Source of the DNA: a virus | Taxonomy: Duplodnaviria > Heunggongvirae > Uroviricota > Caudoviricetes | Virus record (IMG/VR): IMGVR_UViG_2917398303_000004 | Location: 1-40,414 of that record | Length of the DNA: 40,414 nt | Reading direction: 5' to 3' (one strand) | Shown: positions 1 through 40,414 of the stretch, piece after piece | How positions within the stretch are numbered: position 1 is the stretch's first letter | Layout of the letters: every line of letters begins with the position of its first letter | Program-made: the position numbers and the translations under genes | The notes under the pieces: model-generated | Database searches by the model: none | What the model saw: the letters and a program-made list of their open reading frames with translations, nothing else | What the model was told of the DNA's origin: nothing

Positions 1-120
1 TTATATCACAGCAAACCCATGTGATGTCTCAATCACCAGGCTGTTAGCCGTAACTCCGCAGATCATATCAACATTCAGCTTTTTATCTACGTAGTCTTTT
101 GCTGGACTTGGAAAACCCAT
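1..120 (-). CDS. Short UmuD/S24-like N-terminal fragment (39 aa, MGFPSPAKDYVDKKLNVDMICGVTANSLVIETSHGFAVI)
   Basis: Own translation of the reverse complement of 1-120 (ATG at 120-118, TAA at 3-1); GFPSPAxDY motif resembles UmuD just after its Cys-Gly cleavage site; LexA box 19 nt upstream. Confidence 0.35.
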   Translation of the reverse strand: MGFPSPAKDYVDKKLNVDMICGVTANSLVIETSHGFAVI

Positions 121-137
121 AGAGCACACCTCACAAA

Positions 138-157
138 TACTGTTTATGCATACAGTA
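138..157. promoter_or_regulatory. Putative LexA (SOS) box TACTGTTTATGCATACAGTA
   Basis: Matches CTG-N10-CAG / TACTG(TA)5CAGTA consensus; palindromic; sits just upstream of the minus-strand short ORF. Confidence 0.55.
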
Positions 158-329
158 CTCTACATCTTGGCTATCGATCAACTTTGGTGATGATGCTAGA
201 CTTGTGAAATATCCTAAAAGAGAGGGCTACGGCTGCTACTCTTTCAAGAATATGCCGTTCTTAAATCAAAGTTAACGTTGCTCTATTGCAGCGTTTTTGT
301 TACTTAAAATTCATTGATACGGGTGTAGA

Positions 330-1439
330 GTGAGCAAAAGAATCGAGTTTGCAAACACGATACGAGGCGTTGCCAGCATGGTTGTTATGTTGGCTCATTA
401 CATAATATCGTTTAATGCCTTCTCTGGTGGCTATGGAGGCCTCCCAAAGATAGAAGGAGGTGTTTTTGATTATGCCTCTGGCCTGTTAGGTTTTGGGATG
501 CCAAGTTTCAGTTACGGAGCATTTGGTGTTGCTCTATTTTTTTTAGTTAGCGGCTTTGTAATACCATTATCTCTAACAAAATTAACAACTCAGCGGTATG
601 GTATACTTGCCTTCATGGTTTCACGAGTTCTAAGGATATGGCCCGTATATGTAATTGGTTTTTCCATATCTATGCTATTCCGATGGTTGTCATTCAATGG
701 CTCAGAACTTAGTGACGCCTACAACATTTATGATGTCATATACCACCTAACTCTTTTCAGGGATTGGATTGGCGGAATGCCTTTAGATGGTGTTGGCTGG
801 ACGCTTGAAATTGAGATTAAATTCTATCTGCTATCAGCAATATTTGCTTATGCGACGGTAAAAGGTAAGCAGTACATTACGATCGTTGCTATGGCAGGGG
901 CGTTTGCTGGGTACTACTTTGGCGTTCAGACGCCTATATATTTTATATTCCCGCACAGCATCCTGTATTGCTTCCAGTTCATACTGTTCATGACCATAGG
1001 CACTAACTTATACTTACTGTACGCTGGAGTGATCAGCAAGAACAAGGCCATACTATGGATAGGGGTGTCGTTAGGTTCATTTATTTATGTTTGCCCTCCT
1101 GATTCCAAAGTTGGATATCTTGTCGCATTTTTAGTGTTCCTGTCATGTTATGTCGCAAGAGATAGCTTTAATGGAGGTGCGATAACATCTTTCTTTGCAA
1201 AGATTAGCTACCCAATGTACGTTGTGCATGCTCTTTTTGGATATGTGACAATGTGGTACATGATAAATCTTGGTTTAAACACCTACGTCGCCCTGATTTT
1301 ACAAATATTGATGACAATATCGATATCATACTTAATGCATTTGTATGTAGAGATCCCCTCCCAAAAATATGGAAAAATCGCGTCTGACTTCATAACGGGT
1401 AGAAGGAAGGTAATTCCTGCTGGTATGGCTGTATCGTGA
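330..1439 (+). CDS. Acyltransferase family 3 integral membrane protein (O-antigen acetyltransferase-like lysogenic conversion candidate)
   Basis: 369-aa multi-TM protein, N-terminal R-G-x-A...LAHY motif typical of acyltransferase_3; GTG start; AT-rich relative to neighbours. Confidence 0.7.
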   Translation: MSKRIEFANTIRGVASMVVMLAHYIISFNAFSGGYGGLPKIEGGVFDYASGLLGFGMPSFSYGAFGVALFFLVSGFVIPLSLTKLTTQRYGILAFMVSRVLRIWPVYVIGFSISMLFRWLSFNGSELSDAYNIYDVIYHLTLFRDWIGGMPLDGVGWTLEIEIKFYLLSAIFAYATVKGKQYITIVAMAGAFAGYYFGVQTPIYFIFPHSILYCFQFILFMTIGTNLYLLYAGVISKNKAILWIGVSLGSFIYVCPPDSKVGYLVAFLVFLSCYVARDSFNGGAITSFFAKISYPMYVVHALFGYVTMWYMINLGLNTYVALILQILMTISISYLMHLYVEIPSQKYGKIASDFITGRRKVIPAGMAVS

Positions 1440-1446
1440 TAAGTAA

Positions 1447-1466
1447 GGGCCAGTGGTTTCTGGCCC
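1447..1466. terminator. Stem-loop between convergent acyltransferase and tail-fibre genes (GGGCCAG-N6-CTGGCCC)
   Basis: 7-bp perfect inverted repeat in the 34-bp gap between convergent stops. Confidence 0.4.
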
Positions 1467-1473
1467 TGCCTTA

Positions 1474-1917
1474 CTAAAAATTACCCTCTGACAGGAATGA
1501 ATAGGTTCCAGGCCCACCAGTAATGTTACACGTCCACGCTTTAGGCTGACCAGAGGTAGGATTACTATTGACTACACGCTCACCTTTTACCCATTCACCA
1601 GTGGTGGGAACGGATGCTCTTTTAAATTCAGTTTTTTTATAGGGAACTTTGTAATATGGTGTTCCCAAAATCATCAAACTAGGATCACAAATTAGCGCGG
1701 AGCCAGTGCCAACCTTAGAAAAGGATAACTGAATATCAGTTGCATCGCCTGGTACTTTTAAACAAATGCTTTTATAAACCCACGCATTACTTCCACCAAC
1801 TGGCACTGTTGCATCTTCTGAAAAATCACCGTTAATTGCCAATCGCAATTTGGTGGGGTTACCAAGGTCATTAACCCAAGCCCCGAACCAGACAAAATTA
1901 CTCCTCAGGAACGCCAC
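1474..1917 (-). CDS. Tail fibre C-terminal segment, in frame with and directly downstream of the 2029-3645 tail-fibre ORF
   Basis: Same reading frame as upstream ORF, separated by a single TAA (2029-2031) and 37 sense codons; GTG start at 1917. Confidence 0.45.
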   Translation of the reverse strand: MAFLRSNFVWFGAWVNDLGNPTKLRLAINGDFSEDATVPVGGSNAWVYKSICLKVPGDATDIQLSFSKVGTGSALICDPSLMILGTPYYKVPYKKTEFKRASVPTTGEWVKGERVVNSNPTSGQPKAWTCNITGGPGTYSFLSEGNF

Positions 1918-2028
1918 ATCATTTGTGATACTTGACCAAACCCTATCGCCATCAGTTACCTCAAATGCGAAATTACCATTAAGAACATACGACTTTTTAT
2001 TCAGAGCACCTGTAGTTCCGCTGACAGC

Positions 2029-3645
2029 TTACCATTCAAGTAGATTTCTGTCGGCAAAATTTCTATTGAAACTCGCACCATCAATATCAATAAAATGACT
2101 TGTGGATGGGTTCTCTATATTCCCATTCGACATATTTCCAAGATAGTTAACGGTGTTTTTTGAATTCGAACCGATATGCAATGGTGAATTTACTTGTGAA
2201 TACTTATTGCTTTTATATAAAGCGAGTAAATCATTAACCTTCGAAGTATCAAGTATCTGAGTTTTCTCAATGCTCAAGTTAGAGGCAAAGTTAGTAAAAA
2301 CAAATGAATTATTTTGTATTGTAGGAATGGTAAATCCAATTGGTGTAACATGCGAGTTTTTAACAGAAACGCATTGATTTATATATGGAAGGTCTAAAAC
2401 TAAGGTTTGCGTATTTAGATTAGATAGCAGATGAATATCTGATCTAACTAATACAACCTCTGGGGCCTGATAAGTTATTCCTAACTCACAGTTGGCCTCA
2501 TAATAGTTACTATCAAGATTAAGTGACTTGCAATTTACAGCAACTATTGCAGCCTTTTTATTCCCCTCCATGTTATTATAATTAACATTTATACTTAATC
2601 CTGCAAGCGGTGACGATGGGGTAATGGTAACCGCTACTCCATTATTGGCGTAAAATTTATTTCTTTGAACGTTAACATTATTGGCAATCCCAGTTATTTT
2701 GATGCTATCGCCAAAATTAGAGAAAACGCGACACCCTGTTATATCGTTACTATAGCCACCAAGATCAATGGCATATCCAATTGTGTTTGTAACAATAATA
2801 TTATCAATTTTAGTGTGATTACTCTCAGGAAGTAAAACTCCTTCCGTTAATCCATTACCATTAATACTGAAATCACTTAGCTCCAAAAAAGCAATTTCAC
2901 CAGATTGCTGGGTTATAAACGGAGATCCAGCCTTTGCTGAAAATAATGATGATTGATATGGCCCCTGACCTTCAATTTTTACTAGTTTGTCTTTTATGGT
3001 AATCCCAGGATCAACGTTAAACCCTCCCGCTGGTATTATAAACTTTGTTGCGCCAGAAGCATCATCAATAGCTTTCTGGAATGCTGCTTTGTTCTGAGCC
3101 CCAGTATTCCCGACTTTAAATCCGTAGTCAGAAAGCGTTACCAAATCCACAGCGAATTTGTCAGATACCGACATCGAAACGCCATCATTAAACTTAGGTG
3201 TATATGTAACGATGTCAGAACCCTTAATGGGGTTGTCACTGATTAAGTCTCCCCTCAGTGTAGCATCGCCAACACTCAACCATGCACCTGGCCCTATACC
3301 GCCTGTAGACGCAGGTGTTGACCCAGGAGGAACTAACTTAGGTAACAGCCCATCCCATCTGTAATATTCGCCATCACCATCAGGGAGCTTCCAGCGTAAT
3401 GCCTGATCTGCACGAGTTAAATCTGCACCGTCCTGGAATGAATCCATCATCGTCCATCCCATGGAGGATAGTTTTTCCTGATAACGCTTTTCCATTCCAT
3501 GCCATGTCAGTCTGGTCTTACCAAATCTATCAGGACATGTCTCATTTGATTGATCGTTTGAAAGGTAATCGAAGTTCTGCGCATTATCATACAAATCTTT
3601 TGCGGCAGAAGACCCCAGCGGATTGCCGGTGTTATAAGTAGTCAT
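2029..3645 (-). CDS. Tail fibre / tailspike protein (beta-helix-like repeats)
   Basis: Start at MTTYNTGNPLG with GAGG Shine-Dalgarno 6 nt upstream; repetitive N/G/S-rich beta-strand-like sequence; last gene of tail operon. Confidence 0.65.
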   Translation of the reverse strand: MTTYNTGNPLGSSAAKDLYDNAQNFDYLSNDQSNETCPDRFGKTRLTWHGMEKRYQEKLSSMGWTMMDSFQDGADLTRADQALRWKLPDGDGEYYRWDGLLPKLVPPGSTPASTGGIGPGAWLSVGDATLRGDLISDNPIKGSDIVTYTPKFNDGVSMSVSDKFAVDLVTLSDYGFKVGNTGAQNKAAFQKAIDDASGATKFIIPAGGFNVDPGITIKDKLVKIEGQGPYQSSLFSAKAGSPFITQQSGEIAFLELSDFSINGNGLTEGVLLPESNHTKIDNIIVTNTIGYAIDLGGYSNDITGCRVFSNFGDSIKITGIANNVNVQRNKFYANNGVAVTITPSSPLAGLSINVNYNNMEGNKKAAIVAVNCKSLNLDSNYYEANCELGITYQAPEVVLVRSDIHLLSNLNTQTLVLDLPYINQCVSVKNSHVTPIGFTIPTIQNNSFVFTNFASNLSIEKTQILDTSKVNDLLALYKSNKYSQVNSPLHIGSNSKNTVNYLGNMSNGNIENPSTSHFIDIDGASFNRNFADRNLLEW

Positions 3646-3701
3646 ATGGACCTCATAAACGAAAAACCACCGAAGTGGGTTTGTTAAGATGTTGTTTGTG
3701 A

Positions 3702-6419
3702 TTAAGCTACATTGCCGGGGTAGGAGGCATTGTCGTATTGATAGAAGGAGTCGCGGTATTCTTTTGCTGTAACCTGACATGTTCCGTCAGACTGCGGTGA
3801 AATCTCTGAGATTAGTGCGCTGTAACCAACACGTGAAGATTCGCAGAATATAAGGCGTGGAGGTTCGATAGATTGATCATTCAGTATGATGCCGATGAAC
3901 TCATCCTGTTCAGACACCGATAATTCATAATCACTAACCTTAGTAACTGGAAGCAAACCAGACGCTGAGCCATCCTGATAGCGAATTAACGCGCGCGGAT
4001 TGTTGAATGTCCAGTCAAGTGGTTCTGATACAGCGATAGTTGTTACACCACCTACAGTTCTCATATGATCAATCAAAGTGCTGATTGTTTTGCTACCTGG
4101 AATGTCATCAGTAAAAACAATTCGGTCGCCTACGTTATAGCAAAGCGCGTCCATTTCCGTGGTCGTGGTATGGGTCAAACGCTGCTGCCTGTACTTCATC
4201 AGCCTTCGCATGCCTATCTGATAAGCTCTGTCCTGATCAAGCACGCCATCAAGCGTATAATCTTCAACTTTAACTGGAGTAGGATTACCCGATGTTCTGC
4301 ACTGAACCGTCTCTTCAGCCCACGTAGTGCCATTAATGTAAGTGACATCCACGCCATCATAATCATCGGCTGATGGTGCAACGAAGGCCGTTTGAAGCGC
4401 TTCTGTCATTTCCTGCGGGCTAATGATTCCCGTCCACGTTTTCACCCCCTCCCTTCCAACAGAAGCCATACCATCAGACAGCAGGAAATAGCTTTTACCT
4501 GCACTGGTGACTTTCTGAAACATTTCAAGAGCGGAAACTGAGTCTGTTGTTGCGTAATCGAAAAACTCGCTATCAGGCGTCCAGTAAGATGATTCCAGCA
4601 TATCAATCGCTTCGTTATCCATCGCAAGCCCCAGCTCATTTCCAATGTGGTATAGCGCACCTGAAATGCTCCTGGAAATACCGGAATCATAAATGCGTGT
4701 GGCGACTACGTTGACACGGCGATCGGACTGAGCGGCAAGCTTTCCACCCGTTTCGACTGAGACAGCCATAGTGGTTACACCAGAGTATGATGATGGTCTT
4801 GAAAGCAACCTCCCCCTCAATGACTGCCAGTACATGTTATCCCTGCTGTTATCCTGACCTTGTTCGTTCGTTCTCCTGCATCTAACCTCTACCAAACCGG
4901 CTGATGCCAACGTGATACGCTCAGTAAAACCTAACCCATTAATATTTTGCTGATTGTAAGATCCAGTTTTGCTGGTCCAGCCTGAACCAGAACCGTAAAC
5001 ACGGTATTGAATTTCCCACTGAACAATCCTGTTCTGCTTCCTGCCCTTCTTGTTATACCCACAAATACCGTTTGGGAAGAAGAAATTGACCTCAAACATA
5101 TCAACGACTTCATTATCTGGACATGTGAGAAACGGCCCCATCCATTTATTGTTCTGATTTAATCCGTTTGCTTCAAAATCAAGCACTGTACGCGGCGTGA
5201 AACCTGGCCATTCCGGGTCAACAGCACCCTCTACAACACGCTGTAAAGTAACGGTGCTGGCGTCGATTTCCAGAATTTTATATTCGCTGCCTGAGTGCGA
5301 TACTGATAAACGAATGTATCCTTCAGGAATACCAGTAAATGCTGTTCCGGTTGCGCTTTCATACGCCAGAGCGATTGACGCCGTAACAACGTCTTCATCA
5401 ACAGGTTCTGAATGGGGGATGTAATCAGCAATGAAAAGCTGGTAATCGATACTGTTGTACCAGAGAGTAACTGGCATACCGATGTATGGAGCAATCTCTT
5501 CCAGTGTGTCACTGGTTATTCTGCTGTATGCGCCATCATTGGTGACAACATAAGAATCTGGAACAATCAGTTCAACAATTGCACCTTCTGTCCATGAGTC
5601 AGGAAGGTCGTTTGTATCAGTATTTCCATCGTCAGTACTAAGGCCGTTAAAGGTGATATCTGCACCAGATACCGTTAATGAATCTGCTACAACATCCTGT
5701 GTATCCGGGGCTGTCTGCGCCATATCAAGACCAGAACCAGATGCCGTTCCGCCTACTTCTGTTGAGTTGAACCAGTTTTCCGTTCGCTGATCACCGATAA
5801 TGTTCTGTCCTGGCTGATATACATTATAGGTAAACCCATCACCAAGAGAGGCGATTGGCGTTGACCCAACGCGAATGTCGCCATCACCAAATGAAAAACG
5901 GCCCATACCCAGCACCACAAACATTTCAACCGTCATTACAGTCGGATCATCAGTTGAGAATCTTGTTACTGGTTGCACTGCATAATCTGGATAAATACGG
6001 CTGCGACCAAATAACTCGCGTATCGGATCACCCAATTTCGCGTTATTCGCTTTAGCAGGATTTACATCAAGTGGATTACCTGTTCCTGATGAATAACCAC
6101 CAAGATCACCAACACCAGGAGCAAAGAATAAAGCGTAAGCTACAGACGCAACTGATACGGCAACTGCAATCCAGGCGAGAGCTACAGCACCGTAAGGAAC
6201 AGGATAAATTCTGACGTCGCTATCCGGGCTGATTGCGAACTCAAACCACGCCTGAGATGGAATATTTTTCCCATCAACGTCAATTGTGATCGGCTGTTTA
6301 ATATCAGGCTTATAGCCCTCTACTTTTTTTGACAGCCATTGATGTATGGTTATAGCGCCATGTTCATGTGTTTCCAGCGGTTCGCCGGGGATGCGGGAGG
6401 GGTAAATTCGGATAGTCAC
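3702..6419 (-). CDS. Tail tip / host-specificity (central fibre, J-like) protein
   Basis: 905-aa protein immediately downstream of NlpC/P60 tail assembly gene and upstream of tail fibre; start overlaps upstream stop. Confidence 0.6.
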   Translation of the reverse strand: MTIRIYPSRIPGEPLETHEHGAITIHQWLSKKVEGYKPDIKQPITIDVDGKNIPSQAWFEFAISPDSDVRIYPVPYGAVALAWIAVAVSVASVAYALFFAPGVGDLGGYSSGTGNPLDVNPAKANNAKLGDPIRELFGRSRIYPDYAVQPVTRFSTDDPTVMTVEMFVVLGMGRFSFGDGDIRVGSTPIASLGDGFTYNVYQPGQNIIGDQRTENWFNSTEVGGTASGSGLDMAQTAPDTQDVVADSLTVSGADITFNGLSTDDGNTDTNDLPDSWTEGAIVELIVPDSYVVTNDGAYSRITSDTLEEIAPYIGMPVTLWYNSIDYQLFIADYIPHSEPVDEDVVTASIALAYESATGTAFTGIPEGYIRLSVSHSGSEYKILEIDASTVTLQRVVEGAVDPEWPGFTPRTVLDFEANGLNQNNKWMGPFLTCPDNEVVDMFEVNFFFPNGICGYNKKGRKQNRIVQWEIQYRVYGSGSGWTSKTGSYNQQNINGLGFTERITLASAGLVEVRCRRTNEQGQDNSRDNMYWQSLRGRLLSRPSSYSGVTTMAVSVETGGKLAAQSDRRVNVVATRIYDSGISRSISGALYHIGNELGLAMDNEAIDMLESSYWTPDSEFFDYATTDSVSALEMFQKVTSAGKSYFLLSDGMASVGREGVKTWTGIISPQEMTEALQTAFVAPSADDYDGVDVTYINGTTWAEETVQCRTSGNPTPVKVEDYTLDGVLDQDRAYQIGMRRLMKYRQQRLTHTTTTEMDALCYNVGDRIVFTDDIPGSKTISTLIDHMRTVGGVTTIAVSEPLDWTFNNPRALIRYQDGSASGLLPVTKVSDYELSVSEQDEFIGIILNDQSIEPPRLIFCESSRVGYSALISEISPQSDGTCQVTAKEYRDSFYQYDNASYPGNVA

Positions 6420-6796
6420 TTCCAGAACTCCACTTTAACAAAGCGCCGTTTGAAACGAGAAACAGGAAGAAATGTCACATTCATTCCCGGATTACATTCA
6501 GCAACGTGAAGTTGACCGTTTATCTCAACAACGACACCAACGTGGGTAACGGTTGACCCGGAATAACACGCAGCGCCTGCACCGACACAAGGATCGCATT
6601 TCTCAAGCGACCGCATCAGCTTTACTGCTTCTCGGTTAAGACCACCATCATCTTTAGTCACCCCGGAACAATCAGGCCAGAGAGGTAAACCGAGGTCTTT
6701 GCGTACCTCATTGACGATGCCGAAACAGTCAAGTTCAGGATAAACGCGCCCGCCCTTCTGCCAGAAGACTGAAAGGTATTTGTCAGGGTTGAACAT
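6416..6796 (-). CDS. NlpC/P60 (C40 peptidase) tail assembly protein, lambda K-like
   Basis: LDCFG...THVGVVV motifs consistent with a Cys/His NlpC/P60 active site; position after tape measure and minor tail genes. Confidence 0.65.
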   Translation of the reverse strand: MFNPDKYLSVFWQKGGRVYPELDCFGIVNEVRKDLGLPLWPDCSGVTKDDGGLNREAVKLMRSLEKCDPCVGAGAACYSGSTVTHVGVVVEINGQLHVAECNPGMNVTFLPVSRFKRRFVKVEFWK

Positions 6797-6805
6797 TGTT
6801 GCTCC

Positions 6806-7300
6806 TTAACTCATGTAACGGAGGCCAGGATAATATGGAAGGGTGTAACGATGACGGGGCCAGGCAGTATCGAGGACATTCATATAGCCTGCCGTTATCT
6901 GCGCCTGCGTAGATGTCCACGAACCACTCTTAATAGCCAGAGTATAGGGAACTGAAGCGGGTGCACTAAGGTCGGTAGATACGTAGTTACGATAGGTTAA
7001 AGATGCCTCTGATAGGTTATCCAGCGCGTTACGAATCGCAGTAGAAGTAACTCCATCAATATTGTCGATAGCAAACTGTAAATCCTGTGTACCGTCACTA
7101 TTTCTGGCAGGAAGAGCAATATCGATAGCTGCTGACTGAAATGTCACTTCATCGCCATTTTCAGTGACAGCCGTGATATCTTCGAAGCCTTTGCACAAGT
7201 AATAAACTTCAGTTCCAATGTTTATTTGCAGTGTTTCGATAATCACCTCTTCACCAGAAGAGGCGTAAAGACGATTGAGAATAGTCATGGTCTTGGCCAC
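6806..7300 (-). CDS. Minor tail protein (L-like position)
   Basis: 164-aa ORF in tail operon between tape measure and NlpC/P60 gene. Confidence 0.45.
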   Translation of the reverse strand: MAKTMTILNRLYASSGEEVIIETLQINIGTEVYYLCKGFEDITAVTENGDEVTFQSAAIDIALPARNSDGTQDLQFAIDNIDGVTSTAIRNALDNLSEASLTYRNYVSTDLSAPASVPYTLAIKSGSWTSTQAQITAGYMNVLDTAWPRHRYTLPYYPGLRYMS

Positions 7301-7758
7301 TCCCTGTTAAGCGCAATATCAATGATGCTGCTGTTGATAATGTAATCGGGGAACTCTCCCCAACCAGGAGCAAGAGCAGGCCTTTCCCATAGCTCAAGCG
7401 TGGCAGTAAATCGCCAGTAATTACCGCCCTCGATGGTTGGACCCTCGTAGATGTCTACGAACCGGCATACATACACGTCGATAATGCCAAGTGGTGAGCG
7501 AAGTGGCATGTTGAACCAGTCAGCACCATCTTTGATGGTGTCTCTGTACCACGCTTCAAAGAGTTGAGCCTCCGGATCTGTAAACAACCATGCCACTGAT
7601 GCCTGAGTTGGCGTTGAAGTGTACAGACGGCGTTGTCTTGCCCTGCCTGATGTAAGTTCTGTTCTCAGCAATGGGCTAACAGGCTTTAACCCGAACCCTT
7701 CCTGCAATGGAATAGGCAGGTAATCATTCGGATAGTTAATGCTGGTAGTTTTAGCCAT
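7285..7758 (-). CDS. Minor tail protein (M-like position)
   Basis: 157-aa ORF starting at the stop of the tape measure gene. Confidence 0.45.
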   Translation of the reverse strand: MAKTTSINYPNDYLPIPLQEGFGLKPVSPLLRTELTSGRARQRRLYTSTPTQASVAWLFTDPEAQLFEAWYRDTIKDGADWFNMPLRSPLGIIDVYVCRFVDIYEGPTIEGGNYWRFTATLELWERPALAPGWGEFPDYIINSSIIDIALNREWPRP

Positions 7759-10283
7759 TAACCCGTTCTCCTGTTAGTGTTCCAGCGCATCATCGCTTTT
7801 GAAATGTTTCCCTTGCCCCTTGCCAGGTCACTTGCTGCCTGTTGATAACCAAGTTTTGCTCCTTCTGTAGTTGCTTGTTTCATCATGGCAATCTGAGTGT
7901 CGGAAGGGTCACCGTTAACATTCATGTTTATAACGGGTGAGAAACTAGCCCCCTGCGTGGACTGCTGATTCACCCTGTCGAGTGTTTCATCAAGCTTGGC
8001 AGAGGTCTGGGAAGTAACGACGCGCTCCCCTTTCTGAAGAAGCCAAGTCCCGGTTTCTGGAACGCTGTCGATACCATCGTGCGCCATACCTGCAAAGGCA
8101 GAAGTGCCAACGGCTGCTACAAGCGGTGCAGTTACCGCCGCCGCTGTTGCCATCGCTGCAGGCGCAAGCGCTGGACCAACGATAGGAATTGCCGCTGTAG
8201 ATGCATAAGCGGCGATCTGAGCCTGTAAAGATGAAGCCTGCGCGTTTGCCAGCATTGATGCCGCTGCGCTTGCCTGAGTTGATTTACCTACCAGCAATTG
8301 CACCGCCTGATATACCAGCCATTGCGCCGCCATATCAGAAAGGGTTTTAATAATTGTTTCACCAAGTCCAGAGAAAATATTACTGAAGAAATCACCTAAA
8401 TCCTCTGCCCCGTGCACAAGATCATTCAGGTTGTCAGAGATGGATTCCGTTGCGCCATTGAGAATGGAGGTCATCGCATCGGCGGCGGTCTGGTAGTAAT
8501 CAGCAGAGTTATCAGCGTAATCATTCAACGCATCCATAATGCCGCTTTGCCAGTCACCCATCTGTGCGTCGGACTTTTTGTAATAGTCCTGCTGAATATC
8601 GAGACGCTCATCAAGTGCCTGCTGTAACGCTGCCGTCTCCTGGTCATAAAGCGATTTACTGATATCGCCGCTTTGGTATTGCTTCTGGAGGTCTGCCTGT
8701 CTGTCGAGAAAACTACGCTGAATATCCAGCAATTCCTTCATGCGCTGGCGAGTCTTATCGCCCATGCCTGCGCCAATAAAATCAGAATCATTAGCTGCCT
8801 GGTCATTCTGATTTTGTTTGCGTAAATTAGCGGTGAATTCGACAAGTTTCAGGTTTTCTTCGTTGGCTTTTTTCAGAGAGTTGAGACGGTCTATTTCCGT
8901 AGCAAGCTGCTCAAGGCGCTCTTTCTGTGCTGCATTAATCCCTGTTAATTTTCCGGAAGTGAAATCAAAACGAAGCTTCTCAAGCTCGGTGACCTGCTGA
9001 TTCTTTTTGCCAGTTGTGTCAATTAACGCAATCTGGCGCTGATAGCTCATTTCCAGAGACTTAAACGCTGACTCCAGCTTCTTGGCCCCGGCGTCTGGTG
9101 ATACTTTTCCGTTTGTCTCTCCTGAACCTAAGGAATAGTTTTTGCTGGATGATGATGGCCCACCGATGGTGGCCGGACTGAGAGGAAGATTATTACCGGC
9201 TTTCATAATGGAAAGTTGGCGTTCGAGCTGTGCTATTTCAACTTTCTTCCCGTCAACGTCCATACCAACTCTGTTAAAACTGGCAAGGAAGCCCTGGTCT
9301 TCTACATCCGCTTTGAGGTTGTTGAGTCGACGCTCTATATCAGTTACAGATGCATTGTCACCAACAGCCTTACCGCCTTTGTACAGGTCAATCAACTTAC
9401 CTGCTTCAGCGCCAACTTTCACAAGCCAGGTAGCGAGGTCAACTACGCCGCCAACCAGGTCTGTTAGTCCCTGAATCACCTGAGGGTCTTTGAAAACATC
9501 GCCCATGTCAGTGATCGCATTCTGTATTCCTGACAGGTCAACATTGGCAAGACCGGTAGCAATCTCAATTTTTACGCCGTTTACCTGTGCCTCCATGTCC
9601 TCAAACAGGGAGTTTACTTTCACCAGTTTTTCGATGTCTGCATCATCAGGAGCGACACCAAACTGCTTTGCCGCGTCCATGTACTGACGAAGCTTTTCAC
9701 CACCCTGATCAAGTAAGGGCAGGAGCTTTGACAGGTCATTACCAAGGCTTTCGAGAATGGTTGTTTTTTCGGCGTTTGTTTTTATCTTGCCAAGAGCATC
9801 ACTGATAGCGAGAAGTTGTTTATCAGGTGACTCACCGGCTAATTTTTTAGCGGATAATCCCAGCGCATCAAGCGCACCGACAGCTTCACCAGATTTATTT
9901 AAGACCGCATCACCAATCTTATCGCCAATATCCTTAAAGATATCAGCCATCTGGTCACCAGATACCCCAGCCTTTTCGGCTGCATACTGCCAGGCCAGCA
10001 GAGACTGAGTAGACATATTGAGCGACTTAGCCCAACGGTCTGTTTCAGTGATCTGTTTGGAAGTGGTTTTCAGCAGGTTATAACCAGCAACGCCTACACC
10101 AATTGCTGCAGCGCTTGCTGCTGCCGCAAAAGCGGTGAACGCGGTAGCCGCAGCCTTGGCGTCGGATTGTACCTGTTTTCGCCATTTTTGAGATGCTCGT
10201 TCAGCCTGGCTTAGACCAGATACAAATCCACCAACCTTAGCTACCAGGTCAATGGTCAGCGTTCCTAGGGATTTACCAGCCAT
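7758..10283 (-). CDS. Tail tape measure protein
   Basis: 841 aa, Ala/Gln-rich coiled-coil composition, located after G/GT chaperone. Confidence 0.85.
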   Translation of the reverse strand: MAGKSLGTLTIDLVAKVGGFVSGLSQAERASQKWRKQVQSDAKAAATAFTAFAAAASAAAIGVGVAGYNLLKTTSKQITETDRWAKSLNMSTQSLLAWQYAAEKAGVSGDQMADIFKDIGDKIGDAVLNKSGEAVGALDALGLSAKKLAGESPDKQLLAISDALGKIKTNAEKTTILESLGNDLSKLLPLLDQGGEKLRQYMDAAKQFGVAPDDADIEKLVKVNSLFEDMEAQVNGVKIEIATGLANVDLSGIQNAITDMGDVFKDPQVIQGLTDLVGGVVDLATWLVKVGAEAGKLIDLYKGGKAVGDNASVTDIERRLNNLKADVEDQGFLASFNRVGMDVDGKKVEIAQLERQLSIMKAGNNLPLSPATIGGPSSSSKNYSLGSGETNGKVSPDAGAKKLESAFKSLEMSYQRQIALIDTTGKKNQQVTELEKLRFDFTSGKLTGINAAQKERLEQLATEIDRLNSLKKANEENLKLVEFTANLRKQNQNDQAANDSDFIGAGMGDKTRQRMKELLDIQRSFLDRQADLQKQYQSGDISKSLYDQETAALQQALDERLDIQQDYYKKSDAQMGDWQSGIMDALNDYADNSADYYQTAADAMTSILNGATESISDNLNDLVHGAEDLGDFFSNIFSGLGETIIKTLSDMAAQWLVYQAVQLLVGKSTQASAAASMLANAQASSLQAQIAAYASTAAIPIVGPALAPAAMATAAAVTAPLVAAVGTSAFAGMAHDGIDSVPETGTWLLQKGERVVTSQTSAKLDETLDRVNQQSTQGASFSPVINMNVNGDPSDTQIAMMKQATTEGAKLGYQQAASDLARGKGNISKAMMRWNTNRRTG

Positions 10284-10284
10284 G

Positions 10285-10928
10285 CTATGTCCACTCCTGC
10301 ATAGCCTGCTCCAGTGAAATGGAAGGCTCGTTAATGTGTGGTGTGAAGTCTGTTACTTTGAAGGAGGGGGAATCTTTTCCACGATTGACGTTAGCCAGCA
10401 CAGAAGAGATAAGGCCAGCGGCCCACTCAGTACGCATCATTCCGTTAAGGCTACCGTACTTTTGACGGTAAAGAACCCAGTCGCGATACTCTGTAACGCT
10501 AACGCGTTCTTTTGCTTCAGCAATGGTACGACCGCCGATCCCGTTGAGAACTAATTCACACCAGAATTCGTCTTCTGCGCTGAGTTCGCCTTTCCCAGGT
10601 CGTTAACCTGCTGAATAGCGACAAGCAGAGCAACGGTAAGAGCACCATCAAGTGCGCCGCGCTCAGGGTCTGCTTCACCAGTGATATCGGCGACAGTGAA
10701 AACAGGTGCACCATTTTCATCACAGATTGATGCAGCAATACGCCCTGCAACACCATCAATTTTTCCCACTGCTGAAAGAACATTTGATACCGCGTCGTGA
10801 TAACCCATTGGGCGGATATAAACGGTAGCTGTGATCTCCTTATCACCTTGCTTCCAGGTAATTTCCTTTTCAACAGGACGACCAGTGAACGCCCCTGCCT
10901 GTTTTAACGAATCCATATTCAGTTTCAT
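10285..10928 (-). CDS. Tail assembly chaperone G-T fusion produced by programmed -1 frameshift
   Basis: Own translation: -1 frame is open from the GGGAAAG site (10590-10596) to TAG at 10285-10287, ending 1 nt before the tape measure ATG. Confidence 0.6.
10551..10928 (-). CDS. Tail assembly chaperone (G-like)
   Basis: 125-aa ORF between major tail and tape measure genes; contains slippery heptamer near its 3' end. Confidence 0.7.
   Translation of the reverse strand: MKLNMDSLKQAGAFTGRPVEKEITWKQGDKEITATVYIRPMGYHDAVSNVLSAVGKIDGVAGRIAASICDENGAPVFTVADITGEADPERGALDGALTVALLVAIQQVNDLGKANSAQKTNSGVN
10590..10596 (-). other. Slippery heptamer G GGA AAG (programmed -1 ribosomal frameshift site)
   Basis: Exact X XXY YYZ heptamer, identical to the lambda G/GT slip site, in the zero frame of the chaperone. 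Confidence 0.6.
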
Positions 10929-10978
10929 TTCTTTCCTCTCAATTTGCGGGGTTTCCCCCGCTCATTAATGTCTGGTTA

Positions 10979-11476
10979 TTAGCTTGTTGGTTGGGCCTTT
11001 GGAACCCAAACCCCCTGTCCTGAACGCTGAATAGTTGCTGAGGTTTGTACGACCGTATTAGCCTGGAAGTCGAACGGGAAATCAGAAACATAGCCCTGGA
11101 ATACATACCAGGTACGCGTATCCGGTAAAGAAAGACCATCTACTGCATCTGGATCACCAGAAGTCGCTACCGTTGGTTCATCCGTTCCATCAGCCCAGCC
11201 AATAGCGAAGGTCAGGTTTGTTTGATCGCTTGATTCGGCAAGATTGCTCAGCATGACATGACTGGTGTTTGCCGGGTCTGCGTTAAGAGCTACCGTAGCC
11301 TGACCAGGTGTGCGCAGACCTTTTTTGTAGGAACGAGTACTGGTTTCACTCAGACAGGTATCTTCAATCTGATCTGCCGGGCTACTACCTGGTGAGAACG
11401 AAGTAATACATTCAACTTCACTGACCACACCGTTATTCAGAACGTACATCTGAGTGCCTTGAGTCACTACTGACAT
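10979..11476 (-). CDS. Major tail (tube) protein
   Basis: 165-aa ORF directly upstream of the chaperone pair; preceded by a terminator/attenuator hairpin. Confidence 0.6.
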
Positions 11477-11490
11477 AATTATCTCCGGGT

Positions 11491-11517
11491 ATAAAAAAAC
11501 CGGCTCAAGGCCGGTTG
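11491..11517 (-). terminator. Rho-independent terminator/attenuator upstream of major tail gene (AACCGGCCTTGAGCCGGTT + T-run on minus strand)
   Basis: 7-bp GC-rich stem followed by 7 T on the minus strand. Confidence 0.5.
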
Positions 11518-11528
11518 TGGAAGGTTTG

Positions 11529-11894
11529 TTATCGGTTGACTATCCAGTCAACGTCGAAAGAATATCGATACCTGAGCGTCTCAGGGTCTCGCGTCTGATT
11601 ATCCCAGCGAACAATGTTGGCTTTTACCTCAATCGCATTACGCATGGCTTTAGCGACCGCAATAGCCTCATCAGGGGTATCGGCATAGATATCAACCTGA
11701 AGCGAATACATGTCCGCATCTGGTCGTTGGTTAAGGAAATTTTCAGGAGAGCCGCTGATGTTCTGCCAGACGGCGTATGGATAAACAACGTTATCGTCCT
11801 GAATACCGAAAGGGTAAATTCTTACCGGATTGCTTCCGAGTAGAGCAGTGACTTCAGGACTCGACGCGCAAACAGGAAAAATAGGAGCAATCAT
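11529..11894 (-). CDS. Tail completion / neck protein (hypothetical)
   Basis: 121-aa ORF in head-tail joining gene block. Confidence 0.4.
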
Positions 11895-12376
11895 GCCGTC
11901 TCTCCTTTCTTCTGTGCTCGTTTGATAGCTCGGTCAATCCCCGCTTCGTAGTTAACAGAGAAGGTGTTGAAAACCTCTATCAGCCTGGAATTTGCAGCAG
12001 CACGAACGAGCGGTTTTGCTGCCATCTTTTCAGTGCCAAACTCAAGAAGGCGCCAGTGAGGAGTGGGTGCATCTTTCGCAGTGCTTGGATGCTTTTTTAA
12101 TACGGCTCCCTGAAGAATTCCTATCCTGAAGGCAAGATCACCGGTTTGTTTAAACATACGACCATTCCAGCGCATCGCAGCGTTATCAGCAATGCTACGT
12201 GCGGTGTGAGGATCGTCGATCCGCTCTGCGTTTCTCTTTATCTGAGTTACGATAACGTTTCCCGCCTTCCTCAGTGCGGAGCGCCCTGTTTTGCGCTTAG
12301 TTTCCGTGGTAATGGCTTCTAACTTACCAAGCAGTGAATCTACACCTTCAAGCTTAAACTCAATGCTGTCAGCCAT
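11891..12376 (-). CDS. HK97 gp10-like head-tail joining protein
   Basis: 161-aa ORF, position and composition consistent with the HK97 gp10 family; overlapping stop/start. Confidence 0.5.
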   Translation of the reverse strand: MADSIEFKLEGVDSLLGKLEAITTETKRKTGRSALRKAGNVIVTQIKRNAERIDDPHTARSIADNAAMRWNGRMFKQTGDLAFRIGILQGAVLKKHPSTAKDAPTPHWRLLEFGTEKMAAKPLVRAAANSRLIEVFNTFSVNYEAGIDRAIKRAQKKGETA

Positions 12377-12701
12377 CCTTCACCCCCTCTGAGCACGGAA
12401 GCGTGAGATATTCAAGTCCACTATCAGGATCAGGAAGAATCCCCTCAATGCTGTAGATTTTGCCACGGAAAAGAATACGGTCTTTCTCCTGGATATCTTC
12501 CCGGTATCGGATAGTGATTCTGGCCGTTACTTTTACGTTTGATGCCTGGGCTGTAATGAAATCCCTGACCGAAGAGGCAACCACGCTACCCCACACCTCT
12601 GCAAGGTCATTCCAGGTGTATTCCATTGCACCAGTAGTAGGTGACTGTATAGTCGTTCTCCGCTGGATTGTGATGCGGTGGCGCAGTTTTGCAAATTCCA
12701 A
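12369..12701 (-). CDS. Head-tail adaptor / head closure protein
   Basis: 110-aa ORF with features of the phage head-tail joining family; operon position. Confidence 0.5.
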   Translation of the reverse strand: MEFAKLRHRITIQRRTTIQSPTTGAMEYTWNDLAEVWGSVVASSVRDFITAQASNVKVTARITIRYREDIQEKDRILFRGKIYSIEGILPDPDSGLEYLTLPCSEGVKDG

Positions 12702-12703
12702 AA

Positions 12704-12904
12704 TTACCTCGGCTTGCCATCAAGATAGGTTTGCGGTGGCAAATCATCGTCAATTTCATCAACGAGCGTTTTTGCAATCAGAGATACCAGCGTTTCATCA
12801 GCCTGAGCCAGGCGATTTATCGCTTCTGCCTGTTTGAGTTGAGACGCCGCCAGTGCCTTCAGCGCTACCGTTAATTCGTTTACCTGCTGCTCGTTCATAG
12901 GCAA
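12704..12904 (-). CDS. Hypothetical small virion-module protein
   Basis: 66-aa ORF tightly packed between head-tail genes. Confidence 0.35.
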   Translation of the reverse strand: MPMNEQQVNELTVALKALAASQLKQAEAINRLAQADETLVSLIAKTLVDEIDDDLPPQTYLDGKPR

Positions 12905-12969
12905 TCCTCGTCCACTTTTTTATCCACTCGCGCCGTTTGACGCATCCTGCGCATGCCATACCCGCCCCC

Positions 12970-13296
12970 TTAAAGAATTGTCGGCTTACGGAGGTCGTAA
13001 ATCAGCATTGAAACAGAAAATGGAAGTTCACCTTGTTTCAGCTTCTCTTCCTCTTCGCCGCCACGATTACGGTCAAGATAGCCAAGCAGAACCAACAGGG
13101 CTGTCTGAACGCGAGTAAGCGGCTCACCATCGATAAGTTTTCCAGTGTCATCAACGATCAGTGACCTGCTTCCCTGGATGTAAGAAAGGATTGCTGCACT
13201 TCCACCCTGTATTTTTAAGGTCAGGTCCAAATCACCGTAATCATCATCGATACGGAGATGAATTTTTGCCTCTTCGAGCGTCACCAGTTCAATCAT
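12970..13296 (-). CDS. Head-tail connector protein (gp6-like)
   Basis: N-terminal LEEAKxHLRIDDD motif typical of gp6-like connectors. Confidence 0.6.
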   Translation of the reverse strand: MIELVTLEEAKIHLRIDDDYGDLDLTLKIQGGSAAILSYIQGSRSLIVDDTGKLIDGEPLTRVQTALLVLLGYLDRNRGGEEEEKLKQGELPFSVSMLIYDLRKPTIL

Positions 13297-14177
13297 GGCT
13301 TATCCCTCAGGTCTCGACCTTTCTTAACAGCAAGTGTCCATCCCTTAGAGCCCGTTTCACCTGGTTTGTCGGTAGTAGGTTCGCTGCAGTGCCACATAGA
13401 GCCGCCCCATGTAACAGTGTCGCCAGGCTGATACTCTGTACCGGCTTTAAACACATCACGATAAATAGTTACCGGGATGTCAAAGGACTTAACTTCAACT
13501 GCTCCACTTGCTCTTTCCAGTGAGATTGAGAAGGTTCGCTGTTTATCCTGTTTGATATCGACGTTCGACACGCCATCAACGATGCATTCCCAGCCTCGCA
13601 TGCCGTGCGTCTTTTCATGAGAGCGCCAAAGACCGCCGTTGTGTGTTGCGTAAGTTCCGCGAGGGTAACTTTTCGTCTCGTCAATGAATGGTTCTAGCTC
13701 GATTGATAAAGCATCTTTACCATCGCTGCCAGGCTCAGGAACTTGAATGTTCGCGGCCACATCTTCAGCCAGTTTTTCAACATCTACCGGCTCTGGAAGT
13801 GATGCTGATACAACCTCTTCAACCAGAGAGCGAAGGTCTTCTGCACTGACGCTTTTACCATCCTTAGGCTTGGGTAGTGATTCTAAAGCCTGCTTCACCG
13901 CACTTTCGGCTGCGTCGTCAATGATCTGGCTAAAGTCGGGTAGTTCTGGTGATTTTGGCAACTCAATAGCGCTTACCGCTTCCGCAACCATTTTGGATAC
14001 ATCAGGAATTTCTACAGGTTGAACTTCAGGGATTGATCCCCTCAGTTCTTCAAGTTGCTTTTCCAGATTACTGGCTGTTTTCTCCAGCGCTTGATGAAAG
14101 TCATCTGCCATTTTTTGAATGGCTGTTCCAAACTCTTCACCAAGCGCCTTTATCAGGGATAATTCACGTTCATTCAT
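13293..14177 (-). CDS. Hypothetical head-module protein with coiled-coil N-terminus
   Basis: 294-aa ORF between portal and connector genes; acidic coiled-coil N-terminal half. Confidence 0.4.
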   Translation of the reverse strand: MNERELSLIKALGEEFGTAIQKMADDFHQALEKTASNLEKQLEELRGSIPEVQPVEIPDVSKMVAEAVSAIELPKSPELPDFSQIIDDAAESAVKQALESLPKPKDGKSVSAEDLRSLVEEVVSASLPEPVDVEKLAEDVAANIQVPEPGSDGKDALSIELEPFIDETKSYPRGTYATHNGGLWRSHEKTHGMRGWECIVDGVSNVDIKQDKQRTFSISLERASGAVEVKSFDIPVTIYRDVFKAGTEYQPGDTVTWGGSMWHCSEPTTDKPGETGSKGWTLAVKKGRDLRDKP

Positions 14178-15526
14178 TTTGTTAATAATCCTCTGAGCAT
14201 TGATTTCGCCGCGAAAAGTTCTGTCTCGGTTAATGCTTTTCCACCTTCGTCTACTGGCTCTGGCGATGGCTGCGTCTGTTGCGTCCCTTTCGCGAATGGG
14301 TCTTCTGATGCATCGCGCTTGGCCAGAGCTGCCAGGCTGTAGTTCTGCTGCTGCAGGAAGAGAGAATCACCACCTTCAACAGGAGGAAGGTTTTCACTTT
14401 TACGGGCTTCGTTTGGAGTAAGAATGGTGCTTTTGACGCCATCACCCAACGCTTTCATTCTGCGTTCGCTGTCCATGCGTAATAGTGCGCCGATATCAAG
14501 TTCAACCCGCTTTTTTACACCAAGATCGAAAGCTTCTTTCAGAAGAGACTCGATAGATTCAATCAGCACCTGCAGGCACTGTGAGTAATATTGTTGCTCA
14601 AGCGCTTCAACGTTGTCAGAACTGGGTATTTCTCCTACGCCAGCTTTATATGCCGGGACGTGGAAAGCTGAGCAAACCATTTCAGCAGAGAGTTTCTGCT
14701 GCTCAACAGTCTGTGCATCGACAGCTGACATGGTGATCGCTTTGTATTCTGCGCCGCCTGATAGCAGTCCAGTTTTCCCAGCATTTTCTCCGGTGTAACC
14801 TGTATCCCACCCTGCTTTAATTTCTCTCGCTTTAACTTCATCAATTGAGCCAGGAACAGTGATAACACCGCTTGGTTTACCTCCATTTTTAAAGAAGAAT
14901 GCAGAGCTTTCCTGAATGTGCTTCCCCTGCATTGCGGCGAGTCCGCAGGCGTAGATGGGAGAAATGCCAATAAGAGGATGAAATAGGCAATTAAAGCGAT
15001 CGTGAATGATTTCGCGTGCAGGTACGGTTACTTGTGCCGGGAGACCACTAATCTGGTCAGGACTGATTTGGTAAAAGACAGACCCGTCATCAGCGACCAA
15101 AGGGATGACTTTATCCGGATCAAGAATGCGAAGCTCTGTAATTTTCCCGGTATTATTTTTTACCTTCATCACGTAGGTGTTACCGCGTGAAAGTTTAGAA
15201 TTCATCCACGTTTCAAAGAACTGAATTGTGTTCTGAAACTGGTTAGGTTTGCTGATTAGTTTATCGAAATTGTCATCCGCAACTTCTTTCCAGATGCCAT
15301 TAGAATCTTTGGCCTGAATGGATGGCGACATCTTTGAAATGTCACTGGCAATCAGGGTTATGCAGGAAAACACCGCATAATAGGAAAGTACGGTTTCATT
15401 CCTGATTTCCATGTTTCTTTGCCAGGCGCCTGCGAAAGGTTCTCTGACAAAGGAAAATATTGGAGTCCAGCCGCGAGATGATGGTTGCTGTAGTGCTTTC
15501 TCTTTCCGTCTAAAAGGATTCCACAT
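14174..15526 (-). CDS. Portal protein (HK97 family)
   Basis: 450 aa with NGGKPSGV...GENAGKTGLLSGGAEYK region typical of the Phage_portal family. Confidence 0.7.
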   Translation of the reverse strand: MWNPFRRKEKALQQPSSRGWTPIFSFVREPFAGAWQRNMEIRNETVLSYYAVFSCITLIASDISKMSPSIQAKDSNGIWKEVADDNFDKLISKPNQFQNTIQFFETWMNSKLSRGNTYVMKVKNNTGKITELRILDPDKVIPLVADDGSVFYQISPDQISGLPAQVTVPAREIIHDRFNCLFHPLIGISPIYACGLAAMQGKHIQESSAFFFKNGGKPSGVITVPGSIDEVKAREIKAGWDTGYTGENAGKTGLLSGGAEYKAITMSAVDAQTVEQQKLSAEMVCSAFHVPAYKAGVGEIPSSDNVEALEQQYYSQCLQVLIESIESLLKEAFDLGVKKRVELDIGALLRMDSERRMKALGDGVKSTILTPNEARKSENLPPVEGGDSLFLQQQNYSLAALAKRDASEDPFAKGTQQTQPSPEPVDEGGKALTETELFAAKSMLRGLLTK

Positions 15527-15696
15527 CAGCCATTCTCCGCGTTAACTTTTTTCTTTTTCGGTCCGCCAGCTTTTTTGCCAGTCAAATATTCAGCTTTATG
15601 CAGCAGAACCAGCACCTTTGCGCACTGGTCATTCACATTTTTCTCATCACCTGGCAATGAGTCATGTGTACGCTGTAGGTATCTGATCTTTGCCAT
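15526..15696 (-). CDS. Small Lys-rich ORF (56 aa) translationally coupled to portal gene
   Basis: Own translation; TGATG stop/start overlap with portal ATG; below the ORF-track size cutoff. Confidence 0.3.
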   Translation of the reverse strand: MAKIRYLQRTHDSLPGDEKNVNDQCAKVLVLLHKAEYLTGKKAGGPKKKKVNAENG

Positions 15697-15728
15697 ATGA
15701 AATGGCGGGGTTTCCCCCGCCCTCCTTC

Positions 15729-17375
15729 TTAGCTGGTAGCGCCAGTGCTGTAATCAACGCCGGAGATAACAGCTACTGCTGCATCGCGACGGCGTTTCCA
15801 GTTAATCCAGCGCTCTGCACGAATGGCCACGCTGTTGGTCTGGAACATGGATACCAGTTCCACTGCCGTTGGTGTGGTGCTGTCATGGGTCGGAGTACTC
15901 TGCATTTCCAGAGAAGCTTCGCGAGACATATCAACGGCGACACCGCCGTCATCAGCCAGGTACACATCCGGCGCGTTAACCAATACCAACTGATTGCCAA
16001 CGTACTGGGAGACAATTACTGGCAGACCCTGGAATGTACCGCCCAGCATGGTCATGTCAGGATACTCTTTCTGGCCCAGGGCATTTTTACGCATTGAGAG
16101 AGTGAGAGCCGTAGTACTGGACATCAGCCATACCGCGCCATTCGGCTGCAGGTTATTGGTAATAAATTGACCAAATGCTGCTGCAGCATCGGTATCCGGA
16201 TCGCCAGTAGACGGAATCGCAGTAATGCCGTTGGTAATAGATGCAGGGGAAACATCAGCCACTGCCGCTTTTGCCGGGTCGATGAAGTCGGTATCCAGCC
16301 GCGCGATCACCGCTTCAGCCAGGGCGTTACGCACCAGAGCATCAGCAGATGGATTTGAGAAACGGATCAACTCTTCGGTCAGTACTGCAATAGAAGCCAC
16401 CTTGGAGAAACCGAAGGTGATGGTTGCGAAGTCAAACTTGGTCAGAGGCTTGGCTTTACCCTGACCAACCCAGTTAGCAGAACCTCCGGAGGTCTGCGCC
16501 GGAATTCGAACATTGAACGGAACCTGACGCAGGGACGGGATGTTACCCTGGCCAAAACGTCCGATAATGGTCTGAGGACGCAGAAACTCAACGAAATCCT
16601 GCGCGTAATCCTGATATTCAACCAGTGCACCAGCCCAGGCAGGGTCTGTGGTAGTGCCAGCACTTACCGCAGCTTTCAGAACGTGATGAAGTTTGGTGTC
16701 ATCAGGATACTGGTTTTTCGCAATCTGTAGCGCTTCGGAGCGGCTACCGTTACCAGCTGCCAGAGACTTGGCAAAACGGGCAAAGGCAATACCTTTTTCC
16801 AGCTTAGGCTCTACACGGATGATGGATGGTGCGTTATTCACCACTGTAACTTCACCAGATGCTGCTTTAGTTACTGGCTTGGCGGTTGATGCCATGCTGG
16901 TTTCCATATCACGCAGGCGTTTAAGGTGCTCGTCGACCGCTTTGATTTCAGTAGAGGTGTTGTCGTAGCTTTCTGTTTCTTCCGCATCCAGCGTGCGGCC
17001 TTCATCGGCGGCTTTGCTCATGATGTCGTTCAGTGAAGAGGCCAGCGCTGCACGCTTGTTTTCAAAACTTTTGATCTGTTCAGCGATATTCATCGTTGAT
17101 TTTCCTTTTTGAGAAGATTTATTCGGTGCTGAAGCGCCAGCAGAATTTATGGTTTTCACTACCGGTTTCTCAGTGCCGAGCGCGGCGAGTAACTGGCGGT
17201 CAAACGATTTAACGGTTTGAATCGAACACTCGGCATTCGCCGGGATCGTTACTGCAGAGACTTCAAGAAGCTCCCATTCAAGAAAATGGATGCCACCAGA
17301 GCCGAGATATGCGTATTTAATTGGCTTGAAGCCGATAGAAAGGCCTTTCACAGACCTGATTTGATCGATGCCCAC
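15729..17375 (-). CDS. Major capsid protein (HK97 fold) with N-terminal scaffold-like delta region and the C-terminal part of an S78 prohead protease domain
   Basis: GLSIGF protease Ser motif at N-terminus, coiled-coil segment, then capsid-fold core; in a different frame from the protease N-terminal ORF. Confidence 0.75.
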   Translation of the reverse strand: MGIDQIRSVKGLSIGFKPIKYAYLGSGGIHFLEWELLEVSAVTIPANAECSIQTVKSFDRQLLAALGTEKPVVKTINSAGASAPNKSSQKGKSTMNIAEQIKSFENKRAALASSLNDIMSKAADEGRTLDAEETESYDNTSTEIKAVDEHLKRLRDMETSMASTAKPVTKAASGEVTVVNNAPSIIRVEPKLEKGIAFARFAKSLAAGNGSRSEALQIAKNQYPDDTKLHHVLKAAVSAGTTTDPAWAGALVEYQDYAQDFVEFLRPQTIIGRFGQGNIPSLRQVPFNVRIPAQTSGGSANWVGQGKAKPLTKFDFATITFGFSKVASIAVLTEELIRFSNPSADALVRNALAEAVIARLDTDFIDPAKAAVADVSPASITNGITAIPSTGDPDTDAAAAFGQFITNNLQPNGAVWLMSSTTALTLSMRKNALGQKEYPDMTMLGGTFQGLPVIVSQYVGNQLVLVNAPDVYLADDGGVAVDMSREASLEMQSTPTHDSTTPTAVELVSMFQTNSVAIRAERWINWKRRRDAAVAVISGVDYSTGATS

Positions 17376-17665
17376 GCTTCTTCAAGCCTAGCCACAAGTT
17401 GCGATGGCATGTCAGGTGTTGGCTTAACAAGTTGCGCCGTGATCTGAAGCCCTTCATTCACTTTCTTTGCAGAACAGTTCCCAATAGGTTGGGTTCTGTC
17501 GTGCTGCCAGAGAAAAGGGTTTTCACTGCCGAACTTCGCACCGTCTGGGTCCATAATGTCGCCGTCACGGTCAGGTGATGGTGTGGAAGCAATCCCGGTG
17601 ATTATCCGTTTGTCCTCATCCACCGCTTTCACCGTCATGATCGTACATGCGCGGTCAAGCTTCAT
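17348..17665 (-). CDS. Prohead protease (S78/U35 family) N-terminal portion, frame-broken from the downstream ORF
   Basis: Contains the WQHD catalytic His region; the Ser motif lies in the overlapping ORF 15729-17375. Confidence 0.55.
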   Translation of the reverse strand: MKLDRACTIMTVKAVDEDKRIITGIASTPSPDRDGDIMDPDGAKFGSENPFLWQHDRTQPIGNCSAKKVNEGLQITAQLVKPTPDMPSQLVARLEEAWASIKSGL

Positions 17666-17723
17666 TTACTGTCCTCCAGAAACGAAAAAAACCGCCGCTG
17701 CGGGTTATTAACTGACGTGTTAT

Positions 17724-17996
17724 TTATATAAAAAAAACCTGGTAATCTTTCTTCTTCGCTTCAGGATTAAGTGCCATTAGCGAAACGGCATTAAACAGGG
17801 CCATAAGGGGGTCAATTTTCCCCTTTCCGCTGGCCTGTTTGGTGATGAGGATAGCGTTACCTTTTGGCTCTACTCTGGCGTTGCCTACACACCAGGCCAT
17901 TAATGGCTGTCCACCATGAATAAGCACCTCCCTCTGCAAGCTTGCGCTCTGTTGTCTTAATCGCACCACCAAGTCTCCAGCCCTGGCTGACACCAA
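17724..17996 (-). CDS. Terminase large subunit C-terminal fragment (alternative frame)
   Basis: HGGQPLMAWCVGNARVEPKGNAIL...GKIDPLMA resembles terminase large subunit C-termini. Confidence 0.5.
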   Translation of the reverse strand: MVSARAGDLVVRLRQQSASLQREVLIHGGQPLMAWCVGNARVEPKGNAILITKQASGKGKIDPLMALFNAVSLMALNPEAKKKDYQVFFI

Positions 17997-19383
17997 CCAC
18001 TGAATCTTCAGGTATTTCAGCTTCTACAAGAGCATCAAGAATCTGACCGACACCAGAAGGGTCAATGCCAATTTTATCCAGCAGTTCCGCATCATTAATA
18101 CGGCTGACATATTCAGCGACTTCCTCCGTGTCCTGTCCTACTCGTTTTACGATAGTGAGGTCACCGGCCTTAACGAAATCGTTGAACCTGGATTCCTCGC
18201 TTTTGCGGCGGCGCACAGCTATTTCATGCGCCCAGGCATGGCCCCAGCCAATCCACTCACGGGTTTCTTTGTCACGACCAATAATGTAAAGACCAAGAAG
18301 GTCATCAAGGCCACCACCATCTATCCCAACCGTAGCAACCTCAGCTCTCTGAAGGATATCGCTGAATGTTACCTGCCTAATTTGCGGCTCCCAGAAATCA
18401 ACGCCTGCCCATCGGTCACTGCGGAGGTTCAGACCAATTTCGATATTGAGGTGTTTCGCAAGGAACTGCTGTAATGTGCCGTCTGTTTTGTTCTGGTTCT
18501 TCAGAAGCTGATCGGCAATCCATTCTTCACTTACCGAACGTCCAATATTTGGATTGGTGATGTAGAAATTTTTTGGTTCAAGGTAAGCCTTACTTTCCAC
18601 CATAGAGTCAGGGAATTCATACAGGACGCCGAGTGTTTTAAGGTCATTAATCTTTCCATCTCGCACAGCACGCCAGTAATCAAGGCGTTCTTTGAATACA
18701 CCAGCAGGTGGTTCATCACTTTGTGTAGTCAGGAATATAACCCAGCCTTCGTTGCGAGATACCTGACCACCAAGTGCTTCCATAAACATGGCTTCGGCAT
18801 TAGCTCGCTTGCCAAACAACCAAAGCTCATCAACCAGAATGCGCCCTGACTTTTTACCTGAAACAGTATCGGTGTCAGCTGCTACTACTTTGAGTGTATT
18901 TCGCGTTACTCGGTGTGTGATGGTGCGGATATGGTCCTGAATCTGGAACATATCAGACAGCTCATCATCGGCGCGTATCATCCCGGCAGCAGGTTTAAAA
19001 CTGTTATCTGCAACCTCTTTTGTCGGCGCGAGAATCAGGTGCTCTTCATCTTCACGCCAGCACAGGATTAGCGCGGTCAGCATAATCCCTGCAGCGATGG
19101 TCGATTTTGTGTTCTTTTTCGAGATAAGTAGTCCATATTCGCGGATTAACTGCTTACCAGTCTCTGCTTCATAGCCACCGAAGATGGCATTTACAAAGTC
19201 AAATACCCATTCCTCTGAGCACTCACCAAATGTTGGCTTCCCTGGTAAATCAGAGACGCGTAACTCTTTGAAGATTCCAAGTGCCTGTTCTGCCTGGTCT
19301 GGGAAAATTGGTGGTGGGATGATTGATTGCTTTGCAACCAGAAGAGATTCCCATTCAGGGCAAGCCGTGGTCCATTGAGCCAT
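17857..19383 (-). CDS. Terminase large subunit (frame-disrupted near its 3' end)
   Basis: ATPase and nuclease-like regions; C-terminal terminase sequence continues in ORF 17724-17996 in another frame. Confidence 0.8.
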   Translation of the reverse strand: MAQWTTACPEWESLLVAKQSIIPPPIFPDQAEQALGIFKELRVSDLPGKPTFGECSEEWVFDFVNAIFGGYEAETGKQLIREYGLLISKKNTKSTIAAGIMLTALILCWREDEEHLILAPTKEVADNSFKPAAGMIRADDELSDMFQIQDHIRTITHRVTRNTLKVVAADTDTVSGKKSGRILVDELWLFGKRANAEAMFMEALGGQVSRNEGWVIFLTTQSDEPPAGVFKERLDYWRAVRDGKINDLKTLGVLYEFPDSMVESKAYLEPKNFYITNPNIGRSVSEEWIADQLLKNQNKTDGTLQQFLAKHLNIEIGLNLRSDRWAGVDFWEPQIRQVTFSDILQRAEVATVGIDGGGLDDLLGLYIIGRDKETREWIGWGHAWAHEIAVRRRKSEESRFNDFVKAGDLTIVKRVGQDTEEVAEYVSRINDAELLDKIGIDPSGVGQILDALVEAEIPEDSVVGVSQGWRLGGAIKTTERKLAEGGAYSWWTAINGLVCRQRQSRAKR

Positions 19384-19386
19384 TGA

Positions 19387-19923
19387 TTACCCCTTGTTAT
19401 TAACAACAAGTTTCGGCGGTGCCATTGCCCCAAACTTGCTACCCGTAGCTGCGACCTTCGCGGCGGCATGTCTCGCATCCTTTTTACCGCCTTCTCCTTT
19501 TTTGGGGTGAAGGTATGGCAGCATTGCTTTTGCGGCGTCTTTTCTGACATCTGTCTCTTCTGATACGTCGTTCATCACTGCTTTCAGGAACTCAAGCGGA
19601 TCATCAAATTCCTTCACCGTTCTGTTAACAACTTTTGGCAGTTCATCTGGTTCAGAAACAGCCTGCTCGACAATGACTTCGGCCCCACGTTTTTTACTGA
19701 TAAACGCGATGATATCCGGGTCTTTTGCCAGCCGGGAACCCTGAGACCTCGCGGTTTTCTCGGAGTAACCGGCCTTTCGGGCTGCTTCAGCCTGGGATGA
19801 ACCGGACATCAGCGCTTGTGCGAATTTGCGCTTTTGTCCTGTTAACACGTCAACATCCTCCAAAGGGGAAAATTTTCTGCGCATGAGAGGGGGCGCGGTG
19901 TCCAGCGCGATCGGCGTTGACAC
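19387..19923 (-). CDS. Terminase small subunit
   Basis: 178-aa ORF with helix-turn-helix-like AEAARKAGYSEKTA segment, immediately upstream of terminase large subunit. Confidence 0.7.
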   Translation of the reverse strand: MSTPIALDTAPPLMRRKFSPLEDVDVLTGQKRKFAQALMSGSSQAEAARKAGYSEKTARSQGSRLAKDPDIIAFISKKRGAEVIVEQAVSEPDELPKVVNRTVKEFDDPLEFLKAVMNDVSEETDVRKDAAKAMLPYLHPKKGEGGKKDARHAAAKVAATGSKFGAMAPPKLVVNNKG

Positions 19924-19949
19924 CCACTGATACCCCCCCGGGTGTTTGG

Positions 19950-20318
19950 TCAGAGAATTACGATGCCAGATTGTGATTTATCTTTCGGCACAGAGTGCTT
20001 CAGAGCCTCACCATCAGGCTGGTTCATTGATGCTTCGCGCGATGACTTACCTGAGTGACACTCAATGCACAGAGTCCACAGGTTGCGCTCATCGTTGTCA
20101 CCACCGAACTGTAGAGCTATGCGGTGATCAAGCTCGCTGTCATGAAGGTCAACTACTCGCTTACACATACAGCAGTGACCACCGTCACGAACATAAATAC
20201 GCCGCTTTAGGCTTACCCTTGCGCTACCACTCACACGGCGATGCTCACCATAAACAGGCTTTATTCGGCGTGTGTCGATAGCCTTTAGGCGCGGTTGTAG
20301 TGTCTTTAGCTTAGACAT
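19950..20318 (-). CDS. HNH endonuclease (terminase-associated)
   Basis: CxxC...DH...N...CxxCH motif; GGAGG Shine-Dalgarno 5 nt upstream of ATG at 20318; adjacent to terminase small subunit as in HK97-like phages. Confidence 0.75.
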   Translation of the reverse strand: MSKLKTLQPRLKAIDTRRIKPVYGEHRRVSGSARVSLKRRIYVRDGGHCCMCKRVVDLHDSELDHRIALQFGGDNDERNLWTLCIECHSGKSSREASMNQPDGEALKHSVPKDKSQSGIVIL

Positions 20319-20904
20319 GTAACCTCCATGCTCTACGTCTTTCTGTTCTTGGCTGATTGTCTCTGGCTGGTTCCACTGGCTGTCCGTCAGCGTGGTCAAC
20401 GAGCGAATAGCATGGATAGACAACAGGACCACCGTAAGCATCGCCTACTGCATAGTCTGCTGCTTTGCCGTGATTCCATTTATCCAGAACTCGCTTGATA
20501 TGCTGATGCGGTACGCTGTAGCAGACGCCATGGATCAGGCGTGGAAGTGTGATGTAATCCGTTCTGCTCTTATCTGCTGCGATTAGCTTTGATGCTATAT
20601 CGAGTTGATATTGTGGAGGACGACCAGTACCGAGATAGAAAGAAACCAGCGCATCAGGGAAGCGCTCAATCCACTCAGCGAGTTTGTTGGTGAACCCATC
20701 AACTGGAATTGCATCGTCTTCTAAAATGACCACTCGGCAAGACTGCTCTTCTGCCCATTCAAGAGCACGGCGGTGATTCCAGTTAGCACCGTTATCTCCC
20801 GTGTCGATAAGCAGTAATGCACCTATCGACTCTGCCAGAATTAATGCTTTTTTGTGGCGCAAATGGTGACCAACAACCACAAACTTTACTTGTGCCTCCA
20901 CCAT
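20311..20904 (-). CDS. Hypothetical protein, possible GT-A-like nucleotide-sugar transferase
   Basis: 197 aa; beta-strand/helix start KFVVVGHH and acidic VVILEDD segment suggest a DxD-type fold; overlaps both neighbours. Confidence 0.4.
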   Translation of the reverse strand: MVEAQVKFVVVGHHLRHKKALILAESIGALLLIDTGDNGANWNHRRALEWAEEQSCRVVILEDDAIPVDGFTNKLAEWIERFPDALVSFYLGTGRPPQYQLDIASKLIAADKSRTDYITLPRLIHGVCYSVPHQHIKRVLDKWNHGKAADYAVGDAYGGPVVYPCYSLVDHADGQPVEPARDNQPRTERRRAWRLHV

Positions 20905-22343
20905 GCCAACTCCTTGCCAACGCCTTCAGACTTGAAGATGGTATGAACCTTCGGCCCGGTAATAACCTTGTTGCCAAATGACTTTGCCACCATGCAAAAT
21001 GCACCCATATCAACTTTCGTTTCTGGAGCTTTCTCAATCTTCCAGAAGCGATGGCTTTCAATCAGATAATGCTGACGGATGATACGATGCGCGAACTCCA
21101 TAACGTCTTCACGGCTACCACCTAACAGGCCAGCATTAAGCAGTGGTTCATCGCGATGCTGCTCGATGAAATCGCTATACGCCTTGCCGTGGTGATTAGC
21201 TTTCATCCATTCGTCAGCATACGTCTTGTGCTCTGAGCCAACGTAAATTTTACCCGACTTCATTTCTTCCCATGGCTCTCGCAACATTTCAACGTCAGTA
21301 CCATCAGTGCACCAGACAAGGTGATACTCAGGGTGCGCACGTAGAAACTGATAGATGTGAAGCCAGCGGGCAAAGTATGGGCTCATGTCCACCAGCGGGA
21401 CTTCCCCCAAGCCAGCACCAGTTGGCGATTCTTTTAATTCGTCAGCCAGGACGATCGGTAATGCGCCGGATATTGAGTCAGCCCATGATTGCAAAACCTG
21501 CGGGTCGGGTTTCATCTTCCCGCCGCGCTGTGGGTCTGGCTGGCTTGTGAGTAGCGTCGTAATCACCAGATTTGGGTTTCTGCTGTACGAGGCAAAGCCT
21601 GTATAACCGCTGTCGCGTCGCGTGTTGAAGATGCCAACGTTTCTTTTTACCAGCGCCTCTCGGTCAGGTCGTGGAATTGAGCGCGTGCCCTCTTCGTTCT
21701 CATCCATTGAATGAATCAGTTTTTCAGAGCCGGCCACATCAGCGAACGCCCAGGTCGATAACCCGGCATTGTGAATGCGTAGCGCCAGATCGGGATGCTC
21801 ATACATGCCGCGACCATAAACCGGATCGAAACCGCCAACCTTCACGATCGCGCTGCGGTGGTAATACAACATCACACCGCGTTGTCCGGTGTAAGCGATA
21901 TGCTTATCATCCCGGTACAGCACAGCCATATCATTAAGCTTTCTCGGCCCAGCAAGATCGAGAAACTGGTAAGCCAGGTGCGGCTCGGGGGATTCGATGT
22001 AGGGAAGATGCCAGTTATCAGCGATGGGCCATGCATCATCATCCCATAGGAAGAAATGCTCGCACCCCGCGTCCATAAGTGCTGAAAGGCTGGCGTTCTT
22101 TGATGCAACTATTCCGAGAGATGTTTTATGACGTAGCAACTTCACACCTTCTGGAACTACAGCAGCATGGTTTGAGCCATCATCGATAACAACCACCAGC
22201 GCACCAGATGGAAGATGCTTCATGTGCTGCTCAATAGAGCGTTTAAGCACTTCAGGACGGTTATGGGTTGTTATTGCGATGCCAATTCGCGATGAGTTGG
22301 TGCATTCTGGTACAAAACGCACACCCCCTATTAAGACTTCCAT
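20886..22343 (-). CDS. Family-2 glycosyltransferase domain protein with approx 250-aa C-terminal domain of unknown function
   Basis: N-terminal IGIAITTHNRPEVL...VVVIDDGS...FFLWDDDAWP matches GT2 signature incl. DxD; no TM segments seen. Confidence 0.65.
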   Translation of the reverse strand: MEVLIGGVRFVPECTNSSRIGIAITTHNRPEVLKRSIEQHMKHLPSGALVVVIDDGSNHAAVVPEGVKLLRHKTSLGIVASKNASLSALMDAGCEHFFLWDDDAWPIADNWHLPYIESPEPHLAYQFLDLAGPRKLNDMAVLYRDDKHIAYTGQRGVMLYYHRSAIVKVGGFDPVYGRGMYEHPDLALRIHNAGLSTWAFADVAGSEKLIHSMDENEEGTRSIPRPDREALVKRNVGIFNTRRDSGYTGFASYSRNPNLVITTLLTSQPDPQRGGKMKPDPQVLQSWADSISGALPIVLADELKESPTGAGLGEVPLVDMSPYFARWLHIYQFLRAHPEYHLVWCTDGTDVEMLREPWEEMKSGKIYVGSEHKTYADEWMKANHHGKAYSDFIEQHRDEPLLNAGLLGGSREDVMEFAHRIIRQHYLIESHRFWKIEKAPETKVDMGAFCMVAKSFGNKVITGPKVHTIFKSEGVGKELAWWRHK

Positions 22344-22666
22344 ACACCACCATCAGCAAGATTACGCGTTGCAAGAAAGTCGTTCACCGCACCCCGTAAC
22401 TCTTCTACCTGTTCAACGGTTAATGGCTCACGTGGATGGATCACAAGATGGATCGCGGTAGGTGCGAGAGGGTTATCCAAATTAATGCGCGGTTGGTTTT
22501 CTGAGTGCTCATTACTAAGGTTAAATGTCGCGATAACCTTCGGTATGGCGTTCGGTTCAGTTTCTAATACTGTTGAAGCCTGTCCATCAAGAAGAACACC
22601 ACCTACGGCTATTCCATATCCGAAGAAACGATTACCACGATACAATTTTGCGAGCTGATATTTCAT
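22331..22666 (-). CDS. Hypothetical protein (first gene of glycosyltransferase operon)
   Basis: 111-aa ORF with AAGGA Shine-Dalgarno; 13-nt overlap with downstream GT gene. Confidence 0.5.
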   Translation of the reverse strand: MKYQLAKLYRGNRFFGYGIAVGGVLLDGQASTVLETEPNAIPKVIATFNLSNEHSENQPRINLDNPLAPTAIHLVIHPREPLTVEQVEELRGAVNDFLATRNLADGGVWKS

Positions 22667-22792
22667 GTGCGTTTCCTTTTAGACGTGAGCCTGTCGCACG
22701 GTAACGCCGCCCGAGAGGTAAACGCAACCTAACGGCATTACCCAGGCTCACTACTGAAAGACTCTCTTTGATGTGCGCGTGCGATGCGCATT

Positions 22793-22819
22793 AAAAAAGC
22801 CCCGCTATTGCGAGGCTAT
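22793..22819 (-). terminator. Rho-independent terminator, copy 2 of a 27-bp perfect repeat
   Basis: AAAAAAGCCCCGCTATTGCGAGGCTAT on + strand; hairpin plus T6 on minus strand; identical to 24161-24187. Confidence 0.55.
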
Positions 22820-22836
22820 TTGTTAAGGGGACTTGC

Positions 22837-23091
22837 TTAGTTAATGCTTAAAATTTCCACAGCTTGTCTTATTTGCCTTGAATCTAGGTCTTCAATATCA
22901 GTAGCCACCAAATAGAAGGATGATTCGCCAGTAAGGGATGTAACGTTAGCTGTAATAATCTCTAATTCAACCTCAGTATCATCGGAAAGCATCCAGTTGA
23001 TAGAGCTAAGTCCATCACCTACGTTGATAACCTCAGGTTTTTTACCCTTAAGAATTAAAATGACACTTTTCATATAATTTCTCTGTTCCAT
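22837..23091 (-). CDS. Hypothetical protein (AT-rich)
   Basis: 84-aa ORF inside repeat-bounded cassette. Confidence 0.45.
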   Translation of the reverse strand: MEQRNYMKSVILILKGKKPEVINVGDGLSSINWMLSDDTEVELEIITANVTSLTGESSFYLVATDIEDLDSRQIRQAVEILSIN

Positions 23092-23141
23092 GACACTTCA
23101 AAACATTATCACAGGCACTCATTAAATGCCTGCTGTAATGC

Positions 23142-23375
23142 TTAATCGTCGAGTTGAAGAACGCCGTGTTCCTCTGACTCTGAGTAGGCGATTAAACCTT
23201 CATATGCCGGAACAATTTCGCCACTTTCTGATTCAAACTCAGGGATGGTTGAGCGGGCGATGGTATAGAAAGGCTGGCCTTCCTGCTCTGCAAATTCTGC
23301 AAGGGATTTGATCTGCTCTGCTGTCAGAACTAATGCTGTCATTGCTTTATCCTTTAGAGGGTATATCGATTGCAT
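23142..23375 (-). CDS. Hypothetical acidic protein
   Basis: 77-aa ORF inside repeat-bounded cassette. Confidence 0.45.
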   Translation of the reverse strand: MQSIYPLKDKAMTALVLTAEQIKSLAEFAEQEGQPFYTIARSTIPEFESESGEIVPAYEGLIAYSESEEHGVLQLDD

Positions 23376-23437
23376 TATCCGCTTACGGGGATAATCATTA
23401 TCAAGCCCACCAGCAGATGAGCTTTGTAATGGTCAAA

Positions 23438-24004
23438 TCAGGTGCGGGTTAATTTGCCTTTTCCCGTGTCAGCCAGCCAGAATTCAATCAGTACATTGGC
23501 CTCATCGACCAGAGTTTTGATTTTCGATACATGGGCAGCCTTCACTCCCTTCCACTCATTCAGTCCAGTGCCAAAAAGGCTGGCAATCCCTTTATCGCGC
23601 TTCATGTCCATGCACGCCTGATTGAGTTCTTGCATCACGCTGGACTTGCGGGGATTAACCGCGACACCTTTCGTCCAGTATTCATAGAGTACGTCGTCGC
23701 ATTCATCCTGATACTGGATCACCTTATCGCGGATTTCTGGATTTACTTTGTTGGGGCTGATGGTTTGGAGCCAGCCAGCAAGTTTACGCAGGGGTAGACA
23801 GACCATTTTTCGTGTTTTGCCATCGTCTGCAACCATAGGGATTTCCTCTACAGTTGAGCTAAAGCGTTTTCTTAACTTCGTTAGCTGCCCCATCCAGTCC
23901 ATTCCCATACCCTTAACAATGGGCTTCATCGGGGTATAAGGTTCACCATTATGGTTAACAACATAGAGTGCGCTGCCGTGGAACGGCACGGTAATGGTAT
24001 TCAT
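23438..24004 (-). CDS. Antirepressor-like protein (P22 Ant N-terminal domain type)
   Basis: ITVPFHG...NGEPY...CLPLRKLAGWLQTI...QYQDECDDVLYEYW resembles P22 antirepressor N-domain; AAGG Shine-Dalgarno upstream of ATG at 24004. Confidence 0.55.
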   Translation of the reverse strand: MNTITVPFHGSALYVVNHNGEPYTPMKPIVKGMGMDWMGQLTKLRKRFSSTVEEIPMVADDGKTRKMVCLPLRKLAGWLQTISPNKVNPEIRDKVIQYQDECDDVLYEYWTKGVAVNPRKSSVMQELNQACMDMKRDKGIASLFGTGLNEWKGVKAAHVSKIKTLVDEANVLIEFWLADTGKGKLTRT

Positions 24005-24160
24005 TGCGTTTGCCTTACTTTGAAATGAACCTTCGCCGCAATAGAAATCAGCCCACCGAAGGCTCGCCAGCACTAACTGACTTCTTCGAAGGCTCATATC
24101 AAAGGGTTCGGATTCGGTGTGGTTAGTTGCGCATTGCGGTGCGCGGTGAAATGCAGTTAC

Positions 24161-24187
24161 AAAAAAGCCCCGCTATTGCGAGGCTAT
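24161..24187 (-). terminator. Rho-independent terminator, copy 1 of the 27-bp repeat, overlapping the o-spanin stop codon
   Basis: Same 27-mer as 22793-22819. Confidence 0.55.
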
Positions 24188-24400
24188 AGTTTCTTTCTGG
24201 CAGTTCGCCTGCCACGCTTTGTTATGCGCCAGAATGTCGCGCTTCGTCTGCTTATCCAGCACGTCGATATCGTTGTCGGTCAGATAGATAATTCTGGTCC
24301 ACAAACACCCGGTATCAACCACCACCGGGGCGGGTGAAGTTTTCGCGCAGCTCGCGATCAACATCGTCATCAGGCATATGGTTAACACTCTGCTGTACAT
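24173..24400 (-). CDS. o-spanin (Rz1-like outer-membrane lipoprotein)
   Basis: Signal peptide with LIASC lipobox, embedded in the +1 frame of the i-spanin gene. Confidence 0.6.
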   Translation of the reverse strand: MYSRVLTICLMTMLIASCAKTSPAPVVVDTGCLWTRIIYLTDNDIDVLDKQTKRDILAHNKAWQANCQKETIASQ

Positions 24401-24593
24401 TGCTGGCCTCTCTGGTGACTTCTGCCTGACGTTCCGCCACTGCAACCTTCGCCGCTGCGTTTTCTTCAGTGCGTTGTCGATCGGCTTTCGCTTCTGCTTT
24501 GCTGGTTCCGCTAATATGGCCAAGACCAAAACCACCGGCAGCGGCAACACAGATAGCACCAATAACACCGATGATGATTTCTACTATGCTCAT
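24315..24593 (-). CDS. i-spanin (Rz-like)
   Basis: N-terminal TM helix then charged coiled-coil; ATGA overlap with endolysin stop. Confidence 0.65.
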   Translation of the reverse strand: MSIVEIIIGVIGAICVAAAGGFGLGHISGTSKAEAKADRQRTEENAAAKVAVAERQAEVTREASNVQQSVNHMPDDDVDRELRENFTRPGGG

Positions 24594-25201
24594 GCAATCA
24601 CCGCTTTCGCTTTGGTGTAACGAACACACCTGTCGTTAATGCCGTTCTGACCGCCATTGATAATCTGAGTGATGCGCGCCAGGTCATCGGTGTACTTCAG
24701 ACAACCTTTGGAGACGTAGAACCATGCAGCAGAACGTGCAGCATTAATGTCTTTCTCCAGCAGTTCAGGGTTAGTAACCAGGTCAAGCTTCAGACCATTG
24801 CCGCAATCGCGGTAATTAGTGAGACCGGTAATCTGAATTAACCCGCGTCCACGGTATTTCCAGCCATAACCAGCAGCTTTGTTACCAAGACGGTTGCTGT
24901 ATACCAGGTTTGCGATAGCTTCCTGACTTGCTGGCTTACCGTTCGCACGCCCAAGCATTGATGCCTGATAGTTCGTTGCCCGGCGTCCAAACGTAGTCAG
25001 TAATGCAGCAGGCGTGTAGTTGAAGTTCTCCACCAGCGCAGAGAATCCCGCTGATTCATGGCCTGCCTGAGCAATGAACATCGCCTTATCTTTTGGCTCA
25101 GTGATGCCAAACTCTTTCATTGCATCCGTAATCGGCTGAAACCAGCGCGCAGCTAACCCGGCGCTAATAACAGCCGCCTGTTGAAATTGTGATTGGTTCA
25201 T
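24590..25201 (-). CDS. Endolysin, glycoside hydrolase family 19 (chitinase-like lysozyme)
   Basis: AQAGHESAGF and YRGRGLIQITG motifs of GH19 lysozymes. Confidence 0.85.
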   Translation of the reverse strand: MNQSQFQQAAVISAGLAARWFQPITDAMKEFGITEPKDKAMFIAQAGHESAGFSALVENFNYTPAALLTTFGRRATNYQASMLGRANGKPASQEAIANLVYSNRLGNKAAGYGWKYRGRGLIQITGLTNYRDCGNGLKLDLVTNPELLEKDINAARSAAWFYVSKGCLKYTDDLARITQIINGGQNGINDRCVRYTKAKAVIA

Positions 25202-25458
25202 TAGTGCCTCAGAGCATCAATAAGACGCGCCACGTTTCCCCGAGCCCAAAGCACGGCGGCGCATATCAGGATGTTAACGATGACCACCAGCCAGTGTGAT
25301 TCCAGGTATAGGCCGAACAGATAGCGGAACGGGATGCTGGCATAAACCAGCACCGTGAAATAAGCGAGAAGAGAAACTATCGGGCGATGTCAGGCACCGC
25401 CACGCTGGTAAAACATCAGAGTAAGAACGATGATCGCGCTAATGCCCGCATTGATCAT
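25201..25458 (-). pseudogene. Holin-like small membrane protein interrupted by in-frame TGA (25390-25392)
   Basis: Own translation: MINAGISAIIVLTLMFYQRGGA-stop-HRPIVSLLAYFTVLVYASIPFRYLFGLYLESHWLVVIVNILICAAVLWARGNVARLIDALRH; TAATG overlap with endolysin start. Confidence 0.35.
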
Positions 25459-25468
25459 CGCTGAAGGA

Positions 25469-25864
25469 TCACTTGTTACCATTGCCGGTCCCTCCACCAC
25501 GTAAACGCGAGAGAATTCCAAACAGGCTACCCAAATCCTGGCTGTTGACGAAAGTCAACAGCTTAATAGCAATTGCGGCAACGATTACCGCGCCCAGCGC
25601 ATCAAGTGGTCTGTCGCTATACCCCGTCCATTTGGAGAAGAAGGAGCCAAGCAGTGGCGCGCCAATAACGCCGAAGATGAATGAGGTGATGAAGTAGCCA
25701 GTCAGCTTAAGGCGGCTGATATTAACCGCCGTAGCGACGTAGAATACCGCGCCAGCGAATGCGCCAAACACAACACCATAATCAATACCGGTTGCGATAC
25801 CAAAAACACTGGCTCCCATAAGGCCACCAGCGGCAACCGTAGTGCCAGAAACAGGATCGGACAT
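25469..25864 (-). CDS. Multi-TM membrane protein, putative holin
   Basis: 131 aa, 3-4 predicted hydrophobic helices, first gene of lysis block. Confidence 0.45.
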   Translation of the reverse strand: MSDPVSGTTVAAGGLMGASVFGIATGIDYGVVFGAFAGAVFYVATAVNISRLKLTGYFITSFIFGVIGAPLLGSFFSKWTGYSDRPLDALGAVIVAAIAIKLLTFVNSQDLGSLFGILSRLRGGGTGNGNK

Positions 25865-25948
25865 TTAGCCCCCTCTTATTGCCGTGAGTCCTCTCAAAAC
25901 GAGGGGAATAAAAAAGGCCGCCTTCAGGCAGCCTTCTAGTGAAAATAA

Positions 25949-26626
25949 TTATTGTCTCAATTTAACTCGCTTCCATTCTGTTTTTAAGCATCTTTGACTC
26001 GATTTAATATATAGTTCTTTTAGTCTTCGGTATGCTTTTTCCACCTCTGAACCATCTACATAAAACATACGGATATCTTCGTTCTCGAACATAAAGATCA
26101 TGTTTTTCTGACACGTCAGTATAGCTTTTGATGTCCATTCATGGGGATTTAGCATTAGCTGTATATTGGTAGCCAACTCAAGTATACGATGCTCAGAATC
26201 AATCACCACATCAAAGTATTCGTCTGCTCTCTCATTCGTGCCATTGCCCCATTTAGCACCTTCTCTTTCAGCAGAGTGCATTCGACGAAAACGCTTATGC
26301 TTTTCACAGCTCATAATGAACTCTGAGCAGTAACTTCGAAGGGTATTAATCCATTGTTGTCTATTTGTAGACAACACCTGAGAATCAAAAGCCATTTCAG
26401 CTAAATGACGTTGATTATCTCTGTCTGTTGCGGCTAAATCATCATTCTTTTTGATTGTGTACCATGCCACAGCAGTTGGCAGTGCTGCACCTACAAAAGC
26501 AGCAAGTACAGATCCAAAAATGGTATCCCAACCAATTCCGGTATCAACAATAATCTCAGGTATTTTTGTAACTGCTAATCCAGCATCTACAGTGAAAAGT
26601 GGATAAGGTATCCCTTGCCAAGCCAT
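25949..26626 (-). CDS. Hypothetical membrane-anchored protein (AT-rich moron between Q/tR' and lysis genes)
   Basis: 225 aa, single N-terminal TM helix, low GC relative to flanks; no recognisable domain. Confidence 0.55.
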   Translation of the reverse strand: MAWQGIPYPLFTVDAGLAVTKIPEIIVDTGIGWDTIFGSVLAAFVGAALPTAVAWYTIKKNDDLAATDRDNQRHLAEMAFDSQVLSTNRQQWINTLRSYCSEFIMSCEKHKRFRRMHSAEREGAKWGNGTNERADEYFDVVIDSEHRILELATNIQLMLNPHEWTSKAILTCQKNMIFMFENEDIRMFYVDGSEVEKAYRRLKELYIKSSQRCLKTEWKRVKLRQ

Positions 26627-26661
26627 ATAACCCCCCTAAACATTTTGTGGGGGGATAATAG

Positions 26662-26684
26662 CAAAAAACCCGCACGTTGGCGGG
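26662..26684 (-). terminator. tR'-like rho-independent terminator downstream of Q (CCCGCCAACGTGCGGG + T6 on minus strand)
   Basis: 5-bp GC stem, 6-nt loop, T-run; about 50 nt downstream of candidate pR'. Confidence 0.6.
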
Positions 26685-26733
26685 TTCTTAATGTTTGTTG
26701 CTCTGTTCGCTTTTGCGTCCCGAGCGTAACATA

Positions 26734-26762
26734 ATTTAAGCACCTTCTGGCTCACATTGCAA
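26734..26762 (-). promoter_or_regulatory. Candidate late promoter pR' (TTGCAA-17-TTAAAT) overlapping Q stop codon
   Basis: Sigma70-like -35/-10 with 17-bp spacer on minus strand, directly upstream of the tR'-like terminator. Confidence 0.4.
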
Positions 26763-27356
26763 CTTAAATCTGCTGCTATTTGTGCCGAATGCATCACACA
26801 TTGGTGCATAAAGCATGAATTCTGCCAAACTTAGCCAAGAATCAATTCTGCGGCGGCAGGTCATGTAGCACCACTCTGGATGACGCTTTTGAAGTTGCTC
26901 TGCCATGAAGCGTTTGCTCTTGCGATAGCGGTATCGGTCCAGTAGCACATCAAACAATCCGTTATGACCATTTGAGATCAGCACAGCCGCGATAACGCCA
27001 TCAATGCATACACCCTCATCATCTGAGCAGAACGCAATGCCTGTCTTGTTTTTGCCATCGAGAATTTCACGGAAGAACGCTTCGAGTTCTGGTTTCGACA
27101 GCCCTGATTTCTTCATGCGACGTAAAGCGTCATTGATGGCTGTCTTGGTGATTTTCCCGGAGGCCAACAACTGGTTAAACATATTGCCGCCTGAGCCGCC
27201 ACCTATGAATGACCAGCGGCCCCACATACGTAGTTTGCCCTGAATCCATACACTTTCCAGTGTACGCAGTCGTGCCATTTCCCCGGATTTGCCAACTTCG
27301 GAAGGATTAATCATTTTGCGTCTCCACTTACGCCAGTACACCGGTTGCCAGCGCAT
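26736..27356 (-). CDS. Late-gene antiterminator Q-like protein
   Basis: Position immediately upstream of pR'/tR' and lysis genes; size and Cys/His content compatible with Q family; no motif confirmed. Confidence 0.5.
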   Translation of the reverse strand: MRWQPVYWRKWRRKMINPSEVGKSGEMARLRTLESVWIQGKLRMWGRWSFIGGGSGGNMFNQLLASGKITKTAINDALRRMKKSGLSKPELEAFFREILDGKNKTGIAFCSDDEGVCIDGVIAAVLISNGHNGLFDVLLDRYRYRKSKRFMAEQLQKRHPEWCYMTCRRRIDSWLSLAEFMLYAPMCDAFGTNSSRFKLQCEPEGA

Positions 27357-28317
27357 GATCGATAAAACGAAATATCAGCTCAAGTTGTGAGCCGTATTTC
27401 TTCTCAAATGCCACGGTGTCATCATGAAGCTCCCGGTGATGCAGCCTGCACAACGGCAACACAAAGAGATCATGCGCTTTTGTACCCATTCCACCCTGAC
27501 CGTGGCCTATCAGGTGATGGGGGTCATCTGCCTGCTTGTTACAGCAGGCGCACGGCTGTGATTTAACCCAGCGCGTGTATTTCTCATTCTCCCAGCGACG
27601 GCGCTTAGGCCTGAGCATGAACGATTCCGGCGATTCATCATCAACCTTTATCGTCAGTACCTTTTTCGCCCTTTCCTGCAATACTTCTGTCGCTGCCGGA
27701 CGCGGAACAATGTCACTCTCCCGCATCACTGACTGATGCTCTTCTGGCTTCATTCCCATGGCTTTAGTAGCTATTCCTTCAGGGATGACATCAGCCAGGC
27801 CTCTTCGCACCATCCACCAGCAAAACTCAGGCAGGGTAAGCTGGTGGTCATCACTGAAGCCCAGCTCACGAAGCACTACAGATAAAATCCAGGATACCAG
27901 GTTTTCACGCGCTATGCCTGCCAGTCTTTCCGTGGTCTGATCACGTAATTGGTTATCACATGCCCAGCACAATCTGATTGAGCTTGGATGATGGCGAAAC
28001 AGCGTGAAATGCGGGCTGTGATAGTCGTTGTGGGGCCACTGACAGACGAATGAACACTCTAGCCACCTGTCCAGTGAGACAAGTCCACCAGCCCGCGCTA
28101 TCACCTTCTTGTTCTCAAACACGGCCTTCATCATTGGGTCTTCTGCCAGTGGTTGAGATGCCGGAGGGATTGCCCCTGTTGGGTATGTGGCGTAGTTCTC
28201 CGGCTCTTCTTCAATCAGTACGCGCCCACGTTTGAACAGGTACATCAGGTCAGGGCCGGGACGGAACAATACGATCCCCAGCCCGTTAGCAACTTCCGGC
28301 GTTAACAGTGCTCTCAC
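27328..28317 (-). CDS. DUF968-like protein with C-terminal His/Cys-rich (HNH-like) region
   Basis: C-terminal CACC...HHLIGHGQGG...LCRLHHRELH motif; common partner of Q in lambdoid prophages. Confidence 0.5.
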   Translation of the reverse strand: MRALLTPEVANGLGIVLFRPGPDLMYLFKRGRVLIEEEPENYATYPTGAIPPASQPLAEDPMMKAVFENKKVIARAGGLVSLDRWLECSFVCQWPHNDYHSPHFTLFRHHPSSIRLCWACDNQLRDQTTERLAGIARENLVSWILSVVLRELGFSDDHQLTLPEFCWWMVRRGLADVIPEGIATKAMGMKPEEHQSVMRESDIVPRPAATEVLQERAKKVLTIKVDDESPESFMLRPKRRRWENEKYTRWVKSQPCACCNKQADDPHHLIGHGQGGMGTKAHDLFVLPLCRLHHRELHDDTVAFEKKYGSQLELIFRFIDHALATGVLA

Positions 28318-28916
28318 GCTGCATGCCCCTTAGCAAGATATTCAACCCACAGGCCACCAATCCACTTCACCCCCTTTGCTGTGAATCGTGACTGGCTGAA
28401 GGCATAGTTTGATGCGTTCGTTGTTCCCGTCTTAACCTCAAAACGTCCCGCTTCAGTGTGTTGATGATACGGAGTCAGGACATTGTTAAGGCGGTACATG
28501 ATGTGACTATCAAGCAGGAAAAGACGGAACTCCGGCTCTTTAGCGTGGAGAAGCTTCGCCACCTGCCGGAACGTCATCGAACCAGTAGCAGTAACATAAC
28601 GGTCAACAAACTCTGCTTTCGGCGCGGCAACAGCCAGCTCTTCACTCAGGCGCTGTTTTTGCTCTTCCAGATCAGCAGCAAGCCGCAGAGCTTCAGAGAA
28701 GGATTGCGGAATTGCAGGCTTACTCTCCTGCTCCAGCTCAAGCCAGCGATCGATAATGCGCTTCCGAAGAATCACGTTATAGCCAGATACCAGCGTGAGG
28801 CATAAATCCTTAGGAAGATGGAAACATGGATAGGCTCTTCCCCTGTCATCCCGGTAATCTCCTAAGAACTCAGGAGATTGAATATTGAGCAAACTGAGCA
28901 TATTGGGCAATCTCAA
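28314..28916 (-). CDS. Rha-family regulatory protein with KilA-C-like C-terminal domain
   Basis: N-terminal YPCF...LVSGYNVILRKRIIDRWLELE and C-terminal FRQVAKLL...SNYAFSQSRF segments. Confidence 0.5.
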   Translation of the reverse strand: MRLPNMLSLLNIQSPEFLGDYRDDRGRAYPCFHLPKDLCLTLVSGYNVILRKRIIDRWLELEQESKPAIPQSFSEALRLAADLEEQKQRLSEELAVAAPKAEFVDRYVTATGSMTFRQVAKLLHAKEPEFRLFLLDSHIMYRLNNVLTPYHQHTEAGRFEVKTGTTNASNYAFSQSRFTAKGVKWIGGLWVEYLAKGHAA

Positions 28917-28986
28917 GACTGGTCATCGCCGGGAATCCCGGAGCGTTTTTAACGTTAATTAGTTGATTCATGCTCTTCTCCACTTG

Positions 28987-29376
28987 TCAGGCGGCTGCAC
29001 CCGCCATGGTTTCAAATCGGCTGATCGTTATCTCTACCCTTCCAGGCTTTACTACAGGCCCCCACTCGATTGCCATCCGTTTAACCTGACTGTCGTCTTC
29101 CCAGACTCTGGCATTCGTCAGTGCGTCGAACAGCGCTTTGTTGTAGTTGTCCAGATCCCGCCGTCTGTTATCTGGCGGGAAAAGAACTATGTTTACCTCA
29201 ACGTTGACGTTAACTGGTTTAGGTATACCGCCGTACTGCTCAACAACAGATGCGTAAACGTTCTTCTTGAACTTCCTACCCATCTCACTGATCAGATGCT
29301 TACCCTTTAACGCTCCACGGTCAGGGGACCGGTAATAGGTGTTAACTGTTGGCGGGAATGGCAACGTTAATTTCAT
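28987..29376 (-). CDS. rusA: Holliday junction resolvase RusA
   Basis: RRRDLDNYNKALFDALTNARVWEDDSQV matches RusA catalytic region; start at MKLTLPFPP. Confidence 0.85.
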   Translation of the reverse strand: MKLTLPFPPTVNTYYRSPDRGALKGKHLISEMGRKFKKNVYASVVEQYGGIPKPVNVNVEVNIVLFPPDNRRRDLDNYNKALFDALTNARVWEDDSQVKRMAIEWGPVVKPGRVEITISRFETMAGAAA

Positions 29377-29693
29377 GGCTGGACACCTCTCGCTTCCAGC
29401 CATGACAAGGCGCGTTCTCTTGAATCGCTATCACCGTTAATGAGTGACTTGATGATCGATATCGCGTCTACCTCATCGTTTGCTGAAATAACGGTAATCC
29501 CTCTGGAAACTCCAGGCGCAACTGAGATATATCCCTTCTTCGCTATGGCCTTCACATGCTCCGCTGCAGCGTTCGGTGATGAGCAACCAATCAGCCCAGC
29601 CAGTTCACATATCGTTGGAGGGAATCCGAACCGGCGCTGATAGTTCACGATCGAACCAAGTACTTCACTTTGTCTCACGGTAAGTTTGTTCAC
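29373..29693 (-). CDS. LexA N-terminal DNA-binding-domain-like protein lacking the S24 peptidase domain
   Basis: LTVRQSEVL...FGFPPTICELAGLIGCSSPNAAAEHVKAIAKKGYI...GVSRGITVI parallels LexA residues about 1-70; protein ends at 106 aa. Confidence 0.6.
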   Translation of the reverse strand: MNKLTVRQSEVLGSIVNYQRRFGFPPTICELAGLIGCSSPNAAAEHVKAIAKKGYISVAPGVSRGITVISANDEVDAISIIKSLINGDSDSRERALSWLEARGVQP

Positions 29694-29694
29694 T

Positions 29695-29946
29695 TCAGCG
29701 CTCCTTAATCTGCTTGTTCAGAATCCCGACTTCGAGATACAAATGAGATGGCGTAAAGCCAAGTTGCTTAACCATCCCCATGGCACCGTTAAAAATTGGC
29801 CTGGCTATTTCGTCACAATTCATACCTGGGTTAGCCTTGCGTTTAGCGGCTATTTCCTCGTTGCATCTTCTGGCGATGTTACGAAGCGCGTTTCGTGCTT
29901 CAACGTCCTGCATAAGCCACCTCCAGCAACGGAGCAGGTTTACCAA
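29695..29946 (-). CDS. Hypothetical protein
   Basis: 83-aa ORF (start uncertain) between methyltransferase and LexA-like gene. Confidence 0.4.
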   Translation of the reverse strand: MVNLLRCWRWLMQDVEARNALRNIARRCNEEIAAKRKANPGMNCDEIARPIFNGAMGMVKQLGFTPSHLYLEVGILNKQIKER

Positions 29947-30568
29947 CGTAACCAGGAAACATGATTACATCAGGGTTTTCTGCCTGATTTCCCCAGTGAT
30001 GCCAGCCGGGAACAGCACAGCGGCTGAACAACTCAATACGTGACACATCGCCGTATAATTGCTCCAGACGGTAACGCGCTTCTGCTGGCTTCTGGCTGTG
30101 TTCGCCGAGTGGGCTGTAGATAACCTGTTTTACGCTCGCGTTCTGACGCTCAAGACCTTTCCCTCTGGTGGCAATTAGCAGATCCTCGGTATTGGCACGG
30201 GTATAGTTACCACCGTTCATTCGGGTCTGAGCGTTCAACAGGTCGAGGAAGTCGTAAAAGTCCTCTACTCCACCAGCCTGAAGCGCTTTGTTGATGTGCT
30301 GCTCAGCCAGTGAGTTAAACTTCACCCAGGTGAATCCCTTCATGGTCCGAACCTTAAAACCCCATGCCTCAGCCAACTCAATCGCTTCGCGGGTGTGAGT
30401 ACCGGTGAACCACATGGCCAGAACGGAATCTTCCGCAGCCAGATCCCAGACAGGCAGGCGTTTTATGTCGATGAGTTTCATCGTGCCGTAATGGTTTTCC
30501 GCTGCTCCATTGCTGATGGTGTTCCCGTATTCCCACGGTGGATCGGCGTAAATCAGTGAATAGTTCAT
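29900..30568 (-). CDS. DNA N6-adenine methyltransferase, MT-A70 family
   Basis: DPPW motif (YADPPWEY) and HSQKP...ELFSR...PGWHHWGNQ segments. Confidence 0.85.
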   Translation of the reverse strand: MNYSLIYADPPWEYGNTISNGAAENHYGTMKLIDIKRLPVWDLAAEDSVLAMWFTGTHTREAIELAEAWGFKVRTMKGFTWVKFNSLAEQHINKALQAGGVEDFYDFLDLLNAQTRMNGGNYTRANTEDLLIATRGKGLERQNASVKQVIYSPLGEHSQKPAEARYRLEQLYGDVSRIELFSRCAVPGWHHWGNQAENPDVIMFPGYVGKPAPLLEVAYAGR

Positions 30569-31011
30569 TAACGGCCTCCCGAAAATCTACCAGCCAGATA
30601 GCATCCGTCTTCGGTAATAACTGCTGGTTTAGCCAGGCCAAGACAGCGCTGACGTTCCGCCAGAATAGCCGCCCTCTCTGATTCAATTGCTGATGCGCTG
30701 AACGCCTCCATGTAAATCGTCGCGGCACGATGAAAGAGTCCTTTCGACTCCAGACCTTTCGCCGTTTCCATCAGAGCACTTACTTCAGGAGTTGGTTCAA
30801 ATACCTCGAAGTGGCAATCTGCTGGCGGTTCTGCGTAGTAACGAAATTGGCGACCGTCACGTTTACGTGTTGCCAGTTCTGAACCATACAGGCGGCAAAC
30901 GGCGAGTTGGAGCCTGTCCTGGCTGAACTGGGTCAGACCTTCGATGATGTCCCTGGTCATTGAGCCGGGGTTCATGGCAATAAACATCTGGACCGTTTTC
31001 AGAATGCTCAT
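30568..31011 (-). CDS. Hypothetical protein in the helicase-loader (P) position
   Basis: 147-aa ORF translationally coupled to the O-like gene. Confidence 0.45.
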   Translation of the reverse strand: MSILKTVQMFIAMNPGSMTRDIIEGLTQFSQDRLQLAVCRLYGSELATRKRDGRQFRYYAEPPADCHFEVFEPTPEVSALMETAKGLESKGLFHRAATIYMEAFSASAIESERAAILAERQRCLGLAKPAVITEDGCYLAGRFSGGR

Positions 31012-31013
31012 CG

Positions 31014-31934
31014 TTACCCCCTGAACCCTGGTGGAATAGCGCTGTAATCAGTGTTCTTGAAGCTGGGTTTGAAGATGCCATCTTCACGGGCCCATTCCCC
31101 ATTCACTCGTTCTGGTCGGCCAGCTTTGTCCCAGTTATTTGCAGACTTGAGATATCCCGGGAACTTGGACGGCTGGAAAAGCGTCTGTGGTCGCAGGTAA
31201 TCAGACATCTTCAGGTCATCACCCCACTTCGCGTTGCAGTAATCCACCACCAGCGACAGCTCTTCAACGGTGAACCCTTCGCCGATTCGTGCCCGGATGT
31301 TTTGCAGTGACGTGTTTGAAACCTGGTAGCGTGAGTTCGTGACCTGGTTCAGGTGAACCAAAACCTGTTTAGCCTGATCAGTAATCAACACATCACGGTC
31401 TGGTTGCCCCGCAACCGGACAAGAGTCTTTACCTGTAATCTCTGTAGTACTCTCTGTTGTAATCTCTGTAGGATCATCAGTGCATTTTGACCTGATGACA
31501 GCGGTTCGTTTTGACTTGATGGAGCGTGTCACTTTGACCTCTTCCATCGTTTCATTTTGACCTGATGGAACAGCGCATTTTGACCTCTTCGATTCAGTCA
31601 CTTTGACTTCATCTAATAGCTCGCTTTCATAGTTGATTGTGTAGAAGTTGGTCATGTCGCGTTGAGACTTGTTCAGTTGTTCAATTTTGAGCACACCGAG
31701 GGTCTTCAGGCGGGTGAAGGTTCGCTTCAGAGTCGACTCTGACCAGAACGGGAACTGCTCCAACCACTGTTCAGTCGTGTTGTAAATCCAGCGAACACCG
31801 TCACGCTCCATGCCAGACGTTGTTTCTTTCAGCCAGTAGTTAATCTGCTGCAATGCAATCGCCTCATTCAGGCCAATGCTGTACGCAAGGTCAGGATTTA
31901 TCACTATTGGTCGGGATGTCATTAACAGGCTCAT
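31014..31934 (-). CDS. Replication initiator, lambda O-like, with conserved phage C-terminal domain
   Basis: C-terminal LVHLNQVTNSRYQ...EELSLVVDYCNAKW region typical of phage replication proteins; iterons embedded in the gene. Confidence 0.7.
   Translation of the reverse strand: MSLLMTSRPIVINPDLAYSIGLNEAIALQQINYWLKETTSGMERDGVRWIYNTTEQWLEQFPFWSESTLKRTFTRLKTLGVLKIEQLNKSQRDMTNFYTINYESELLDEVKVTESKRSKCAVPSGQNETMEEVKVTRSIKSKRTAVIRSKCTDDPTEITTESTTEITGKDSCPVAGQPDRDVLITDQAKQVLVHLNQVTNSRYQVSNTSLQNIRARIGEGFTVEELSLVVDYCNAKWGDDLKMSDYLRPQTLFQPSKFPGYLKSANNWDKAGRPERVNGEWAREDGIFKPSFKNTDYSAIPPGFRG
31430..31615. repeat. Origin-like iteron array inside the O-like gene: six copies of RYTTTGACYT at about 23-bp spacing plus two GTAATCTCTGTAG repeats
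   Basis: Copies seen starting near 31484, 31508, 31531, 31554, 31577, 31600. Confidence 0.6.
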
Positions 31935-32103
31935 TCGGACCCTCTATTTCCCTGAATTTACGCTGAAACTGTTCGAGAGGACTGAAGCACTCATGCTCGT
32001 ATCCGTCGCGCAGGTATATAACCCGTTGAGTTTCTGGCTCCCACCGGATAACCCTGACTGGGATGCCGTCGCTGTCTTTGAACCGTCTGTTGAGTGCTCG
32101 CAT
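31891..32103 (-). CDS. Hypothetical protein
   Basis: 70-aa ORF between cII-like and O-like genes. Confidence 0.4.
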   Translation of the reverse strand: MRALNRRFKDSDGIPVRVIRWEPETQRVIYLRDGYEHECFSPLEQFQRKFREIEGPNEPVNDIPTNSDKS

Positions 32104-32282
32104 TCGACCTTCTCCGCCTGGCCGTTGAAATCACCTACAACCCAATCGGCAAACTGGTAGCAGACAGGCTCAAAGCATCCGGATACCATTACCCCATACA
32201 CGAACTGCGCCGGACCTTTTCCACCCGGCATAGGTCGAGCAATAAGTTGCGACCTGCGGTACTGTGTTGTTACACTGTTCAT
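31944..32282 (-). CDS. Hypothetical ORF (overlaps 31891-32103 in another frame; only the 5' part may be genuine)
   Basis: ORF track only. Confidence 0.2.
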   Translation of the reverse strand: MNSVTTQYRRSQLIARPMPGGKGPAQFVYGVMVSGCFEPVCYQFADWVVGDFNGQAEKVECEHSTDGSKTATASQSGLSGGSQKLNGLYTCATDTSMSASVLSNSFSVNSGK

Positions 32283-32496
32283 GCGTTAGTTTCTCCACTG
32301 AATACGACACGCCACGACGCCAGGAGCTGCACACTCGCTGGCGTCACTTCTTTTGACGGCGGCTGAATAAGGCCACAATCGCGCGAATTTCTTCTTCACG
32401 TGCTGCCAGATGGCGGCGGTGCTGTTCCTGAATTTCTTCGGCTTCATGCTTTTCAATCACTCCATCCTCAAGCGCCTTCTGGATAATCTGATCCAC

Positions 32497-32838
32497 CTAC
32501 CCTCTTGCAGCTGCTGTACGCATTGCACGACTGAACAAATCAACACGGTCAAGATCTTCCAGGCTTGGTACGTCCACCAGCAGTGCGCCGCGACGCTTGG
32601 CAAAGTAGTCGGCAACGAATGACGTGTTGGAAATGTCCTCCATCGCTTCCAGCTCAGTGACCTCAAAGAAACGACAACCGTTTTTCTCGTAAAGGTTGTT
32701 GTTGAATTGGGTTTCTGACATGCCCAACGCACCAGCCATAGCCTGACGGCCTCCGGGGTACGCCTTACACATCGCTTTCACCACGTCTTTCAGGGTTTGC
32801 TCTACCATCTTTTTTTTCCTTTGGTAGTTATCAATCAA
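32497..32838 (-). CDS. cII-like regulatory protein (HTH)
   Basis: 113-aa ORF immediately downstream of cro; AMAGALGMSETQF HTH-like segment. Confidence 0.45.
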   Translation of the reverse strand: MIDNYQRKKKMVEQTLKDVVKAMCKAYPGGRQAMAGALGMSETQFNNNLYEKNGCRFFEVTELEAMEDISNTSFVADYFAKRRGALLVDVPSLEDLDRVDLFSRAMRTAAARG

Positions 32839-33097
32839 CTAAAAGTTGCGTACTGTTGGGCTGTACCGGTAATCCATCATGTTTATTTGGGTAAATATCT
32901 GGTCGTAATTGATGTGGCGTTACAGTCCATCCACCCCACTGACATAACTGAATTACCCTTTCTGAAGGGACTCTGTTTTTCGAAATCCAGTTCGCAACTG
33001 ATTGAACTGACTGAAATTCGAATTTTCTTGACACTTCAGAAATTGAGCCAACCGCTTTAACAGCTTTAGCGGTGACATTCTTGTGTTGATCTGACAT
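32831..33097 (-). CDS. cro: Cro-like repressor (YdaS/Cro family HTH)
   Basis: Start at MSDQHK with GGAG Shine-Dalgarno 5 nt upstream; divergent from cI. Confidence 0.6.
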   Translation of the reverse strand: MSDQHKNVTAKAVKAVGSISEVSRKFEFQSVQSVANWISKNRVPSERVIQLCQWGGWTVTPHQLRPDIYPNKHDGLPVQPNSTQLLVD

Positions 33098-33128
33098 GTT
33101 ATCTCCAGTGACTAAGCTTGCATCAATA

Positions 33129-33141
33129 CTACTTATAGTAG
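33129..33141. promoter_or_regulatory. OR operator palindrome CTACTTATAGTAG
   Basis: Inverted repeat CTACT-N3-AGTAG in the cro-cI intergenic region; same motif recurs at 34000-34012. Confidence 0.55.
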
Positions 33142-33166
33142 CAATTATTGGCAACTTAAAATAGAA

Positions 33167-33886
33167 ATGACAACTATGCCTTGTGCGCTTAATCTTCTAC
33201 TTATGGTGGAAAATGCTAAATACAAAGACTTTGCCGACAGGCTAAACAAGTCTCTCCAAGAGCAATCAATTGGAGTTAAAGAATTGTCAGAGTTCAGTGG
33301 TGTCTCATATGAGATGGCGCGACGCTATACTCTTGGTACTGCAAAACCACGAGATGAAAAGATGATTCGAATTGCAGACAGGCTTGCCGTATCCCCTGCT
33401 TATCTTGATTACGGGGTACCTGTTAATGGCGGTGATGCGCCCGCTACCGGGACGGTTAGAATTCAGCAATTGGATGTACATGCATCAGCCGGTTCGGGAT
33501 ATATCAATCAACCGTTTCCAACGATTGTCAGCTCGATAGAAATACCAGAAGATAGGATTTTCGAATTGTTTGGCCGGAGAAGCTTAGATGGTATCGTGAT
33601 GATCAACGTAGATGGCGACAGTATGATGCCTACGTTGTGCCCTAAGGATCTGCTCTTCATTGATAGTAAAGTTGAGCAATTCAGTGGAGATGGTGTTTAC
33701 GTGTTCAACTTCGAGGACAGTACCTTTGTAAAAAGACTACAAAAAGTTAAAGGTCGTCGTCTGGCTGTCCTATCAGACAATGAACACTATCCTCCCTTCT
33801 TCATAGAAGAACACGAAATGAATGAGGTTTACATCTTCGGCAAACTTATCAGATGTTTACCTCTGAAAATGATAGAGTTTGGATAA
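33167..33886 (+). CDS. cI: CI-like repressor (HTH plus S24 LexA-type autopeptidase domain)
   Basis: N-terminal HTH, C-terminal GDSM Ser motif and downstream Lys; possibly leaderless start at 33167. Confidence 0.8.
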   Translation: MTTMPCALNLLLMVENAKYKDFADRLNKSLQEQSIGVKELSEFSGVSYEMARRYTLGTAKPRDEKMIRIADRLAVSPAYLDYGVPVNGGDAPATGTVRIQQLDVHASAGSGYINQPFPTIVSSIEIPEDRIFELFGRRSLDGIVMINVDGDSMMPTLCPKDLLFIDSKVEQFSGDGVYVFNFEDSTFVKRLQKVKGRRLAVLSDNEHYPPFFIEEHEMNEVYIFGKLIRCLPLKMIEFG

Positions 33887-33902
33887 TCATTCATCCATAA
33901 AG

Positions 33903-33926
33903 AACCGGCGAAAGCCGGTTTTTTTT
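33903..33926 (+). terminator. Rho-independent terminator after cI (AACCGGCGAAAGCCGGTT + T8)
   Basis: Perfect 7-bp stem, GAAA loop, T-run. Confidence 0.7.
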
Positions 33927-33989
33927 CGCTATAAAATCTTATGCACTATAAAAAAACAACCTAAAAGATAATTTTTCTACTTTTTGTTG

Positions 33990-34019
33990 TTGCATTTATC
34001 TACTTAAAGTAGCTATATT
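33990..34019 (+). promoter_or_regulatory. pL-like promoter (TTGCAT-18-TATATT) with embedded OL operator CTACTTAAAGTAG at 34000-34012
   Basis: Sigma70-like hexamers; operator palindrome differs from the OR copy by one central base. Confidence 0.55.
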
Positions 34020-34372
34020 CTATTCACCAACAGCAAACAGCCAATCACGGTAAGCATCTCGCAGGGTTCTTACCGGGACTGGAAGAGTTACCACTTGGAG
34101 ACGGTCCTTTTAAATGTCCTGGACAGTGGCGGTACCAGCACCGATAACAGCGGCAGACGTTAAACTGTAAAAACGGAGAGATGCCAGCTCCCTCGACGGC
34201 AGTGACGGCGGGAAGTAGACCGCTGACAGCTCGGAAAGACGAGCACACAACGATGAGAACATTGACGAGCAAGGCATAAAGGCAGGTTCAATTCCTGCCA
34301 CCAGCATAATAATGGTGGTGATGGGCAGGGAAAAGGTCCGTTCAATTCGGACACCGGCAGTGTTCTCTTCGT

Positions 34373-34496
34373 TGTGTTGTAGCTCAATAGGTAGAGCGCC
34401 TCCTGAAGGAGGAGTTGAGCACTAACCAAGGATCATAACCCAGTTATCTCATGCGGCTGGCCAGACGTTATCCGGGTTCGAGTCCCGGCAGCACAA
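34373..34496 (+). ncRNA. tRNA-like element with canonical acceptor, D-arm and T-arm but an aberrant 74-nt central region
   Basis: Acceptor TGTGTTG/CAGCACA, D-arm GCTC-AATAGGTA-GAGC, T-arm CCGGG-TTCGAGT-CCCGG; no canonical anticodon arm could be folded by eye. Confidence 0.4.
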
Positions 34497-34574
34497 CTCA
34501 CAACATGAAAGCGCACTCCTTTACTTACCAGTTATGGGTGACAGGTGTGAAACAGGTGGAGTGCGCTTCCAGTT

Positions 34575-34653
34575 GCGGCATTAGCTCAGTTGGATAGAGC
34601 AACGGCCTTCTAAGCCGTGTGGGTCGCAGGTTCGAATCCTGCATGCTGCACCA
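34575..34653 (+). tRNA. tRNA-Arg (anticodon UCU) with encoded CCA
   Basis: Hand-folded cloverleaf: 7-bp acceptor, D-arm, anticodon stem ACGGC/GCCGT with loop CTTCTAA, 7-nt variable loop, T-arm GCAGG-TTCGAAT-CCTGC; resembles argU-type tRNA. Confidence 0.8.
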
Positions 34654-34997
34654 GAATCACGTAGCCAGCGTGGTACCAGGAAGTAAGAAAGCTGTGTGGA
34701 GTCTTGGCGGTACCAGTACCAACCTTTGAAGTCCCTGGTGCCGCCCTTTTTACTCAACTGAAAGCGCGTTCTGTCCCTTGTCATTAAGTGCCAGTTCGTT
34801 AAATCCAAAACCAGCGGAACGCGCTTTCAATTGAGTGGAGAAACTAACCGGCGATTGCAGTCGCCCGTTTCACTAAGTGCCTCTTGATGGGGCATTTACT
34901 GAAACGAAACCAAAACTTTTATTCGCCTTTTGGCGAGGGATTCGTGCAACCAAAATTCAGCGCCGTGCAGGGCGCATATAACACGGAGAAACTAACC

Positions 34998-35480
34998 ATG
35001 ACGACCACACAGAACGTCACTGAGTTACAACCACGTATGACAAGAGAGCAACTGATCGATGCAGCCCGTAAAGCGGCCCCTCTCCTTCCGGTTGCTTACC
35101 GCGGGATCATGACCGAACTGGCTAACCGTCTTGATATCGTCAGCGTGGCGCTTTGCGAGTCAATGGAACAGCGTAAAGCACTGGCCATCGAGAACACCGT
35201 TTTACGAGACGATGTTAATTGTTGGGCCAAAGAGTGCGACCGCATCGTTGAACGTCATACCAAATCGCCGACCAATATGCACATGCTGGAGGCGCAGAGA
35301 GAATTACGCGAGTTAACTCCGGTAACCGATCAGGTTATTCGCGATATCCAAGCCACTGGCGTGGAAAAGTTCGCAAACGTCACTATTGCCATTGGGAAAG
35401 AAGAGCAACAAGAAACCATTGTTTACGCTGGGAATCAGGCTCTCTTATTCGCTAACCAACTCCGTGAAGGTATTGCGTAA
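34998..35480 (+). CDS. Hypothetical early protein
   Basis: Start at MTTTQ with GGAG Shine-Dalgarno; TAATG coupling to downstream ParB-like gene. Confidence 0.5.
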   Translation: MTTTQNVTELQPRMTREQLIDAARKAAPLLPVAYRGIMTELANRLDIVSVALCESMEQRKALAIENTVLRDDVNCWAKECDRIVERHTKSPTNMHMLEAQRELRELTPVTDQVIRDIQATGVEKFANVTIAIGKEEQQETIVYAGNQALLFANQLREGIA

Positions 35481-36520
35481 TGGCAGCTAACTCATTCAAA
35501 CAGATGTCCCGTGACGGAACCATCAAGCGCACCGATACCGGGATGTTTATCAGCCTTGAACATATCCACGTGCGTGAAGGTTTCAACAAGCGTGAAGACG
35601 ACGAACGCACCCGCCAGGCAGATGATGACCTGTTTAACTATCTGATGAACGGCGGCACCGTCCCTCCACTGGAGGTTATCGCACGTGATGAAGGTGGTGT
35701 GTGGGTTGTTGAAGGCCACCGCCGTCGCCGTTGCTATGCGCGTTGTGCTGAAGCTGGTAAGCCAGTAGACCGTATTCATATCATGCCGTTTAACGGTAAC
35801 GATGTGCAGCGTCTGGCTCGCATCATGACCAGCAATAACCAACTCCCCCTTTCCGATATTGAACAGGCTGCTGTTATTCAGGAGCTTCATAACGCTTTCA
35901 ACCAGACCACCAGCGAGATTGCAAAGCTGGTCAATAAATCCGTGGCTACTGTTGAGAAGTTGCTCACTCTGAGTACCGCTAATTATGACGTTCAGCAGGA
36001 AGTTAAATCTGGTGCCGTATCTGTTGATGTTGCTGTTGACCGCGTTCGCGAGTTTGGCGAACAGGCTGGTGAAGTTCTCCAGCACGATAAAGCCGTAGCC
36101 GCCGCCCAGGGGAAAGCAAAGGTTACGCGCAGTCCTATCGCTCCGGAACTCAACATTAAAAGTGCTCGCCGTTTCGTGGAGTTAATGGCCATGGCGACGA
36201 TCAGCGATGAAGGCGTATTCACTTTGCAAGGCACGGCACTGGCTGAAGCTCTGGTAATAATCGACGAACACAAAGCCATTGCTGAAGCTCGCGAAACCTA
36301 TCGCCTATCACAGCCAATTCCTACGACAGAGATTATCGGGAAAGTGCTGTATGTGAAGCTGGACGGTAAGGAAATCGGCTCGGCAATAATTTATCGCGGT
36401 AAGAACGTCACGCTCGACCTGGGTGACAGAAAAATCATCGCCAGCCAGTCAAAAGCAGTGGCCCACTTCGTTAAACAACACAAACTTCAGCAGGTACATA
36501 CCAATGCAAACGATCAATAA
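35480..36520 (+). CDS. ParB-like nuclease-domain / HTH protein
   Basis: VVEGHRRRRCYA (ParB GxRR box) followed by HTH-like segment. Confidence 0.65.
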   Translation: MAANSFKQMSRDGTIKRTDTGMFISLEHIHVREGFNKREDDERTRQADDDLFNYLMNGGTVPPLEVIARDEGGVWVVEGHRRRRCYARCAEAGKPVDRIHIMPFNGNDVQRLARIMTSNNQLPLSDIEQAAVIQELHNAFNQTTSEIAKLVNKSVATVEKLLTLSTANYDVQQEVKSGAVSVDVAVDRVREFGEQAGEVLQHDKAVAAAQGKAKVTRSPIAPELNIKSARRFVELMAMATISDEGVFTLQGTALAEALVIIDEHKAIAEARETYRLSQPIPTTEIIGKVLYVKLDGKEIGSAIIYRGKNVTLDLGDRKIIASQSKAVAHFVKQHKLQQVHTNANDQ

Positions 36521-37034
36521 CCGTATGACAGAAACTCAAATTGCTGATCTCTTCAGCCTGGCGGTTCAGTTGCAGGTTAAAGCTGAAGAATCAGATGATC
36601 GTGATACTGCCATTTTGGCCTACTCAATTCAAAACGCATGCTCAAATTTAACGGAATCCCAGCGCGAATTCCGGGCAGCAGACGCGACTATTCACAATCT
36701 TGAACTGAAACTCACAGACCAGGCAGTACAGCTCGCTAACGCCGAGAGCAAGTGCAGGGATCTGGCGGCGGAGAATGCATACATCCGGAACCGGTACAAA
36801 GAACTGGACCTGTTAATCGGGAAAAACATCCTGGTAATGCAGGCCGCGATTATCGAATGGCAGGCAACTGGCGACGCGAAGAATGGTTTGGCATGGATTT
36901 ATAACACATTGTTTGGCCCTGGCGAATTGCCGGACGAATCTGAGAAAGATGCTCAGGCCTACTTTGACCACAAATATGCACCGATTGACGAAAAGCTTAT
37001 GGCGCTTCACAAGTGGTTTTGGGAACAAAGTTAA
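36504..37034 (+). CDS. Hypothetical coiled-coil early protein
   Basis: ORF track; likely start at ATG 36504. Confidence 0.45.
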   Translation: MQTINNRMTETQIADLFSLAVQLQVKAEESDDRDTAILAYSIQNACSNLTESQREFRAADATIHNLELKLTDQAVQLANAESKCRDLAAENAYIRNRYKELDLLIGKNILVMQAAIIEWQATGDAKNGLAWIYNTLFGPGELPDESEKDAQAYFDHKYAPIDEKLMALHKWFWEQS

Positions 37035-37079
37035 GCCGAACGTGCCGCCGCTGGCATTGGCGTGAAGGGAGAGTGAGAT

Positions 37080-37373
37080 ATGTGGCGAGGAACGAATCGC
37101 GGCGGTATCCAGATGATACTCACTGCCTACGAATACGCCCCAGAAACCAAAAAATCAAAGTCGGTTTACCTGCTACGGCATCACAGCAAAGTTAAGCAGA
37201 CCACGCTTGAGCAAAAACTTGTTGTTGAGAACGATGCGTTTGGTCTGTTTAAACCGATGGTCGAGCTTGCCGACTTTCCAGAAAGATTAAGCGAACGAGA
37301 AGCGATGCTGAAGCTGGCCGACTGGCTACACCGACTTGGCGTGGCGATTGAAGATAACTGGAGCACACCATGA
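37080..37373 (+). CDS. Hypothetical protein
   Basis: 97-aa ORF in early-left operon. Confidence 0.45.
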   Translation: MWRGTNRGGIQMILTAYEYAPETKKSKSVYLLRHHSKVKQTTLEQKLVVENDAFGLFKPMVELADFPERLSEREAMLKLADWLHRLGVAIEDNWSTP

Positions 37374-37924
37374 CAACTAACCACCCGGCGCACAGCCCTG
37401 TATCACTCAATCGCCTGCACCAGATACGCGAAATACTCAGCAAAGCAGCAGCACAAAGTGATGGTGGTAATCTCGGCTACGCAATGGCTGATGCTGTGAA
37501 GGTGATTGATGGAGTTCTGGAGTCGGTAGCCCGTGAGCAAGTACGCCGTGAACATGCAGCATGGTCACTGACTACTTTCGGCGATGTCGGCCCAGTTGGT
37601 CCGCTGAAGCACCTTTCCAAAGAAGCGCTCGAGGCTGCTGCTGAACCAGACGACCTTAGCGAATGGGCTGACATGCAATTCCTGTTATGGGATGCGCAAC
37701 GTCGTGCCGGTATCAGTGACGAGCAGATTACCCAGGCGATGGTAGAAAAGCTCGTAGTAAACAAGCAACGCGAATGGCCTGAGCCGAAAGACGGAGAACC
37801 GCGACTGCATATCAAAGAGAAATCAGAACTGATGCTTCCGGAAATTGAATGCGATATCTGCGGGCATGTATCTACTGACTCAGAGGGGCGGCACTACTGC
37901 TGCGAGGATAATAGTAATGATTGA
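37370..37924 (+). CDS. Hypothetical early protein
   Basis: 184-aa ORF, overlapping start/stop with neighbours. Confidence 0.45.
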   Translation: MTTNHPAHSPVSLNRLHQIREILSKAAAQSDGGNLGYAMADAVKVIDGVLESVAREQVRREHAAWSLTTFGDVGPVGPLKHLSKEALEAAAEPDDLSEWADMQFLLWDAQRRAGISDEQITQAMVEKLVVNKQREWPEPKDGEPRLHIKEKSELMLPEIECDICGHVSTDSEGRHYCCEDNSND

Positions 37925-38570
37925 TAAATACCGTTTGGAGGATATGCGGCGCGAAAGCGGTGAAAAGGGAGAGCTTGCCCGGTGGGTTATTCAACTCCAA
38001 GCTGACCTTGATAGAGAAATAAGAAAGAGCGCTAGCGAAAGGGCTATGCTATCGCGCCTGGCAGTGATAATGCACGGTTCTGAAACAGATTTAAACCTGC
38101 TAACGGTAACCGCTAAATCGCTGGTTGAGCGCTGCAAAACCTTATCGCATGAGCGTGACGTACTGCCGGCCCAGTCATCTGACGAAGTGAACGCCGCCGC
38201 ATGGAAACTGCATGACATGCTGACTGAACACGGCCCTTTAAATGGGCGTCAGTTCAACAATCTGAAAGGCTGTTTCTACGAGGCATTAAAGGTTGCTATG
38301 AGCAACTCTCCGATAACTCCTGATGGTTACGTGATGGTCCCGAAGAAACTAACCGCTGAGAACGGCGCAAAGAGTGTGCTGTCCGGTGAGTTTTCAGAAA
38401 CGAAATTTATAAACTGCCCAGAGTGTTTTGGTGATGATGAATGCGAAACATGCGACGGAAGCGGAAGAATTGAAATCACCGTTCCTGTCACATGGACGAC
38501 CATCAAAGCTATTTGGGCTAAAGGTGTCGAGCATTTCGCAGCAGCACCTCAGCAGGAGGTGAAGCCGTGA
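37917..38570 (+). CDS. Hypothetical protein with C-terminal CxxC...CxxCxGxG zinc-finger-like motif
   Basis: CPECFGDDECETCDGSG motif; start at MIDKYRLEDM. Confidence 0.45.
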   Translation: MIDKYRLEDMRRESGEKGELARWVIQLQADLDREIRKSASERAMLSRLAVIMHGSETDLNLLTVTAKSLVERCKTLSHERDVLPAQSSDEVNAAAWKLHDMLTEHGPLNGRQFNNLKGCFYEALKVAMSNSPITPDGYVMVPKKLTAENGAKSVLSGEFSETKFINCPECFGDDECETCDGSGRIEITVPVTWTTIKAIWAKGVEHFAAAPQQEVKP

Positions 38571-38794
38571 CTAAATCAGATCTCCTCCAGAAGGTAGCGG
38601 CACTTGCTACAGAGTTTCACACACTGGCCTGCGAGCTGGATATTGGCGATGAACGCACTGAGATGTTTGAGATATACAACGTGCTGAGGAGTCTTGGGCG
38701 CAAAGGATATGCAAGCCAGATAAGCAAAGCTACCAACCCGCTGTTATGGGCGGTTGACGATAACGACGATGATTGGGATGAGGATGATGAGTGA
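38567..38794 (+). CDS. Hypothetical small acidic protein
   Basis: 75-aa ORF with poly-Asp/Glu C-terminus. Confidence 0.4.
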   Translation: MTKSDLLQKVAALATEFHTLACELDIGDERTEMFEIYNVLRSLGRKGYASQISKATNPLLWAVDDNDDDWDEDDE

Positions 38795-38858
38795 TGGCTA
38801 ACCCATACGACGTCGTGATGTTCGTGCTTCTAACCTGGGGCGTAATCGATCAAGAGAG

Positions 38859-39143
38859 GTGCGTATGGTAAGCAAACTCAAACAGCGGCGTACGCGCCGC
38901 CTAAAAGCAGATGTGGCTTGGTGGAAATCTGAAGCTGAGTACTGTAAGGCGCGAGTGTTCGAACAGGCAAACGAAATTGCTGAACTAAGAAGCATGGTGA
39001 TTCGTGTACCAATGCCGGTAATGGTGCCAGTAGAGATACTTCGTCAGCTAAATGGGAAGAGTTCGAAAGAAAGTCCATTATGTCGCAATTGCAACGATGG
39101 AACCCGTCACGGTTGTTCATCGTGTGCTTACAGAATGAAGTAA
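38859..39143 (+). CDS. Hypothetical Cys-rich protein
   Basis: 94-aa ORF with C-terminal CxxC...CxxC cluster. Confidence 0.4.
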   Translation: MRMVSKLKQRRTRRLKADVAWWKSEAEYCKARVFEQANEIAELRSMVIRVPMPVMVPVEILRQLNGKSSKESPLCRNCNDGTRHGCSSCAYRMK

Positions 39144-39176
39144 CCGGGTGCAGCCGGTTTAAGTGGAGAACTATCT

Positions 39177-39404
39177 ATGAGCGGACAAATCCAACGTTTT
39201 CTTACTCCAGATGACCTCTATCAATTAACTGGTTATCGTCGTCCTTCCCTGCAGTGTAAAGCTCTGAGGGATAGTGGAGTATTTTTTATCCCACGCAAGG
39301 ACGGCAGACCAGGAACAACATGGGATCATGTATCAAACCCGGTTGGCCTTAAGTTGATAGTGAGCAATCCAGAGGAAGAAGAACCAAACTTTAAGGATAT
39401 GTAA
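39177..39404 (+). CDS. xis: Excisionase-like protein
   Basis: 75-aa basic ORF immediately upstream of and overlapping the integrase start. Confidence 0.55.
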   Translation: MSGQIQRFLTPDDLYQLTGYRRPSLQCKALRDSGVFFIPRKDGRPGTTWDHVSNPVGLKLIVSNPEEEEPNFKDM

Positions 39405-40414
39405 TGTCTAGAGCTCGCAAAAACCCCGATGATAACTGGATGCCTCCCCGCGTTCGCCGGGGAAAATCTGCTTATGAGTTTCGCACAACAGATGGTCGTA
39501 CCGTCAGGTTGTGCAATCCTGATCTAACAAAATCGCAGGTGTGGGCAGCTTACGAAAACTTCATAAACGATTTAAAGGTTGGGACGAACTTCAACGCACT
39601 TTGTGAAGAGTTCTTTAATTCCGGCGATTTCCACGAATTAGCAACTGAAACACGTAAAGACTACAGAAAATACGGTTCAAAGGTAAATGTTGTCTTCGGG
39701 AAAATGAAGCCGGATAACATCAAGCCCGAGCACATCAGAAAATACATGGATAAACGAGGTGTTAAGAGCAGAGTTCAGGCAAATCGCGAGAAAGCATTTA
39801 TGTCCAGGGTGTTTCGGTGGGCATACGAAAGAGGAAAGGTGAAGATGAATCCTTGCCAGGGGGTTAAGCAATTTAAAGAGCAGGCTCGTACCCGTTATAT
39901 TAGCGATAGGGAATATGATGCACTTTATAGCGTTGCTTCTGTTCCCGTAAAAGTTGCAATGGAATTGGCATATCTATGTTGCGCCCGCCAGGGAGACATT
40001 CTTGACCTCAAAAAGAGTCAAATATTGAGCGAAGGAATTTTAATTCAGCAGAGTAAAACCGCAGTTAGCCAGATCAAGGCCTGGACAAAACGTCTGGAGG
40101 ATGCCGTTAATCTTGCTGACAGCATTCCTCTCAACAGCGGGATGGTGAGTATTTTTGTCATCCACCAGCCATCAGGTCTGCGATATACACGCGATGCTTT
40201 TAATGCGCAGTGGATGAAGACTAAAAAACTTGCTGCAGAAAAATATCCAGACCTCGATTTCCAGTTCACTTTTCATGATCTAAAAGCCAAAGGAATTTCT
40301 GATCTTGAAGGTACGCTGAGTGAGAAGCAGGAAATTTCAGGTCATAAAAACGCCTCGCAAACAGCGAGATATAATCGAAGAATTTCAGTTGTTCCGGTCG
40401 TCGGGGGGCAGTGA
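39404..40414 (+). CDS. int: Tyrosine recombinase / phage integrase
   Basis: C-terminal FHDLKAKG...SGHKNASQTARY matches the H-x-x-R ... H ... Y catalytic region of lambda-family integrases; stop at 40412-40414. Confidence 0.85.
   Translation: MSRARKNPDDNWMPPRVRRGKSAYEFRTTDGRTVRLCNPDLTKSQVWAAYENFINDLKVGTNFNALCEEFFNSGDFHELATETRKDYRKYGSKVNVVFGKMKPDNIKPEHIRKYMDKRGVKSRVQANREKAFMSRVFRWAYERGKVKMNPCQGVKQFKEQARTRYISDREYDALYSVASVPVKVAMELAYLCCARQGDILDLKKSQILSEGILIQQSKTAVSQIKAWTKRLEDAVNLADSIPLNSGMVSIFVIHQPSGLRYTRDAFNAQWMKTKKLAAEKYPDLDFQFTFHDLKAKGISDLEGTLSEKQEISGHKNASQTARYNRRISVVPVVGGQ

Follow-up and report, generated by a model that had tools for sequence, protein, structure and literature searches.

The open reading frame (ORF) at the left edge of the viral sequence IMGVR_UViG_2917398303_000004 is the start of a 106-codon gene that has been disabled by one nonsense change. 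The window, by which we mean the whole stretch of DNA that was analyzed (40,414 nt), contains only the N-terminal third of this gene. The protein family is already catalogued (phrog_3469), and the window copy is a pseudogenised member of it. We consider it highly probable that the edge feature as a whole is explained by a nonsense-broken, SOS-controlled accessory gene of the HumD type, the intact product of which would resemble UmuD′. The feature would accordingly be a recently inactivated accessory gene, rather than a new peptide gene or the remnant of a umuDC operon.

The nonsense mutation and the prophage edge

A 39-codon minus-strand ORF ending at TAA had been proposed from the sequence alone, and this description was correct. 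The ATG lies at 120–118, the 39 sense codons (MGFPSPAKDYVD...GFAVI) occupy positions 4–120 of the minus strand, and the full translation is MGFPSPAKDYVDKKLNVDMICGVTANSLVIETSHGFAVI. Codon 40 (1–3, minus strand, with the TAA read from 3 to 1) is a premature ochre stop, where the intact alleles carry GAA (Glu40). Since the window begins at this stop codon, it hides the continuation of the gene. The source contig (GCA_004745285.1, PDIB01000034.1; locus L003) was located via the neighboring acyltransferase protein, and window position 1 corresponds to L003 9672. On the 3′ side of the TAA, L003 continues in the same frame with two codons, followed by an ATG and 63 sense codons. These 64 downstream sense codons span L003 9474–9665, with their own stop at 9471–9473.

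Codon-level DNA alignments showed that TAA replaces GAA in comparison with E. coli Z142-3 and mip270, and a DNA alignment gave the same replacement in comparison with two intact alleles that are 98% identical (L086 and L088). The sole disabling difference from L086 and L088 is GAA→TAA, a single G→T change, while the remaining differences are scattered, mainly synonymous substitutions. The preserved frame and the mostly synonymous nature of the downstream differences indicate that the nonsense mutation is recent. Both L086 and L088 come from E. coli and share the yecA/leuZ site, with tailspike, acyltransferase, and yecA neighbors that are alike in type. The identical split into 39 and 64 aa was also observed in a Logan read-set assembly (L092). 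The truncated allele was thus seen in two assemblies, one of a genome and one of a read set, which may stem from the same reads or strain. Other degraded alleles of the family (P0025, P0026, P0045, P0049, and P0054) are broken at other places, and P0026 is a C-terminal fragment of another allele. The simplest reading is that the window copy is a recent pseudogene, a dispensable accessory gene of the prophage that has decayed in the usual way. A megablast search with window positions 1–1500 yielded no match among phage genomes and only three partial matches (83–88% identity) among E. coli complete genomes, indicating that those genomes include no near-identical reference.

The HumD-like gene is the last gene inside this lambdoid prophage at its left end, opposite the integrase. 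Between its end and the att junction, which falls within tRNA-Leu (leuZ), lie ~145 bp; beyond them come the 3′ 57 nt of tRNA-Leu(UAA), a terminator, and yecA. The att junction in tRNA-Leu lies ~350 nt left of the window, in agreement with the placement of the feature at a prophage edge in the sequence-only reading; measured from window position 1, the prophage actually begins ~346 nt further left. The window was cut at the end of the ORF and misses these ~346 nt of the prophage. Similarity to E. coli chromosomes extends across tyrP and yecA and breaks off inside tRNA-Leu. This break, together with the integrase gene at the opposite end of the window, supports the assignment of the prophage edge. 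The identity to E. coli chromosomes is ~90%, and the host is therefore an Escherichia-like species rather than a typical E. coli. ARAGORN detected no intact tRNA at the junction, because just the 3′ 57 nt of leuZ are present, and an att repeat sought at the right end of the window was not found, because attR lies beyond the window. An Rfam search of the 1-kb junction region gave nothing meaningful.

An acyltransferase-3 family gene (330–1439, plus strand; Pfam PF01757, E = 6e-19) is divergent from the HumD-like gene and is probably a serotype-conversion accessory gene of the O-antigen type, and a tailspike gene is located near the HumD-like gene. The prophage also encodes a CI-type repressor with HTH and S24 domains (33167–33886; Pfam S24 match, 2e-17). 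The sequence beyond position 1 had been suggested as the place to look for the rest of a umuDC-like operon; it contains the 64 in-frame codons and then tRNA-Leu and yecA. No umuC was called among the flanking genes, and tblastn with UmuC as the query found none in the window. Instead of a Y-family polymerase gene (umuC, mucB, or rumB), the ~145 bp, then the tRNA-Leu fragment, and then yecA follow on the 3′ side of the gene. The PADLOC defence models gave no match for the acyltransferase, a 147-aa neighbor, the HumD-like protein, or its 79-aa partner (see below).

The protein family and its predicted fold

A protein search identified 54 homologues in Enterobacteriaceae, nearly all of them 104–110 aa in length and starting with MGFPSPAxDYxE; the few entries outside this length range represent fragments or fusions. 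An intact allele that is 98% identical to the reconstructed gene (P0001) served as a stand-in for the PHROGs match and the structure prediction. P0001 matched phrog_3469, annotated as “UmuD-like protein”, over its full length (residues 1–105, E = 6e-42), and belongs to this family; the window ORF spans only residues 1–39 of the family protein. Members of phrog_3469 are carried by temperate phages, including mEp390, Eeyore, and Flotzy. In mEp390, the member is gp26, which adjoins attP and is annotated as “UmuD-like protein”, similar to HumD.

The family profile aligned with UmuD in the PDB over essentially its entire length (E = 8.7e-6; residues 2–97 versus 25–137). In hhalign, the family profile aligned end to end with P1 HumD (probability 98.2%, E = 3e-14; 1–106 versus 1–129). 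The multiple alignment revealed a DDxPVI tail common to the family, P1 HumD, and N15 gp26, and absent from UmuD. The gene therefore combines a HumD-type start, with Gly as the residue after the UmuD cleavage site, with end-to-end homology including this tail. The first residues of the ORF (GFPSPAKDYVD) had been compared to UmuD immediately after its cleavage site, and indeed the family start MGFPSPAxDYxE is shared with HumD. The most conserved part of the family is the GFPSPAxDYVE arm, which is common to UmuD′ proteins. That the sequence departs from UmuD after about 20 residues had also been pointed out; this is real, but it is a trait of the whole family and not a sign of decay in the window copy. 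Taken together, the match to UmuD in the PDB (E = 8.7e-6), the match to HumD (98.2%), and the predicted fold uphold the earlier proposal that the ORF is the remnant of a LexA-controlled umuD-like gene.

The scores against curated models define the position of the family more closely. Its score of 32.3 bits against NCBIfam HumD (NF051876), with residues 1–27 aligned, did not reach the cut-off of 120 bits, and its score of 22 against NCBIfam UmuD did not reach the cut-off of 110 bits. We therefore file the gene, as judged from sequence, under a short and divergent lineage that is sister to HumD, and neither as a HumD equivalog nor as an S24 peptidase. The parent gene is a 106-aa HumD-like mimic of UmuD′ that never had an N-terminal pro-peptide, and is not a cleavable UmuD.

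Pfam S24 (PF00717) matched neither the reconstructed 106-aa protein nor two E. coli homologues at E ≤ 1, and the 42-aa window ORF also gave no S24 match. The Ser/Lys dyad characteristic of S24 is lacking. In the profile alignment, a gap of 10–12 residues removes the G-D-S-M loop with Ser60, and Lys97 falls opposite the nearly invariant Ala62. In an alternative ungapped alignment, Ser60 falls opposite the invariant Ala37. The family contains no invariant Ser or Lys. Judging by these alignments, the catalytic dyad has been lost, and the proteins of this family are not active S24 peptidases. The predicted AF2 model of P0001 (pLDDT 77.5) nevertheless has the S24 beta-fold: the top 22 Foldseek matches in the PDB were all the LexA C-terminal domain, UmuD, UmuD′, or lambda CI, at TM ~0.5–0.56 and with weak E values (0.03–0.7). 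As ~12 residues are missing around the catalytic loop, the family may not bind partners in the way that UmuD′ does.

The LexA box, the putative promoter and the 79-aa ORF of related loci

A LexA (SOS) box (TACTGTTTATGCATACAGTA, plus-strand letters) is predicted at 138–157 and is palindromic at both ends. A motif scan found it to be the sole instance of a perfect TACTG-N10-CAGTA in the 40.4-kb window. When one mismatch was allowed, at least 2 matches occurred in 16 of 100 shuffled sequences, and the mismatch scan is therefore weak evidence when taken alone. A position weight matrix (PWM) built from E. coli SOS boxes gave 24.0 bits for this box and 11.2 bits for the runner-up site in the window, while the maxima of 200 shuffled sequences averaged 12.5 bits and reached 19.5 bits at most. 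The predicted site has the near-consensus CTG-N10-CAG palindrome of the SOS regulon, and the earlier identification of a near-consensus LexA box at 138–157 is thus confirmed, with the box (24.0 bits) being the only strong site in the window.

Of 72 related loci, 69 have a LexA-like box 5′ of the homologous ATG. A proximal box, 15–43 nt 5′ of the ATG as in the window, is present in 18 of the 72, and a distal box, 173–323 nt (mostly 253–266 nt) 5′ of the ATG, in 51. No such box was found upstream in the other three loci, one of which ends at a contig edge. This conservation across loci argues strongly that the box at 138–157 is functional for LexA.

The spacer between the box and the ATG comprises 17 nt (121–137; TTTGTGAGGTGTGCTCT in minus-strand letters), instead of the 19 nt given by the sequence-only reading. 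Read off the sequence, it carries a Shine-Dalgarno motif, GAGGTG (126–131, minus strand), 5 nt 5′ of the ATG, and purine-rich motifs of the GAGG/GGAG type occur at the equivalent place in the related loci and in P1 humD. By eye, we identified a putative sigma-70 promoter at 152–181 on the minus strand, consisting of a −35 hexamer (TTGATC, 181–176), an 18-nt spacer, and a −10 hexamer (TACTGT, 157–152) that sits inside the LexA box. This putative promoter matches the consensus at 7 of 12 positions. The consensus promoter scan reported no sigma-70 site 5′ of the ATG, and its sole minus-strand call lies inside the ORF. Relatives with a proximal box have a TTGAC or TTGATC hexamer 15–18 nt 5′ of the box. 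We infer that LexA binds at 138–157 and that the putative promoter is used.

Most of the relatives contain a conserved 79-aa ORF (phrog_3893), mostly unnamed, between the LexA box and the HumD-like gene, and the stop codon of this ORF adjoins or overlaps the start codon of the gene. mEp390 carries the 79-aa ORF as well, where it is unannotated. The ORF is absent from the window, and 18 related loci with the box beside the ATG also lack it. The confident AlphaFold model of the 79-aa protein (pLDDT 90) has a winged-helix-like topology, and the best structural matches, although weak, are DNA-binding proteins of the winged-helix type. When 1.84 billion representative proteins were searched with its profile, the 79-aa domain was almost always stand-alone, at ~79 aa. 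The descent of the partner and the HumD-like gene from a fused winged-helix/S24 protein gained no solid support in this search, as the only fusions found (P0186, P0278, and P0299) seem to be frameshifted read-throughs.

Possible functions and comparison with known systems

In a lysogen carrying the intact gene, LexA bound to the box at 138–157, which overlaps the putative promoter, would silence the gene. Upon DNA damage, LexA would be removed and the gene derepressed. The protein would emerge in an already processed, UmuD′-like form, for which RecA-mediated cleavage would be unneeded. If the cleavage step is bypassed in this manner, the protease dyad would be dispensable, which would explain its loss. 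The intact product would then form a pair with a UmuC-type polymerase of the host, or with other partners of UmuD′, in the SOS response, while the window copy would give rise to, at most, a 39-residue peptide corresponding to the N-terminal arm. We infer the accessory role of the intact family for Pol V by analogy with P1 HumD, which has been described as an already activated, shorter UmuD (PMC7092418). The P1 record notes HumD as complementing UmuD′, and the paper by McLenigan 1999, cited in PMC4713147, names this complementation by P1 HumD in its title.

The intact family might instead act as a dead S24 decoy on the targets of the RecA* co-protease (LexA, CI, and UmuD) or on the RecA filament, and thereby tune the SOS response or prophage induction. 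We judge this to be a credible but rather unlikely account; under it, the window copy would still be a nonsense-inactivated member of the family. A decoy would fit the deleted Ser loop, the placement of Lys97 opposite Ala62, and the lack of an adjacent umuC, and the S24-type CI repressor of the prophage itself would provide a possible target. Moreover, the gene is divergent from phage dinI, which encodes a RecA-filament binder, in 11 related loci, with LexA boxes shared in some of them, and in most loci it is co-transcribed with the conserved 79-aa winged-helix-like protein, for which umuDC has no counterpart. The dinI neighbor and the 79-aa partner suit a decoy better than a Pol V role. However, P1 HumD, the closest characterized relative, is recorded as complementing UmuD′, and the best-conserved part of the family is the very arm, GFPSPAxDYVE, that it shares with UmuD′ proteins. 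Less probable still, and in our estimate quite unlikely, is that phrog_3469 forms half of an undescribed, SOS-triggered two-protein module that acts on LexA, CI, or RecA*, and not on UmuC. In such a module, the LexA box would drive the 79-aa protein, as it is placed to do in ~70% of the related loci, and the dead S24 domain, which starts precisely at the Gly of the LexA/UmuD cleavage site, would be translationally coupled to it. The 79-aa protein and the S24 domain together resemble a LexA-type protein that has been genetically split at its cleavage site, and the window copy would then be a decayed, partner-less version. A GfoA-type antirepressor, as in Gifsy, was also considered and rejected: the Gifsy operons are composed of dinI, the antirepressor, and irsA, with UmuD-like genes unmentioned, and the present prophage has a cleavable CI-type repressor.

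Two further explanations concern the window copy itself. The first, which was the other option of the sequence-only reading, is that the 39-residue product could be functional, as an SOS-induced micropeptide that carries the UmuD′ arm and serves as a competitor or mimic, a role that would be in keeping with the intact LexA box, Shine-Dalgarno motif, and ATG and with the retention of the nearly invariant GFPSPAxDY motif. Nevertheless, the truncated allele appears in just the two assemblies named above, from a genome and from a read set, whereas the other alleles are all either ~106 aa or broken at different places. The downstream two-thirds of the gene are intact with mainly synonymous changes, pointing to a very recent mutation and not to a selected short form, and we regard a functional micropeptide as extremely unlikely. 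We attach just as little weight to a locus that is still functionally intact, with the stop being a sequencing or assembly error, or being overcome by readthrough or by re-initiation at Met43. Such a locus would account for the single base difference, the preserved frame and downstream codons, and the presence of an ATG (Met43) 6 nt 3′ of the stop. The same TAA, however, is found in both the NCBI assembly and the Logan read-set assembly, and TAA is the least leaky stop codon, which counts against readthrough. Re-initiation at Met43 would lack a properly spaced Shine-Dalgarno motif, as AAGGG lies 1 nt before the ATG, and its product would be devoid of the conserved N-terminal arm.

A recent pseudogene of a HumD-like accessory gene thus remains our preferred reading. 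The family and its unnamed 79-aa partner are worth pursuing, rather than the window copy. This HumD-like family, which is devoid of the protease dyad and apparently controlled by LexA, occurs commonly among the temperate phages of Enterobacteriaceae. If the intact protein provides UmuD′ activity ready-made, damage-induced mutagenesis in the hosts could be increased by prophages without the checkpoint of RecA cleavage. If the protein is a decoy instead, it would represent another phage-encoded modulator of the SOS response.

Compared with E. coli UmuD and UmuD′ (PF00717), the family has in common the GFPSPAxDYVE arm, the predicted S24-like fold, and the putative SOS (LexA) control. In contrast to UmuD, it has neither the 24-residue N-terminal pro-peptide nor the Cys-Gly cleavage site, and it lacks the Ser60/Lys97 dyad, a Pfam S24 match, and a downstream umuC. 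Among the members of phrog_3469 (mEp390 gp26, Eeyore, and Flotzy), which are 105–107 aa, adjacent to attP, and predicted to be under the control of a LexA box, the window copy is distinguished by the retention of codons 1–39 only and by the absence of the intervening 79-aa phrog_3893 ORF that most members, including mEp390, possess.

The system to which the gene bears the closest likeness is P1 HumD, grouped with N15 gp26 and the “UmuD-like” proteins of phiKO2 and HK639 (NF051876). P1 HumD is 129 aa, versus 106 aa in the window family, in which a deletion of ~12 residues spans the catalytic Ser loop and further loops are shorter. The window family is att-proximal in lambdoid prophages, whereas HumD and N15 gp26 reside on the plasmid-prophages P1 and N15, and, unlike P1 HumD, the window copy is inactivated by a nonsense mutation. 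Both proteins are orphans without a cognate umuC. They share the DDxPVI tail and the M-GFPSPAxDYVE start, which begins directly behind the UmuD cleavage site. The LexA site of P1 humD is annotated 19 nt 5′ of the ATG, compared with 17 nt in the window, in a similar Shine-Dalgarno context, and just as P1 humD has the LexA-regulated lxr as its divergent neighbor, the window gene also has a divergent neighbor.

Window ends and prophage/host junction

Both ends of the window coincide with the ends of ORFs, position 1 being the stop of the truncated HumD-like gene and position 40414 the stop of the integrase gene. The actual prophage/host junction lies in the anticodon loop of a tRNA-Leu(UAA) gene (leuZ), approximately 346 nt to the left of window position 1, within positions 9269-9671 of the source contig (L003). 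The att site and two-thirds of the HumD-like gene were therefore omitted from the window.

Other genes within the prophage

A terminator-like hairpin with a T-run (274-295, plus strand) is located just upstream of the acyltransferase gene, and a promoter-like site (314-343) overlaps the listed GTG start of this gene at 330. Given these two elements, the ORF listing may not show where the acyltransferase gene actually starts or how it is regulated. Between the acyltransferase and tailspike genes, a minus-strand ORF of 147 aa (1474-1917) yielded no match in Pfam or PADLOC. The immunity region encodes a CI-like repressor with HTH_3 and Peptidase_S24 domains (33167-33886, plus strand), with a YdaS-family (Cro-like) ORF oriented divergently from it (32831-33154, minus strand). 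The prophage also contains a tRNA-Arg(tct) gene (34575-34653, plus strand).

Neighbours of the HumD-like gene in related loci

In related loci, namely L001, L004 (phage mEp390), L005, and about 50 of the loci L006-L085, a conserved 79-aa ORF (phrog_3893) separates the HumD-like gene from the LexA box; this ORF is not present in the window. Its stop codon abuts or overlaps the ATG of the downstream HumD-like gene, and its product is predicted by structure modelling to adopt a winged-helix-like fold (pLDDT 90). The mEp390 copy (L004 2761-3000) is unannotated; the ORF annotated in its place is gp25, which is 42 aa long and is encoded on the other strand. Rarely, the 79-aa and HumD-like domains occur in one polypeptide, as in proteins P0186, P0278, P0299, and P0024. 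These fusions are probably frameshifts or assembly errors, because their junction regions resemble out-of-frame translation.

Additionally, 11 loci (L004, L006, L007, L017, L018, L022, L026, L038, L060, L061, and L063) carry a phage dinI homologue close to the HumD-like gene, and the two genes are divergently transcribed in most of these loci. The shared intergenic region carries two tandem LexA boxes in four of the 11 (L006, L007, L060, and L061). The dinI gene is absent from the window.

C-terminal tail of the HumD-like proteins

An acidic C-terminal tail ending in DDxPVI is shared by the HumD-like family (alignments A3 and A6), P1 HumD (L090), and N15 gp26 (L091), among which it is conserved. 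In contrast to these proteins, UmuD lacks the DDxPVI tail.

Follow-up and report, generated by a model that had tools for sequence, protein, structure and literature searches.

An AT3-only acyltransferase gene convergent with an interrupted tailspike gene at one end of a lambda-like Escherichia prophage

The acyltransferase end of the prophage

The window, by which we mean the whole 40,414-nucleotide stretch of viral DNA analyzed here, carries near its left end a gene for a 369-aa AT3-only membrane acyltransferase (positions 330..1439, plus strand; GTG start; NCBI WP_135491493.1), which converges with a tailspike gene on the minus strand. The stop codons of the two genes, at 1439 for AT3 and at 1474 for the tailspike, flank a 34-nt spacer (1440..1473) that folds into a stable hairpin; the convergence with a tail gene proposed by a sequence-only reading of this DNA is thereby confirmed, and the end at 1466 that it gave the acyltransferase gene lies past the AT3 stop because the range takes in this GC-rich hairpin. 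The tailspike is encoded in two parts, an N-terminal part of 538 aa (2032..3645, minus strand) and a C-terminal part of 184 codons (1474..2028, minus strand), severed from each other by an in-frame TAA nonsense codon (2029..2031, minus strand). Upstream of it lies a gene for a gpJ-like tip attachment protein (3702..6419, minus strand; Pfam FNIII-A_GpJ and Phage-tail_3), the last backbone tail gene before the tailspike.

The exact AT3 protein is encoded in Escherichia sp. E4694 (contig PDIB01000034.1, here L006), in which position 9672 corresponds to window position 1. On its left the window is flanked by tyrP, yecA and a 3' fragment of tRNA-Leu; on the right, beyond the integrase gene that ends at window position 40414, an intact tRNA-Leu(taa), tRNA-Cys and tRNA-Gly are followed by pgsA and uvrC. 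A direct repeat of at least 60 nt, the 3' part of tRNA-Leu(taa), is exact at both ends (L006 9261-9320, equal to L014 7130-7189; 352-411 nt to the left of window position 1), identifying a prophage of ~40.9 kb integrated in leuZ (tRNA-Leu). The backbone is that of a lambda-like siphovirus, and the genes on it include those for the large terminase, portal, major head protein/protease, major tail protein, tape measure, gpJ-like protein, endolysin, Q antiterminator, CI-like repressor and integrase. The start of the AT3 gene lies within the prophage, ~0.7 kb from the yecA-side att, and no other sizeable plus-strand gene occurs at that end, the structural operon being on the opposite strand; ORF strands and the tRNA-Leu att repeat thus bear out the position and orientation that the earlier reading had assigned to it. 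Megablast of window positions 1-2100 returned nothing from 50,697 phage records and matched only positions 1-121 in 5,426 complete E. coli genomes, none of which holds a DNA match to AT3 at ~85% identity or better. The region thus lacks an annotated twin in these collections, and the gene, lying within an att-bounded prophage and unmatched in that genome set, is not a conserved chromosomal gene at this locus. Its family match is clear.

The acyltransferase gene had also been described as clearly poorer in GC than the adjacent genes, which is true of some of its neighbors and false of the nearest. Its GC content of 0.407 (GC3 0.416) is below that of the window (0.479), the gpJ-like gene (0.463), the tape measure gene (0.489) and the host flanks (0.47-0.48), but the β-helix part of the tailspike (2029-3099) falls to 0.350 (GC3 0.269) and the whole 538-aa ORF to 0.387. 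Since the tailspike is as low as AT3 or lower, the low-GC island consists of AT3 together with the receptor-binding part of the tailspike.

The AT3 gene, its product and its signals

The assignment of the product to a multispanning acyltransferase family, first made from the letters alone, is upheld by profiles and structure prediction alike. Pfam Acyl_transf_3 (PF01757) matches residues 8-336 over profile positions 4-324 of 326 (68.7 bits against a cutoff of 31; E 6.1e-19), PHROG 3333 “O-acetyltransferase” matches with an E value of 4.5e-37, and an AlphaFold2 model (pLDDT 92.3, pTM 0.91) is all-helical and multispanning. The ten long helices predicted in this model (residues 6-30, 62-86, 91-122, 156-177, 182-196, 215-231, 237-254, 257-275, 284-313 and 318-356) agree with the ~10 transmembrane helices expected of the AT3 family. 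Two motifs are described as essential and family-wide, R-X10-H in TMH1 and RXXR at the cytoplasmic face of TMH3 (PMC9833829, PMC9558356), the first being R/K-X10-H at Arg14/His25 in OafB (PMC9833829), and a functionally important Glu near the C terminus has also been named (PMC9833829, PMC9558356). The protein has all of these, as R12-GVASMVVMLA-H23 in TMH1, R99-VL-R102 in TMH3 and E341; in an alignment of 53 homologs spanning 26-93% identity, H23, R102 and E341 do not vary, and conservation of R12 and R99 is 90% or higher. An SGNH domain is absent: Acyl_transf_3 is the sole Pfam domain, and the chain ends ~28 residues past E341, within or just after the last helix.

Among solved structures, Foldseek returned for the model human HGSNAT acetyl-CoA transferase entries as best matches (probability 0.96-1.00, TMq 0.44-0.49) and found no bacterial AT3 structure; the HGSNAT match agrees with the transmembrane acyltransferase fold proposed to be shared by these proteins (PMC12423673). 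The BFVD viral library yielded a single unnamed match, a PDB sequence search none, and an NCBIfam scan neither a family nor an equivalog. Public records already name the gene, generically, as “acyltransferase.” Compared with a 91%-identical E. coli allele, the gene has accumulated 59 synonymous and 27 nonsynonymous changes (dN/dS = 0.116), a ratio that places it under purifying selection. As judged from its sequence, ORF 330..1439 is a real, constrained gene for an AT3-only enzyme, the catalytic activity of which is predicted.

The hairpin in the spacer (inner stem 1446-1467) has a minimum free energy of -18.8 kcal/mol (z -4.13), and none of 200 shuffled sequences folds as well; its U-tracts are weak, it is retained but for one base in the related cassette of L001 (an E. 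coli prophage described below), and it is probably a bidirectional terminator. The GTG start codon, TTG in the L001 allele, directly follows an in-frame TAG. A scan upstream of AT3 produced no convincing σ70 promoter, the count of candidates being under the shuffle expectation, and an Rfam search of window positions 1-2100 found no RNA family. An attenuator or riboswitch in the 5' leader was considered and rejected, the fold of 200-345 being no better than that of shuffles (z -0.7). A terminator-like hairpin lies at 274-295 (plus strand), just upstream of the AT3 start, and a LexA box farther upstream at 138-157. Because the DNA shared with other prophages begins only 8 nt before the start codon, AT3 expression would hang on putative local signals.

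The neighboring tailspike and the shared cassette

The neighbor of AT3 had been taken for a tail fiber. It is instead a β-helix tailspike, with a Tail_spike_N anchor (PF18668) followed by a right-handed β-helix (PF13229). The 538-aa part, which is also the gene call in L006, matches phrog_8846 positions 41-502 (E 5e-133), the TAA falls at position 503, and the 184 codons beyond it match positions 504-689 and share 52% identity with residues 692-875 of the L001 tailspike, with which both parts are colinear along its 875 aa. Translation of 1474-3780 in one frame shows the TAA to be the single stop in an otherwise open frame of 769 codons, and relatives of full length (707-873 aa, 46-51% identical), leaving aside the truncated product of this genome, all have an open frame across the site. 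The TAA may be an assembly error, but a real mutation is more likely. A 147-aa ORF at 1474..1917 was considered as a separate gene for a tail fiber assembly protein or chaperone and rejected, being an in-frame continuation of the tailspike that is colinear with single-chain homologs. Beyond the TAA there is no start codon preceded by a ribosome-binding site, so the C-terminal domain is probably not made. The proposed pairing of the acyltransferase with an adjacent receptor-binding protein therefore stands as adjacency and fails as to the intactness of the partner; with the premature stop, the pair may no longer work in this prophage, and self-exclusion may be moot for it. An in-frame stop is also present in the left-end ORF (window positions 1-3), which comparison with E. 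coli UmuD tentatively marks as umuD-like. Systematic recoding of in-frame stops was rejected, because other same-frame ORF pairs look, by coordinates and start codons, like ordinary adjacent genes.

The acyltransferase gene is shared with other prophages as part of a larger unit. A 1.26-kb segment (322..1584) made up of AT3 with its ribosome-binding site, the hairpin and the final ~37 tailspike codons is 91.3% identical at the nucleotide level to DNA of phiV10-like E. coli prophages (L001-L005); its borders lie 8 nt before the AT3 start and ~110 nt inside the 3' end of the tailspike gene, and beyond it the sole similarity to these prophages is a 71.6% segment within the tailspike gene (2996-3447). 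The same cassette, with identical borders and at 77% identity, occurs in a prophage remnant at guaA (L007/L008) that consists of a holin-like ORF, AT3 and a tailspike stub of ~50 codons between host yfgI-like genes and guaA. The cassette thus has at least three settings: the leuZ-integrated lambda-like siphovirus, the phiV10-like podoviruses at guaA and the stripped guaA remnant. It is itself a mosaic with respect to the phiV10-type L001 allele, to which positions 760-1120 are 98-100% identical and positions 340-640 only 83-88%.

Could the gene be a silent or decaying passenger of a defective prophage, with no current function? In-frame stops interrupt two of its neighbors (at 2029-2031 in the tailspike gene and at 1-3 in the umuD-like ORF), its own start codon is not ATG, the σ70 scan found no clear promoter, and the genome has a second AT3 copy that is cut short at 213 aa. 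The ORF is, however, full length with every essential motif intact, the dN/dS value speaks for constraint, and intact alleles persist in the guaA remnant across several Escherichia lineages, which suggests retention by selection rather than decay; we regard a gene without function as highly improbable. The cassette appears to outlive its phage, AT3 being intact and under purifying selection both in the remnant and beside a nonsense-mutated tailspike. More tentatively, it is possible, though we would not bet on it, that the evolving unit is a 1.26-kb plug-in cassette that recombines via the conserved 3' end of the tailspike gene and that the host has domesticated its receptor-masking gene as an antiphage defense; if so, a phage gene for masking a receptor would now be a standing defense of the host against phages.

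Occupants of the slot and modification of the host surface

A close parallel in layout is phiV10, a Uetakevirus, whereas the prophage here is a lambda-like siphovirus. The cassette-bearing E. coli prophages are phiV10-like in gene content, their AT3 homolog (P0001, 93% identical to the window protein) being flanked on one side by genes of 600, 824, 85 and 875 aa and on the opposite side by those for a 134-aa membrane protein, holin and endolysin. P0001 lies between the holin/endolysin genes and the 875-aa tailspike gene, with which it converges, again across a 34-nt spacer, and it fills the slot held in phiV10 by oac (PhiV10p26, AAZ95944.1; 338 aa). The latter gene, also convergent with a tailspike/tail fiber gene, encodes an AT3-only protein like that of the window (PF01757 E 5.8e-36) and carries the annotation [quoted passage not shown]; the experiments identifying it as an O157-antigen O-acetyltransferase that confers superinfection immunity have been summarized (PMC11854483; also PMC9558356). 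Past their common match to the family HMM, the window protein and phiV10 Oac show no detectable similarity (BLASTP E 0.11; hhalign probability 0.8%), and, by this comparison, the AT3 here is a nonorthologous replacement of phiV10 Oac. The tailspikes of L001 and phiV10 have only their N-terminal 208 aa in common, and the receptor-binding part of the phiV10 tailspike is unrelated to that of the tailspike that partners AT3, indicating that the receptor-binding part and the acyltransferase were replaced together.

Sf6 offers a second parallel. Its tailspike gene 14 converges with oac (gene 15) across a terminator, and oac lies between the tailspike gene and the att/int end, as does AT3 here; its product, a 333-aa 2-O-acetylase of O-antigen rhamnose, is AT3-only and follows the same logic of R-X10-H and RXXR motifs, although the host O-antigen differs. 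Alignment by hhalign covers only the N-terminal ~170 residues (probability 96.7%, E 3.8e-10), and a tblastn search of the phage collection with the AT3 protein did not report Sf6 Oac. Full-length similarity, taken as the mark of orthology, links the window protein to no characterized Oac. Salmonella OafA and OafB have an AT3 domain with the same essential residues but differ in being AT3-SGNH fusions, in which an 11th helix leads to a periplasmic SGNH domain that makes the final transfer (PMC9558356, PMC9833829), a domain that the window protein does not have. OafB is the family II GtrC of the BTP1 prophage and, being prophage borne, protects against the BTP1 tailspike (PMC9558356).

Other genes occupy the equivalent slot beside related tailspikes. 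With tailspikes 46-51% identical to that of the window, the slot is held by gtrA in L110 and L111; by a gtrC-like gene, gtrB and gtrA in L112, followed there by a LexA-boxed S24 gene and the integrase gene; and by a different AT3, 23% identical to that of the window and followed by the integrase gene, in L113-115. The gtr genes distal to the tailspikes of L110-L112 are of the kind known as gtrABC cassettes from temperate phages such as P22, SfX and Hf4s, which obey the same logic of seroconversion and exclusion (Hf4s preprint), although they comprise three genes rather than one, encode unrelated proteins and glucosylate via Und-P-glucose. Farther afield, a 51%-identical relative in Pseudomonas follows a gpJ-like gene and a tail fiber gene, a tail fiber/spike family match lies at most two genes from AT3 in about 9 of 14 IMG/VR viral contigs carrying 30-51% relatives, and a glycosyltransferase moron stands beside AT3 in two further IMG/VR contigs. 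A scan of contigs from one genome per species returned mostly chromosomal relatives of 25-40% identity from soil bacteria and MAGs, which gave no lead to function. As for serotypes, a partial member of the AT3 allele groups carries the label O26:H40, and O26:H11 is a source of related tailspikes. The positional equivalence of AT3 to phiV10 oac and to gtrABC cassettes supports a putative role in O-antigen conversion, and the lysogenic-conversion interpretation offered at the outset is sustained by the phiV10 oac slot, the Sf6 layout and the gtr and other AT3 occupants of equivalent slots.

We posit, as the probable explanation, that the gene is a prophage moron whose product O-acylates the O-antigen of the host, so that tailspikes like that of its neighbor find their receptor masked. 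By this reading the protein is a stand-alone ten-helix acyltransferase of the inner membrane. By analogy with the published AT3 model, a cavity open to the cytoplasm and lined by R12, R99 and R102 would admit acetyl-CoA (or another acyl-CoA); the thioester would come to lie near H23 on the periplasmic side, and the acyl group would be passed to a sugar hydroxyl of a surface polysaccharide. As a cargo gene transcribed against the late operon, AT3 would probably act on the O-antigen in the lysogen, and O-acylation would change the serotype and spoil the receptor for neighbor-type tailspikes, giving superinfection exclusion. We infer that the gene is expressed in the lysogen, that the group transferred is acetyl, that the O-antigen accepts it and that the cognate phage is excluded.

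The acceptor is the step at which other readings enter. AT3 proteins elsewhere act on enterobacterial common antigen (ECA), capsules, osmoregulated glucans, peptidoglycan and secreted glycans (PMC9558356), and for this reason the acceptor cannot be read from the fold. The gene could thus encode a functional prophage acyltransferase for another surface glycan (a group 1/4 capsule or K-antigen, ECA, the LPS core or periplasmic glucans), in which case its advantage would lie in shielding against other phages or host factors, not in excluding its own phage. Such an acceptor would accord with the diversity of stand-alone AT3 proteins, which include WecH (ECA), IcaC and MdoC (PMC9558356), with the ability of β-helix tailspikes to be capsule depolymerases, a PHROG “EPS depolymerase” match lying next to the relative in L109, and with the nearest nonenterobacterial relatives being generically annotated chromosomal genes of soil bacteria. 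Against it, the alternative occupants beside related tailspikes are of the gtrA/gtrABC type, which acts on O-antigen (Hf4s preprint), and the phiV10-type slot carries an O157-antigen acetylase; we consider another glycan unlikely.

A further reading keeps the O-antigen but reverses the effect: acylation would make or keep the receptor form that the tailspike family needs, or would be neutral here and exclude unrelated O-antigen-dependent phages. Coliphage G7C needs an O-acetyl group, and Hf4s grows worse without O-acetylation (Hf4s preprint). AT3 is 93% identical between the two prophage types, and the receptor-binding parts of their tailspikes are only ~50% identical; one allele accompanying such different tailspikes weakens a strict one-to-one match and argues against tight lock-and-key exclusion. 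Sf6 Oac, phiV10 Oac and BTP1 OafB, however, all block the tailspike of their own phage (PMC9558356, PMC11854483), and we judge a receptor-creating or neutral role quite improbable. O-antigen acylation that masks the receptor remains our preferred reading.

The theme of a tailspike gene convergent with an O-antigen modifier is already known from Sf6, phiV10 and BTP1 (PMC9558356), and since the principle is textbook, the locus extends a catalog and opens no new question. What is new is an AT3 lineage without a characterized member, a cassette with borders common to three contexts, and the survival of AT3 in intact form next to a dead tailspike and within a prophage remnant.

If AT3 is active, it would alter the O-antigen chemistry of its host, the serotype, susceptibility to O-antigen-dependent phages and possibly immune recognition, and it would be relevant to phage typing, phage therapy and genome-based serotyping. 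The acceptor sugar of this AT3 lineage may be worth determining. The locus is a natural example of receptor-binding and receptor-modifying modules being swapped, as neighbors, between unrelated phage backbones.

A mosaic acyltransferase-3 gene

The acyltransferase-3 gene is a mosaic: its central third (760-1120) is 98-100% identical to the allele carried by phiV10-like E. coli prophages, whereas its 5' third (340-640) is just 83-88% identical to that same allele, a disparity in the aligned sequences that points to recent recombination between alleles within the gene. Only ~35 nt 5' of the start codon, on the same strand, there is a terminator-like hairpin with a T-run after it (274-295, plus strand); it falls outside the cassette common to other prophages and may be an insulator, a leader or a chance occurrence.

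The genome that carries this prophage also holds, on another contig, a second, truncated acyltransferase-3 paralogue (TGB79300.1, 213 aa). It belongs to an 83%-identical "guaA-side" allele, which is intact in other Escherichia strains (loci L007, L008 and L017) inside a prophage remnant that sits between yfgI-like genes and guaA and in which a stub alone is left of the tailspike.

The convergent tailspike gene

A single in-frame TAA (2029-2031, minus strand) interrupts the tailspike gene (1474-3645), and the tailspike product of the prophage may therefore be truncated and possibly non-functional. The 184 codons 3' of this stop retain homology to the domain at the C-terminus of full-length relatives. 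At the extreme end of the gene (1477-1584, minus strand), the final ~37-47 residues (…PTTGEWVKGERVVNSNPTSGQPKAWTCNITGGPGTYSFLSEGNF) are conserved far above the remainder of the protein, and other tail fibre PHROGs, 21471 and 23059, have C-terminal ends that match them. This C-terminal end of the tailspike may be a conserved module that acts as a recombination anchor.

An SOS box and an interrupted S24-like gene

The left end was viewed over window positions 1-157 together with positions 9463-9800 of L006, the contig locus that holds it. Here a perfect LexA (SOS) box, TACTGTTTATGCATACAGTA (138-157), lies upstream of a minus-strand ORF that starts at position 120 and begins MGFPSPAKDYV..., a UmuD/S24-like N-terminus. 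In a related Citrobacter prophage the S24 gene is intact, encoding 129 aa, with a LexA box at the equivalent position. The ORF here, like the tailspike gene, has an in-frame TAA, at positions 1-3, followed by ~65 further open codons beyond the window.

Early genes and a possible second cargo gene

Precomputed gene calls for the integrase-side locus (L014) place two early-region genes on the plus strand (37370-37924 and 35480-36520), their products being a dATP/dGTP pyrophosphohydrolase-family protein (PF04447) and a ParB-like HTH protein. The stretch that separates the lysis region from the terminase holds a 485-aa ORF (20886-22343, minus strand) that matches PHROG 1579, "glycosyltransferase", of the moron category (E 7e-227), and gives a weak, below-threshold match to Pfam GT2. 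This ORF could be a second cargo gene that modifies the host or DNA.

Follow-up and report, generated by a model that had tools for sequence, protein, structure and literature searches.

A tailspike gene very probably cut by a recent nonsense mutation in a defective Escherichia prophage

The analysis of a 40,414-nt stretch of viral DNA (IMG/VR record IMGVR_UViG_2917398303_000004, Caudoviricetes; hereafter the window) indicates that positions 1474-3645 are very likely to represent one tailspike gene of a defective prophage, cut by a nonsense mutation of recent origin. On the minus strand, a 5' fragment of codons 1-538 (2032-3645) and a 3' fragment of codons 540-723 (1477-2028) are separated by a single in-frame TAA at codon 539 (2029-2031). 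A sequence-only reading of the window had proposed three accounts of this stop: a nonsense mutation removing the C-terminal part of a receptor-binding protein, a sequencing error, and readthrough giving a long form. The first of these is borne out by the alignment of both parts to one protein and by the serine that relatives carry at this position. As the prophage is decaying and has at least five inactivating mutations, the TAA among them, a setting which that reading had not seen, we regard the locus as an ordinary pseudogene and not as a recoding signal.

Translation of the tailspike frame from 3645 to 1474 yields 538 sense codons, the TAA, a further 184 sense codons and a TAG at 1474-1476, reproducing both the closing stop and the open frame beyond it that had been described from the sequence. 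The TAG is the original stop of the full-length 723-codon gene; intact relatives likewise end in ...FLSEGNF. The tailspike start codon (ATG 3645) is preceded at a distance of 5 nt by the Shine-Dalgarno motif GAGG (3651-3654, minus strand), read from the sequence. The premature stop lies in the context CTT GAA TGG TAA GCT GTC AGC, and the first start-type codon past it is GTG 1917, codon 577, with 37 codons in between. No Shine-Dalgarno motif is found upstream of this GTG within GGTCAAGTATCACAAATGAT, in agreement with the earlier claim, nor is there one ahead of TTG 1848 or TTG 1842. The probability of a 184-codon open frame arising by chance is about 6e-6 from base composition, and 0 of 200,000 shuffles stayed open, so that the open frame is not due to chance; over this interval, each of the five remaining frames contains between 6 and 29 stops. 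A strong hairpin at 1439-1474 (-20.5 kcal/mol, z = -5.4 by folding), between the convergent tailspike and O-acetyltransferase genes, is probably a bidirectional terminator, and it is placed past the downstream fragment and not past the TAA. This hairpin emerged by direct folding, a consensus terminator scan of 1200-3900 having returned no site.

Both parts align to intact homologues as one contiguous protein. The 5' fragment matches PHROG 8846 at profile positions 41-502 (5e-133) and the 3' fragment at positions 504-689 of 689 (1e-53); exactly one profile position is therefore absent, and a full-length match that includes the C-terminal domain is obtained only with the two fragments joined. 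The 709-aa tailspike of phage N7 aligns without a break to query residues 130-723 (43% identity, E = 3e-152) and places a phenylalanine opposite the TAA, while its C-terminal 184 aa are 53% identical to the 3' fragment. All 14 of the intact homologues that were checked align straight across the stop, with T, F, V, S, N or A at its position in these distant proteins. Of the other homologues (51% identity or less), most have 100% coverage of the query spanning the TAA, and the breaks in those with less coverage are scattered. Wherever a homologue extends into the C-terminal region, this region is fused to the beta-helix.

The domain structure of the joined protein is that of a tailspike. Codons 1-129 (3259-3645) form the N-terminal virion-anchor domain, with Pfam Tail_spike_N (PF18668) at residues 91-127 (1.9e-15), and codons 130-538 the right-handed beta-helix receptor-binding and depolymerase part, with Pfam Beta_helix (PF13229) at residues 269-395 (4.7e-9). 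The family is thus represented by both its N-terminal domain and a parallel beta-helix, the latter seen in the model of the 724-aa homologue P0041 (residues 168-502, pLDDT about 90). The gene also lies within a tail module, immediately downstream of a TipJ-family gene (3702-6419) and the gene for the tape measure protein. No Pfam family was found for the 184-aa downstream part, for which an AlphaFold2 (AF2) model predicts an 8-strand sandwich with strands from downstream residue 9. The best Foldseek matches of this C-terminal domain in the PDB are to CBM4 and CBM22 (E = 5e-5) and CBA120 TSP4. Within the fragment, the CBM-like beta-sandwich occupies approximately 1669-2004 and a conserved C-terminal tail 1477-1656, the last 60 residues being modeled with low confidence. 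In the P0041 model the beta-sandwich begins at about residue 547, and the stop-equivalent residue 538 falls in the segment joining it to the beta-helix. Since the TAA is sited between the beta-helix and the sandwich with its tail, a 538-aa product would be without both.

The closest relatives make it possible to judge both the nature of the change and its age. Five proteins (P0064, P0066, P0068, P0069, and P0070) fall in the same 90%-identity cluster as the window tailspike, and all five read ...RNLLEW-S-AVSGTTG... at the protein level, with serine facing the TAA. A single substitution from TCA to TAA is thereby implied; the ancestral codon 539 would then have been TCA, as deduced from the protein sequence of the relatives, and the change a C-to-A transversion. 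P0066 (Logan) is 723 aa long, exactly the fused length, and together with P0068 (Logan, 833 aa) and P0064 (CAM8332570.1, a 470-aa fragment from E. coli CP340M) it is 97-98% identical to the window tailspike over residues 130-723. These intact alleles share the C-terminus ...FLSEGNF with the window but have Ser, not TAA, at codon 539; P0066 also shares the N-terminal anchor of the window, whereas P0068 carries a different anchor domain. Compared with the cluster relatives, 4-5 of 184 amino acids differ past the stop and 10-11 of 409 ahead of it, and the 184 downstream codons contain no further stop or frameshift. The nonsense mutation is recent.

The truncated form was found on one contig only, from strain Escherichia sp. 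E4694, whose protein WP_135491497.1 is identical to the 5' fragment. Megablast of 1300-3800 gave no match in the phage collection, and in complete E. coli genomes its matches were confined to the TipJ end and the N-terminal part of the tailspike; scans of IMG/VR, GTDB genomes and JGI metagenomes with the downstream peptide returned only relatives of about 50% identity. Neither an exact sequence pattern with N at the position of the stop codon nor a literature search on the strain name E4694 produced a relevant match. A recurrence of the truncation at this boundary among family members was also considered and rejected: the shorter members (541-595 aa) break at scattered sites beyond the stop-equivalent position, and most of the short members end in junk tails or are flagged as partial, as at contig ends.

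An intact relative prophage in E. coli PCP07014 (locus L019; NZ_CM129871.1, 2.913-2.947 Mb) served as the reference for lesions; collinearity with the window extends for about 30 kb, nucleotide identity ranging by block from 79 to 95%, with the same gene order from the cro side to TipJ, and all of its compared genes are intact. Its own tailspike (647 aa) is 81% identical to that of the window in the N-terminal 134 aa but has an unrelated receptor-binding domain. Four further lesions, all on the minus strand, were identified by this comparison. A 1-nt deletion (TT to T, near 17353, within 17340-17375) splits the prohead protease-major capsid gene into ORFs of 105 and 548 aa, against one 645-aa gene in the relative, and a 1-nt insertion (GGGTGTG to GGGAGGTG, near 17929, within 17925-17935) frameshifts the large terminase gene (terL), leaving an ORF of 508 aa versus 552 aa. 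In addition, the second holin-family gene (93 codons) has an in-frame TGA at codon 31 (25390-25392; AGA in the relative), and a ymfL-like regulator gene (154 codons) has an in-frame TAG at codon 104 (32497-32499; CAG in the relative). None of the four lies in a homopolymer run, and complex changes are among them. No stop or frame change relative to the proteins of relatives was seen in the genes for TipJ (88% identity) or for the tape measure protein, portal, ParB, and integrase (93-98%), and cI and the O-acetyltransferase gene are likewise intact. Judged from its sequence, the prophage is defective, with lesions in genes essential for virion production, and would be expected to produce no virions. 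Overlapping ORFs in the early-left region were considered as a sixth lesion, and the comparison with E. coli TST3 is not informative on this point because the region is mosaic.

These observations can be set against other explanations of the split frame. That the TAA is an error of sequencing or assembly, and that the strain would in truth encode an unbroken 723-aa tailspike with TCA at 2029-2031, is very unlikely. The stop is one base away from the inferred Ser codon and occurs in one genome only, and as its support comes from assemblies and not from reads, a systematic base-call error is formally conceivable. However, in an independent Logan assembly of SRR6148338, a run not confirmed as that of E4694, one contig crosses the site, carries the TAA and has 100% identity to the window along 1,401 nt, and the same assembly shows the protease-capsid split, the one of the four other lesions that was checked there. 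The site is outside any homopolymer or repeat, the four other lesions likewise include complex changes outside homopolymers, and the neighboring genes for TipJ, tape measure protein, portal, ParB, and integrase are clean; the second proposal of the sequence-only reading is thus disfavored. That the downstream ORF is an independent gene, initiated at GTG 1917 or TTG 1842 and encoding, for example, a separately produced C-terminal lectin or chaperone, is hardly credible at all. Gene callers did predict proteins of 122 aa (WP_135491495.1) and 147 aa there, but homology runs from the first codon past the TAA, 37 codons ahead of any start codon, and all the candidate internal starts lack a Shine-Dalgarno motif. 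Initiation at either codon would, according to the model, cut into the beta-sandwich, and the region belongs to the same protein as the beta-helix wherever homologues extend that far.

Readthrough or suppression of the TAA, giving a short (538 aa) and a long (723 aa) tailspike, would be consistent with a downstream frame that is fully open and conserved as well as the upstream part, and in-frame stops with apparent purifying selection have been reported to be widespread in bacteria (PMC7918605). The same study nevertheless takes pseudogenes to be the source of the excess of in-frame stops among phage genes, and it notes the leakiness of UGA (PMC7918605). Here, no relative, close or distant, has a stop at codon 539, and the stop is UAA followed by G. 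Among the stop codons of E. coli, UAA leaks least and UGA is the leaky one. Arg(TCT) is the sole tRNA of the window, with no suppressor tRNA among its genes, and the other nonsense codons of the prophage are TAG and TGA; with all three stops in one element, no single suppressor would rescue it. Moreover, since terL and the capsid gene are frameshifted, a long tailspike would be without a virion to join. The likeness to the Q-beta A1 protein, a UGA readthrough product and an example of programmed readthrough in phage, lies in an in-frame stop within the gene of a structural protein, followed by an extension that stays open. The Q-beta stop, however, is a conserved, leaky, and essential UGA, whereas that of the window is a UAA seen in one strain only, within a prophage that has other lethal lesions. 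On these grounds, the long form suggested by the sequence-only reading is disfavored, and we consider it extremely improbable. We would also give very little credence to a real nonsense mutation after which the anchor and beta-helix protein was retained for the benefit of the host, as a domesticated factor for O-antigen modification or exclusion. The truncation is clean at a domain boundary, the start codon and Shine-Dalgarno motif of the tailspike are intact, and so are cI, integrase, ParB, and O-acetyltransferase. Yet the truncated allele occurs in a single strain with no sign of time spent under selection in that form, late-gene expression needs induction, and in the analogous KP32 gp38 removal of the C-terminal modules abolished both activity and trimerization (PMC13082707). 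That the truncated tailspike is still expressed and used, whether through a low-level UAA-readthrough long form or, once domesticated, as a free depolymerase of O-antigen or an exclusion factor, in a prophage retaining its repressor, integrase and O-acetyltransferase, is highly doubtful.

The events behind the split gene can be pictured as follows. The original gene was very probably a 723-codon tailspike gene, carried in Escherichia sp. E4694 by a siphovirus prophage of the lambdoid, HK97-like kind and comprising a virion anchor, a right-handed beta-helix O-antigen depolymerase and binding domain, and a CBM-like beta-sandwich with a conserved tail. A single base substitution very probably turned the Ser of codon 539 into TAA as part of a general decay that also comprises the frameshifts in terL and the protease-capsid gene and the two other nonsense-bearing genes. 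A prophage expected to make no virions is under no selection for an intact tailspike. Translation would now stop after the beta-helix, leaving a 538-aa product without the whole C-terminal sandwich and tail, and the 184 codons past the TAA, with no start signal, would be dead sequence whose decay is still to come. In tailspike gp38 of Klebsiella phage KP32, deletion of the C-terminal CBM or CBM-LEC module abolished activity, and LEC is required for trimerization (PMC13082707). By analogy, the 538-aa product may be expected to have lost its function.

In practical terms, WP_135491497.1 (538 aa) and WP_135491495.1 (a 122-aa "hypothetical protein") should be annotated as two pieces of a single tailspike pseudogene, and in spite of its complete gene order the prophage is to be counted as defective. 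The importance beyond annotation is small. The case does offer a caution for scans, in that a recent nonsense mutation in the gene of a phage structural protein leaves just this picture, a stop with a clean open frame past it; the fastest way to separate this from recoding is to examine that codon in close relatives together with other lesions in the same element.

The window tailspike can also be compared with characterized proteins. The TSP-type tailspikes of phage CBA120 (PF18668 with a beta-helix; PDB 5w6f, 5w6h, and 4oj5) have the same architecture of anchor, beta-helix, and C-terminal beta-sandwich and hold an N-terminal TSP1/Gp66-like domain motif in common with the window at the sequence level; sequence similarity is confined to approximately residues 60-200 (60-140 for most), the catalytic part being without detectable similarity. 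Escherichia phage N7 (Lederbergvirus, MH717096; AYR02211.1) has a beta-helix and C-terminal domain like those of the window in an intact gene, but as a podovirus it joins them to a P22-type head-binding N-terminus, whereas the window encodes a Tail_spike_N-type anchor in a siphovirus with a TipJ tail tip.

The tailspike gene, on the minus strand, starts at an ATG at 3645 with GAGG 5 nt upstream. Its translation runs through 538 sense codons to a TAA at 2029-2031, and the same frame then stays open for another 184 sense codons up to a TAG at 1474-1476. The earliest start-type codon past the TAA is a GTG at 1917, 37 codons in, and a Shine-Dalgarno motif is absent both there and at the later TTG, GTG, and ATG codons of the downstream frame. 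This geometry had been described in the sequence-only reading and is accurate in every detail. The open run of 184 codons far exceeds chance expectation, with P ~6e-6 from the base composition of this AT-rich DNA, 0 of 200,000 shuffled sequences staying open, and 6 to 29 stops in the remaining five frames of the stretch. We consider it very probable that the split is genuine and arose when a recent nonsense mutation, in a prophage that is decaying, turned a Ser codon of the tailspike gene into an ochre stop, which would make the gene an ordinary pseudogene.

Both fragments belong to one gene. Pfam assigns Tail_spike_N and Beta_helix to the upstream fragment and no family to the downstream one. 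The tailspike profile PHROG 8846 (689 positions) is matched at 41-502 by the upstream fragment and at 504-689 by the downstream fragment, and the single unmatched position between them corresponds to the stop codon. Similarly, the intact 709-aa tailspike of Escherichia phage N7 aligns with residues 130-723 of the conceptually joined protein (43% identity, E = 3e-152), ungapped at the junction (NLLEW-stop-AVSGTTGAL versus SMLSW-F-RFAGTTGSL). A search among 5.8 billion proteins returned 62 other homologues, all at ≤51% identity, most of which cover the stop-spanning query completely (100%), the others being partial or broken elsewhere. Alignment to intact homologues, proposed earlier as a check, therefore yields one contiguous protein. 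The 14 homologues aligned in detail carry T, F, V, S, N, or A at the stop position and in no case a stop (0/14). Shorter family members (541-595 aa) have scattered breaks beyond the stop-equivalent site, and several of them finish in junk tails of the sort expected at the end of a contig.

Closer relatives suggest what the codon once was. Five members of the truncated protein's 90%-identity cluster extend across the stop position. They are P0066 (at 723 aa, equal in length to the joined frame), P0068 (833 aa, on a different anchor), P0064 of E. coli CP340M, and two ENA fragments, P0069 and P0070. All five read RNLLEW-S-AVSGTTG, with Ser where the window has TAA. The ancestral codon would have been TCA, from which a single change (TCA to TAA) suffices. 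Against P0066 and P0068, the window shows 4-5 differences in the 184 residues beyond the stop and 10-11 in the 409 before it. Because the part beyond the stop has neither diverged faster nor acquired a second lesion, the mutation is recent relative to the divergence of these alleles.

Structural models indicate what the truncation removes. In the AF2 model of the 184-aa part, an eight-strand beta-sandwich occupies residues 9-120 (pLDDT ~80-90), and the C-terminal tail of ~60 residues is poorly modeled. Its best PDB fold matches, CBM4 and CBM22, are modest (E = 5e-5, TM 0.4-0.46), as is a further match to the C-terminal region of CBA120 TSP4. The model of P0041, an intact 724-aa homologue, comprises an anchor (1-115), a beta-helix (168-502, pLDDT ~90), a weakly modeled connector, a beta-sandwich (547-660), and a C-terminal tail. 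The stop-equivalent residue, 538, lies within the connector. The 538-aa product thus retains the anchor and a complete beta-helix but neither of the C-terminal modules. In Klebsiella phage KP32 gp38, deletion of the C-terminal CBM or CBM-LEC modules abolishes activity, and the last module is needed for trimerization (PMC13082707). By analogy, the truncated protein would be expected to be non-functional, and it is highly doubtful that a protein with only anchor and helix has been retained. Of the options offered from sequence only, the one supported is a nonsense mutation that truncates the C-terminal part of the receptor-binding protein.

The receptor-binding module of the homologues is found on at least four N-terminal anchors (873-, 718-724-, and 707-aa forms, and others). 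These include the 723-aa Tail_spike_N form of the window, the 833-aa P0068, 873-aa E. coli forms including O26:H11, and 707-709-aa P22-type head-binding forms such as that of N7, with a swap point near residue 130 across the family (P0002-P0068). The otherwise near-identical prophage of E. coli PCP07014 carries an unrelated module behind the same anchor. The last ~45 residues contain a motif, VPTTGEW.KGERV.NS.P..GQPKAWTC...GGPG.Y.F (1477-1620, minus strand; also L002, another locus, at 3001-3135, and phrog_21471 and phrog_23059), that recurs in pectate-lyase-type tail proteins, unrelated in other respects, of a freshwater myovirus (53% identity) and Bacillus phage C30-1 (47%). No Pfam family covers this motif and its AF2 model is poor; it may be a widespread C-terminal module for trimerization or with a chaperone-like role.

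The PCP07014 prophage (NZ_CM129871.1), with all genes annotated intact, is collinear with the window at 79-95% nucleotide identity by block, rising to 98% across the capsid region, and each of its proteins was projected onto the window to scan for lesions. On the minus strand, terL (17727-19383) has gained 1 nt near 17929 (GGGTGTG to GGGAGGTG), which leaves an ORF of 508 aa versus 552, with 23 out-of-frame residues in place of the last 67. The protease-major capsid gene (15729-17665, minus) has lost 1 nt near 17353 (TT to T), giving 105-aa and 548-aa ORFs, which match PHROG 617 at 7-112 and 112-626, versus a single 645-aa gene in relatives. A ymfL-like regulator (32347-32808, minus) carries CAG to TAG at codon 104 (32497-32499), and a second holin-family gene (25204-25482, minus) AGA to TGA at codon 31 (25390-25392). 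Including the tailspike TAA, the five lesions are three nonsense mutations of three kinds and two frameshifts outside homopolymers. All other structural proteins compared, together with ParB and the integrase, align over their full length with no stop and no change of frame, mostly at 92-100% identity (TipJ 88%, a 294-aa protein 85%). Such a picture fits a prophage recently released from selection for virion production, not noisy assembly or recoding. Two overlapping ORFs in different frames, 37370-37924 and 37845-38570 (plus), both match phrog_17234 (57-162 and 151-203) and could be a sixth lesion, by frameshift, or mosaicism of ead/Ea22-like genes.

A base-call error, raised earlier as one explanation of the TAA, is very unlikely. 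A 1,940-nt contig from a separate Logan assembly (SRR6148338) matches the window at every one of the 1,401 nt compared, TAA included, and that assembly likewise carries the capsid frameshift. With both sequences seen as assemblies, it is unlikely that two assemblers would each report the same wrong consensus base outside a repeat, and the lesions elsewhere do not resemble noise.

Stop-codon readthrough producing a long form, also suggested earlier, is more improbable still. The stop is conserved in no relative, the element's three nonsense codons all differ, a long form would lack a capsid to join, and the window's sole tRNA, Arg(TCT) (34575-34653, plus; between the cI region and early-left genes), is not a suppressor. 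The base after the UAA is a G; among E. coli stop codons UAA leaks least, UGA being the leaky one. Published work likewise describes UGA as leaky, and finds in-frame stops commonest in phage and transposon genes, an excess ascribed to pseudogenes (PMC7918605). That the downstream ORF is a separate gene with its own start is scarcely credible, as homology begins with the very first codon past the TAA, the annotated 122-aa and 147-aa proteins begin within the beta-sandwich, and the only strong hairpin (1439-1474, -20.5 kcal/mol, z = -5.4) sits past the far TAG, common to the tailspike and the convergent acetyltransferase.

The window as a whole is a single complete prophage of a lambdoid, HK97-like siphovirus. 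Residue for residue, the 538-aa product matches WP_135491497.1 of Escherichia sp. E4694 (GCA_004745285.1), and it was found only on contig PDIB01000034.1. From the integrase (39404-40414), the order is a ParB-like gene, cI (33167-33886), a cro-side regulator, replication genes, Q, holins, GH19 endolysin, spanin, a glycosyltransferase cluster, HNH, terS, terL, the protease-capsid fusion, portal, connector proteins, tail tube, tape measure protein, TipJ, and tailspike, with the O-acetyltransferase (330-1439, plus) convergent. The host flank beyond is yecA-tyrP-ftnA; in a relative in E. coli TST3, the integrase adjoins tRNA-Leu/Cys/Gly. The head order at 13293-19923 (minus) is unusual (terS, terL, protease-capsid fusion, portal, 294-aa protein), the last matching the C-terminal part of long "portal" PHROGs (phrog_2271, 713-857); as the intact relative has the same order, it is a lineage trait. 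A three-gene cluster at 20311-22666 (minus), between the lysis genes and HNH/terS and kept in the PCP07014 relative, encodes a 111-aa protein, a 485-aa GT2 glycosyltransferase (phrog_1579), and a 197-aa protein (phrog_854), and may be a second surface-polysaccharide modification module. The O-acetyltransferase (Acyl_transf_3/O-antigen O-acetyltransferase, phrog_3333) is likely a seroconversion moron and, unlike the late genes, appears intact.

Follow-up and report, generated by a model that had tools for sequence, protein, structure and literature searches.

We found that a prophage of Escherichia sp. E4694 carries three in-frame stop codons that are probably genuine, as judged from comparisons of its sequence with those of its relatives and with a second assembly, together with two frame breaks that may not be. 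The window, i.e., the whole stretch of DNA analyzed here (40,414 nt, IMGVR_UViG_2917398303_000004), had been proposed in a preliminary description to have a TAA in a tail fibre gene, a TGA in a holin-like gene, a TAG in a cII-like gene, and two frame breaks, and all five were found at the positions claimed. We consider it fairly likely that the element is a young defective prophage with genuine stops, in which the frame breaks are possibly due to sequencing error.

Prophage, host, and relatives

The window matched contig PDIB01000034.1 with 100% identity. This contig belongs to E4694, a cryptic Escherichia strain of clade III, the genome of which (PDIB00000000) was assembled with MIRA and SPAdes from Ion Torrent single-end reads of 35 to 400 nt at approximately 50x coverage (PMC6639607). 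The prophage encloses the entire window (1..40414) and lies between yecA and tRNA-Leu (leuZ). It is flanked by att direct repeats of 124 nt (96.8% identical), located 348 to 471 nt left of position 1 and 59 to 182 nt right of position 40414, which include the 3′ part of tRNA-Leu. The element thus shows both an integrase adjoining the tRNA attachment site and flanking direct repeats, as expected of an integrated temperate prophage. The immunity, replication, lysis, head, and tail modules were all present, being gene-for-gene colinear with three annotated E. coli prophages. The prophage is lambdoid and of siphovirus type, and its head module is HK97-like. As a second assembly for comparison, we used the Logan assembly of run SRR6148338, which appears from its sequence identity to be E4694's own read set.

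Sister prophages at yecA/tRNA-Leu in E. coli (2017C-4173W12, TST3, PCP07014, and GCA_965183505.1) have the same gene order from integrase to tail spike, with nucleotide identities of 87 to 90% overall and, for GCA_965183505.1, 99.69% over 9.75 kb. They share the fused protease-capsid gene, the HNH-TerS-TerL arrangement, a lysis cassette of two holins and a GH19 enzyme, and the cII-like gene. However, all five of the interrupted genes are uninterrupted in the sisters, their conversion module is gtrABC where the window has the acyltransferase, and their tail spike has a different receptor-binding part. When complete E. coli genomes were searched with the region spanning the tail spike and acyltransferase genes, nothing closely related was retrieved. 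In the Stx-converting phages BP-4795, Stx2 phage 1717, and Stx2a_WGPS2, too, a fused "major head protein/prohead protease" gene comes after the large terminase gene, and this head module has approximately 72% nucleotide identity to the window over 2.7 kb, whereas the rest of the genome shows no relationship in its DNA and the window has no stx genes.

Three in-frame stop codons

The genes with in-frame stops and the sites in question are as follows.

1474..3645, minus strand: tail spike gene, 723 codons (Tail_spike_N and beta-helix), interrupted by an in-frame stop
2029..2031, minus strand: TAA at codon 539/723 of the tail spike gene, Ser in homologs at least 90% identical
25201..25482, minus strand: second holin-family gene (Phage_holin_3_7, 93 codons), TGA at 25390-25392, codon 31
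32344..32808, minus strand: cII-like regulator gene (Phage_CP76/YmfL family, 154 codons), TAG at 32497-32499, codon 104

Each stop corresponds to a single-base substitution, i.e., a Ser codon to TAA, AGA to TGA, and CAG to TAG, and none of them was present in any relative. In the tail spike gene, the ancestral codon of which was taken from a protein cluster look-up, the homologs at least 90% identical continue past codon 539 to the same C-terminus, and the 184 codons beyond the TAA stay open and conserved in the window. Codon 31 of the second holin gene was AGA in 3/3 relatives, and codon 104 of the cII-like gene was CAG or CAA in all 13 relatives. The TAA was also found in Logan contig SRR6148338_433, as was the TGA in Logan contigs. 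A 50-amino-acid gene call at the start of a Logan contig matched the fragment of the cII-like protein after the TAG, suggesting that this stop is in the Logan assembly as well. Between the Logan assembly and the window, there were no substitutions in approximately 30 kb, the TAA and TGA sites included.

The number of stops can be compared with a neutral expectation. Stop-creating changes make up 4.05% of random coding substitutions, and the 11 to 14 lineage-specific substitutions per 9.75 kb correspond to approximately 1.6 to 2 expected stops in 35 kb; three were observed.

Two frame breaks

The two genes with frame breaks, the indel sites, and a homopolymer that bears on the quality of the deposited sequence are as follows.

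15729..17665, minus strand: prohead protease-major capsid fusion gene, 645 codons in relatives (Peptidase_S78, residues 49-153; Phage_capsid, residues 385-634)
17351..17352, minus strand: junction of a one-base deletion in the fusion gene (TT to T on the coding strand), shifting the frame near codon 105-107/645
17724..19383, minus strand: large terminase subunit gene, 552 codons in relatives (ATPase domain, residues 66-237; nuclease domain, residues 268-535)
17927..17928, minus strand: extra base in the terminase gene (coding strand, G to GG; plus strand, C to CC), shifting the frame near codon 485/552
22793..22798, no strand: intergenic A6 run, one base shorter (A5) in the Logan assembly and the 99.7% relative

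On the coding strand, the fusion gene deletion changes GGTCTTGTG to GGTCTGTG relative to three relatives approximately 96% identical and one 99.7% identical, and the break falls within the protease domain (residues 49-153). The terminase insertion changes GGGAGTGC to GGGAGGTGC. Both are one-base changes in run length, neither of which is present in the 99.7% relative, and both sit in runs of only 1 to 2 bases. The two assemblies treat them differently: the protease-capsid deletion was found in the deposited and Logan assemblies alike, while Logan left the terminase site unassembled, one contig ending at 17927 and the next beginning at 17939 (11 nt apart). An exact look-up of the truncated 508-amino-acid terminase gave no match, but the NCBI record has no protein call there, so this look-up is uninformative on whether other datasets share the lesion.

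Several lines of evidence point to indel errors in the deposited sequence. One-base changes in homopolymer length are the characteristic error of Ion Torrent. An indel bias of this platform is stated in PMC5556038. Compared with the intact relative L006 (99.69%), the only indels in 9.75 kb were those at 17351/2 (TT to T), 17927 (G to GG), and 22793 (A5 to A6), and all three change homopolymer length; the A6 run at 22793-22798 is likely a homopolymer miscall. The Logan assembly, for its part, had private one-base deletions at 4766, 18416, and 22793, of which the one at 4766 (CC to C) splits the TipJ gene. In a 19-kb alignment, the window had four private one-base indels and three E. coli relatives had 0, 0, and 1, an excess that is suggestive as an error signal, although one of the four (19940) is common to L006 and is real variation.

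A similar lesion was found in the host. The conserved gene tcyL, 7 kb outside the prophage, has a T5-to-T6 frameshift, and the 5-base run was kept in 46/46 matching species representative genomes (Enterobacteriaceae and allied taxa), with the run state in the nearest species inferred from other Escherichia and the other representatives, as the E. ruysiae representative lies outside these 46. Among the genes of the host flank, 1/18 was broken. The frameshift rates of the prophage and the host flank are equal, that of the prophage being no higher (2 per 35 kb versus approximately 1 per 15 kb of coding DNA in the host).

Because of the Ion Torrent platform, the disagreement between assemblies, and the tcyL frameshift, the two frame breaks are therefore unusable as evidence of decay. 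We regard the terminase break as likely an artifact. For the protease-capsid break, the chance of an artifact is slightly below even; this deletion could be real, being reproduced in both assemblies and lying in a run of just two bases, a length at which flow-based errors are rarer. Approximately 40 to 70 neutral substitutions would bring a few real indels as well. Since real indels are expected under neutral decay, counts alone cannot tell error from mutation.

Intact genes and the sparing of accessory functions

The following genes had no lesion.

330..1439, plus strand: acyltransferase (Acyl_transf_3, 369 aa), intact, lysogenic-conversion gene flanked by attL and the tail spike
3702..6419, minus strand: TipJ-type tail tip protein, 905 aa, intact
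7758..10283, minus strand: tape measure protein, 841 aa, intact
14174..15526, minus strand: portal protein, 450 aa, intact
20886..22343, minus strand: protein annotated as glycosyltransferase family 2 (GT2), 485 aa, intact, Pfam match below threshold
24590..25201, minus strand: GH19 endolysin, 203 aa, intact
25469..25864, minus strand: first holin-family gene (Phage_holin_8, 131 aa), intact
33167..33886, plus strand: CI-like repressor (Peptidase_S24, 239 aa), intact
34575..34653, plus strand: tRNA-Arg, anticodon TCT, the sole complete tRNA, no suppressor
39404..40414, plus strand: tyrosine integrase, 336 aa, intact, identical in at least 24 other contigs

Consistent with the preliminary description, the tape measure, tail tip, portal, integrase, GT2, and acyltransferase genes were full length. 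It had also listed the capsid gene as intact, which does not hold for a separate gene: the capsid is the C-terminal domain of the frame-broken 645-codon fusion. An identical copy of the 485-amino-acid GT2-annotated protein was found in three other datasets.

The same description had drawn a pattern from essential genes being hit while accessory genes were spared, and had read it as a decaying or domesticated prophage, provided that the base calls were right. Recent inactivation is supported through the three stops, but the frame breaks are unsafe, and the domestication part is without statistical support. Accessory genes make up 9.2% of the coding DNA, and the probability that none of five random hits would fall in them is 0.62 (0.75 for three hits). 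Most essential genes are intact as well. We accordingly see little room for the proposal that lytic functions were lost while the O-antigen acyltransferase, GT2, methyltransferase, and immunity genes were kept by selection, which is improbable even though no truncation affects the acyltransferase, GT2, MT-A70 methylase, repressor, or integrase gene and the conversion modules of the relatives (gtrABC) hold the same position. The lesions occur in one genome only, with no orthologous defective copy found in other strains: in exact-protein look-ups, E4694 and its presumed read set were the only sources of lesion-bearing versions, and all other carriers had intact genes. Nor was there any measurable constraint, the changes specific to the window lineage (polarized against the 99.7% relative) being 5 nonsynonymous to 3 synonymous and those of the sister 6 to 6, which are too few to measure selection. 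A variant in which all five lesions are real and a serotype-converting prophage is at the first step of domestication is equally doubtful. Under such a variant, the point lesions would lie in packaging, capsid, adsorption, lysis, and lysogeny-decision genes, and selection would keep the O-antigen acyltransferase, the late-operon glycosyltransferases, immunity, and the integrase.

Origin and consequences of the lesions

In the reading that we favor, a young defective prophage, the three stops would have arisen by substitution in one lysogen lineage, in a silent prophage without selection. They would truncate the tail spike (with loss of its last 184 residues), one of the two holins, and the cII-like lysogeny regulator, and would thereby abolish infectivity; it is these three truncations that make a young defective prophage the most likely state of the element. 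The tail spike should be essential for infectious particles, and its gene is truncated at codon 539/723 by a stop reproduced in the second assembly. Defectiveness would rest mainly on this truncation, since the phage might still grow lytically with no cII-like protein or with a single holin. The two frame breaks, as homopolymer-length changes in an Ion Torrent draft, may be consensus miscalls as readily as mutations.

It is unlikely, though quite conceivable, that all five lesions are real and that neutral decay proceeded by both frameshift and nonsense mutations, as first proposed. The stops look genuine, both assemblies carry the protease-capsid deletion, the indels lie in very short runs that are atypical of flow-based errors, and decay long enough for three stops should yield some indels. 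In addition, the protease-capsid gene has accumulated 3 nonsynonymous and 0 synonymous changes in the window lineage, which hints at relaxed constraint. Against this stand the Ion Torrent origin of the genome, the terminase site that the second assembly leaves unassembled, at least one demonstrable homopolymer miscall (22793) plus the tcyL homopolymer frameshift in the deposited sequence, and a prophage frameshift rate not above that of the host flank. At the other extreme, all five lesions may be sequencing or assembly artifacts in an intact and inducible prophage, which we consider very improbable. The single-end Ion Torrent reads are noisy, and the two assemblies, apparently of the same run, differ at four places in approximately 30 kb, but every disagreement is an indel and none a substitution. 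Ion Torrent consensus substitution errors are rare at approximately 50x coverage. Three such errors all making stops would be very unlikely, as only 4% of substitutions do so.

Decoding of the stops or shifts by readthrough, frameshifting, or suppression, which would keep the genes functional, is extremely improbable. Apparently tolerated in-frame stops are described as widely reported in bacteria in PMC7918605. However, when conservation of the five lesion sites among the relatives was examined, none shared any: the stops were present in 0/13, 0/3, and 0/3 relatives, and both indels were missing from the 99.7% relative. The argument that three stop types exclude one suppressor is borne out, in that no single suppressor rescues TAA, TGA, and TAG. 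A search of the window for a suppressor tRNA found nothing beyond tRNA-Arg(TCT), the only phage tRNA, and one degenerate tRNA-like element. No slippery motif was present at either indel. Programmed frameshifting at an SD-like GGGAGG created by the terminase insertion was also considered and rejected, there being neither a slippery site nor conservation.

Comparison with known systems and significance

A few point lesions without a large deletion are the expected first stage of prophage decay. Lambdoid prophages of O157:H7 Sakai are reportedly of this kind, in that a small number of nonsense or frameshift mutations, and not large deletions, have inactivated a full-length element. The present element differs from the Sakai defective prophages in that two of its five lesions may not exist and that the lesions come from a single draft genome. 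Defective and cryptic E. coli prophages more generally are a subject of the reviews PMC6379469 and PMC7744054. As for the frame breaks, a PacBio case of homopolymer consensus errors creating false pseudogenes is outlined in PMC4687164. The present case resembles such pseudogenes in that one-base run-length changes split conserved genes, the assemblies differ, and the housekeeping gene tcyL is broken too; unlike classic homopolymer errors, which occur in runs of at least 4 bases, the prophage indels are in runs of 1 to 2 bases, and one is reproduced by both assemblies.

Two of the five disruptions, and likewise that of the flanking housekeeping gene, match Ion Torrent consensus errors in type and frequency, and pseudogene patterns in draft genomes need checking against the sequencing platform. 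Inactivation of prophages by a handful of point mutations is a common and well-documented finding, and the biological weight of one more case is small. If the three stops are confirmed, this element would be a clean example of a prophage that became defective very recently and has close relatives still intact, and a possible calibration point for the rates of prophage decay.

Organization of the E4694 prophage

The window is matched at 100% identity by PDIB01000034.1 (assembly GCA_004745285.1), whose protein records name the organism as Escherichia sp. E4694, a member of cryptic clade III near E. ruysiae (PMC8346766). A 124-nt direct repeat with the tRNA-Leu 3' end lies just beyond each end of the window; all of the window is thus prophage DNA, with its insertion site between yecA and leuZ. 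A gene-for-gene comparison against three annotated E. coli prophages identifies it as a complete lambdoid prophage.

Gene layout of the E4694 prophage
Minus strand, from the right, 1: cro/cII-like regulatory region and replication region
Minus strand, 2: RusA, Q, and a two-holin plus GH19 lysis cassette
Minus strand, 3: glycosyltransferase pair, then HNH, TerS, and TerL
Minus strand, 4: prohead protease-major capsid fusion gene, then portal and connectors
Minus strand, 5: tail tube, chaperones, tape measure, and TipJ, then tail spike
Plus strand, left end: acyltransferase
Plus strand, right end: repressor, tRNA-Arg, ParB-like and other early genes, integrase

The element belongs to the yecA-leuZ prophage family of E. 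coli and relatives, and its head module shows distant similarity (72%) to the head modules of BP-4795 and other Stx phages. The lysogenic-conversion module has been exchanged jointly with the receptor-binding part of the spike (window 330-3300 versus 5000-12400 in the E. coli relatives L001-L003): in E4694, an Acyl_transf_3 acetylase (GC 35-41%) is paired with a beta-helix spike of a distinct kind, whereas the relatives carry gtrA-gtrB-gtr(type) and other spikes, and only the first 134 spike residues are common to both. Just upstream of HNH-TerS-TerL in the late operon, two genes lie side by side (20311-22343, minus strand), encoding a 485-aa protein annotated as GT2, with a weak, below-threshold match to Pfam Glycos_transf_2, and a 197-aa protein that contains the motif "ILEDDA" and gave no match in a Pfam search. 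Both are kept in all relatives at 80 to 84% amino acid identity, and their position suggests a putative virion or DNA-modification role rather than a conversion function.

The antirepressor (28314-28916, minus strand) has 200 aa and an ANT domain only; it matches residues 64-238 of the relatives' 238-aa KilAC antirepressor, and its own first 25 residues are unrelated, which points to one of two origins, a mosaic junction or a deletion at the N-terminus. E. coli Z142-3 has a homologue that carries a frameshift annotation. In the tail chaperone pair (10285-10928, minus strand), a 125-aa TAC is followed by an overlapping Phage_tail_T frame, the usual programmed-frameshift arrangement in lambda-like tails, and this frame change is normal and not to be counted as a lesion.

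In-frame stops

The preliminary description had proposed a decaying or domesticated prophage from two frame breaks and three in-frame stops. All five are present in the window, as found by tblastn, nucleotide alignments, and codon comparison with relatives, which have sense codons at the stops. At the stop position of the second holin gene (TGA), three relatives read AGA; at that of the cII-like gene (TAG; Pfam Phage_CP76), CAG or CAA is read in 13 of 13 relatives. The tail spike is a 538-codon open reading frame ending in TAA at a position that is Ser in cluster members at ≥90% identity (723, 833, and 470 aa); the 184 open codons that follow in frame align with the conserved C-terminal domain of 718- to 724-aa homologues, and since they are untouched, the event is recent.

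A second assembly, the Logan assembly of run SRR6148338, has contigs spanning window positions 761-2700, 4173-17927, and 17939-32344. These show zero substitutions over about 30 kb, from which we infer that the run is the read set of the same strain. TAA and TGA are seen directly in these contigs, and a 50-aa gene call opening one contig is the fragment after TAG. A single base change separates each stop from its ancestral codon, and all three stops are unique to E4694. Because they are substitutions rather than indels, and the two assemblies have no substitution disagreement, the three stops look real.

Of every single-base change that could occur in the prophage's 35 kb of coding DNA, 4.05% would create a stop. 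The window lineage has 11 to 14 private substitutions per 9.75 kb, which extrapolates to 40 to 50 in the prophage, so that about two stops are predicted under no selection, and three were observed. A silent, vertically inherited prophage would gather such stops by neutral mutation.

Frame breaks and assembly error

With the relatives' proteins as tblastn queries, the 645-aa protease-capsid protein falls into two frames at 17339-17351, and the 552-aa terminase is divided at 17929-17960. Nucleotide alignments place a one-base deletion in the former (GGTCTTGTG to GGTCTGTG) and a one-base insertion in the latter. Both genes are whole in L006 (E. coli GCA_965183505.1), which is 99.69% identical over 9.75 kb and differs from the window by three indels only, at 17351/2, at 17927, and at 22793 (an A5/A6 run between genes). 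The capsid, which had been listed as a separate intact gene, is the C-terminal domain of the broken fusion gene.

Flow-based platforms miscall homopolymer length. All private indels of the deposited sequence are run-length changes.

Private run-length changes in the deposited sequence
17351/2: TT to T
17927/8: G to GG
22793: A5 to A6
12965: C-run
Host gene tcyL: T5 to T6

The E4694 genome (PDIB00000000, SRX3260358) comes from single-end Ion Torrent reads of 35 to 400 nt, at a coverage of about 50x, and MIRA and SPAdes were the assemblers (PMC6639607). A high indel rate is stated for this platform (PMC5556038), and false pseudogenes from run-length errors are well known (PMC4687164, a PacBio case). 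Run length also departs from that of the E. coli relatives at two intergenic C-runs, 12960-12966 and 19933-19941. The C5 run near 12965 occurs in E4694 alone. The 99.7% relative shares the C7 run at 19933-19941, and this length difference is therefore real.

The Logan assembly has three private one-base deletions, at 4766 (splitting TipJ), 18416 (splitting TerL), and 22793. The Logan contig matches the 99.7% relative, not the deposited sequence, at 22793; the deposited sequence thus has at least one demonstrable miscall. One large Logan contig ends inside the CC run at 17927 and the next begins inside the AA run at 17939, leaving unassembled 11 nt around the apparent terminase insertion. The protease-capsid deletion is also in the Logan assembly.

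Host DNA was used as a control for the indel error rate of the assembly. In the 20 kb beside the prophage, 17 genes are full length, and tcyL, a conserved cystine permease gene lying some 6.6 kb beyond the right end of the window, is broken by a T6 run (17631-17640 of L017, the sequence including the right host flank). The run is 5 bases long in each of the 46 matching species representative genomes, five Escherichia species among them, and the T6 is likely an Ion Torrent miscall. Frameshifts number about 1 per 15 kb of coding DNA in the host and 2 per 35 kb in the prophage. These rates are equal, so the prophage's two frame breaks are no more than assembly background. As caveats, both breaks fall in runs of only 1 or 2 bases, the protease-capsid deletion is reproduced by Logan, and the window lineage has 3 nonsynonymous and 0 synonymous changes in the protease-capsid gene. 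The terminase break is probably an artefact; for the protease-capsid break, an artefact is slightly less likely than not.

Alternative explanations

Programmed recoding, readthrough, or suppression of the lesions is excluded in practice: the sites lack conservation in relatives, no slippery motif was found at the indels, three different stop codons are involved, and the only complete tRNA in the window is Arg(TCT). Eighty nucleotides upstream of it lies a tRNA-like element (34373-34496, plus strand; Rfam tRNA score, 45.9 bits) that ARAGORN did not call; its anticodon loop has 4 nt, and its variable region carries an insertion of 56 nt. It is 96% conserved in three related prophages (L016, L018, and L019), relative to which two more runs in the window are shorter by one base (GGG to GG, and GG to G).

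Domestication, with essential genes hit and accessory genes spared, is likewise unsupported. The accessory genes (acyltransferase, GT2, and MT-A70) together account for 9.2% of coding DNA and would escape five random hits with a probability of 0.62, or three hits with 0.75, so the contrast drawn earlier between the two classes is not meaningful. Most essential genes are intact too (tape measure, TipJ, portal, tube, connectors, TerS, and endolysin), and exact-protein look-ups found no orthologous lesion-bearing copy in other genomes. Decay remains plausible from the three stops, but the frame breaks, at the assembly-background rate, are unreliable witnesses to it.

Predicted consequences for phage function

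The tail spike would lose its conserved C-terminal domain, and this truncation is the lesion most likely to abolish infectivity. Of the two holin-family genes, one would be cut at codon 31, and the cII-like gene would be needed for establishing lysogeny, not for lytic growth; "defective" therefore rests chiefly on the tail spike. The capsid and terminase breaks would add to that status if real. Otherwise complete prophages with point mutations are a textbook stage of prophage decay.

Follow-up and report, generated by a model that had tools for sequence, protein, structure and literature searches.

The prophage analysed here, a window of 40,414 nucleotides (positions 1 to 40,414 of IMG/VR record IMGVR_UViG_2917398303_000004, Caudoviricetes), most probably carries a lambda-type pair of tail chaperone genes, G and T, with a predicted programmed -1 frameshift on the slippery heptamer G GGA AAG; the probability of this reading is estimated at roughly 0.93. 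It is carried by the anatomy of the sequence, by the protein families to which the products belong and by the conservation of the signal in evolution, all of which are observed directly. The site is a standard, already described recoding site: frameshifting at lambda G/GT and its conservation in long-tailed phages have been reviewed, and G_GGA_AAG is listed as highly shift-prone in Escherichia coli (PMC5009743). The primary work on lambda gpG/gpGT is that of Levin, Hendrix and Casjens (1993) and of Xu, Hendrix and Duda (2004, 2013, 2014; all cited in PMC5009743).

G, T and the neighbouring genes form part of a morphogenesis operon and all lie on the minus strand, which the first-pass annotation of the locus had left unstated although its coordinates all hold on that strand. 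Gene G (10928..10551, minus strand), delineated from its ORF and translation, encodes the zero-frame product, a tail assembly chaperone of 125 amino acids; its ATG is preceded by GAGAGGA, and its translation ends in ...QQVNDLGKANSAQKTNSGVN followed by the stop codon. The plus strand reads CTTTCCC at positions 10590-10596, which corresponds to GGGAAAG on the minus strand (10596..10590), and the exact lambda-type heptamer reported there at first pass is indeed present in the chaperone gene in the X XXY YYZ register, its phase in G being CTG GGA AAG (Leu111-Gly112-Lys113). Twelve sense codons separate the AAG of the heptamer from the stop of G; the first-pass annotation had rightly placed the heptamer near that stop but had counted about 13 codons. 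The nearest -1-frame stop on the 5′ side (10605..10603) is found two codons before the heptamer, and a productive shift is therefore possible only within the G/T overlap, which is bounded by that stop and the stop of G (10551..10602, minus strand; ~17 codons).

The -1 frame had been described as open for about 100 codons and as ending one nucleotide before the tape measure gene, and both statements are borne out. The T segment (10285..10596, minus strand) comprises 103 codons from the GGG at 10596 to the TAG at 10287..10285; its translation is GKGELSAEDEFWCELVLNGIGGRTIAEAKERVSVTEYRDWVLYRQKYGSLNGMMRTEWAAGLISSVLANVNRGKDSPSFKVTDFTPHINEPSISLEQAMQEWT followed by the stop codon, and GELSAEDEFWCELVLNGIGGR is one of its peptides. 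This frame contains no ATG, GTG or TTG until the ATG at 10440, 52 codons past the slip site. The TAG is separated by a single spacer base (10284) from the ATG of the tape measure gene (10283..10281), the junction being TAGCATGG. The predicted G-T fusion (10285..10928, minus strand) would consist of 214 amino acids, namely residues 1-113 of G and 101 residues of the -1 frame, joined as ...VNDLGK|GELSAEDEFW....

Comparison of both frames with the gpG and gpT families assigns G to a family of tail assembly chaperones and T to the lambda-type minor tail protein T. The zero-frame product matches the Pfam family Phage_TAC_13 (PF16459; E 7.8e-35) and phrog_1749, 'tail assembly chaperone' (E 4e-46), and the T segment matches Phage_tail_T (PF06223; 40.8 bits, with the cut-off at 25.9; E 3e-10) and phrog_337 (E 3e-24). 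Upstream of G lies the gene for the lambda-like major tail tube protein (10979..11476, minus strand; 165 amino acids; Phage_TTP_11, PF16460, E 3.8e-66), and downstream of T the gene for the tape measure protein (7758..10283, minus strand; 841 amino acids; phrog_2854, E 6.5e-281; Pfam Tape_meas_lam_C). The gene order is thus tail tube, G, T and tape measure, and the tail chaperone fusion proposed at first pass combines a PF16459 zero frame with a PF06223 -1 frame at this location. When the fusion was compared by sequence with solved structures, nothing meaningful emerged, the best match being an exosome subunit with an E-value of 0.08.

A bare count of the heptamer was dropped as evidence, given that GGGAAAG occurs 6 times on both strands of the window against 5.2 expected, which equals the chance expectation. 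The placement of the heptamer, unlike its count, is non-random. The 42 long ORFs of the window (11,004 codons) contain 42 in-frame X XXY YYZ heptamers, or 0.0038 per codon, and the chance that any such heptamer falls within the 17-codon overlap is ~6%. Among these 42 in-frame heptamers, the slip site of G is the sole GGGAAAG and alone is followed by a long -1 frame, of 103 codons as against 37 for the next longest. A second in-frame heptamer of G, G GGA AAA at 10767..10761 (minus strand; codons 54-56), was rejected as a candidate: the -1 frame stops after 3 codons, and the motif is confined to the closest group of the window and absent from phage HK022 and the other representatives compared below.

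Relatives of the locus were collected from IMG/VR (80 loci) and from GTDB genomes (42 loci), and the G and T halves were placed by tblastn. The hosts of these relatives include Citrobacter, Buttiauxella, Enterobacter, Atlantibacter, Erwinia, Pseudomonas, Stenotrophomonas, Marinobacter and Halomonas. In each of the 121 loci that yielded both halves, T is read in the -1 frame with respect to G, and the in-frame heptamer of the overlap is GGGAAAG in 119 and GGGAAAA in the other 2; many of these loci are closely related, such that 121 does not stand for as many independent events, and the conservation also holds in 32 representatives that span several orders. Amino acid identity across the 121 loci falls to 48% for G and to ~40% for T. 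The description of the arrangement at first pass as a conserved recoding architecture of long-tailed phages is in line with these data and with the identical heptamer in HK022 and lambda. Among the relatives, G carries a zero-frame tail of anything from 3 to 55 codons past the slip site, and the tail lengths form discrete classes (3, 12, 29-30 and 48 codons, up to 55). The comparison indicates that the tail of G is dispensable and that the slip site is not.

A near-identity search of phage records yielded no match, and a search in distant mode recovered HK022-like phages, Klebsiella phages and Pseudomonas D3-like phages; the region is also present in five E. coli chromosomes at 96-98% identity. 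A T-only match (residues 116-213, 53% identity) was obtained in a metagenome-assembled genome of Prevotella sp. (Bacteroidota; locus L124, 1501..1794). This host is far removed from the otherwise gammaproteobacterial hosts, and either contamination or a transferred module is possible.

A direct homologue is gp13/gp14 of Escherichia phage HK022 (AF069308; Shamshuipovirus, Hendrixvirinae), with 80.5% amino acid identity in G, 61% in T and 74.8% nucleotide identity over 382 bases. Genes for the major tail subunit, G, T and the tape measure follow one another in HK022 as they do in the window, and CTG GGA AAG is identical at the homologous codon, after which the -1 frame of HK022 continues as DFELSAEDEFWCELVLNGIGGRTIAEA...; gp13/gp14 are annotated as a joined CDS that is 'presumed to be expressed as ... 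a translational frameshift product'. The T parts of the two differ by ~6 residues in length, and G extends 48 codons past the slip site in HK022 (161 amino acids) compared with 12 codons in the window (125 amino acids).

The gpG/gpGT pair of lambda is located between the tube and tape measure genes. Towards its 3′ end, lambda G has the heptamer GGGAAAG in a register identical to that of the window, and the -1-frame T of lambda ends at the tape measure gene. The distance from the slip site to the stop of G is 5 codons in lambda and 12 in the window. T of lambda and T of the window belong to the same Pfam family, PF06223, with weak pairwise similarity (BLASTP E 0.028, 32% over 38 amino acids; lengths of 144 and 101 amino acids, respectively). 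G of the window belongs to PF16459, a chaperone family different from that of lambda G, and pairwise similarity between the two is absent (E 4.4). The probable homology to lambda accordingly rests on profiles and synteny.

Conservation at the nucleotide level was analysed in 102 unique heptamer-anchored segments and in the 32 representatives, which are less than 85% identical to each other. Positions 0-5 of the heptamer carry 2.0 bits, that is, are invariant, and position 6 carries 1.8 bits; the invariant positions include synonymous third positions of the Leu and Gly codons, in comparison to 0.1-1.1 bits at the third positions nearby. Invariance of this kind is limited to the heptamer, which shows selection at the nucleotide level, beyond the needs of coding. 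In the G frame, upstream of the heptamer, the three codon positions have a mean information of 1.28/1.49/0.45, and in the T frame, on the downstream side, one of 1.29/1.41/0.62; in other words, the least-conserved (wobble) position is displaced by one base at the heptamer. A strongly conserved -1-frame peptide, ELSAEDEFWCELVLNGIGGRTIAEA, starts directly after the Gly-Lys of the heptamer, with the consensus E-L-x-x-E-D-E-x-W-C/H-E-L-V-L/M-N-G-I-G-G-R-T-I-A-E-A across the relatives; the T-frame translation served as the basis of the downstream alignment, which is hence biased towards the T frame, but the conservation of the peptide is unmistakable nonetheless.

This peptide bears directly on the possibility that T is a separate small gene that is translated, without recoding, from its own ATG at 10440 into a protein of 51 amino acids. 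Such an ATG exists, and in the 96-98% identical E. coli prophages T is annotated by PGAP as an ORF of its own, a 51-aa 'phage tail assembly protein T' (WP_003833939.1; locus L001, 3086..3241, in E. coli NZ_CP136025.1, and likewise in four further E. coli genomes). However, the most conserved part of T, the peptide described above, lies upstream of this ATG, extending from the heptamer onwards with codon-phase conservation in the -1 frame, and the match to the Pfam T domain begins at residue 33 of the -1 segment, ahead of the Met encoded by the ATG at 10440, which is residue 53. Moreover, the sequence that precedes the ATG, tacggtagccttaacgga, contains no clear Shine-Dalgarno (SD) motif, and the first candidate start of T in the relatives is found anywhere from 11 to 61 codons after the heptamer, with no conservation of its position. 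Judging from these alignments, independent initiation could not produce the conserved N-terminal part of T, and expression of T from its own start is a very unlikely explanation of the locus.

The same fusion would also be obtained by another route, namely transcriptional slippage of RNA polymerase or a ribosomal shift elsewhere in the overlap. Transcriptional slippage generally needs longer homopolymer runs than the GGG followed by AAA at this locus. The G GGA AAG at 10596..10590 is the sole X XXY YYZ heptamer within the 17-codon overlap, and the restriction of nucleotide invariance to the heptamer argues against a shift at any other site of the overlap. Either of these routes appears extremely improbable in comparison with a ribosomal shift on the conserved heptamer. 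The notion that the frame break between G and T is an artefact or a pseudogene, that is, one G-T gene split by a sequencing error or an inactivating indel, can be effectively dismissed: although two private single-base indels break other genes of the window and make errors or decay plausible in general, the same -1 relation and heptamer recur in all of the 121 loci over several bacterial orders, as well as in HK022 and lambda, and the G-T proteins are 100% identical to those of several IMG/VR contigs.

The two indels affect the head genes of the prophage. The large terminase gene (17724..19383, minus strand) is split into a 508-aa ORF with the ATPase domain (17857..19383, minus strand) and a 90-aa ORF in another frame with the end of the nuclease domain, the cause being an insertion of one base near 17927 by comparison with an E. 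coli prophage of 97.8% identity, which has a single 552-aa ORF. Similarly, the gene for a fusion of prohead protease and major capsid protein (15729..17665, minus strand) is split into ORFs of 105 and 548 amino acids, the larger at 15729..17375, by a one-base deletion near 17351 (CACAAG to CACAG) compared with the intact 645-aa gene of that E. coli prophage. Neither indel site occurs in IMG/VR in its window version, and the intact versions of both are found in IMG/VR contigs whose G-T is 100% identical to that of the window. The private indels are either sequence errors in the window or the mark of a recently inactivated or defective prophage copy, and neither explanation affects the conclusion on G/T. 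With sequence errors the phage would likely be functional, and with genuine breaks the prophage would probably be defective and G/GT a relic in it.

The head genes are arranged in the order small terminase (19387..19923), large terminase, protease-capsid fusion, portal (14174..15526), a 294-aa protein with a CBM_5_12 carbohydrate-binding motif (13293..14177) and head-tail connector, all on the minus strand (the segment from the small terminase to the 294-aa protein is 13293..19923). The location of the portal gene after the capsid gene is unusual compared with the common portal-protease-capsid order, and is shared by a close E. coli relative; another close relative, L001, carries a different head module, which indicates mosaicism. 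The connector and completion genes (11529..13296, minus strand) lie between the gene for the 294-aa protein and the tube gene and are followed by the block of tube, G/T and tape measure genes (7758..11476, minus strand), a DUF1833 protein (6806..7300, minus strand), a J-like protein (3702..6419, minus strand) and a beta-helix tailspike (2029..3780, minus strand). The tailspike gene is adjoined by an acyltransferase gene (Acyl_transf_3; 330..1439, plus strand), and a glycosyltransferase-family-2-like gene (20886..22343, minus strand), the Pfam score of which is below the cut-off and which is so annotated in a relative, is located upstream of the HNH and terminase genes; these two genes and the tailspike have possible functions in surface polysaccharides (lysogenic conversion). 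A tRNA-Arg gene (anticodon TCT; 34575..34653, plus strand) is found in the early/regulatory region.

Under the programmed frameshift reading, the occurrence of slippage, its efficiency and the functions of the proteins are inferred from lambda. Most ribosomes would read G (10928..10551) to its stop and yield the 125-aa chaperone, whereas a minority would undergo a tandem slip of one base backwards on G GGA AAG, in which the P-site tRNA-Gly, paired with GGA, and the A-site tRNA-Lys(UUU), paired with AAG, would re-pair with GGG AAA. The shifted ribosomes would then continue in the -1 frame to the TAG at 10285 and produce the 214-aa G-T fusion. If the lambda values apply, a few per cent of the ribosomes would slip, with G-T at ~1:30 relative to G. 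By analogy with lambda, many copies of G and few copies of G-T, the latter attached through their G part, would coat the tape measure protein, and the T domain would recruit the tail tube protein, upon which the tube would polymerise around the tape measure; G and G-T would both be absent from the finished virion and tail. In lambda, the ratio of G to G-T is ~30:1 and both proteins are needed for tail assembly (PMC5009743, PMC3296357), and the gpG:gpGT ratio depends on the modification (thiolation) of U34 of tRNA-Lys(UUU) (PMC3296357).

A downstream stimulatory structure, for which the first-pass annotation had suggested a search, is supported neither by folding of the single sequence nor by folds of individual relatives or a consensus fold. 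Folds of the 90 and 45 nt that follow the heptamer show no advantage over shuffled sequences (z +0.66 and +0.27, respectively); in the relatives, z-values of the downstream folds mostly stay within -1 to +1, the few outliers coming from GC-rich hosts, and the RNAalifold consensus of 18 diverse relatives amounts to -0.36 kcal/mol, with 2 pairs and no covariation. A structure-stimulated -1 frameshift of the dnaX or retroviral type, with a hairpin or pseudoknot 5-9 nt past the heptamer, was rejected as unsupported. Given the lack of a stimulatory RNA structure, a low frameshift efficiency is to be expected. The lambda G/GT site, as reportedly described by Levin et al. in 1993, is likewise of low efficiency and independent of simple downstream structure, and the lack of such structure in the window fits that account.

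In E. coli dnaX (tau/gamma), the heptamer A AAA AAG is preceded by an SD-like element and followed by a hairpin. What the G/T site shares with dnaX is an X XXA AAG heptamer on which bacterial ribosomes, decoding with tRNA-Lys(UUU), would shift by -1. In many of the relatives an SD-like GAGGT, a candidate stimulator, is present at -14..-10, that is, 9-10 nt 5′ of the heptamer, which is a dnaX-like spacing. The G/T site differs from dnaX in that no downstream hairpin is supported, in that the predicted shift product is an extension and not a truncation, and, in the window, in the degradation of the upstream element to GCAGGT (10600..10613, minus strand), for which pairing with the anti-SD sequence amounts to -4.6 kcal/mol compared with up to -15.7 kcal/mol for GAGGT of the relatives. 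The GAGGT motif doubles as codons for a conserved Glu-Val, and its Glu codon is GAG in 18 and GAA in 10 among the 32 representatives, with no clear bias. Tuning of the G:GT ratio in this chaperone family by an upstream dnaX-like SD-like (G)GAGGT, rather than by downstream structure, is a speculative and rather unlikely proposition; if it held, the GCAGGT lineage of the window would shift less often.

The understanding of tail assembly or of recoding is unchanged by the G/T site, which nevertheless provides a clean comparative example: the heptamer is invariant, the zero-frame tail ranges over 3-55 codons and RNA structure is lacking. The site matters mainly for annotation: automated pipelines, in this case PGAP in the five E. 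coli genomes, miss the 214-aa G-T fusion, together with 52 conserved T codons, and the proteome of this prophage family comes out correctly once the site is recognised.

Follow-up and report, generated by a model that had tools for sequence, protein, structure and literature searches.

Results

A prohead protease-capsid gene lying in two reading frames

The window, by which we mean the whole 40,414-nucleotide stretch of tailed-phage DNA analysed here, carries on its minus strand a phage head gene that is distributed over two reading frames. The first frame (17348..17665) holds the N-terminal 105 codons of a protease domain, contains FLWQHD and has the C-terminus ...EEAWASIKSGL, followed by a TGA stop at 17348-17350. 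The second frame (15729-17375, stop codon 15729-15731) encodes 548 aa from an upstream GTG, begins with MGIDQIRSVKGLSIGF and comprises the Ser motif, a linker and, further on, a capsid domain; it reads ...IRSVKGLSIGFKP... and then runs for ~540 codons to the stop at 15729. Rejoining the two frames takes a -1 shift. The initial annotation had placed the catalytic His region (LWQHD) in the first of these ORFs and the Ser motif (GLSIGF) in the second, in another frame, and both motifs are indeed found there. In the codon view, the TGA is joined as GTGA (17348..17351) to a GTG that encodes Val106 when the protein is intact, and the gene caller starts a 540-aa product at this GTG in a second assembly of the region (Logan, see below; L005 577-2199, equivalent to window 17351 downward). 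The stop/start overlap is created by the loss of a base and is regarded as accidental. Plus-strand ORFs across the gene, e.g. 15690-16097 and 17217-17447, are short, antisense and within conserved coding region, and were treated as chance.

Putting one T back into the gene yields a 1938-nt frame of 645 codons, referred to here as the repaired protein. Its residues 49-153 (17208..17521, minus strand) match Peptidase_S78 (PF04586) in Pfam (39.9 bits; cut-off 21), and it is this domain that the frame break disrupts. Residues 385-634 (15765..16514, minus strand) match the HK97-family major capsid domain Phage_capsid (PF05065) (56.2 bits; cut-off 24.2), and the capsid part also matches the solved major capsid protein 9d9w (E = 1.3e-5), so that the proposal that the second ORF runs into an HK97-fold capsid protein holds. 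The 105-aa piece taken alone has no Pfam match, and the 548-aa piece alone matches only the C-terminal third of S78 (21.8 bits). Between the two domains, residues 193-262 (16881..17090, minus strand) form a helical, highly charged segment with 1 proline or glycine per 70 residues and 34% charged residues, presumed from its composition to be a scaffold or delta-like domain. A coiled coil had been suggested for this region; in what was a rough check only, the charged and Pro/Gly-poor composition fits that description, and a weak, non-significant alignment was obtained with the N-terminal part of a major head protein of solved structure.

In alignment with gp4 of HK97, LWQHD corresponds to FFNHK and GLSIGF to GMSVGF. 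His55 (CAC, 17501..17503, minus strand) thereby falls on gp4 His65 and Ser110 (TCT, 17337..17339, minus strand, second frame) on gp4 Ser114, which we take to be the catalytic residues of that protease. As the frame breaks after Leu105, inside the compact catalytic domain and 5 residues N-terminal of Ser110, His55 and Ser110 end up in different frames. In the deposited sequence the two residues are therefore not on one polypeptide, the TGA at 17348-17350 standing between them, and no single ORF covers both domains (1937 nt in two frames), all owing to one base; with one T restored, His and Ser are on one chain.

One T is missing from a TT pair that relatives retain

The indel was located by the alignment to intact homologues that had been recommended with the initial annotation, and it amounts to a single T lost from a TT pair at 17352/17353 (minus strand; C-T in the window, C-T-T in relatives). 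The deposited sequence across the lesion is GGTCTGTG. Where the window has GGTCT-GTG, eight related loci have GGTCTTGTG, and at base level TCAGGTCT-GTGAAAGG in the window is opposed to TCAGGTCTTGTGAAAGG in relatives. The alignments were taken against L001, L002, L003, L004, L010, L011 and L013, of which L010, L011 and L013 are all 99.7% identical to the window and have TT; TT is also present in a Citrobacter freundii metagenome-assembled genome (MAG). In three of the close relatives the fusion gene is one CDS of 1938 nt, as against 1937 nt in the window, and the product of L016 (GCA_007867525.1) is likewise 645 aa long. The repaired protein differs from that of L011 at 5 of 645 residues, and from that of L001 also at 5.

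Of the 5426 complete E. coli genomes covered by the search, about 975 carry a relative of the fusion gene. By megablast, four E. coli chromosomes match at 94.6-98% identity and ~970 more, together with 32 phage records, at ~72%; among the matches listed with gene annotation, a single capsid or head-protease gene lies under the match. A pattern scan that allowed either T or TT, with one genome per species, returned a single locus, the Citrobacter MAG, with TT. The exact 105-aa product was found in no other sample beyond the Logan assembly of run SRR6148338 (contig SRR6148338_450).

No sequence signal for recoding

Since the second frame does not open before 17383, a productive shift would be confined to 17348-17383. 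A scripted scan of these 36 nt revealed no X_XXY_YYZ heptamer, bearing out the earlier remark that the overlap lacks an obvious slippery sequence, and the final 60 nt of ORF 17348-17665 contain no run of at least four identical bases. None of the related loci examined has the two-frame arrangement; all are in frame. A protein-database search with the 105-aa piece returned short fragments only and no full-length fusions, and this search informs on the scatter of break points, not on how many homologues are intact or split. The 14 fragment homologues that were read break at varying places along the domain, and not one of them stops at ...SIKSGL (0/14). Homologues forming two genes with the same boundaries, which the initial annotation had named as the observation that would speak against a lesion, were thus not found, and the scatter has the look of sporadic errors or mutations rather than of a conserved feature.

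Programmed frameshifting and transcriptional slippage were ruled out as candidates by the lack of a heptamer, of a base run and of conservation, and two separate genes as the native state by the single CDS in relatives. Since there is neither a slippery heptamer nor a relative with the same break, recoding can, judging from sequence, be considered excluded for practical purposes.

The source record and its other one-base indels

Exact-product look-ups identified the window as 100% identical to GenBank PDIB01000034.1 (assembly GCA_004745285.1), from the Escherichia cryptic clade II strain E4694. This draft was assembled with MIRA and SPAdes from single-end Ion Torrent reads only (35-400 nt, 50x; PMC6639607). 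The NCBI gene list of the contig has no protein between TerS and the portal, which suggests that the terminase gene and the fusion gene were annotated as pseudogenes.

The large terminase gene (17724..19383, minus strand) is split as well, into ORFs of 508 aa and 90 aa, by an extra G at 17927/17928: the window has GAGGGAGGTGC where the 99.7% relatives have GAGGGAGTGC, i.e. GG instead of G. With one G removed, TerL is 552 aa long and 100% identical to TerL of L011. When all 52 annotated genes of a related prophage were compared with the window at the protein level, only the terminase and the fusion gene were split. The indels specific to the window relative to L010, L011 and L013 (17352, 17927, 22793) are all changes of run length by one base; that at 22793 lies between genes, with T6 in the record and T5 in the Logan assembly and relatives. 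At 19933, also between genes, there is G7 versus G8 in two relatives.

A similar lesion affects the host. The gene tcyL (yecS, cystine permease; L018 17135-17801), which is situated on the same contig ~7 kb to the right of the window and outside the prophage, is split over two frames with no protein called, its A-run being one base longer than in E. coli (TATAAAAAAC vs TATAAAAGC). A further homopolymer error probably accounts for this; the remaining 19 host genes of the flanks are of normal length. There is accordingly 1 broken gene in ~16 kb of host flank as compared with 2 in 40 kb of prophage, and the similar frequency of frame-breaking indels in host DNA and prophage indicates that the errors arise outside the prophage as well. 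For an Ion Torrent-only bacterial assembly, roughly one false frameshift per 7 kb was reported (64 left after curation; PMC3917457), a density similar to that of the broken genes here.

A second assembly of the same region

The Logan assembly of run SRR6148338, presumably made from reads of the same isolate, covers most of the window in three contigs, whose near-identity to the GenBank record suggests that SRR6148338 represents the reads behind that record. Over about 34 kb the two versions differ by 0 substitutions and 3 one-base indels. At 4766, Logan (L027) has G where the record has GG, which falsely splits a 905-aa TipJ tail protein into 570 + 306 aa, and at 18416 the Logan version (L012) has lost a single A inside TerL; the GenBank record and the relatives are intact at both positions. 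The third is the T-run at 22793, at which the relatives side with Logan. Differences that are all indels, located in runs of 1-6 bases, are the signature of flow-based length miscalls. One Logan contig ends at 17939 and the next starts at 17927, and the 11 nt of 17928-17938 (TGCAGAGGGAG), exactly over the TerL indel, are unassembled. The 508-aa TerL fragment, looked up as an exact product, was not found, which follows from the different indel and the contig break that Logan has there.

At 17352, Logan lacks the T too, and over 2724-17927 its sequence matches that of the window at 100%, save for the one base at 4766. That both assemblies agree at 17352 implies that most reads lack the T. We considered whether this agreement proves a mutation and found it not decisive, the reads being presumably the same Ion Torrent reads and Logan containing false undercalls of its own. 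These undercalls occur at 1- and 2-base runs and are hence frequent enough in the read set to mislead an assembler.

Prophage setting

The prophage lies between yecA and a tRNA-Leu(taa)/Cys/Gly cluster adjoining pgsA (L020 9074-10001, L018 11011-11590), and its integrase gene ends exactly at the right edge of the window. It carries a tRNA-Arg(tct) at 34575-34653. At the left end, an acyltransferase-3 family gene (PF01757; 330-1439, plus strand), likely O-antigen-modifying cargo, adjoins a tailspike gene (Tail_spike_N/Beta_helix; 2029-3780, minus strand); no close match to this left end was found in the E. coli genomes searched. Just before the tape measure gene is a tail assembly chaperone pair (10288-10928, minus strand), consisting of a 125-aa TAC and a downstream 'T' segment in another frame, an arrangement typical of the conserved programmed -1 frameshift of long-tailed phages. 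In the host DNA beyond dcyD (L018 18800-21011), other small genes occupy the place of tcyJ-fliZ-fliA, which the compared genomes with this integrase (probably E. coli) have there; neither tcyJ nor fliZ was found in the interval by tblastn.

Lesions of another kind

The second holin gene (25201-25482, minus strand; 93 aa, PF05449 in relatives) contains a TGA at 25390-25392 where three relatives have AGA (Arg31). The nonsense substitution is present in both assemblies and is probably a real mutation. Being a substitution, and as such not an error of the Ion Torrent type, it suggests that the prophage may truly be decaying. The 131-aa holin gene upstream of the broken one is intact.

The sister prophages L010 and L013 (99.7% identical) have a 6.2-kb deletion that joins window position 16833, within the fusion gene, to 10637, within the tail chaperone gene, with junctions at L010 12071 and L013 5081. 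What remains is a 288-aa ORF with the S78 domain only; the capsid domain and the portal, connector and tail-tube genes are gone. Both prophages are clearly defective, which indicates that decay is common in this lineage.

Discussion

Analysis of the two-frame head gene in the E4694 prophage indicates with near certainty that its frame break is an unprogrammed single-base lesion in an otherwise ordinary and already known type of fused head gene. The initial annotation had ranked a frameshift mutation or an assembly error above programmed recoding, and the intact relatives together with the missing slippery heptamer support that order. As to how the base came to be missing, a sequencing or assembly artefact is, on balance, the explanation that we favour. 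The locus is a conventional prophage head gene, encoding an S78 prohead protease, a helical, presumably scaffold/delta-like linker and an HK97-fold major capsid protein, and according to this explanation a homopolymer-length miscall at 17352/17353 would have been carried into the Ion Torrent-only consensus. The real DNA of E4694 would then encode an intact 645-codon fusion, and nothing biological would take place at the break.

An assembly or sequencing error is favoured over a mutation by the Ion Torrent-only nature of the draft in combination with the one-base homopolymer-length indels nearby. That the repaired genes are otherwise undamaged, with 5 differences in 645 residues for the fusion and 100% identity for TerL, was also counted for an artefact, as were the lesion in the host gene tcyL and the one-base undercalls of the Logan assembly. 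Four observations were counted against it. Logan reproduces the missing T, a 2-base run is a less typical site of Ion Torrent error than a long run, the nonsense substitution in the holin gene suggests that this prophage may be decaying, and the 6.2-kb deletion in L010 and L013 shows decay in the lineage. On this balance we infer a miscall at 17352/17353 in preference to a real loss of the T.

The strongest competing explanation, which we consider the lesser probability though a substantial one, is that the T was genuinely lost from a decaying E4694 prophage and that the loss inactivated the protease-capsid gene. Translation would then end after 105 residues with neither a functional protease nor a functional capsid protein, and with the terminase and holin lesions added the element would be a cryptic prophage unable to form particles. 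The single T in two assemblies speaks for such a deletion, as do the stop in the 93-aa holin gene, seen in both of them, and the sister prophages L010 and L013 with their 6.2-kb loss from the capsid domain to part of the tail chaperone; the lack of an NCBI protein between TerS and the portal is consistent with annotation as a pseudogene. However, two assemblies that presumably derive from one set of Ion Torrent reads do not confirm each other independently, and one-base errors of this sort demonstrably arise from these reads. A genuine deletion further needs two separate recent frameshifts in adjacent and otherwise pristine genes. All of the indels are run-length changes, a host core gene, tcyL, has a like lesion, and the truncated product occurs in no other sample of the collection.

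It is very improbable that the two-frame layout is functional, either through a programmed -1 frameshift or through termination at GTGA and re-initiation to give cooperating protease pieces. The evidence for it is circumstantial: the deletion happens to make a GTG overlapping a TGA, which the gene caller uses, and elsewhere in this prophage the tail chaperone genes (~10288-10928) are expected to use a programmed -1 frameshift. Yet 17348-17383 contains no X_XXY_YYZ and there is no run of at least four bases that could serve transcriptional slippage, and the break sits within a compact catalytic domain, 5 residues ahead of the Ser. Nor is the layout conserved, as eight related loci at 72-99.7% DNA identity have a single in-frame gene, as do those genomes with annotation that are listed among the 944 matches in E. 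coli, and truncated database homologues break at scattered positions. Also very improbable is that the T is truly absent and heads are made nonetheless, with GTGA coupling translation of a 105-aa His piece to that of a 540-aa Ser-scaffold-capsid piece and the two reassembling into an active, naturally split prohead protease.

The frame break matters mainly for quality control. Unless reads support them, the frame breaks in PDIB01000034.1 should not be taken for pseudogenes or sites of recoding, and this caution probably extends to the project's other 15 Ion Torrent drafts. A real lesion would show no more than that the prophage is defective.

Comparison with known systems places the locus in familiar company. 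Intact orthologues are found in Escherichia and Citrobacter prophages, namely WP_042063962.1 (E. coli PCP07014, L001/L015), WP_113621788.1, WP_394742198.1 and the 645-aa products on GCA_965183505.1 (L011) and GCA_007867525.1 (L016). They are 95-99.7% identical to the window at the DNA level and have the same neighbours (TerS, TerL, fusion gene, portal, connectors, tail), but carry TT in place of T and hence one uninterrupted CDS of 1938 nt. Further away, long-tailed Stx-converting phages (1717, ACI43153.1; 2851; YYZ-2008; JLK-2012; Pankowvirus) encode a fused 'major head protein/prohead protease' with the same arrangement of S78 protease, linker and HK97-type capsid protein and with the genes likewise ordered TerS, TerL, fusion gene, portal. 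These belong to a more distant lineage (DNA ~72% identical across 91% of the query; protein 65% identical in the N-terminal 226 residues, which comprise protease and linker), and, unlike in the window, their gene is intact. In HK97 itself, gp4 (MEROPS S78/PF04586) and gp5 (capsid with delta domain) resemble the two halves of the fusion in that the catalytic His and Ser align and the capsid matches PF05065; in contrast, protease and capsid are separate genes there, with the portal upstream, and protein identity is only ~29%.

The error process has a precedent as well, since false frameshifts in Ion Torrent-only assemblies are, as here, one-base run-length changes that split conserved genes, at roughly one per 7-20 kb in the published case (PMC3917457) and at this locus taken together. 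The classic cases involve runs of at least 4 bases, whereas the lesion described here is in a 2-base run, although a 2-base undercall is demonstrably present at 4766 in the same read set. Fusion of an S78 protease to a capsid protein has already been described, e.g. in thaumarchaeal proviruses (PMC6563490). There is nothing new at this locus, and the fused protease-capsid family to which it belongs is well populated and already annotated.

Follow-up and report, generated by a model that had tools for sequence, protein, structure and literature searches.

A single extra base divides the HK97-type terminase large subunit gene of a prophage and is probably an Ion Torrent consensus artefact

Does a prophage whose terminase large subunit gene (terL) is written in two reading frames lack a working packaging enzyme, or does its deposited sequence carry an error? 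The question is posed by the window, by which we mean the whole 40,414-nt stretch of the virus record IMGVR_UViG_2917398303_000004. An earlier note had described its terL as split across two frames, and the open reading frames (ORFs), the Pfam matches, and alignment to relatives all bear this description out. The two listed ORFs (Table 1) lie in different frames and overlap each other at 17857-17996. Residues 1-485 of ORF1 are authentic TerL, comprising the ATPase domain (TerL_ATPase, PF03354, matched at residues 66-237 with E = 1.1e-09) and most of the RNase H-like nuclease, D355 and D441 included, while its final 23 residues (GAYSWW...AKR) are out-of-frame read-through. The authentic C-terminus within ORF2 is confined to 17724..17927, which encodes residues 486-552 and the stop codon and holds the conserved beta-hairpin, a Lys near position 515, and the third catalytic Asp, D524. 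Three-frame translation reads ...KLAEGGAYSWW...* in one frame and ...LQREVLIHGGQPLMAW...KIDPLMAL... in the +1 frame. The end of the TerL_nuclease profile (positions 228-281 of 286) was matched in ORF2 with an E value of 4e-04 and a score of 20.1 bits, which, taken alone, lies below the 24-bit Pfam cut-off. We considered and rejected ORF2 as a separately translated subunit: the one start listed for it, a TTG, lies 70 nt upstream where the sequence is not homologous, and the break would sit within the nuclease fold.

Table 1. Coordinates of the packaging and head genes and of the indels that separate the window from its relatives
Feature	Position	Strand	Details and basis
HNH endonuclease	19950..20318	-	PGAP annotation of relatives; PF01844 weak
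Terminase small subunit (terS)	19387..19923	-	Terminase_2; NCBI 178 aa in source
TerL ORF1 as deposited	17857..19383	-	508 aa; 1-485 identical to intact TerL
TerL ORF2 as listed	17724..17996	-	90 aa; TTG start
terL lesion, one extra base	17927..17928	-	Alignments to relatives
Prohead protease-major capsid fusion gene	15729..17665	-	645 aa in relatives; Peptidase_S78 and Phage_capsid
Portal protein, intact	14174..15526	-	450 aa; PF04860 and annotation of relatives
Indel vs. closest relatives, terL	17927/17928		One extra base in window
Indel vs. closest relatives, protease-capsid gene	after 17351		One A missing in window
Indel vs. closest relatives, intergenic	22793		A6 in window vs. A5

Pairwise alignment to intact terminase homologues, the check that the earlier note had proposed, pinpointed a one-base indel at 17927/17928, inside the G-rich run at about 17922-17937 of the overlap where the note had placed the frame switch. 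On the coding strand the relatives read GAG GGA GTG CTT (E-G-V-L) and the window reads GAG GGA GGT GCT T, which moves the frame by +1 after Gly485. Put as strings, GGGAGTG on the coding strand has become GGGAGGTG, and GCA-CTCC on the plus strand of the relatives appears as GCACCTCC in the window. The extra base may be either of two identical bases (CC on the plus strand, GG on the coding strand), and the extra G forms the last base of a GAGGGAGG run at window positions 17927-17934. Deletion of one base yielded a single 552-aa protein that is identical at 552/552 residues to the TerL of GCA_965183505.1 and to Escherichia coli WP_080202546.1. Since residues 1-485 match an intact TerL at 100% identity and so do residues 486-552, the split is not a matter of chance, and the same identity across residues 486-552 means that no further decay was found 3' of the lesion. 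Both TerL Pfam domains scored above threshold in the repaired protein (for PF20441, E = 3.7e-10 over profile positions 21-281). Against its closest relative, terL shows only two substitutions, both synonymous.

The relatives come at two distances. The packaging module recurs in four complete E. coli chromosomes at ~97% identity over terL, and the PGAP annotation of each shows terL (1659 nt) and the protease-capsid gene (1938 nt) as one gene apiece. Much closer are GCA_965183505.1 and the Logan contigs of ERR14660912, which are 99.69% identical to window positions 13681-23431 (~9.75 kb) and differ from it by 27 substitutions and the three indels listed in Table 1. Compared with the first four E. 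coli relatives alone, the lesion had the appearance of a complex T-to-AG change. This was rejected, as the 99.7% relatives show a plain one-base insertion; the apparent T-to-AG change arises because the Gly485 codon of the more distant relatives is GGT rather than GGA. Codons 484-486 of intact orthologues thus read either GAG GGT GTG or GAG GGA GTG, and the window has one G more. We then scanned genome, viral, and metagenome collections, together with the loci already fetched, with a pattern that accepts both alleles. All 14 of the other public copies of the site (14/14) are in frame with 33 nt, compared with 34 nt for the window allele; they come from E. coli chromosomes, a Citrobacter metagenome-assembled genome (MAG), six IMG/VR contigs, and one metagenome contig, and the base that varies among them is the wobble position of Gly485. 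The extra-G allele was absent from the genome, viral, and metagenome collections scanned, so that no independent isolate in them shares it, and an exact-product look-up found no other contig on record that encodes the 508-aa product. Where coverage of the gene is complete, in six or seven relatives, TerL is encoded in one 552-aa frame with at least 98.9% identity.

The surroundings of the gene are those expected of a packaging module, with terS adjacent and the portal and capsid genes nearby. Across 14174-20318 the order is HNH endonuclease, terS, terL, protease-capsid fusion, and portal, and it is kept in all relatives, including E. coli 2017C-4173W12 (source of WP_080202546.1) and GCA_965183505.1. 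In the relatives, terS is annotated as a 153-aa gene, corresponding to 19387..19848. An HNH gene immediately upstream of terS is typical of HK97-like cos packaging modules, and the window shares with HK97-type terminases both this arrangement of terS and HNH genes directly upstream of terL and the two-domain layout of TerL (PF03354 and PF20441). It departs from the canonical HK97 order of terL, portal, protease, and capsid in two respects: the portal comes after the capsid, and the protease, a separate gene in that order, is fused to the capsid. The deposited terL differs further from an HK97-type terL in being interrupted after residue 485.

To judge what the interruption would do to the protein, we aligned it with HK97 TerL (PDB 6Z6D), the only solved relative detectable by sequence, although a distant one (E = 6.5e-06). 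The chain numbering of 6Z6D is offset by +10, and the residue equivalences given here are those after correction. An N-terminal ASCE ATPase domain with Walker A and B motifs is present in the window TerL; in the alignment KKNTKS is paired with RKNGKT, and VDE at 184-186, the Walker B equivalent, with HK97 D153/E154. The nuclease centre of HK97 TerL consists of D302, D388, and D471, with K463 following a conserved beta-hairpin (PMC9410871). D355 (VGIDGGG), D441 (IGIDPSG), and D524 (GKIDPLM) of the window protein align to these three aspartates. All three lie in one polypeptide in the repaired 552-aa sequence but not in the deposited one, where D524 falls in the other frame, and the deposited 508-aa product keeps the ATPase domain and two aspartates while losing the beta-hairpin, the Lys, and D524. 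Judged by the HK97 structure, the product as written should be nuclease-dead and unable to cut concatemers, because the beta-hairpin and the third catalytic Asp are lost with the shift.

Whether the extra base exists in the organism is a question about the source assembly. The window is 100% identical to PDIB01000034.1 of GCA_004745285.1, and PDIB00000000 is the genome of Escherichia cryptic clade II strain E4694, which was sequenced with Ion Torrent single-end reads of 35-400 nt only, at ~50x, and assembled with MIRA/SPAdes (PMC6639607). Indel errors on this platform are ~10 times as frequent as substitutions, and certain positions attract them at very high rates, mostly as A/T insertions or C/G deletions (PMC4719071). 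Pseudogene counts are clearly elevated in Ion Torrent assemblies, which supply more than half of the genomes excluded from RefSeq for "many frameshifted proteins" (PMC7604302). The false frameshift pseudogenes produced by Ion Torrent and 454 data resemble the present case in several respects: the reads are of flow chemistry only, the count of identical adjacent bases is changed, indels depend on the assembler, and a conserved host gene is also frameshifted. They differ in that the run affected here goes only from one to two bases and is not a long homopolymer.

A second assembly was available as Logan contigs of run SRR6148338, which in window coordinates cover 4173-17927, 17939-32344, and 32811-40519. 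Over 35.9 kb compared, these contigs and the window differ by no substitution and by three discrepancies, all of them one-base indels (at 4766, 18416, and 22793). The third contig reaches only as far as the integrase/tRNA junction, short of the chromosomal gene tcyL, and over its 7.7 kb it agrees perfectly with the window. Given the zero substitutions, SRR6148338 is apparently the E4694 run and both assemblies would represent the same strain and read set, which is the sense in which the assemblies can be said to disagree in indels alone. The discrepancy at 4766 is a Logan deletion that splits a 905-aa GpJ-like tail gene. At 18416 a T is missing from the Logan contig, which produces a different terL frameshift (337 aa, at about codon 322), and here the window agrees with all relatives. 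The Logan contigs' own one-base deletions therefore show that frameshifts in the GpJ-like gene and in terL itself are assembler-dependent. At 22793 the window has an A-run of six where both Logan and the closest relatives have five, so the window's A6 is probably a homopolymer overcall in the deposited consensus.

The Logan assembly does not read through the lesion. Its contigs end at 17927 and begin again at 17939, leaving the 11 bases of 17928-17938 uncovered, and for contigs of ~15 kb the chance of an accidental break at the lesion is about 1e-3. A local repeat was ruled out as the cause, as there are no repeated 16-mers. Breaks of this kind in a k-mer graph arise where reads disagree. The break suggests that the reads themselves are ambiguous at 17927/17928.

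We also looked at the DNA flanking the ~40-kb prophage, a siphovirus inserted between yecA and the tRNA-Leu/Cys/Gly-pgsA cluster. About 17 kb of the chromosomal part of the source contig, of which ~13.5 kb is coding, was compared with E. coli TST3. The sole frame-breaking indel in this host coding sequence lies in tcyL, a chromosomal cystine permease gene, at about position 17629 of the compared PDIB01000034.1 segment, ~7.6 kb past the right end of the window. The source alone has an A-run of six there, against A5 in E. coli and in five further genomes, and NCBI annotates no product. A conserved chromosomal gene thus carries a frameshift similar to that in terL, in what is a small sample. Within the window, a tblastn scan with the ORFs of the relatives found terL and the protease-capsid gene to be the only split genes. 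Frameshift densities are accordingly one per ~13.5 kb in the host and two per ~35 kb of coding sequence in the prophage, the host figure representing a single event. These similar densities, small as the sample is, fit assembly-wide noise rather than prophage-specific decay. Genomes that share the integrase are only ~80% identical in host DNA (they belong to another genus, although the integrase is identical), which made them unusable for fine indel counting except at tcyL. Beyond dcyD (18903-21011 of the compared segment, outside the window), the source contig mismatches E. coli tcyJ-fliZ-fliA and contains different small ORFs. This could be a true clade II difference or a mis-join, the latter because contig order was set by the authors from references and gaps were closed by hand.

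Taken together, the Ion Torrent platform, the assembler-dependent indels, the contig break, the tcyL lesion, the identity of the repaired protein, and the 14 in-frame copies lead us to favor, with moderate confidence, the reading that the terL frameshift is a consensus indel artefact of an Ion Torrent-only draft. One G of GGGAGTG would have been counted twice, giving GGGAGGTG and breaking the frame after Gly485, and this run-length miscall would have been carried into a consensus built from Ion Torrent reads only. The true gene would then probably be a single 552-aa frame, an ordinary HK97-type terL that is otherwise intact. Against such an artefact, the deposited consensus, at a nominal 50x, does read GG, and other errors are more typical of Ion Torrent than an overcall from one to two Gs. 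The earlier note had held that the prophage is defective unless the split is an assembly error. The split stands, but the inference of defectiveness is insecure, and the note's own caveat of an error has become the likelier half of its statement.

A real and very recent 1-bp insertion (G to GG) that inactivated terL in the E4694 prophage is nonetheless a substantial possibility, which we put at somewhat under even. Concatemer cutting and packaging would then fail, the lost part of the protein holding the equivalents of HK97 D471 and K463, and the prophage, with the protease-capsid gene frameshifted as well, would be defective. The gene does carry an indel relative to intact orthologues, as a genuine pseudogene would; the insertion is present in the deposited consensus, and NCBI calls no product between terS and the portal gene in the source. 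A second one-base lesion, 576 nt away, also speaks for this reading. In the protease-capsid gene, one A is missing after 17351 (site 17348-17375), which turns CACAAGAC on the plus strand into CACAGAC and splits the gene into a 105-aa ORF and a 548/540-aa ORF. Unlike the terL lesion, the missing A is common to the GenBank and Logan assemblies. Because it is reproduced in both, the 17351 lesion may be real, and if it is, genuine decay of the head module, terL included, becomes more plausible. A search for the 105-aa protease fragment elsewhere yielded nothing beyond the Logan contig of SRR6148338, and so no independent confirmation. The count of differences from the closest relative points the same way as the second lesion. 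Neutral bacterial mutation spectra give an indel-to-substitution ratio near 3:27, and the ratio observed here, 3 indels to 27 substitutions, is thus near the neutral expectation. Genuine TerL pseudogenes also exist in related Stx prophages. Stx2a_F349 (AP012530.1), for example, has a related TerL, with ~74% DNA identity over the 3' part, that is annotated as "large terminase subunit, C-terminal part (pseudogene)". That gene, however, is partial and stands in the record of a finished phage, whereas the window terL is complete and undamaged but for one base, matching an intact protein throughout once repaired. A real insertion has also to be reconciled with the indel noise of the platform and assembly, which includes a different false frameshift in terL itself, with the ending of the Logan contigs at this very site, and with an allele found nowhere else.

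A programmed +1 ribosomal frameshift, or similar recoding, near the internal SD-like GGAGGU could in principle yield full-length TerL, as in prfB, but we regard this as very unlikely and programmed frameshifting as essentially excluded. The case resembles prfB (RF2) in that the shift required is +1 and an SD-like GGAGG lies immediately upstream, and the insertion does create a perfect GGAGGU core inside terL. The SD-like element is, however, itself made by the insertion, and the two-frame layout is not conserved, with every one of the 14 other copies, including the relatives at 99.7% DNA identity, in a single frame. The window also differs from prfB in having no CUU UGA-type shift site. No prfB, Ty1, Ty3, or XXXYYYZ shift motif and no long A/T run was found in the 140-nt overlap, and the codons after the SD-like element (GCU UAU UCA) would, by codon-anticodon rules, bar +1 re-pairing.

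Still less probable is a mixed culture in which the G and GG alleles were both present in the sequenced DNA and the assembler chose one; two alleles of comparable abundance would indeed break a k-mer assembly at the site, but position-specific Ion Torrent indel errors leave the same signature, GG is not a mutable contingency tract, and there is no independent evidence for a mixture. We give equally slight credence to a real extra G accompanied by low-rate +1 slippage promoted by GGAGGU, or to a true G/GG mixture, either of which would let a trickle of full-length TerL through, so that packaging would be throttled but not abolished.

Read at face value, the window would describe a prophage with its packaging enzyme and its capsid gene both disabled, but at least for the terminase break an Ion Torrent error is the likelier explanation. 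Single-base frameshifts in this assembly are unfit as the sole ground for calling a prophage defective or a gene a pseudogene, and the same caution probably extends to the 15 sister genomes of the same project. Were the lesion real, it would be a routine example of very recent prophage inactivation. Under either reading the gene is that of an ordinary HK97-type TerL, which shows no sign of a new mechanism and raises no new question.

Several other features of the prophage were recorded along the way. Its integrase is encoded at 39404-40414, and its insertion site is shared by related prophages of E. coli TST3 and 2017C-4173W12. On the minus strand at 10285-10928, upstream of the tape measure gene, lie the two genes of a tail assembly chaperone pair, Phage_TAC_13 (10551..10928) and then a Phage_tail_T ORF (10285..10539); this is presumably a G/GT pair of the usual kind, with a programmed frameshift of -1. 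A tRNA-Arg gene (anticodon tct) at 34575-34653 sits in a ~1.1-kb stretch without called genes, which a CI-like repressor gene (33167..33886) adjoins. At the left end (330-3780), an Acyl_transf_3 acyltransferase gene (330..1439) adjoins a tailspike gene (Tail_spike_N/Beta_helix), and a 485-aa family 2 glycosyltransferase is encoded at 20886-22343, just upstream of the HNH-terminase module. The acyltransferase and the glycosyltransferase are possible surface-modification cargo.

Follow-up and report, generated by a model that had tools for sequence, protein, structure and literature searches.

A candidate virion O-glycosylation module of the mycobacteriophage Che8 and Corndog kind in the late operon of an enterobacterial prophage

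To our knowledge, mycobacteriophages are the only phages in which particle glycosylation is known. The abstract of the study that described it reportedly places the glycans on the C termini of capsid and tube subunits, and is also said to note little sign of particle glycosylation in phages other than mycobacteriophages. We searched the literature for glycosylated virions among phages of hosts other than Actinobacteria and found no account of any, and when ten other phages were surveyed in 2025, particle glycosylation was detected in none (PMC12894461). The system of phages Che8 and Corndog is attributed to Freeman et al. (2023, Cell Host Microbe 31:1216, as cited in PMC12363180, PMC11256854 and PMC11600133). 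In the passages of these citing papers that deal with it, Che8 gp110 and Corndog gp38 are glycosyltransferases described as essential for capsid glycosylation (PMC12363180), and the capsid and tail tube are given as the glycosylated substrates. In the passage of PMC11256854 that names phage Rita, the source cited for calling it glycosylated is a poster, the only place where it is so called; the Rita paper itself is silent on glycosylation.

The DNA analyzed here, which we call the window, is a stretch of 40,414 nucleotides (IMG/VR record IMGVR_UViG_2917398303_000004, positions 1 to 40,414) that, from PHROG annotation of its main ORFs, is an ordinary lambdoid temperate enterobacterial prophage. 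It encodes homologs of the small mycobacteriophage enzyme and of a partner glycosyltransferase (GT) found in many cluster F mycobacteriophages. We consider it likely that the two genes conserved in its late operon form a virion O-glycosylation module of the Che8/Corndog kind.

Organization of the locus and its two glycosyltransferases

In the window, the glycosyltransferase cassette occupies the slot between the Q/lysis genes and the HNH-terminase genes:

22798..22817, minus strand: terminator-like hairpin just upstream of the cassette, with an identical copy at 24166-24185
22672..22789, minus strand: leader, conserved and structured, preceding the 111-aa ORF (folds into a hairpin at -47.7 kcal/mol, z -2.9)
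22331..22666, minus strand: 111-aa ORF, of which only the N-terminal 64 aa match phrog_10235 (function unknown)
20886..22343, minus strand: GT485, a two-domain glycosyltransferase (phrog_1579, 'glycosyltransferase', full-length, E 7e-227)
21615..22292, minus strand: N-terminal GT2-like GT-A domain of GT485, aa ~18-243
20889..21593, minus strand: C-terminal domain of GT485, aa 251-485 (~235 aa), uncatalogued
20311..20904, minus strand: GT197, a small GT-A glycosyltransferase, GT25-like (phrog_854, 'glucosyltransferase', E 4e-70)
19950..20318, minus strand: HNH endonuclease, terminase-associated and HK97 gp74-like (PF01844, E 7.5e-7; phrog_589)
19923..19387, minus strand: small terminase subunit gene, TerS
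from 19383, minus strand: large terminase subunit gene, TerL

The initial annotation had described three overlapping minus-strand ORFs that feed into an HNH endonuclease and the terminase, and this layout was reproduced. The ORFs lie at 22666..22331 (111 aa), 22343..20886 (485 aa) and 20904..20311 (197 aa), and they lead into the HNH gene and then TerS and TerL, with overlaps of 13 nt (22331-22343), 19 nt (20886-20904) and 8 nt (20311-20318). The HNH ORF spans 20441..19950, and it is the start at 20318 (MSKLK) that yields the 8-nt overlap. As had also been proposed, none of the three proteins contains a transmembrane segment (the highest Kyte-Doolittle mean over 19 residues is 1.14). The same prophage encodes a DNA methyltransferase and has an O-antigen acetyltransferase-like gene.

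The description of the cassette as a three-gene operon, however, holds only for the two-gene core of GT485 and GT197. In a co-occurrence survey of 290 related IMG/VR loci, split into those with (GT+) and those without (GT-) the cassette, the 111-aa ORF was full-length in only 12 of 125 GT+ loci (~10%), and its N-terminal domain alone was also present in three GT- loci. Pfam and NCBIfam scans of this ORF gave zero hits. It is an accessory gene, an optional passenger outside the conserved core.

Synteny among related phages bears out the arrangement of this core, as enterobacterial and cluster F phages alike have the large GT, the small GT, HNH and terminase in this order. The HNH gene lies immediately 3′ of the small GT gene in the window, HK542, mEp390, FSL SP-016 and Tweety. 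In Misha28, the two are separated by the cos site, and in Che8 a 98-aa gene, gp111, sits between gp110 and the HNH gene.

GT197 aligns end to end with Che8 gp110 (36.6% identity over 191 aa, E 1e-29, BLASTP) and also matches Corndog gp38 (31.6% identity, E 1e-18), and from these comparisons it is judged orthologous to Che8 gp110, Corndog gp38 and Misha28 gp93. Its LEDDA motif is invariant and its NH(R/K), SLYLG and SLVDH motifs are conserved; the catalytic motifs of this type are kept across enterobacterial, Aeromonas, jumbo Klebsiella and mycobacterial phages. GT197 of the window had no hit in Pfam, including PF01755 (Glyco_transf_25), while Che8 gp110 (32.3 bits) and Misha28 gp93 (31.4 bits) passed the 24-bit cut-off of that family over the LEDDA region only. 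Since only its homologs hit Glyco_transf_25, the GT25 label of GT197 is an indirect one. Sequence-profile searches of the PDB with GT197 returned no matches, and an AlphaFold2 model was poor (pLDDT 64, from supplied sequences only 70-91% identical) and gave the GT-A assignment no fold support.

GT485 is 72% identical to its counterpart in HK542 and 68% identical to that in ENT47670, and full-length alignment with the partner glycosyltransferase encoded by over 380 cluster F mycobacteriophages (e.g., Misha28 gp91) gives ~44-45% identity. With Che8 gp108 or gp109, BLASTP detected no similarity (best E 0.39). The initial annotation had called the GT2 domain of this protein unmistakable, a word too strong for a PF00535 score of 20.6 bits against a gathering score of 23.3. 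The GT2-like assignment is still supported, because the whole protein matches phrog_1579 and the DDGS and DDD motifs are invariant. NCBIfam gave sub-threshold GT2-type hits to the N terminus only (EPS, mycofactocin and rhamnosyl transferases).

The C-terminal ~235 aa of GT485 form, as had been suggested, a separate domain of no known family, with no match in Pfam, NCBIfam or the PDB. At E<=1e-3 we collected 539 representatives of this domain, and roughly half stand alone as proteins of 210-240 aa. Across the domain a W, a DxxD and a P are invariant or near-invariant, and an LLNAGxxGG motif also recurs. Pfam scans of the GT485 and Misha28 C-domains and of 52 diverse stand-alone homologs identified no family, apart from one insignificant GT34 hit (E 0.06), and PDB profile searches with GT485 and with the C-domain alignment matched nothing. 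In a low-confidence AlphaFold2 model (pLDDT 55, again from supplied sequences only 70-91% identical), which allowed no domain-level assignment, the C-domain alternates strands and helices and places the DxxD at the end of a strand. Comparison by hhalign of the C-domain with the N-domain and with GT197 was uninformative, the diversity of the alignments being too low. The C-domain is possibly a second nucleotide-sugar transferase domain. Of the remote-homology and structure searches that the initial annotation had suggested, those by homology placed both enzymes, GT197 as a homolog of Che8 gp110 and GT485 as the cluster F partner, and the structure models and PDB searches were uninformative.

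Enzymes of these families could also serve a different purpose. Their target might be a glycan of the host envelope (LPS core, O-antigen, ECA or a capsule precursor), modified at the cytoplasmic face of the membrane, with lysogenic conversion or superinfection exclusion as the outcome. The GT25 family matched by Che8 gp110 and Misha28 gp93 is annotated 'LPS biosynthesis protein', GT2 enzymes are often polysaccharide builders, the weak NCBIfam hits are to the transferases named above, and the prophage carries the O-antigen acetyltransferase-like gene. The slot between lysis and terminase genes is, moreover, typical for morons, and the cassette is preceded by the terminator-like hairpin and the structured leader. 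The leader is 96.6% identical to unannotated DNA of E. coli Nissle 1917 and 84% identical to phage FSL SP-016, and a search of Rfam gave no match. However, when 19800..25400 was scanned, the interval from the terminator hairpin to the cassette showed nothing promoter-like on the coding strand, and the cassette has no flippase or membrane component. Envelope modification would also leave unexplained the presence of one and the same enzyme pair in phages whose hosts have envelopes as unlike as those of Mycobacterium, Enterobacteriaceae and Aeromonas, and the Che8 and Corndog homologs act on virion proteins according to the passages that describe them. We regard this alternative as improbable.

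C-terminal Gly/Thr-Ser tags on the capsid and tube proteins

Two of the 48 proteins predicted in the window end in [G/T]-S, and these are exactly the major capsid protein (MCP, ..GATS) and the tail tube protein (..QPTS):

15729..17375, minus strand: MCP, C-terminal ORF of a protease-MCP fusion (phrog_617), ending DYSTGATS-COOH; terminal Ser codon at 15732-15734
10979..11476, minus strand: major tail (tube) protein (phrog_158), ending ..QPTS; terminal Ser codon at 10982-10984

Both are predicted acceptors of the glycan. The corresponding proteins end in ..KTGS (MCP) and ..SDGS (tube) in Che8, in ..LVGS and ..KGDS in Corndog, and in ..PDGS and ..SDGS in Misha28.

Across the survey, the presence of the cassette coincided with this ending. 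The MCP ended in [GT]S in 115/116 GT+ loci versus 3/96 GT- loci, the tube protein in 88/90 versus 6/70, and both proteins together in 88/90 versus 0/68. Fisher p values ranged from 1e-35 to 1e-55 by locus, which overstates independence because the loci are related, and were ~1e-9 to 1e-10 when only distinct C-terminal 10-mers were counted. The pattern was seen in two unrelated MCP families and in three of the four tube-protein families found in GT+ loci. Among MCPs of the window's family, all 111 from GT+ loci end in GS or TS, whereas the 54 from GT- loci comprise 52 ending in GG, one in RV and one in GS; among tube proteins of the window's family, the GS or TS ending is present in 67/67 from GT+ loci, and GS in 6/44 from GT- loci. 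The same contrast is visible in named phages: HK542, mEp390, FSL SP-016 and AsXd-1, all GT+, have GS endings on both proteins, whereas the endings are ..SGG and ..AGG in GT- Stx2a_1447, whose MCP is 74.6% identical, and the tube protein of GT- HK022 ends in ..VVTP. Exceptions occur on both sides. The tube protein of two GT+ loci is of the Ig type and ends in ..TVA, one GT+ MCP ends in ..QNS, and the capsids of HK97 and HK022 end in ..SGS although these phages lack the cassette.

Since the head, tail and cassette modules are linked in the genome, co-inheritance inflates this association. The module might instead glycosylate another protein, either of the host or a non-structural protein of the phage, the terminal Ser being a hitch-hiking mark of head and tail modules inherited along with it, and the ..SGS endings retained by the HK97 and HK022 capsids would fit such an explanation. 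However, the association spans two MCP and three tube-protein families that recombine freely, and close GT- and GT+ relatives differ mainly in their last residues (..SGG versus ..QGS; ..VVTP versus ..QPTS). Moreover, the only two tagged proteins of the window are the two substrates given for Che8 in the citing passages. We think it quite improbable that the tag is a by-product of linkage. Modification of the host envelope, too, leaves unexplained why the cassette tracks [G/T]-Ser on the MCP and tube protein in several unrelated families.

How far this applies to the prophage in the window depends on its state. Its TerL and protease-MCP genes each carry a 1-bp indel when set against relatives of 96-98% identity, in which the ORFs are intact at 553 codons (TerL) and 645 codons (protease-MCP), stop to stop; the two frameshifts lie near positions 17353 and 17929. 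Since both genes are frameshifted, the window prophage may make no particles, and the module could, in this copy only, be an inert passenger of a decaying prophage, which is compatible with virion glycosylation in the family. Although the indels make this conceivable, we find it somewhat doubtful: both GT genes, HNH, TerS, the portal gene and the tail genes examined are intact ORFs, and two isolated single-base indels also resemble assembly errors.

Proposed function and implications

Because the GT pair matches the mycobacteriophage enzymes and the MCP and tube protein carry a matching end-tag, we propose that enterobacterial phages probably sugar-coat their particles, which has been previously unreported. 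From the gene position and the absence of membrane segments, we infer that GT197 and GT485 are soluble and made in the cytoplasm alongside the structural proteins. GT197 would be the initiating enzyme, adding a first sugar to the hydroxyl of the C-terminal Ser, which follows Gly or Thr, on the MCP and the tube protein; the gp110-type, GT25-like enzyme appears to be the sole component common to every version of the system. GT485 would then lengthen the glycan through its GT2-like N-domain, probably with a second transferase activity in its C-domain. The outcome would be hundreds of short glycans on the head and tail surfaces, which might shield the particle from antibodies or proteases or change how it sticks to mucus or cell surfaces.

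The initial annotation had offered phage DNA or virion proteins as the substrate. Homology to gp110/gp38, synteny with cluster F and co-occurrence with the terminal Ser all favor virion proteins, whereas the DNA half of the proposal, with its role against restriction, gained nothing from searches for hypermodified-base genes or likeness to DNA glucosyltransferases. If the enzymes glycosylated phage DNA to protect it from restriction, as the T4 alpha- and beta-glucosyltransferases do, their position beside the packaging genes and the presence of the DNA methyltransferase gene would be in keeping with that role, and the 2007 Tweety paper did suggest DNA modification as a possible role, but for a different GT, gp104. 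PHROG annotation of the main window ORFs revealed no gene for hydroxymethyl-pyrimidine synthesis, dNMP hydroxymethylase or other base hypermodification, and because such genes are missing DNA glycosylation is unlikely. Further, Pfam, PHROG, PDB and fold searches gave no match to a DNA glucosyltransferase, the mycobacteriophage homologs act on proteins according to the passages describing them, and covariation with the MCP and tube C termini would be unaccounted for. Taken together, we view DNA as a highly improbable substrate.

Returning to virion proteins as the substrate, a broader proposal is one on which we are evenly divided: that O-glycans decorate the heads and tails of many temperate Enterobacteriaceae phages and of one or more lineages of jumbo Klebsiella phages, and are installed by a portable two-enzyme module that would recognize a minimal free C-terminal [Gly/Thr]-Ser tag and would have moved between phages of Actinobacteria and Proteobacteria, the two-residue tag being repeatedly gained or lost in capsid and tube genes.

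Should the enterobacterial cassette function like its homologs, sugar-coated virions would occur among gut and clinical phages of Citrobacter, Enterobacter, Salmonella, Klebsiella, Cronobacter and some E. coli, which would matter for how antibodies and mucus meet such phages and for selecting and engineering therapeutic phages. If the broader proposal is true, the E. coli laboratory phages HK542 and mEp390 would provide a tractable model of phage glycobiology. The predicted two-residue acceptor tag is simple and amenable to direct test in E. coli with existing laboratory phages. It is also possible that HK97, the capsid of which already ends in ..SGS, might become glycosylated by enzymes supplied in trans, and that the module could be used as a cytoplasmic tool for sugar-tagging any protein or phage through an appended 'GS'.

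Comparison with known systems

Like the T4 alpha- and beta-glucosyltransferases, the window enzymes are predicted to be soluble, phage-encoded sugar transferases. The T4 enzymes require hydroxymethylcytosine DNA, whereas PHROG annotation of the main window ORFs showed no pathway for it, and sequence similarity to them was not detected.

The GtrABC systems of temperate Shigella and Salmonella phages are likewise phage-encoded glycosyltransferases of temperate enterobacterial phages. Gtr proteins are integral to the membrane and act on undecaprenyl-phosphate sugars and periplasmic O-antigen, and their genes lie beside the integrase gene and attP. In contrast, the window cassette has no membrane segments and resides in the late operon, so that the distinction from GtrABC drawn by the initial annotation was correct, and Pfam and PHROG searches gave no match between cassette proteins and the Gtr families (GtrA flippase, GtrB, GtrC).

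The likeness to Che8 and Corndog is closer. These phages encode a small gp110/gp38-type GT homologous to GT197, and their GT genes adjoin packaging and structural genes, beside HNH and cos in cluster F. The gp110-type gene of Che8 and Tweety lies next to HNH and cos, and its counterparts in HK542 and mEp390 occupy the same position. Beside its small GT gene the window encodes a further, putatively glycan-building enzyme, GT485, whose gene overlaps that of GT197 by 19 nt. The partners that Che8 uses are different, namely gp108, a GT whose C-terminal part resembles a methyltransferase, and gp109, neither detectably similar to GT485. The hosts also differ, being Actinobacteria for Che8 and Corndog and Enterobacteriaceae for the window, and glycosylation was shown experimentally in the mycobacteriophages, whereas the Gram-negative module is known from its genes.

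A further counterpart is the locus of Misha28 (gp91-gp93), shared with PopTart, Velveteen and more than 380 other cluster F phages, which encodes the same protein pair (45% identity for GT485 and ~33-37% for GT197). Although a 64-aa ORF intervenes between the two GTs of Misha28, and its genome GC content and host differ from those of the window, its gene order (GT478, 64-aa ORF, GT203, cos, HNH, TerS, TerL) matches that of the window, and ..DGS is the ending of both its MCP and its tube protein.

Gene order and state of the prophage

Three ORFs lie on the minus strand exactly where the initial annotation had placed a three-gene glycosyltransferase (GT) operon without transmembrane segments. 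Their coordinates agree with its overlaps leading into the HNH-terminase genes: 13 nt between the 111-amino-acid (aa) ORF and the 485-aa glycosyltransferase (GT485), 19 nt between GT485 and the 197-aa glycosyltransferase (GT197), and 8 nt between GT197 and the HNH start.

22666..22331, minus strand: 111-aa ORF (ORF call)
22343..20886, minus strand: GT485 (ORF call)
20904..20311, minus strand: GT197 (ORF call)
20318..19950, minus strand: HNH endonuclease gene (start MSKLK), adjoining GT197
19923..19387, minus strand: small terminase subunit (TerS), after the HNH gene
from 19383, minus strand: large terminase subunit (TerL), after TerS (ORF 17857..19383)

A Kyte-Doolittle scan of all three proteins (19-residue mean) also bore out the soluble character claimed for them, finding no membrane-like stretch (maximum 1.14).

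The window is a lambdoid temperate prophage. Among its genes are those for an integrase, a repressor of CI type, an O-like replication protein, a DNA methyltransferase, RusA, a Q antiterminator, holin, endolysin, and Rz; an Ant-like moron and an HK97-style head and tail are also present. GT485 and GT197, here called the cassette, are located between the lysis genes and HNH-terminase, within the predicted late transcription unit. Identity to E. coli prophages at the DNA level is only ~80%; among proteins, the closest relatives occur in Citrobacter, Enterobacter, and Salmonella. Compared with L009 and L020, IMG/VR relatives 96–98% identical, TerL is frameshifted by a 1-bp insertion near 17929; compared with the same two loci, the protease-major capsid protein (MCP) gene (ORFs 17348..17665 and 15729..17375) is frameshifted by a 1-bp deletion near 17353. 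Both genes are essential, and in L009 and L020 both are intact ORFs (TerL 553 codons, protease-MCP 645 codons, stop to stop). The prophage may therefore be defective or decaying, or the sequence may contain two assembly errors; the GT genes are intact.

Upstream of the cassette, a block of Ant-like, 77-aa, and 84-aa genes (22837..24097) has identical terminator-like hairpins on its two sides, at 24166..24185 and at 22798..22817 (minus strand; AGCCTCGCAATAGCGGGGCT and then a T run), and so resembles an inserted moron cassette with a duplicated terminator. The 118-nt non-coding leader of the 111-aa ORF (22672..22789) shares 96.6% identity with unannotated E. coli Nissle 1917 DNA and 84% with Salmonella phage FSL SP-016. 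Its fold is a long hairpin (−47.7 kcal/mol, z −2.9), and Rfam yielded no match to it. Elsewhere, an O-antigen O-acetyltransferase-like gene at the tail-fibre end (330..1439, plus strand; phrog_3333, E = 4.5e-37) is possibly a serotype-conversion moron separate from the cassette. Two tRNA genes (Rfam RF00005; 34373..34496 and 34575..34650, plus strand) lie in the early region beside the repressor gene, the first match covering 124 nt, unusually long for a tRNA.

A gene pair common to enterobacterial phages and mycobacteriophages

GT485 matches phrog_1579 ('glycosyltransferase') end to end (E = 7e-227). Its C-terminal ~235 aa form a separate domain that has no match in Pfam, NCBIfam, or PDB. Relatives of this domain number 539 representatives, of which roughly half are stand-alone proteins 210–240 aa long. 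Since this domain contains conserved DxxD and LLNAGxxGG motifs, and strands alternate with helices in a low-confidence structure model, it is plausibly a second nucleotide-sugar transferase domain. GT197 matches phrog_854 ('glucosyltransferase'; E = 4e-70); the window protein itself had no match in a Pfam scan, and its homologues Che8 gp110 and Misha28 gp93 score above the cut-off of the Pfam GT25 family. Rather than three genes, the conserved core comprises these two. The 111-aa ORF, an accessory gene, matches a PHROG of unknown function over its first 64 residues only, is full length in just 12 of 125 loci with the cassette (GT+), and has an N-terminal domain found also in loci without it (GT−).

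When both proteins were compared with 50,697 phage genomes by tblastn, ~30 records from enterobacterial, Cronobacter, Aeromonas, and jumbo Klebsiella/Serratia phages were matched and, unexpectedly, so were hundreds of mycobacteriophages. PHROGs likewise places enterobacterial and mycobacterial proteins in the same groups, and the RefSeq label is 'glucosyltransferase'. GT197 is 36.6% identical to Che8 gp110 over 191 aa (E = 1e-29) and 31.6% identical to Corndog gp38 (E = 1e-18), with the motifs NH(R/K), LEDDA, SLYLG, SLVDH, and RxAW in common. GTs of this type are essential for capsid glycosylation according to one report (PMC12363180), with which further citing papers concur. Across its full length, GT485 shares ~44–45% identity with the partner enzyme of >380 other cluster F phages. 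The order in one of these, Misha28 (GT478, 64-aa ORF, GT203, genome end (cos), HNH, TerS, TerL), is that of the window, and the position beside HNH and cos is shared by Che8, Tweety, HK542, and mEp390. Given this homology and shared gene order, the two-gene core appears to be a single mobile module common to phages of two bacterial phyla.

The cassette tolerates insertions between its genes, since in mEp390 (L140) they are separated by an additional HNH-type gene (38222..38734) whose annotation notes similarity to Corndog gp56, and AsXd-1 (L300) has at this position a 193-aa gene that is HNH-like by eye (1237..1818). The ~307-kb Klebsiella jumbo myovirus vB_KpM_FBKp24 (phiKp24; L304) encodes the same pair side by side (record positions 139828..141897), with GTs of 486 and 196 aa; the 196-aa GT has 44.7% identity to GT197. 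Both GTs also have matches in related Klebsiella and Serratia phages of ~300 kb. In the phiKp24 cryo-EM paper, the hexamer pore is described as formed by a long C-terminal loop of the MCP, and glycosylation goes unmentioned.

A C-terminal serine on capsid and tail-tube proteins

[quoted passage not shown]

C-terminal residues of MCP and tail-tube protein (tube) in GT+ phages
Che8: MCP ..NKTGS; tube ..YSDGS
Corndog: MCP ..PLVGS; tube ..IKGDS
Misha28: MCP ..VPDGS; tube ..YSDGS
Window: MCP ..STGATS; tube ..KAQPTS

Only 2 of 48 predicted window proteins, MCP and tube, end in Ser preceded by Gly or Thr ([GT]S). We scored 290 related IMG/VR loci, collected using GT197, the window MCP, a cassette-less Stx-phage MCP, and the HK022 tube as queries, for the cassette and the last residues of MCP and tube.

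Loci with [GT]S endings
MCP: GT+ 115/116; GT− 3/96
Tube: GT+ 88/90; GT− 6/70
MCP and tube both: GT+ 88/90; GT− 0/68

Fisher p values for the association are 1e-35 to 1e-55 by locus and about 1e-9 to 1e-10 on distinct C-terminal 10-mers only; as the loci are related to one another, both sets of values overstate independence. Hitch-hiking is an unlikely explanation, because the pattern is seen in two MCP families unrelated to each other and in three of the four tube families occurring among GT+ loci, near GT− relatives diverge mainly at the last residues (..ASGG vs ..NQGS; ..KVVTP vs ..AQPTS), and one apparent exception, L113, contains a truncated GT197 remnant.

Named phages fit this pattern. 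Both proteins end in GS in HK542, mEp390, FSL SP-016, and AsXd-1 (GT+) and in GG in Stx2a_1447 (GT−); the GT− tubes of HK022 and HK97 end in TP and IS. The capsid proteins of HK97 and HK022 (L138/L139; MCP gene 4028..5185), which lack the cassette, end in ..FSSGS, identical in GT+ HK542 and AsXd-1 and, with one residue different upstream of the ending, in mEp390. These capsids are probably 'ready' substrates left behind by module exchange. In two GT+ loci (L080 and L081), the HK97-type tube ends in ..TVTVA and the capsid in ..GAGS; in these phages the head alone may be modified.

Predicted function and known systems

The most serious alternative is that the cassette modifies host LPS or polysaccharide, because GT25 is labelled 'LPS biosynthesis' and the cassette occupies a moron-prone slot; however, such a role would explain neither the covariation with the tag nor the spread over hosts with unrelated envelopes. 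The initial annotation had proposed phage DNA or virion proteins as substrate. Homology, synteny, and the tag association favor the virion; DNA was set aside, as PHROG annotation of the main window ORFs shows no acceptor base pathway, and Pfam, PHROG, PDB, and fold searches gave no homology to DNA glucosyltransferases.

Judging from these sequence comparisons, the cassette is probably a virion-glycosylation module. Both soluble enzymes would be cytoplasmic and made late. GT197, whose type is the sole enzyme present in every version of the system, would attach the first sugar to the terminal Ser of MCP and tube, and GT485 would extend the glycan. The MCP C-terminus would be retained through prohead maturation, in which N-terminal parts are removed.

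Our literature search turned up no published case of virion glycosylation among phages that infect Gram-negative hosts, and a 2025 study of ten other phages detected it in none (PMC12894461). In mycobacteriophages, this kind of system is already known, and Che8 glycans lower antibody binding according to papers citing Freeman et al. (2023). New here are the spread across phyla and the prediction of a simple acceptor tag, directly testable in the laboratory coliphages HK542 and mEp390, with HK97 as a ready-made substrate. The window resembles Che8 in its gp110-type small GT but differs in the partner, since similarity between GT485 and Che8 gp108 or gp109 was undetectable; with cluster F phages such as Misha28, in which a 64-aa ORF separates the GTs, it shares both the GT485 partner and the gene order.
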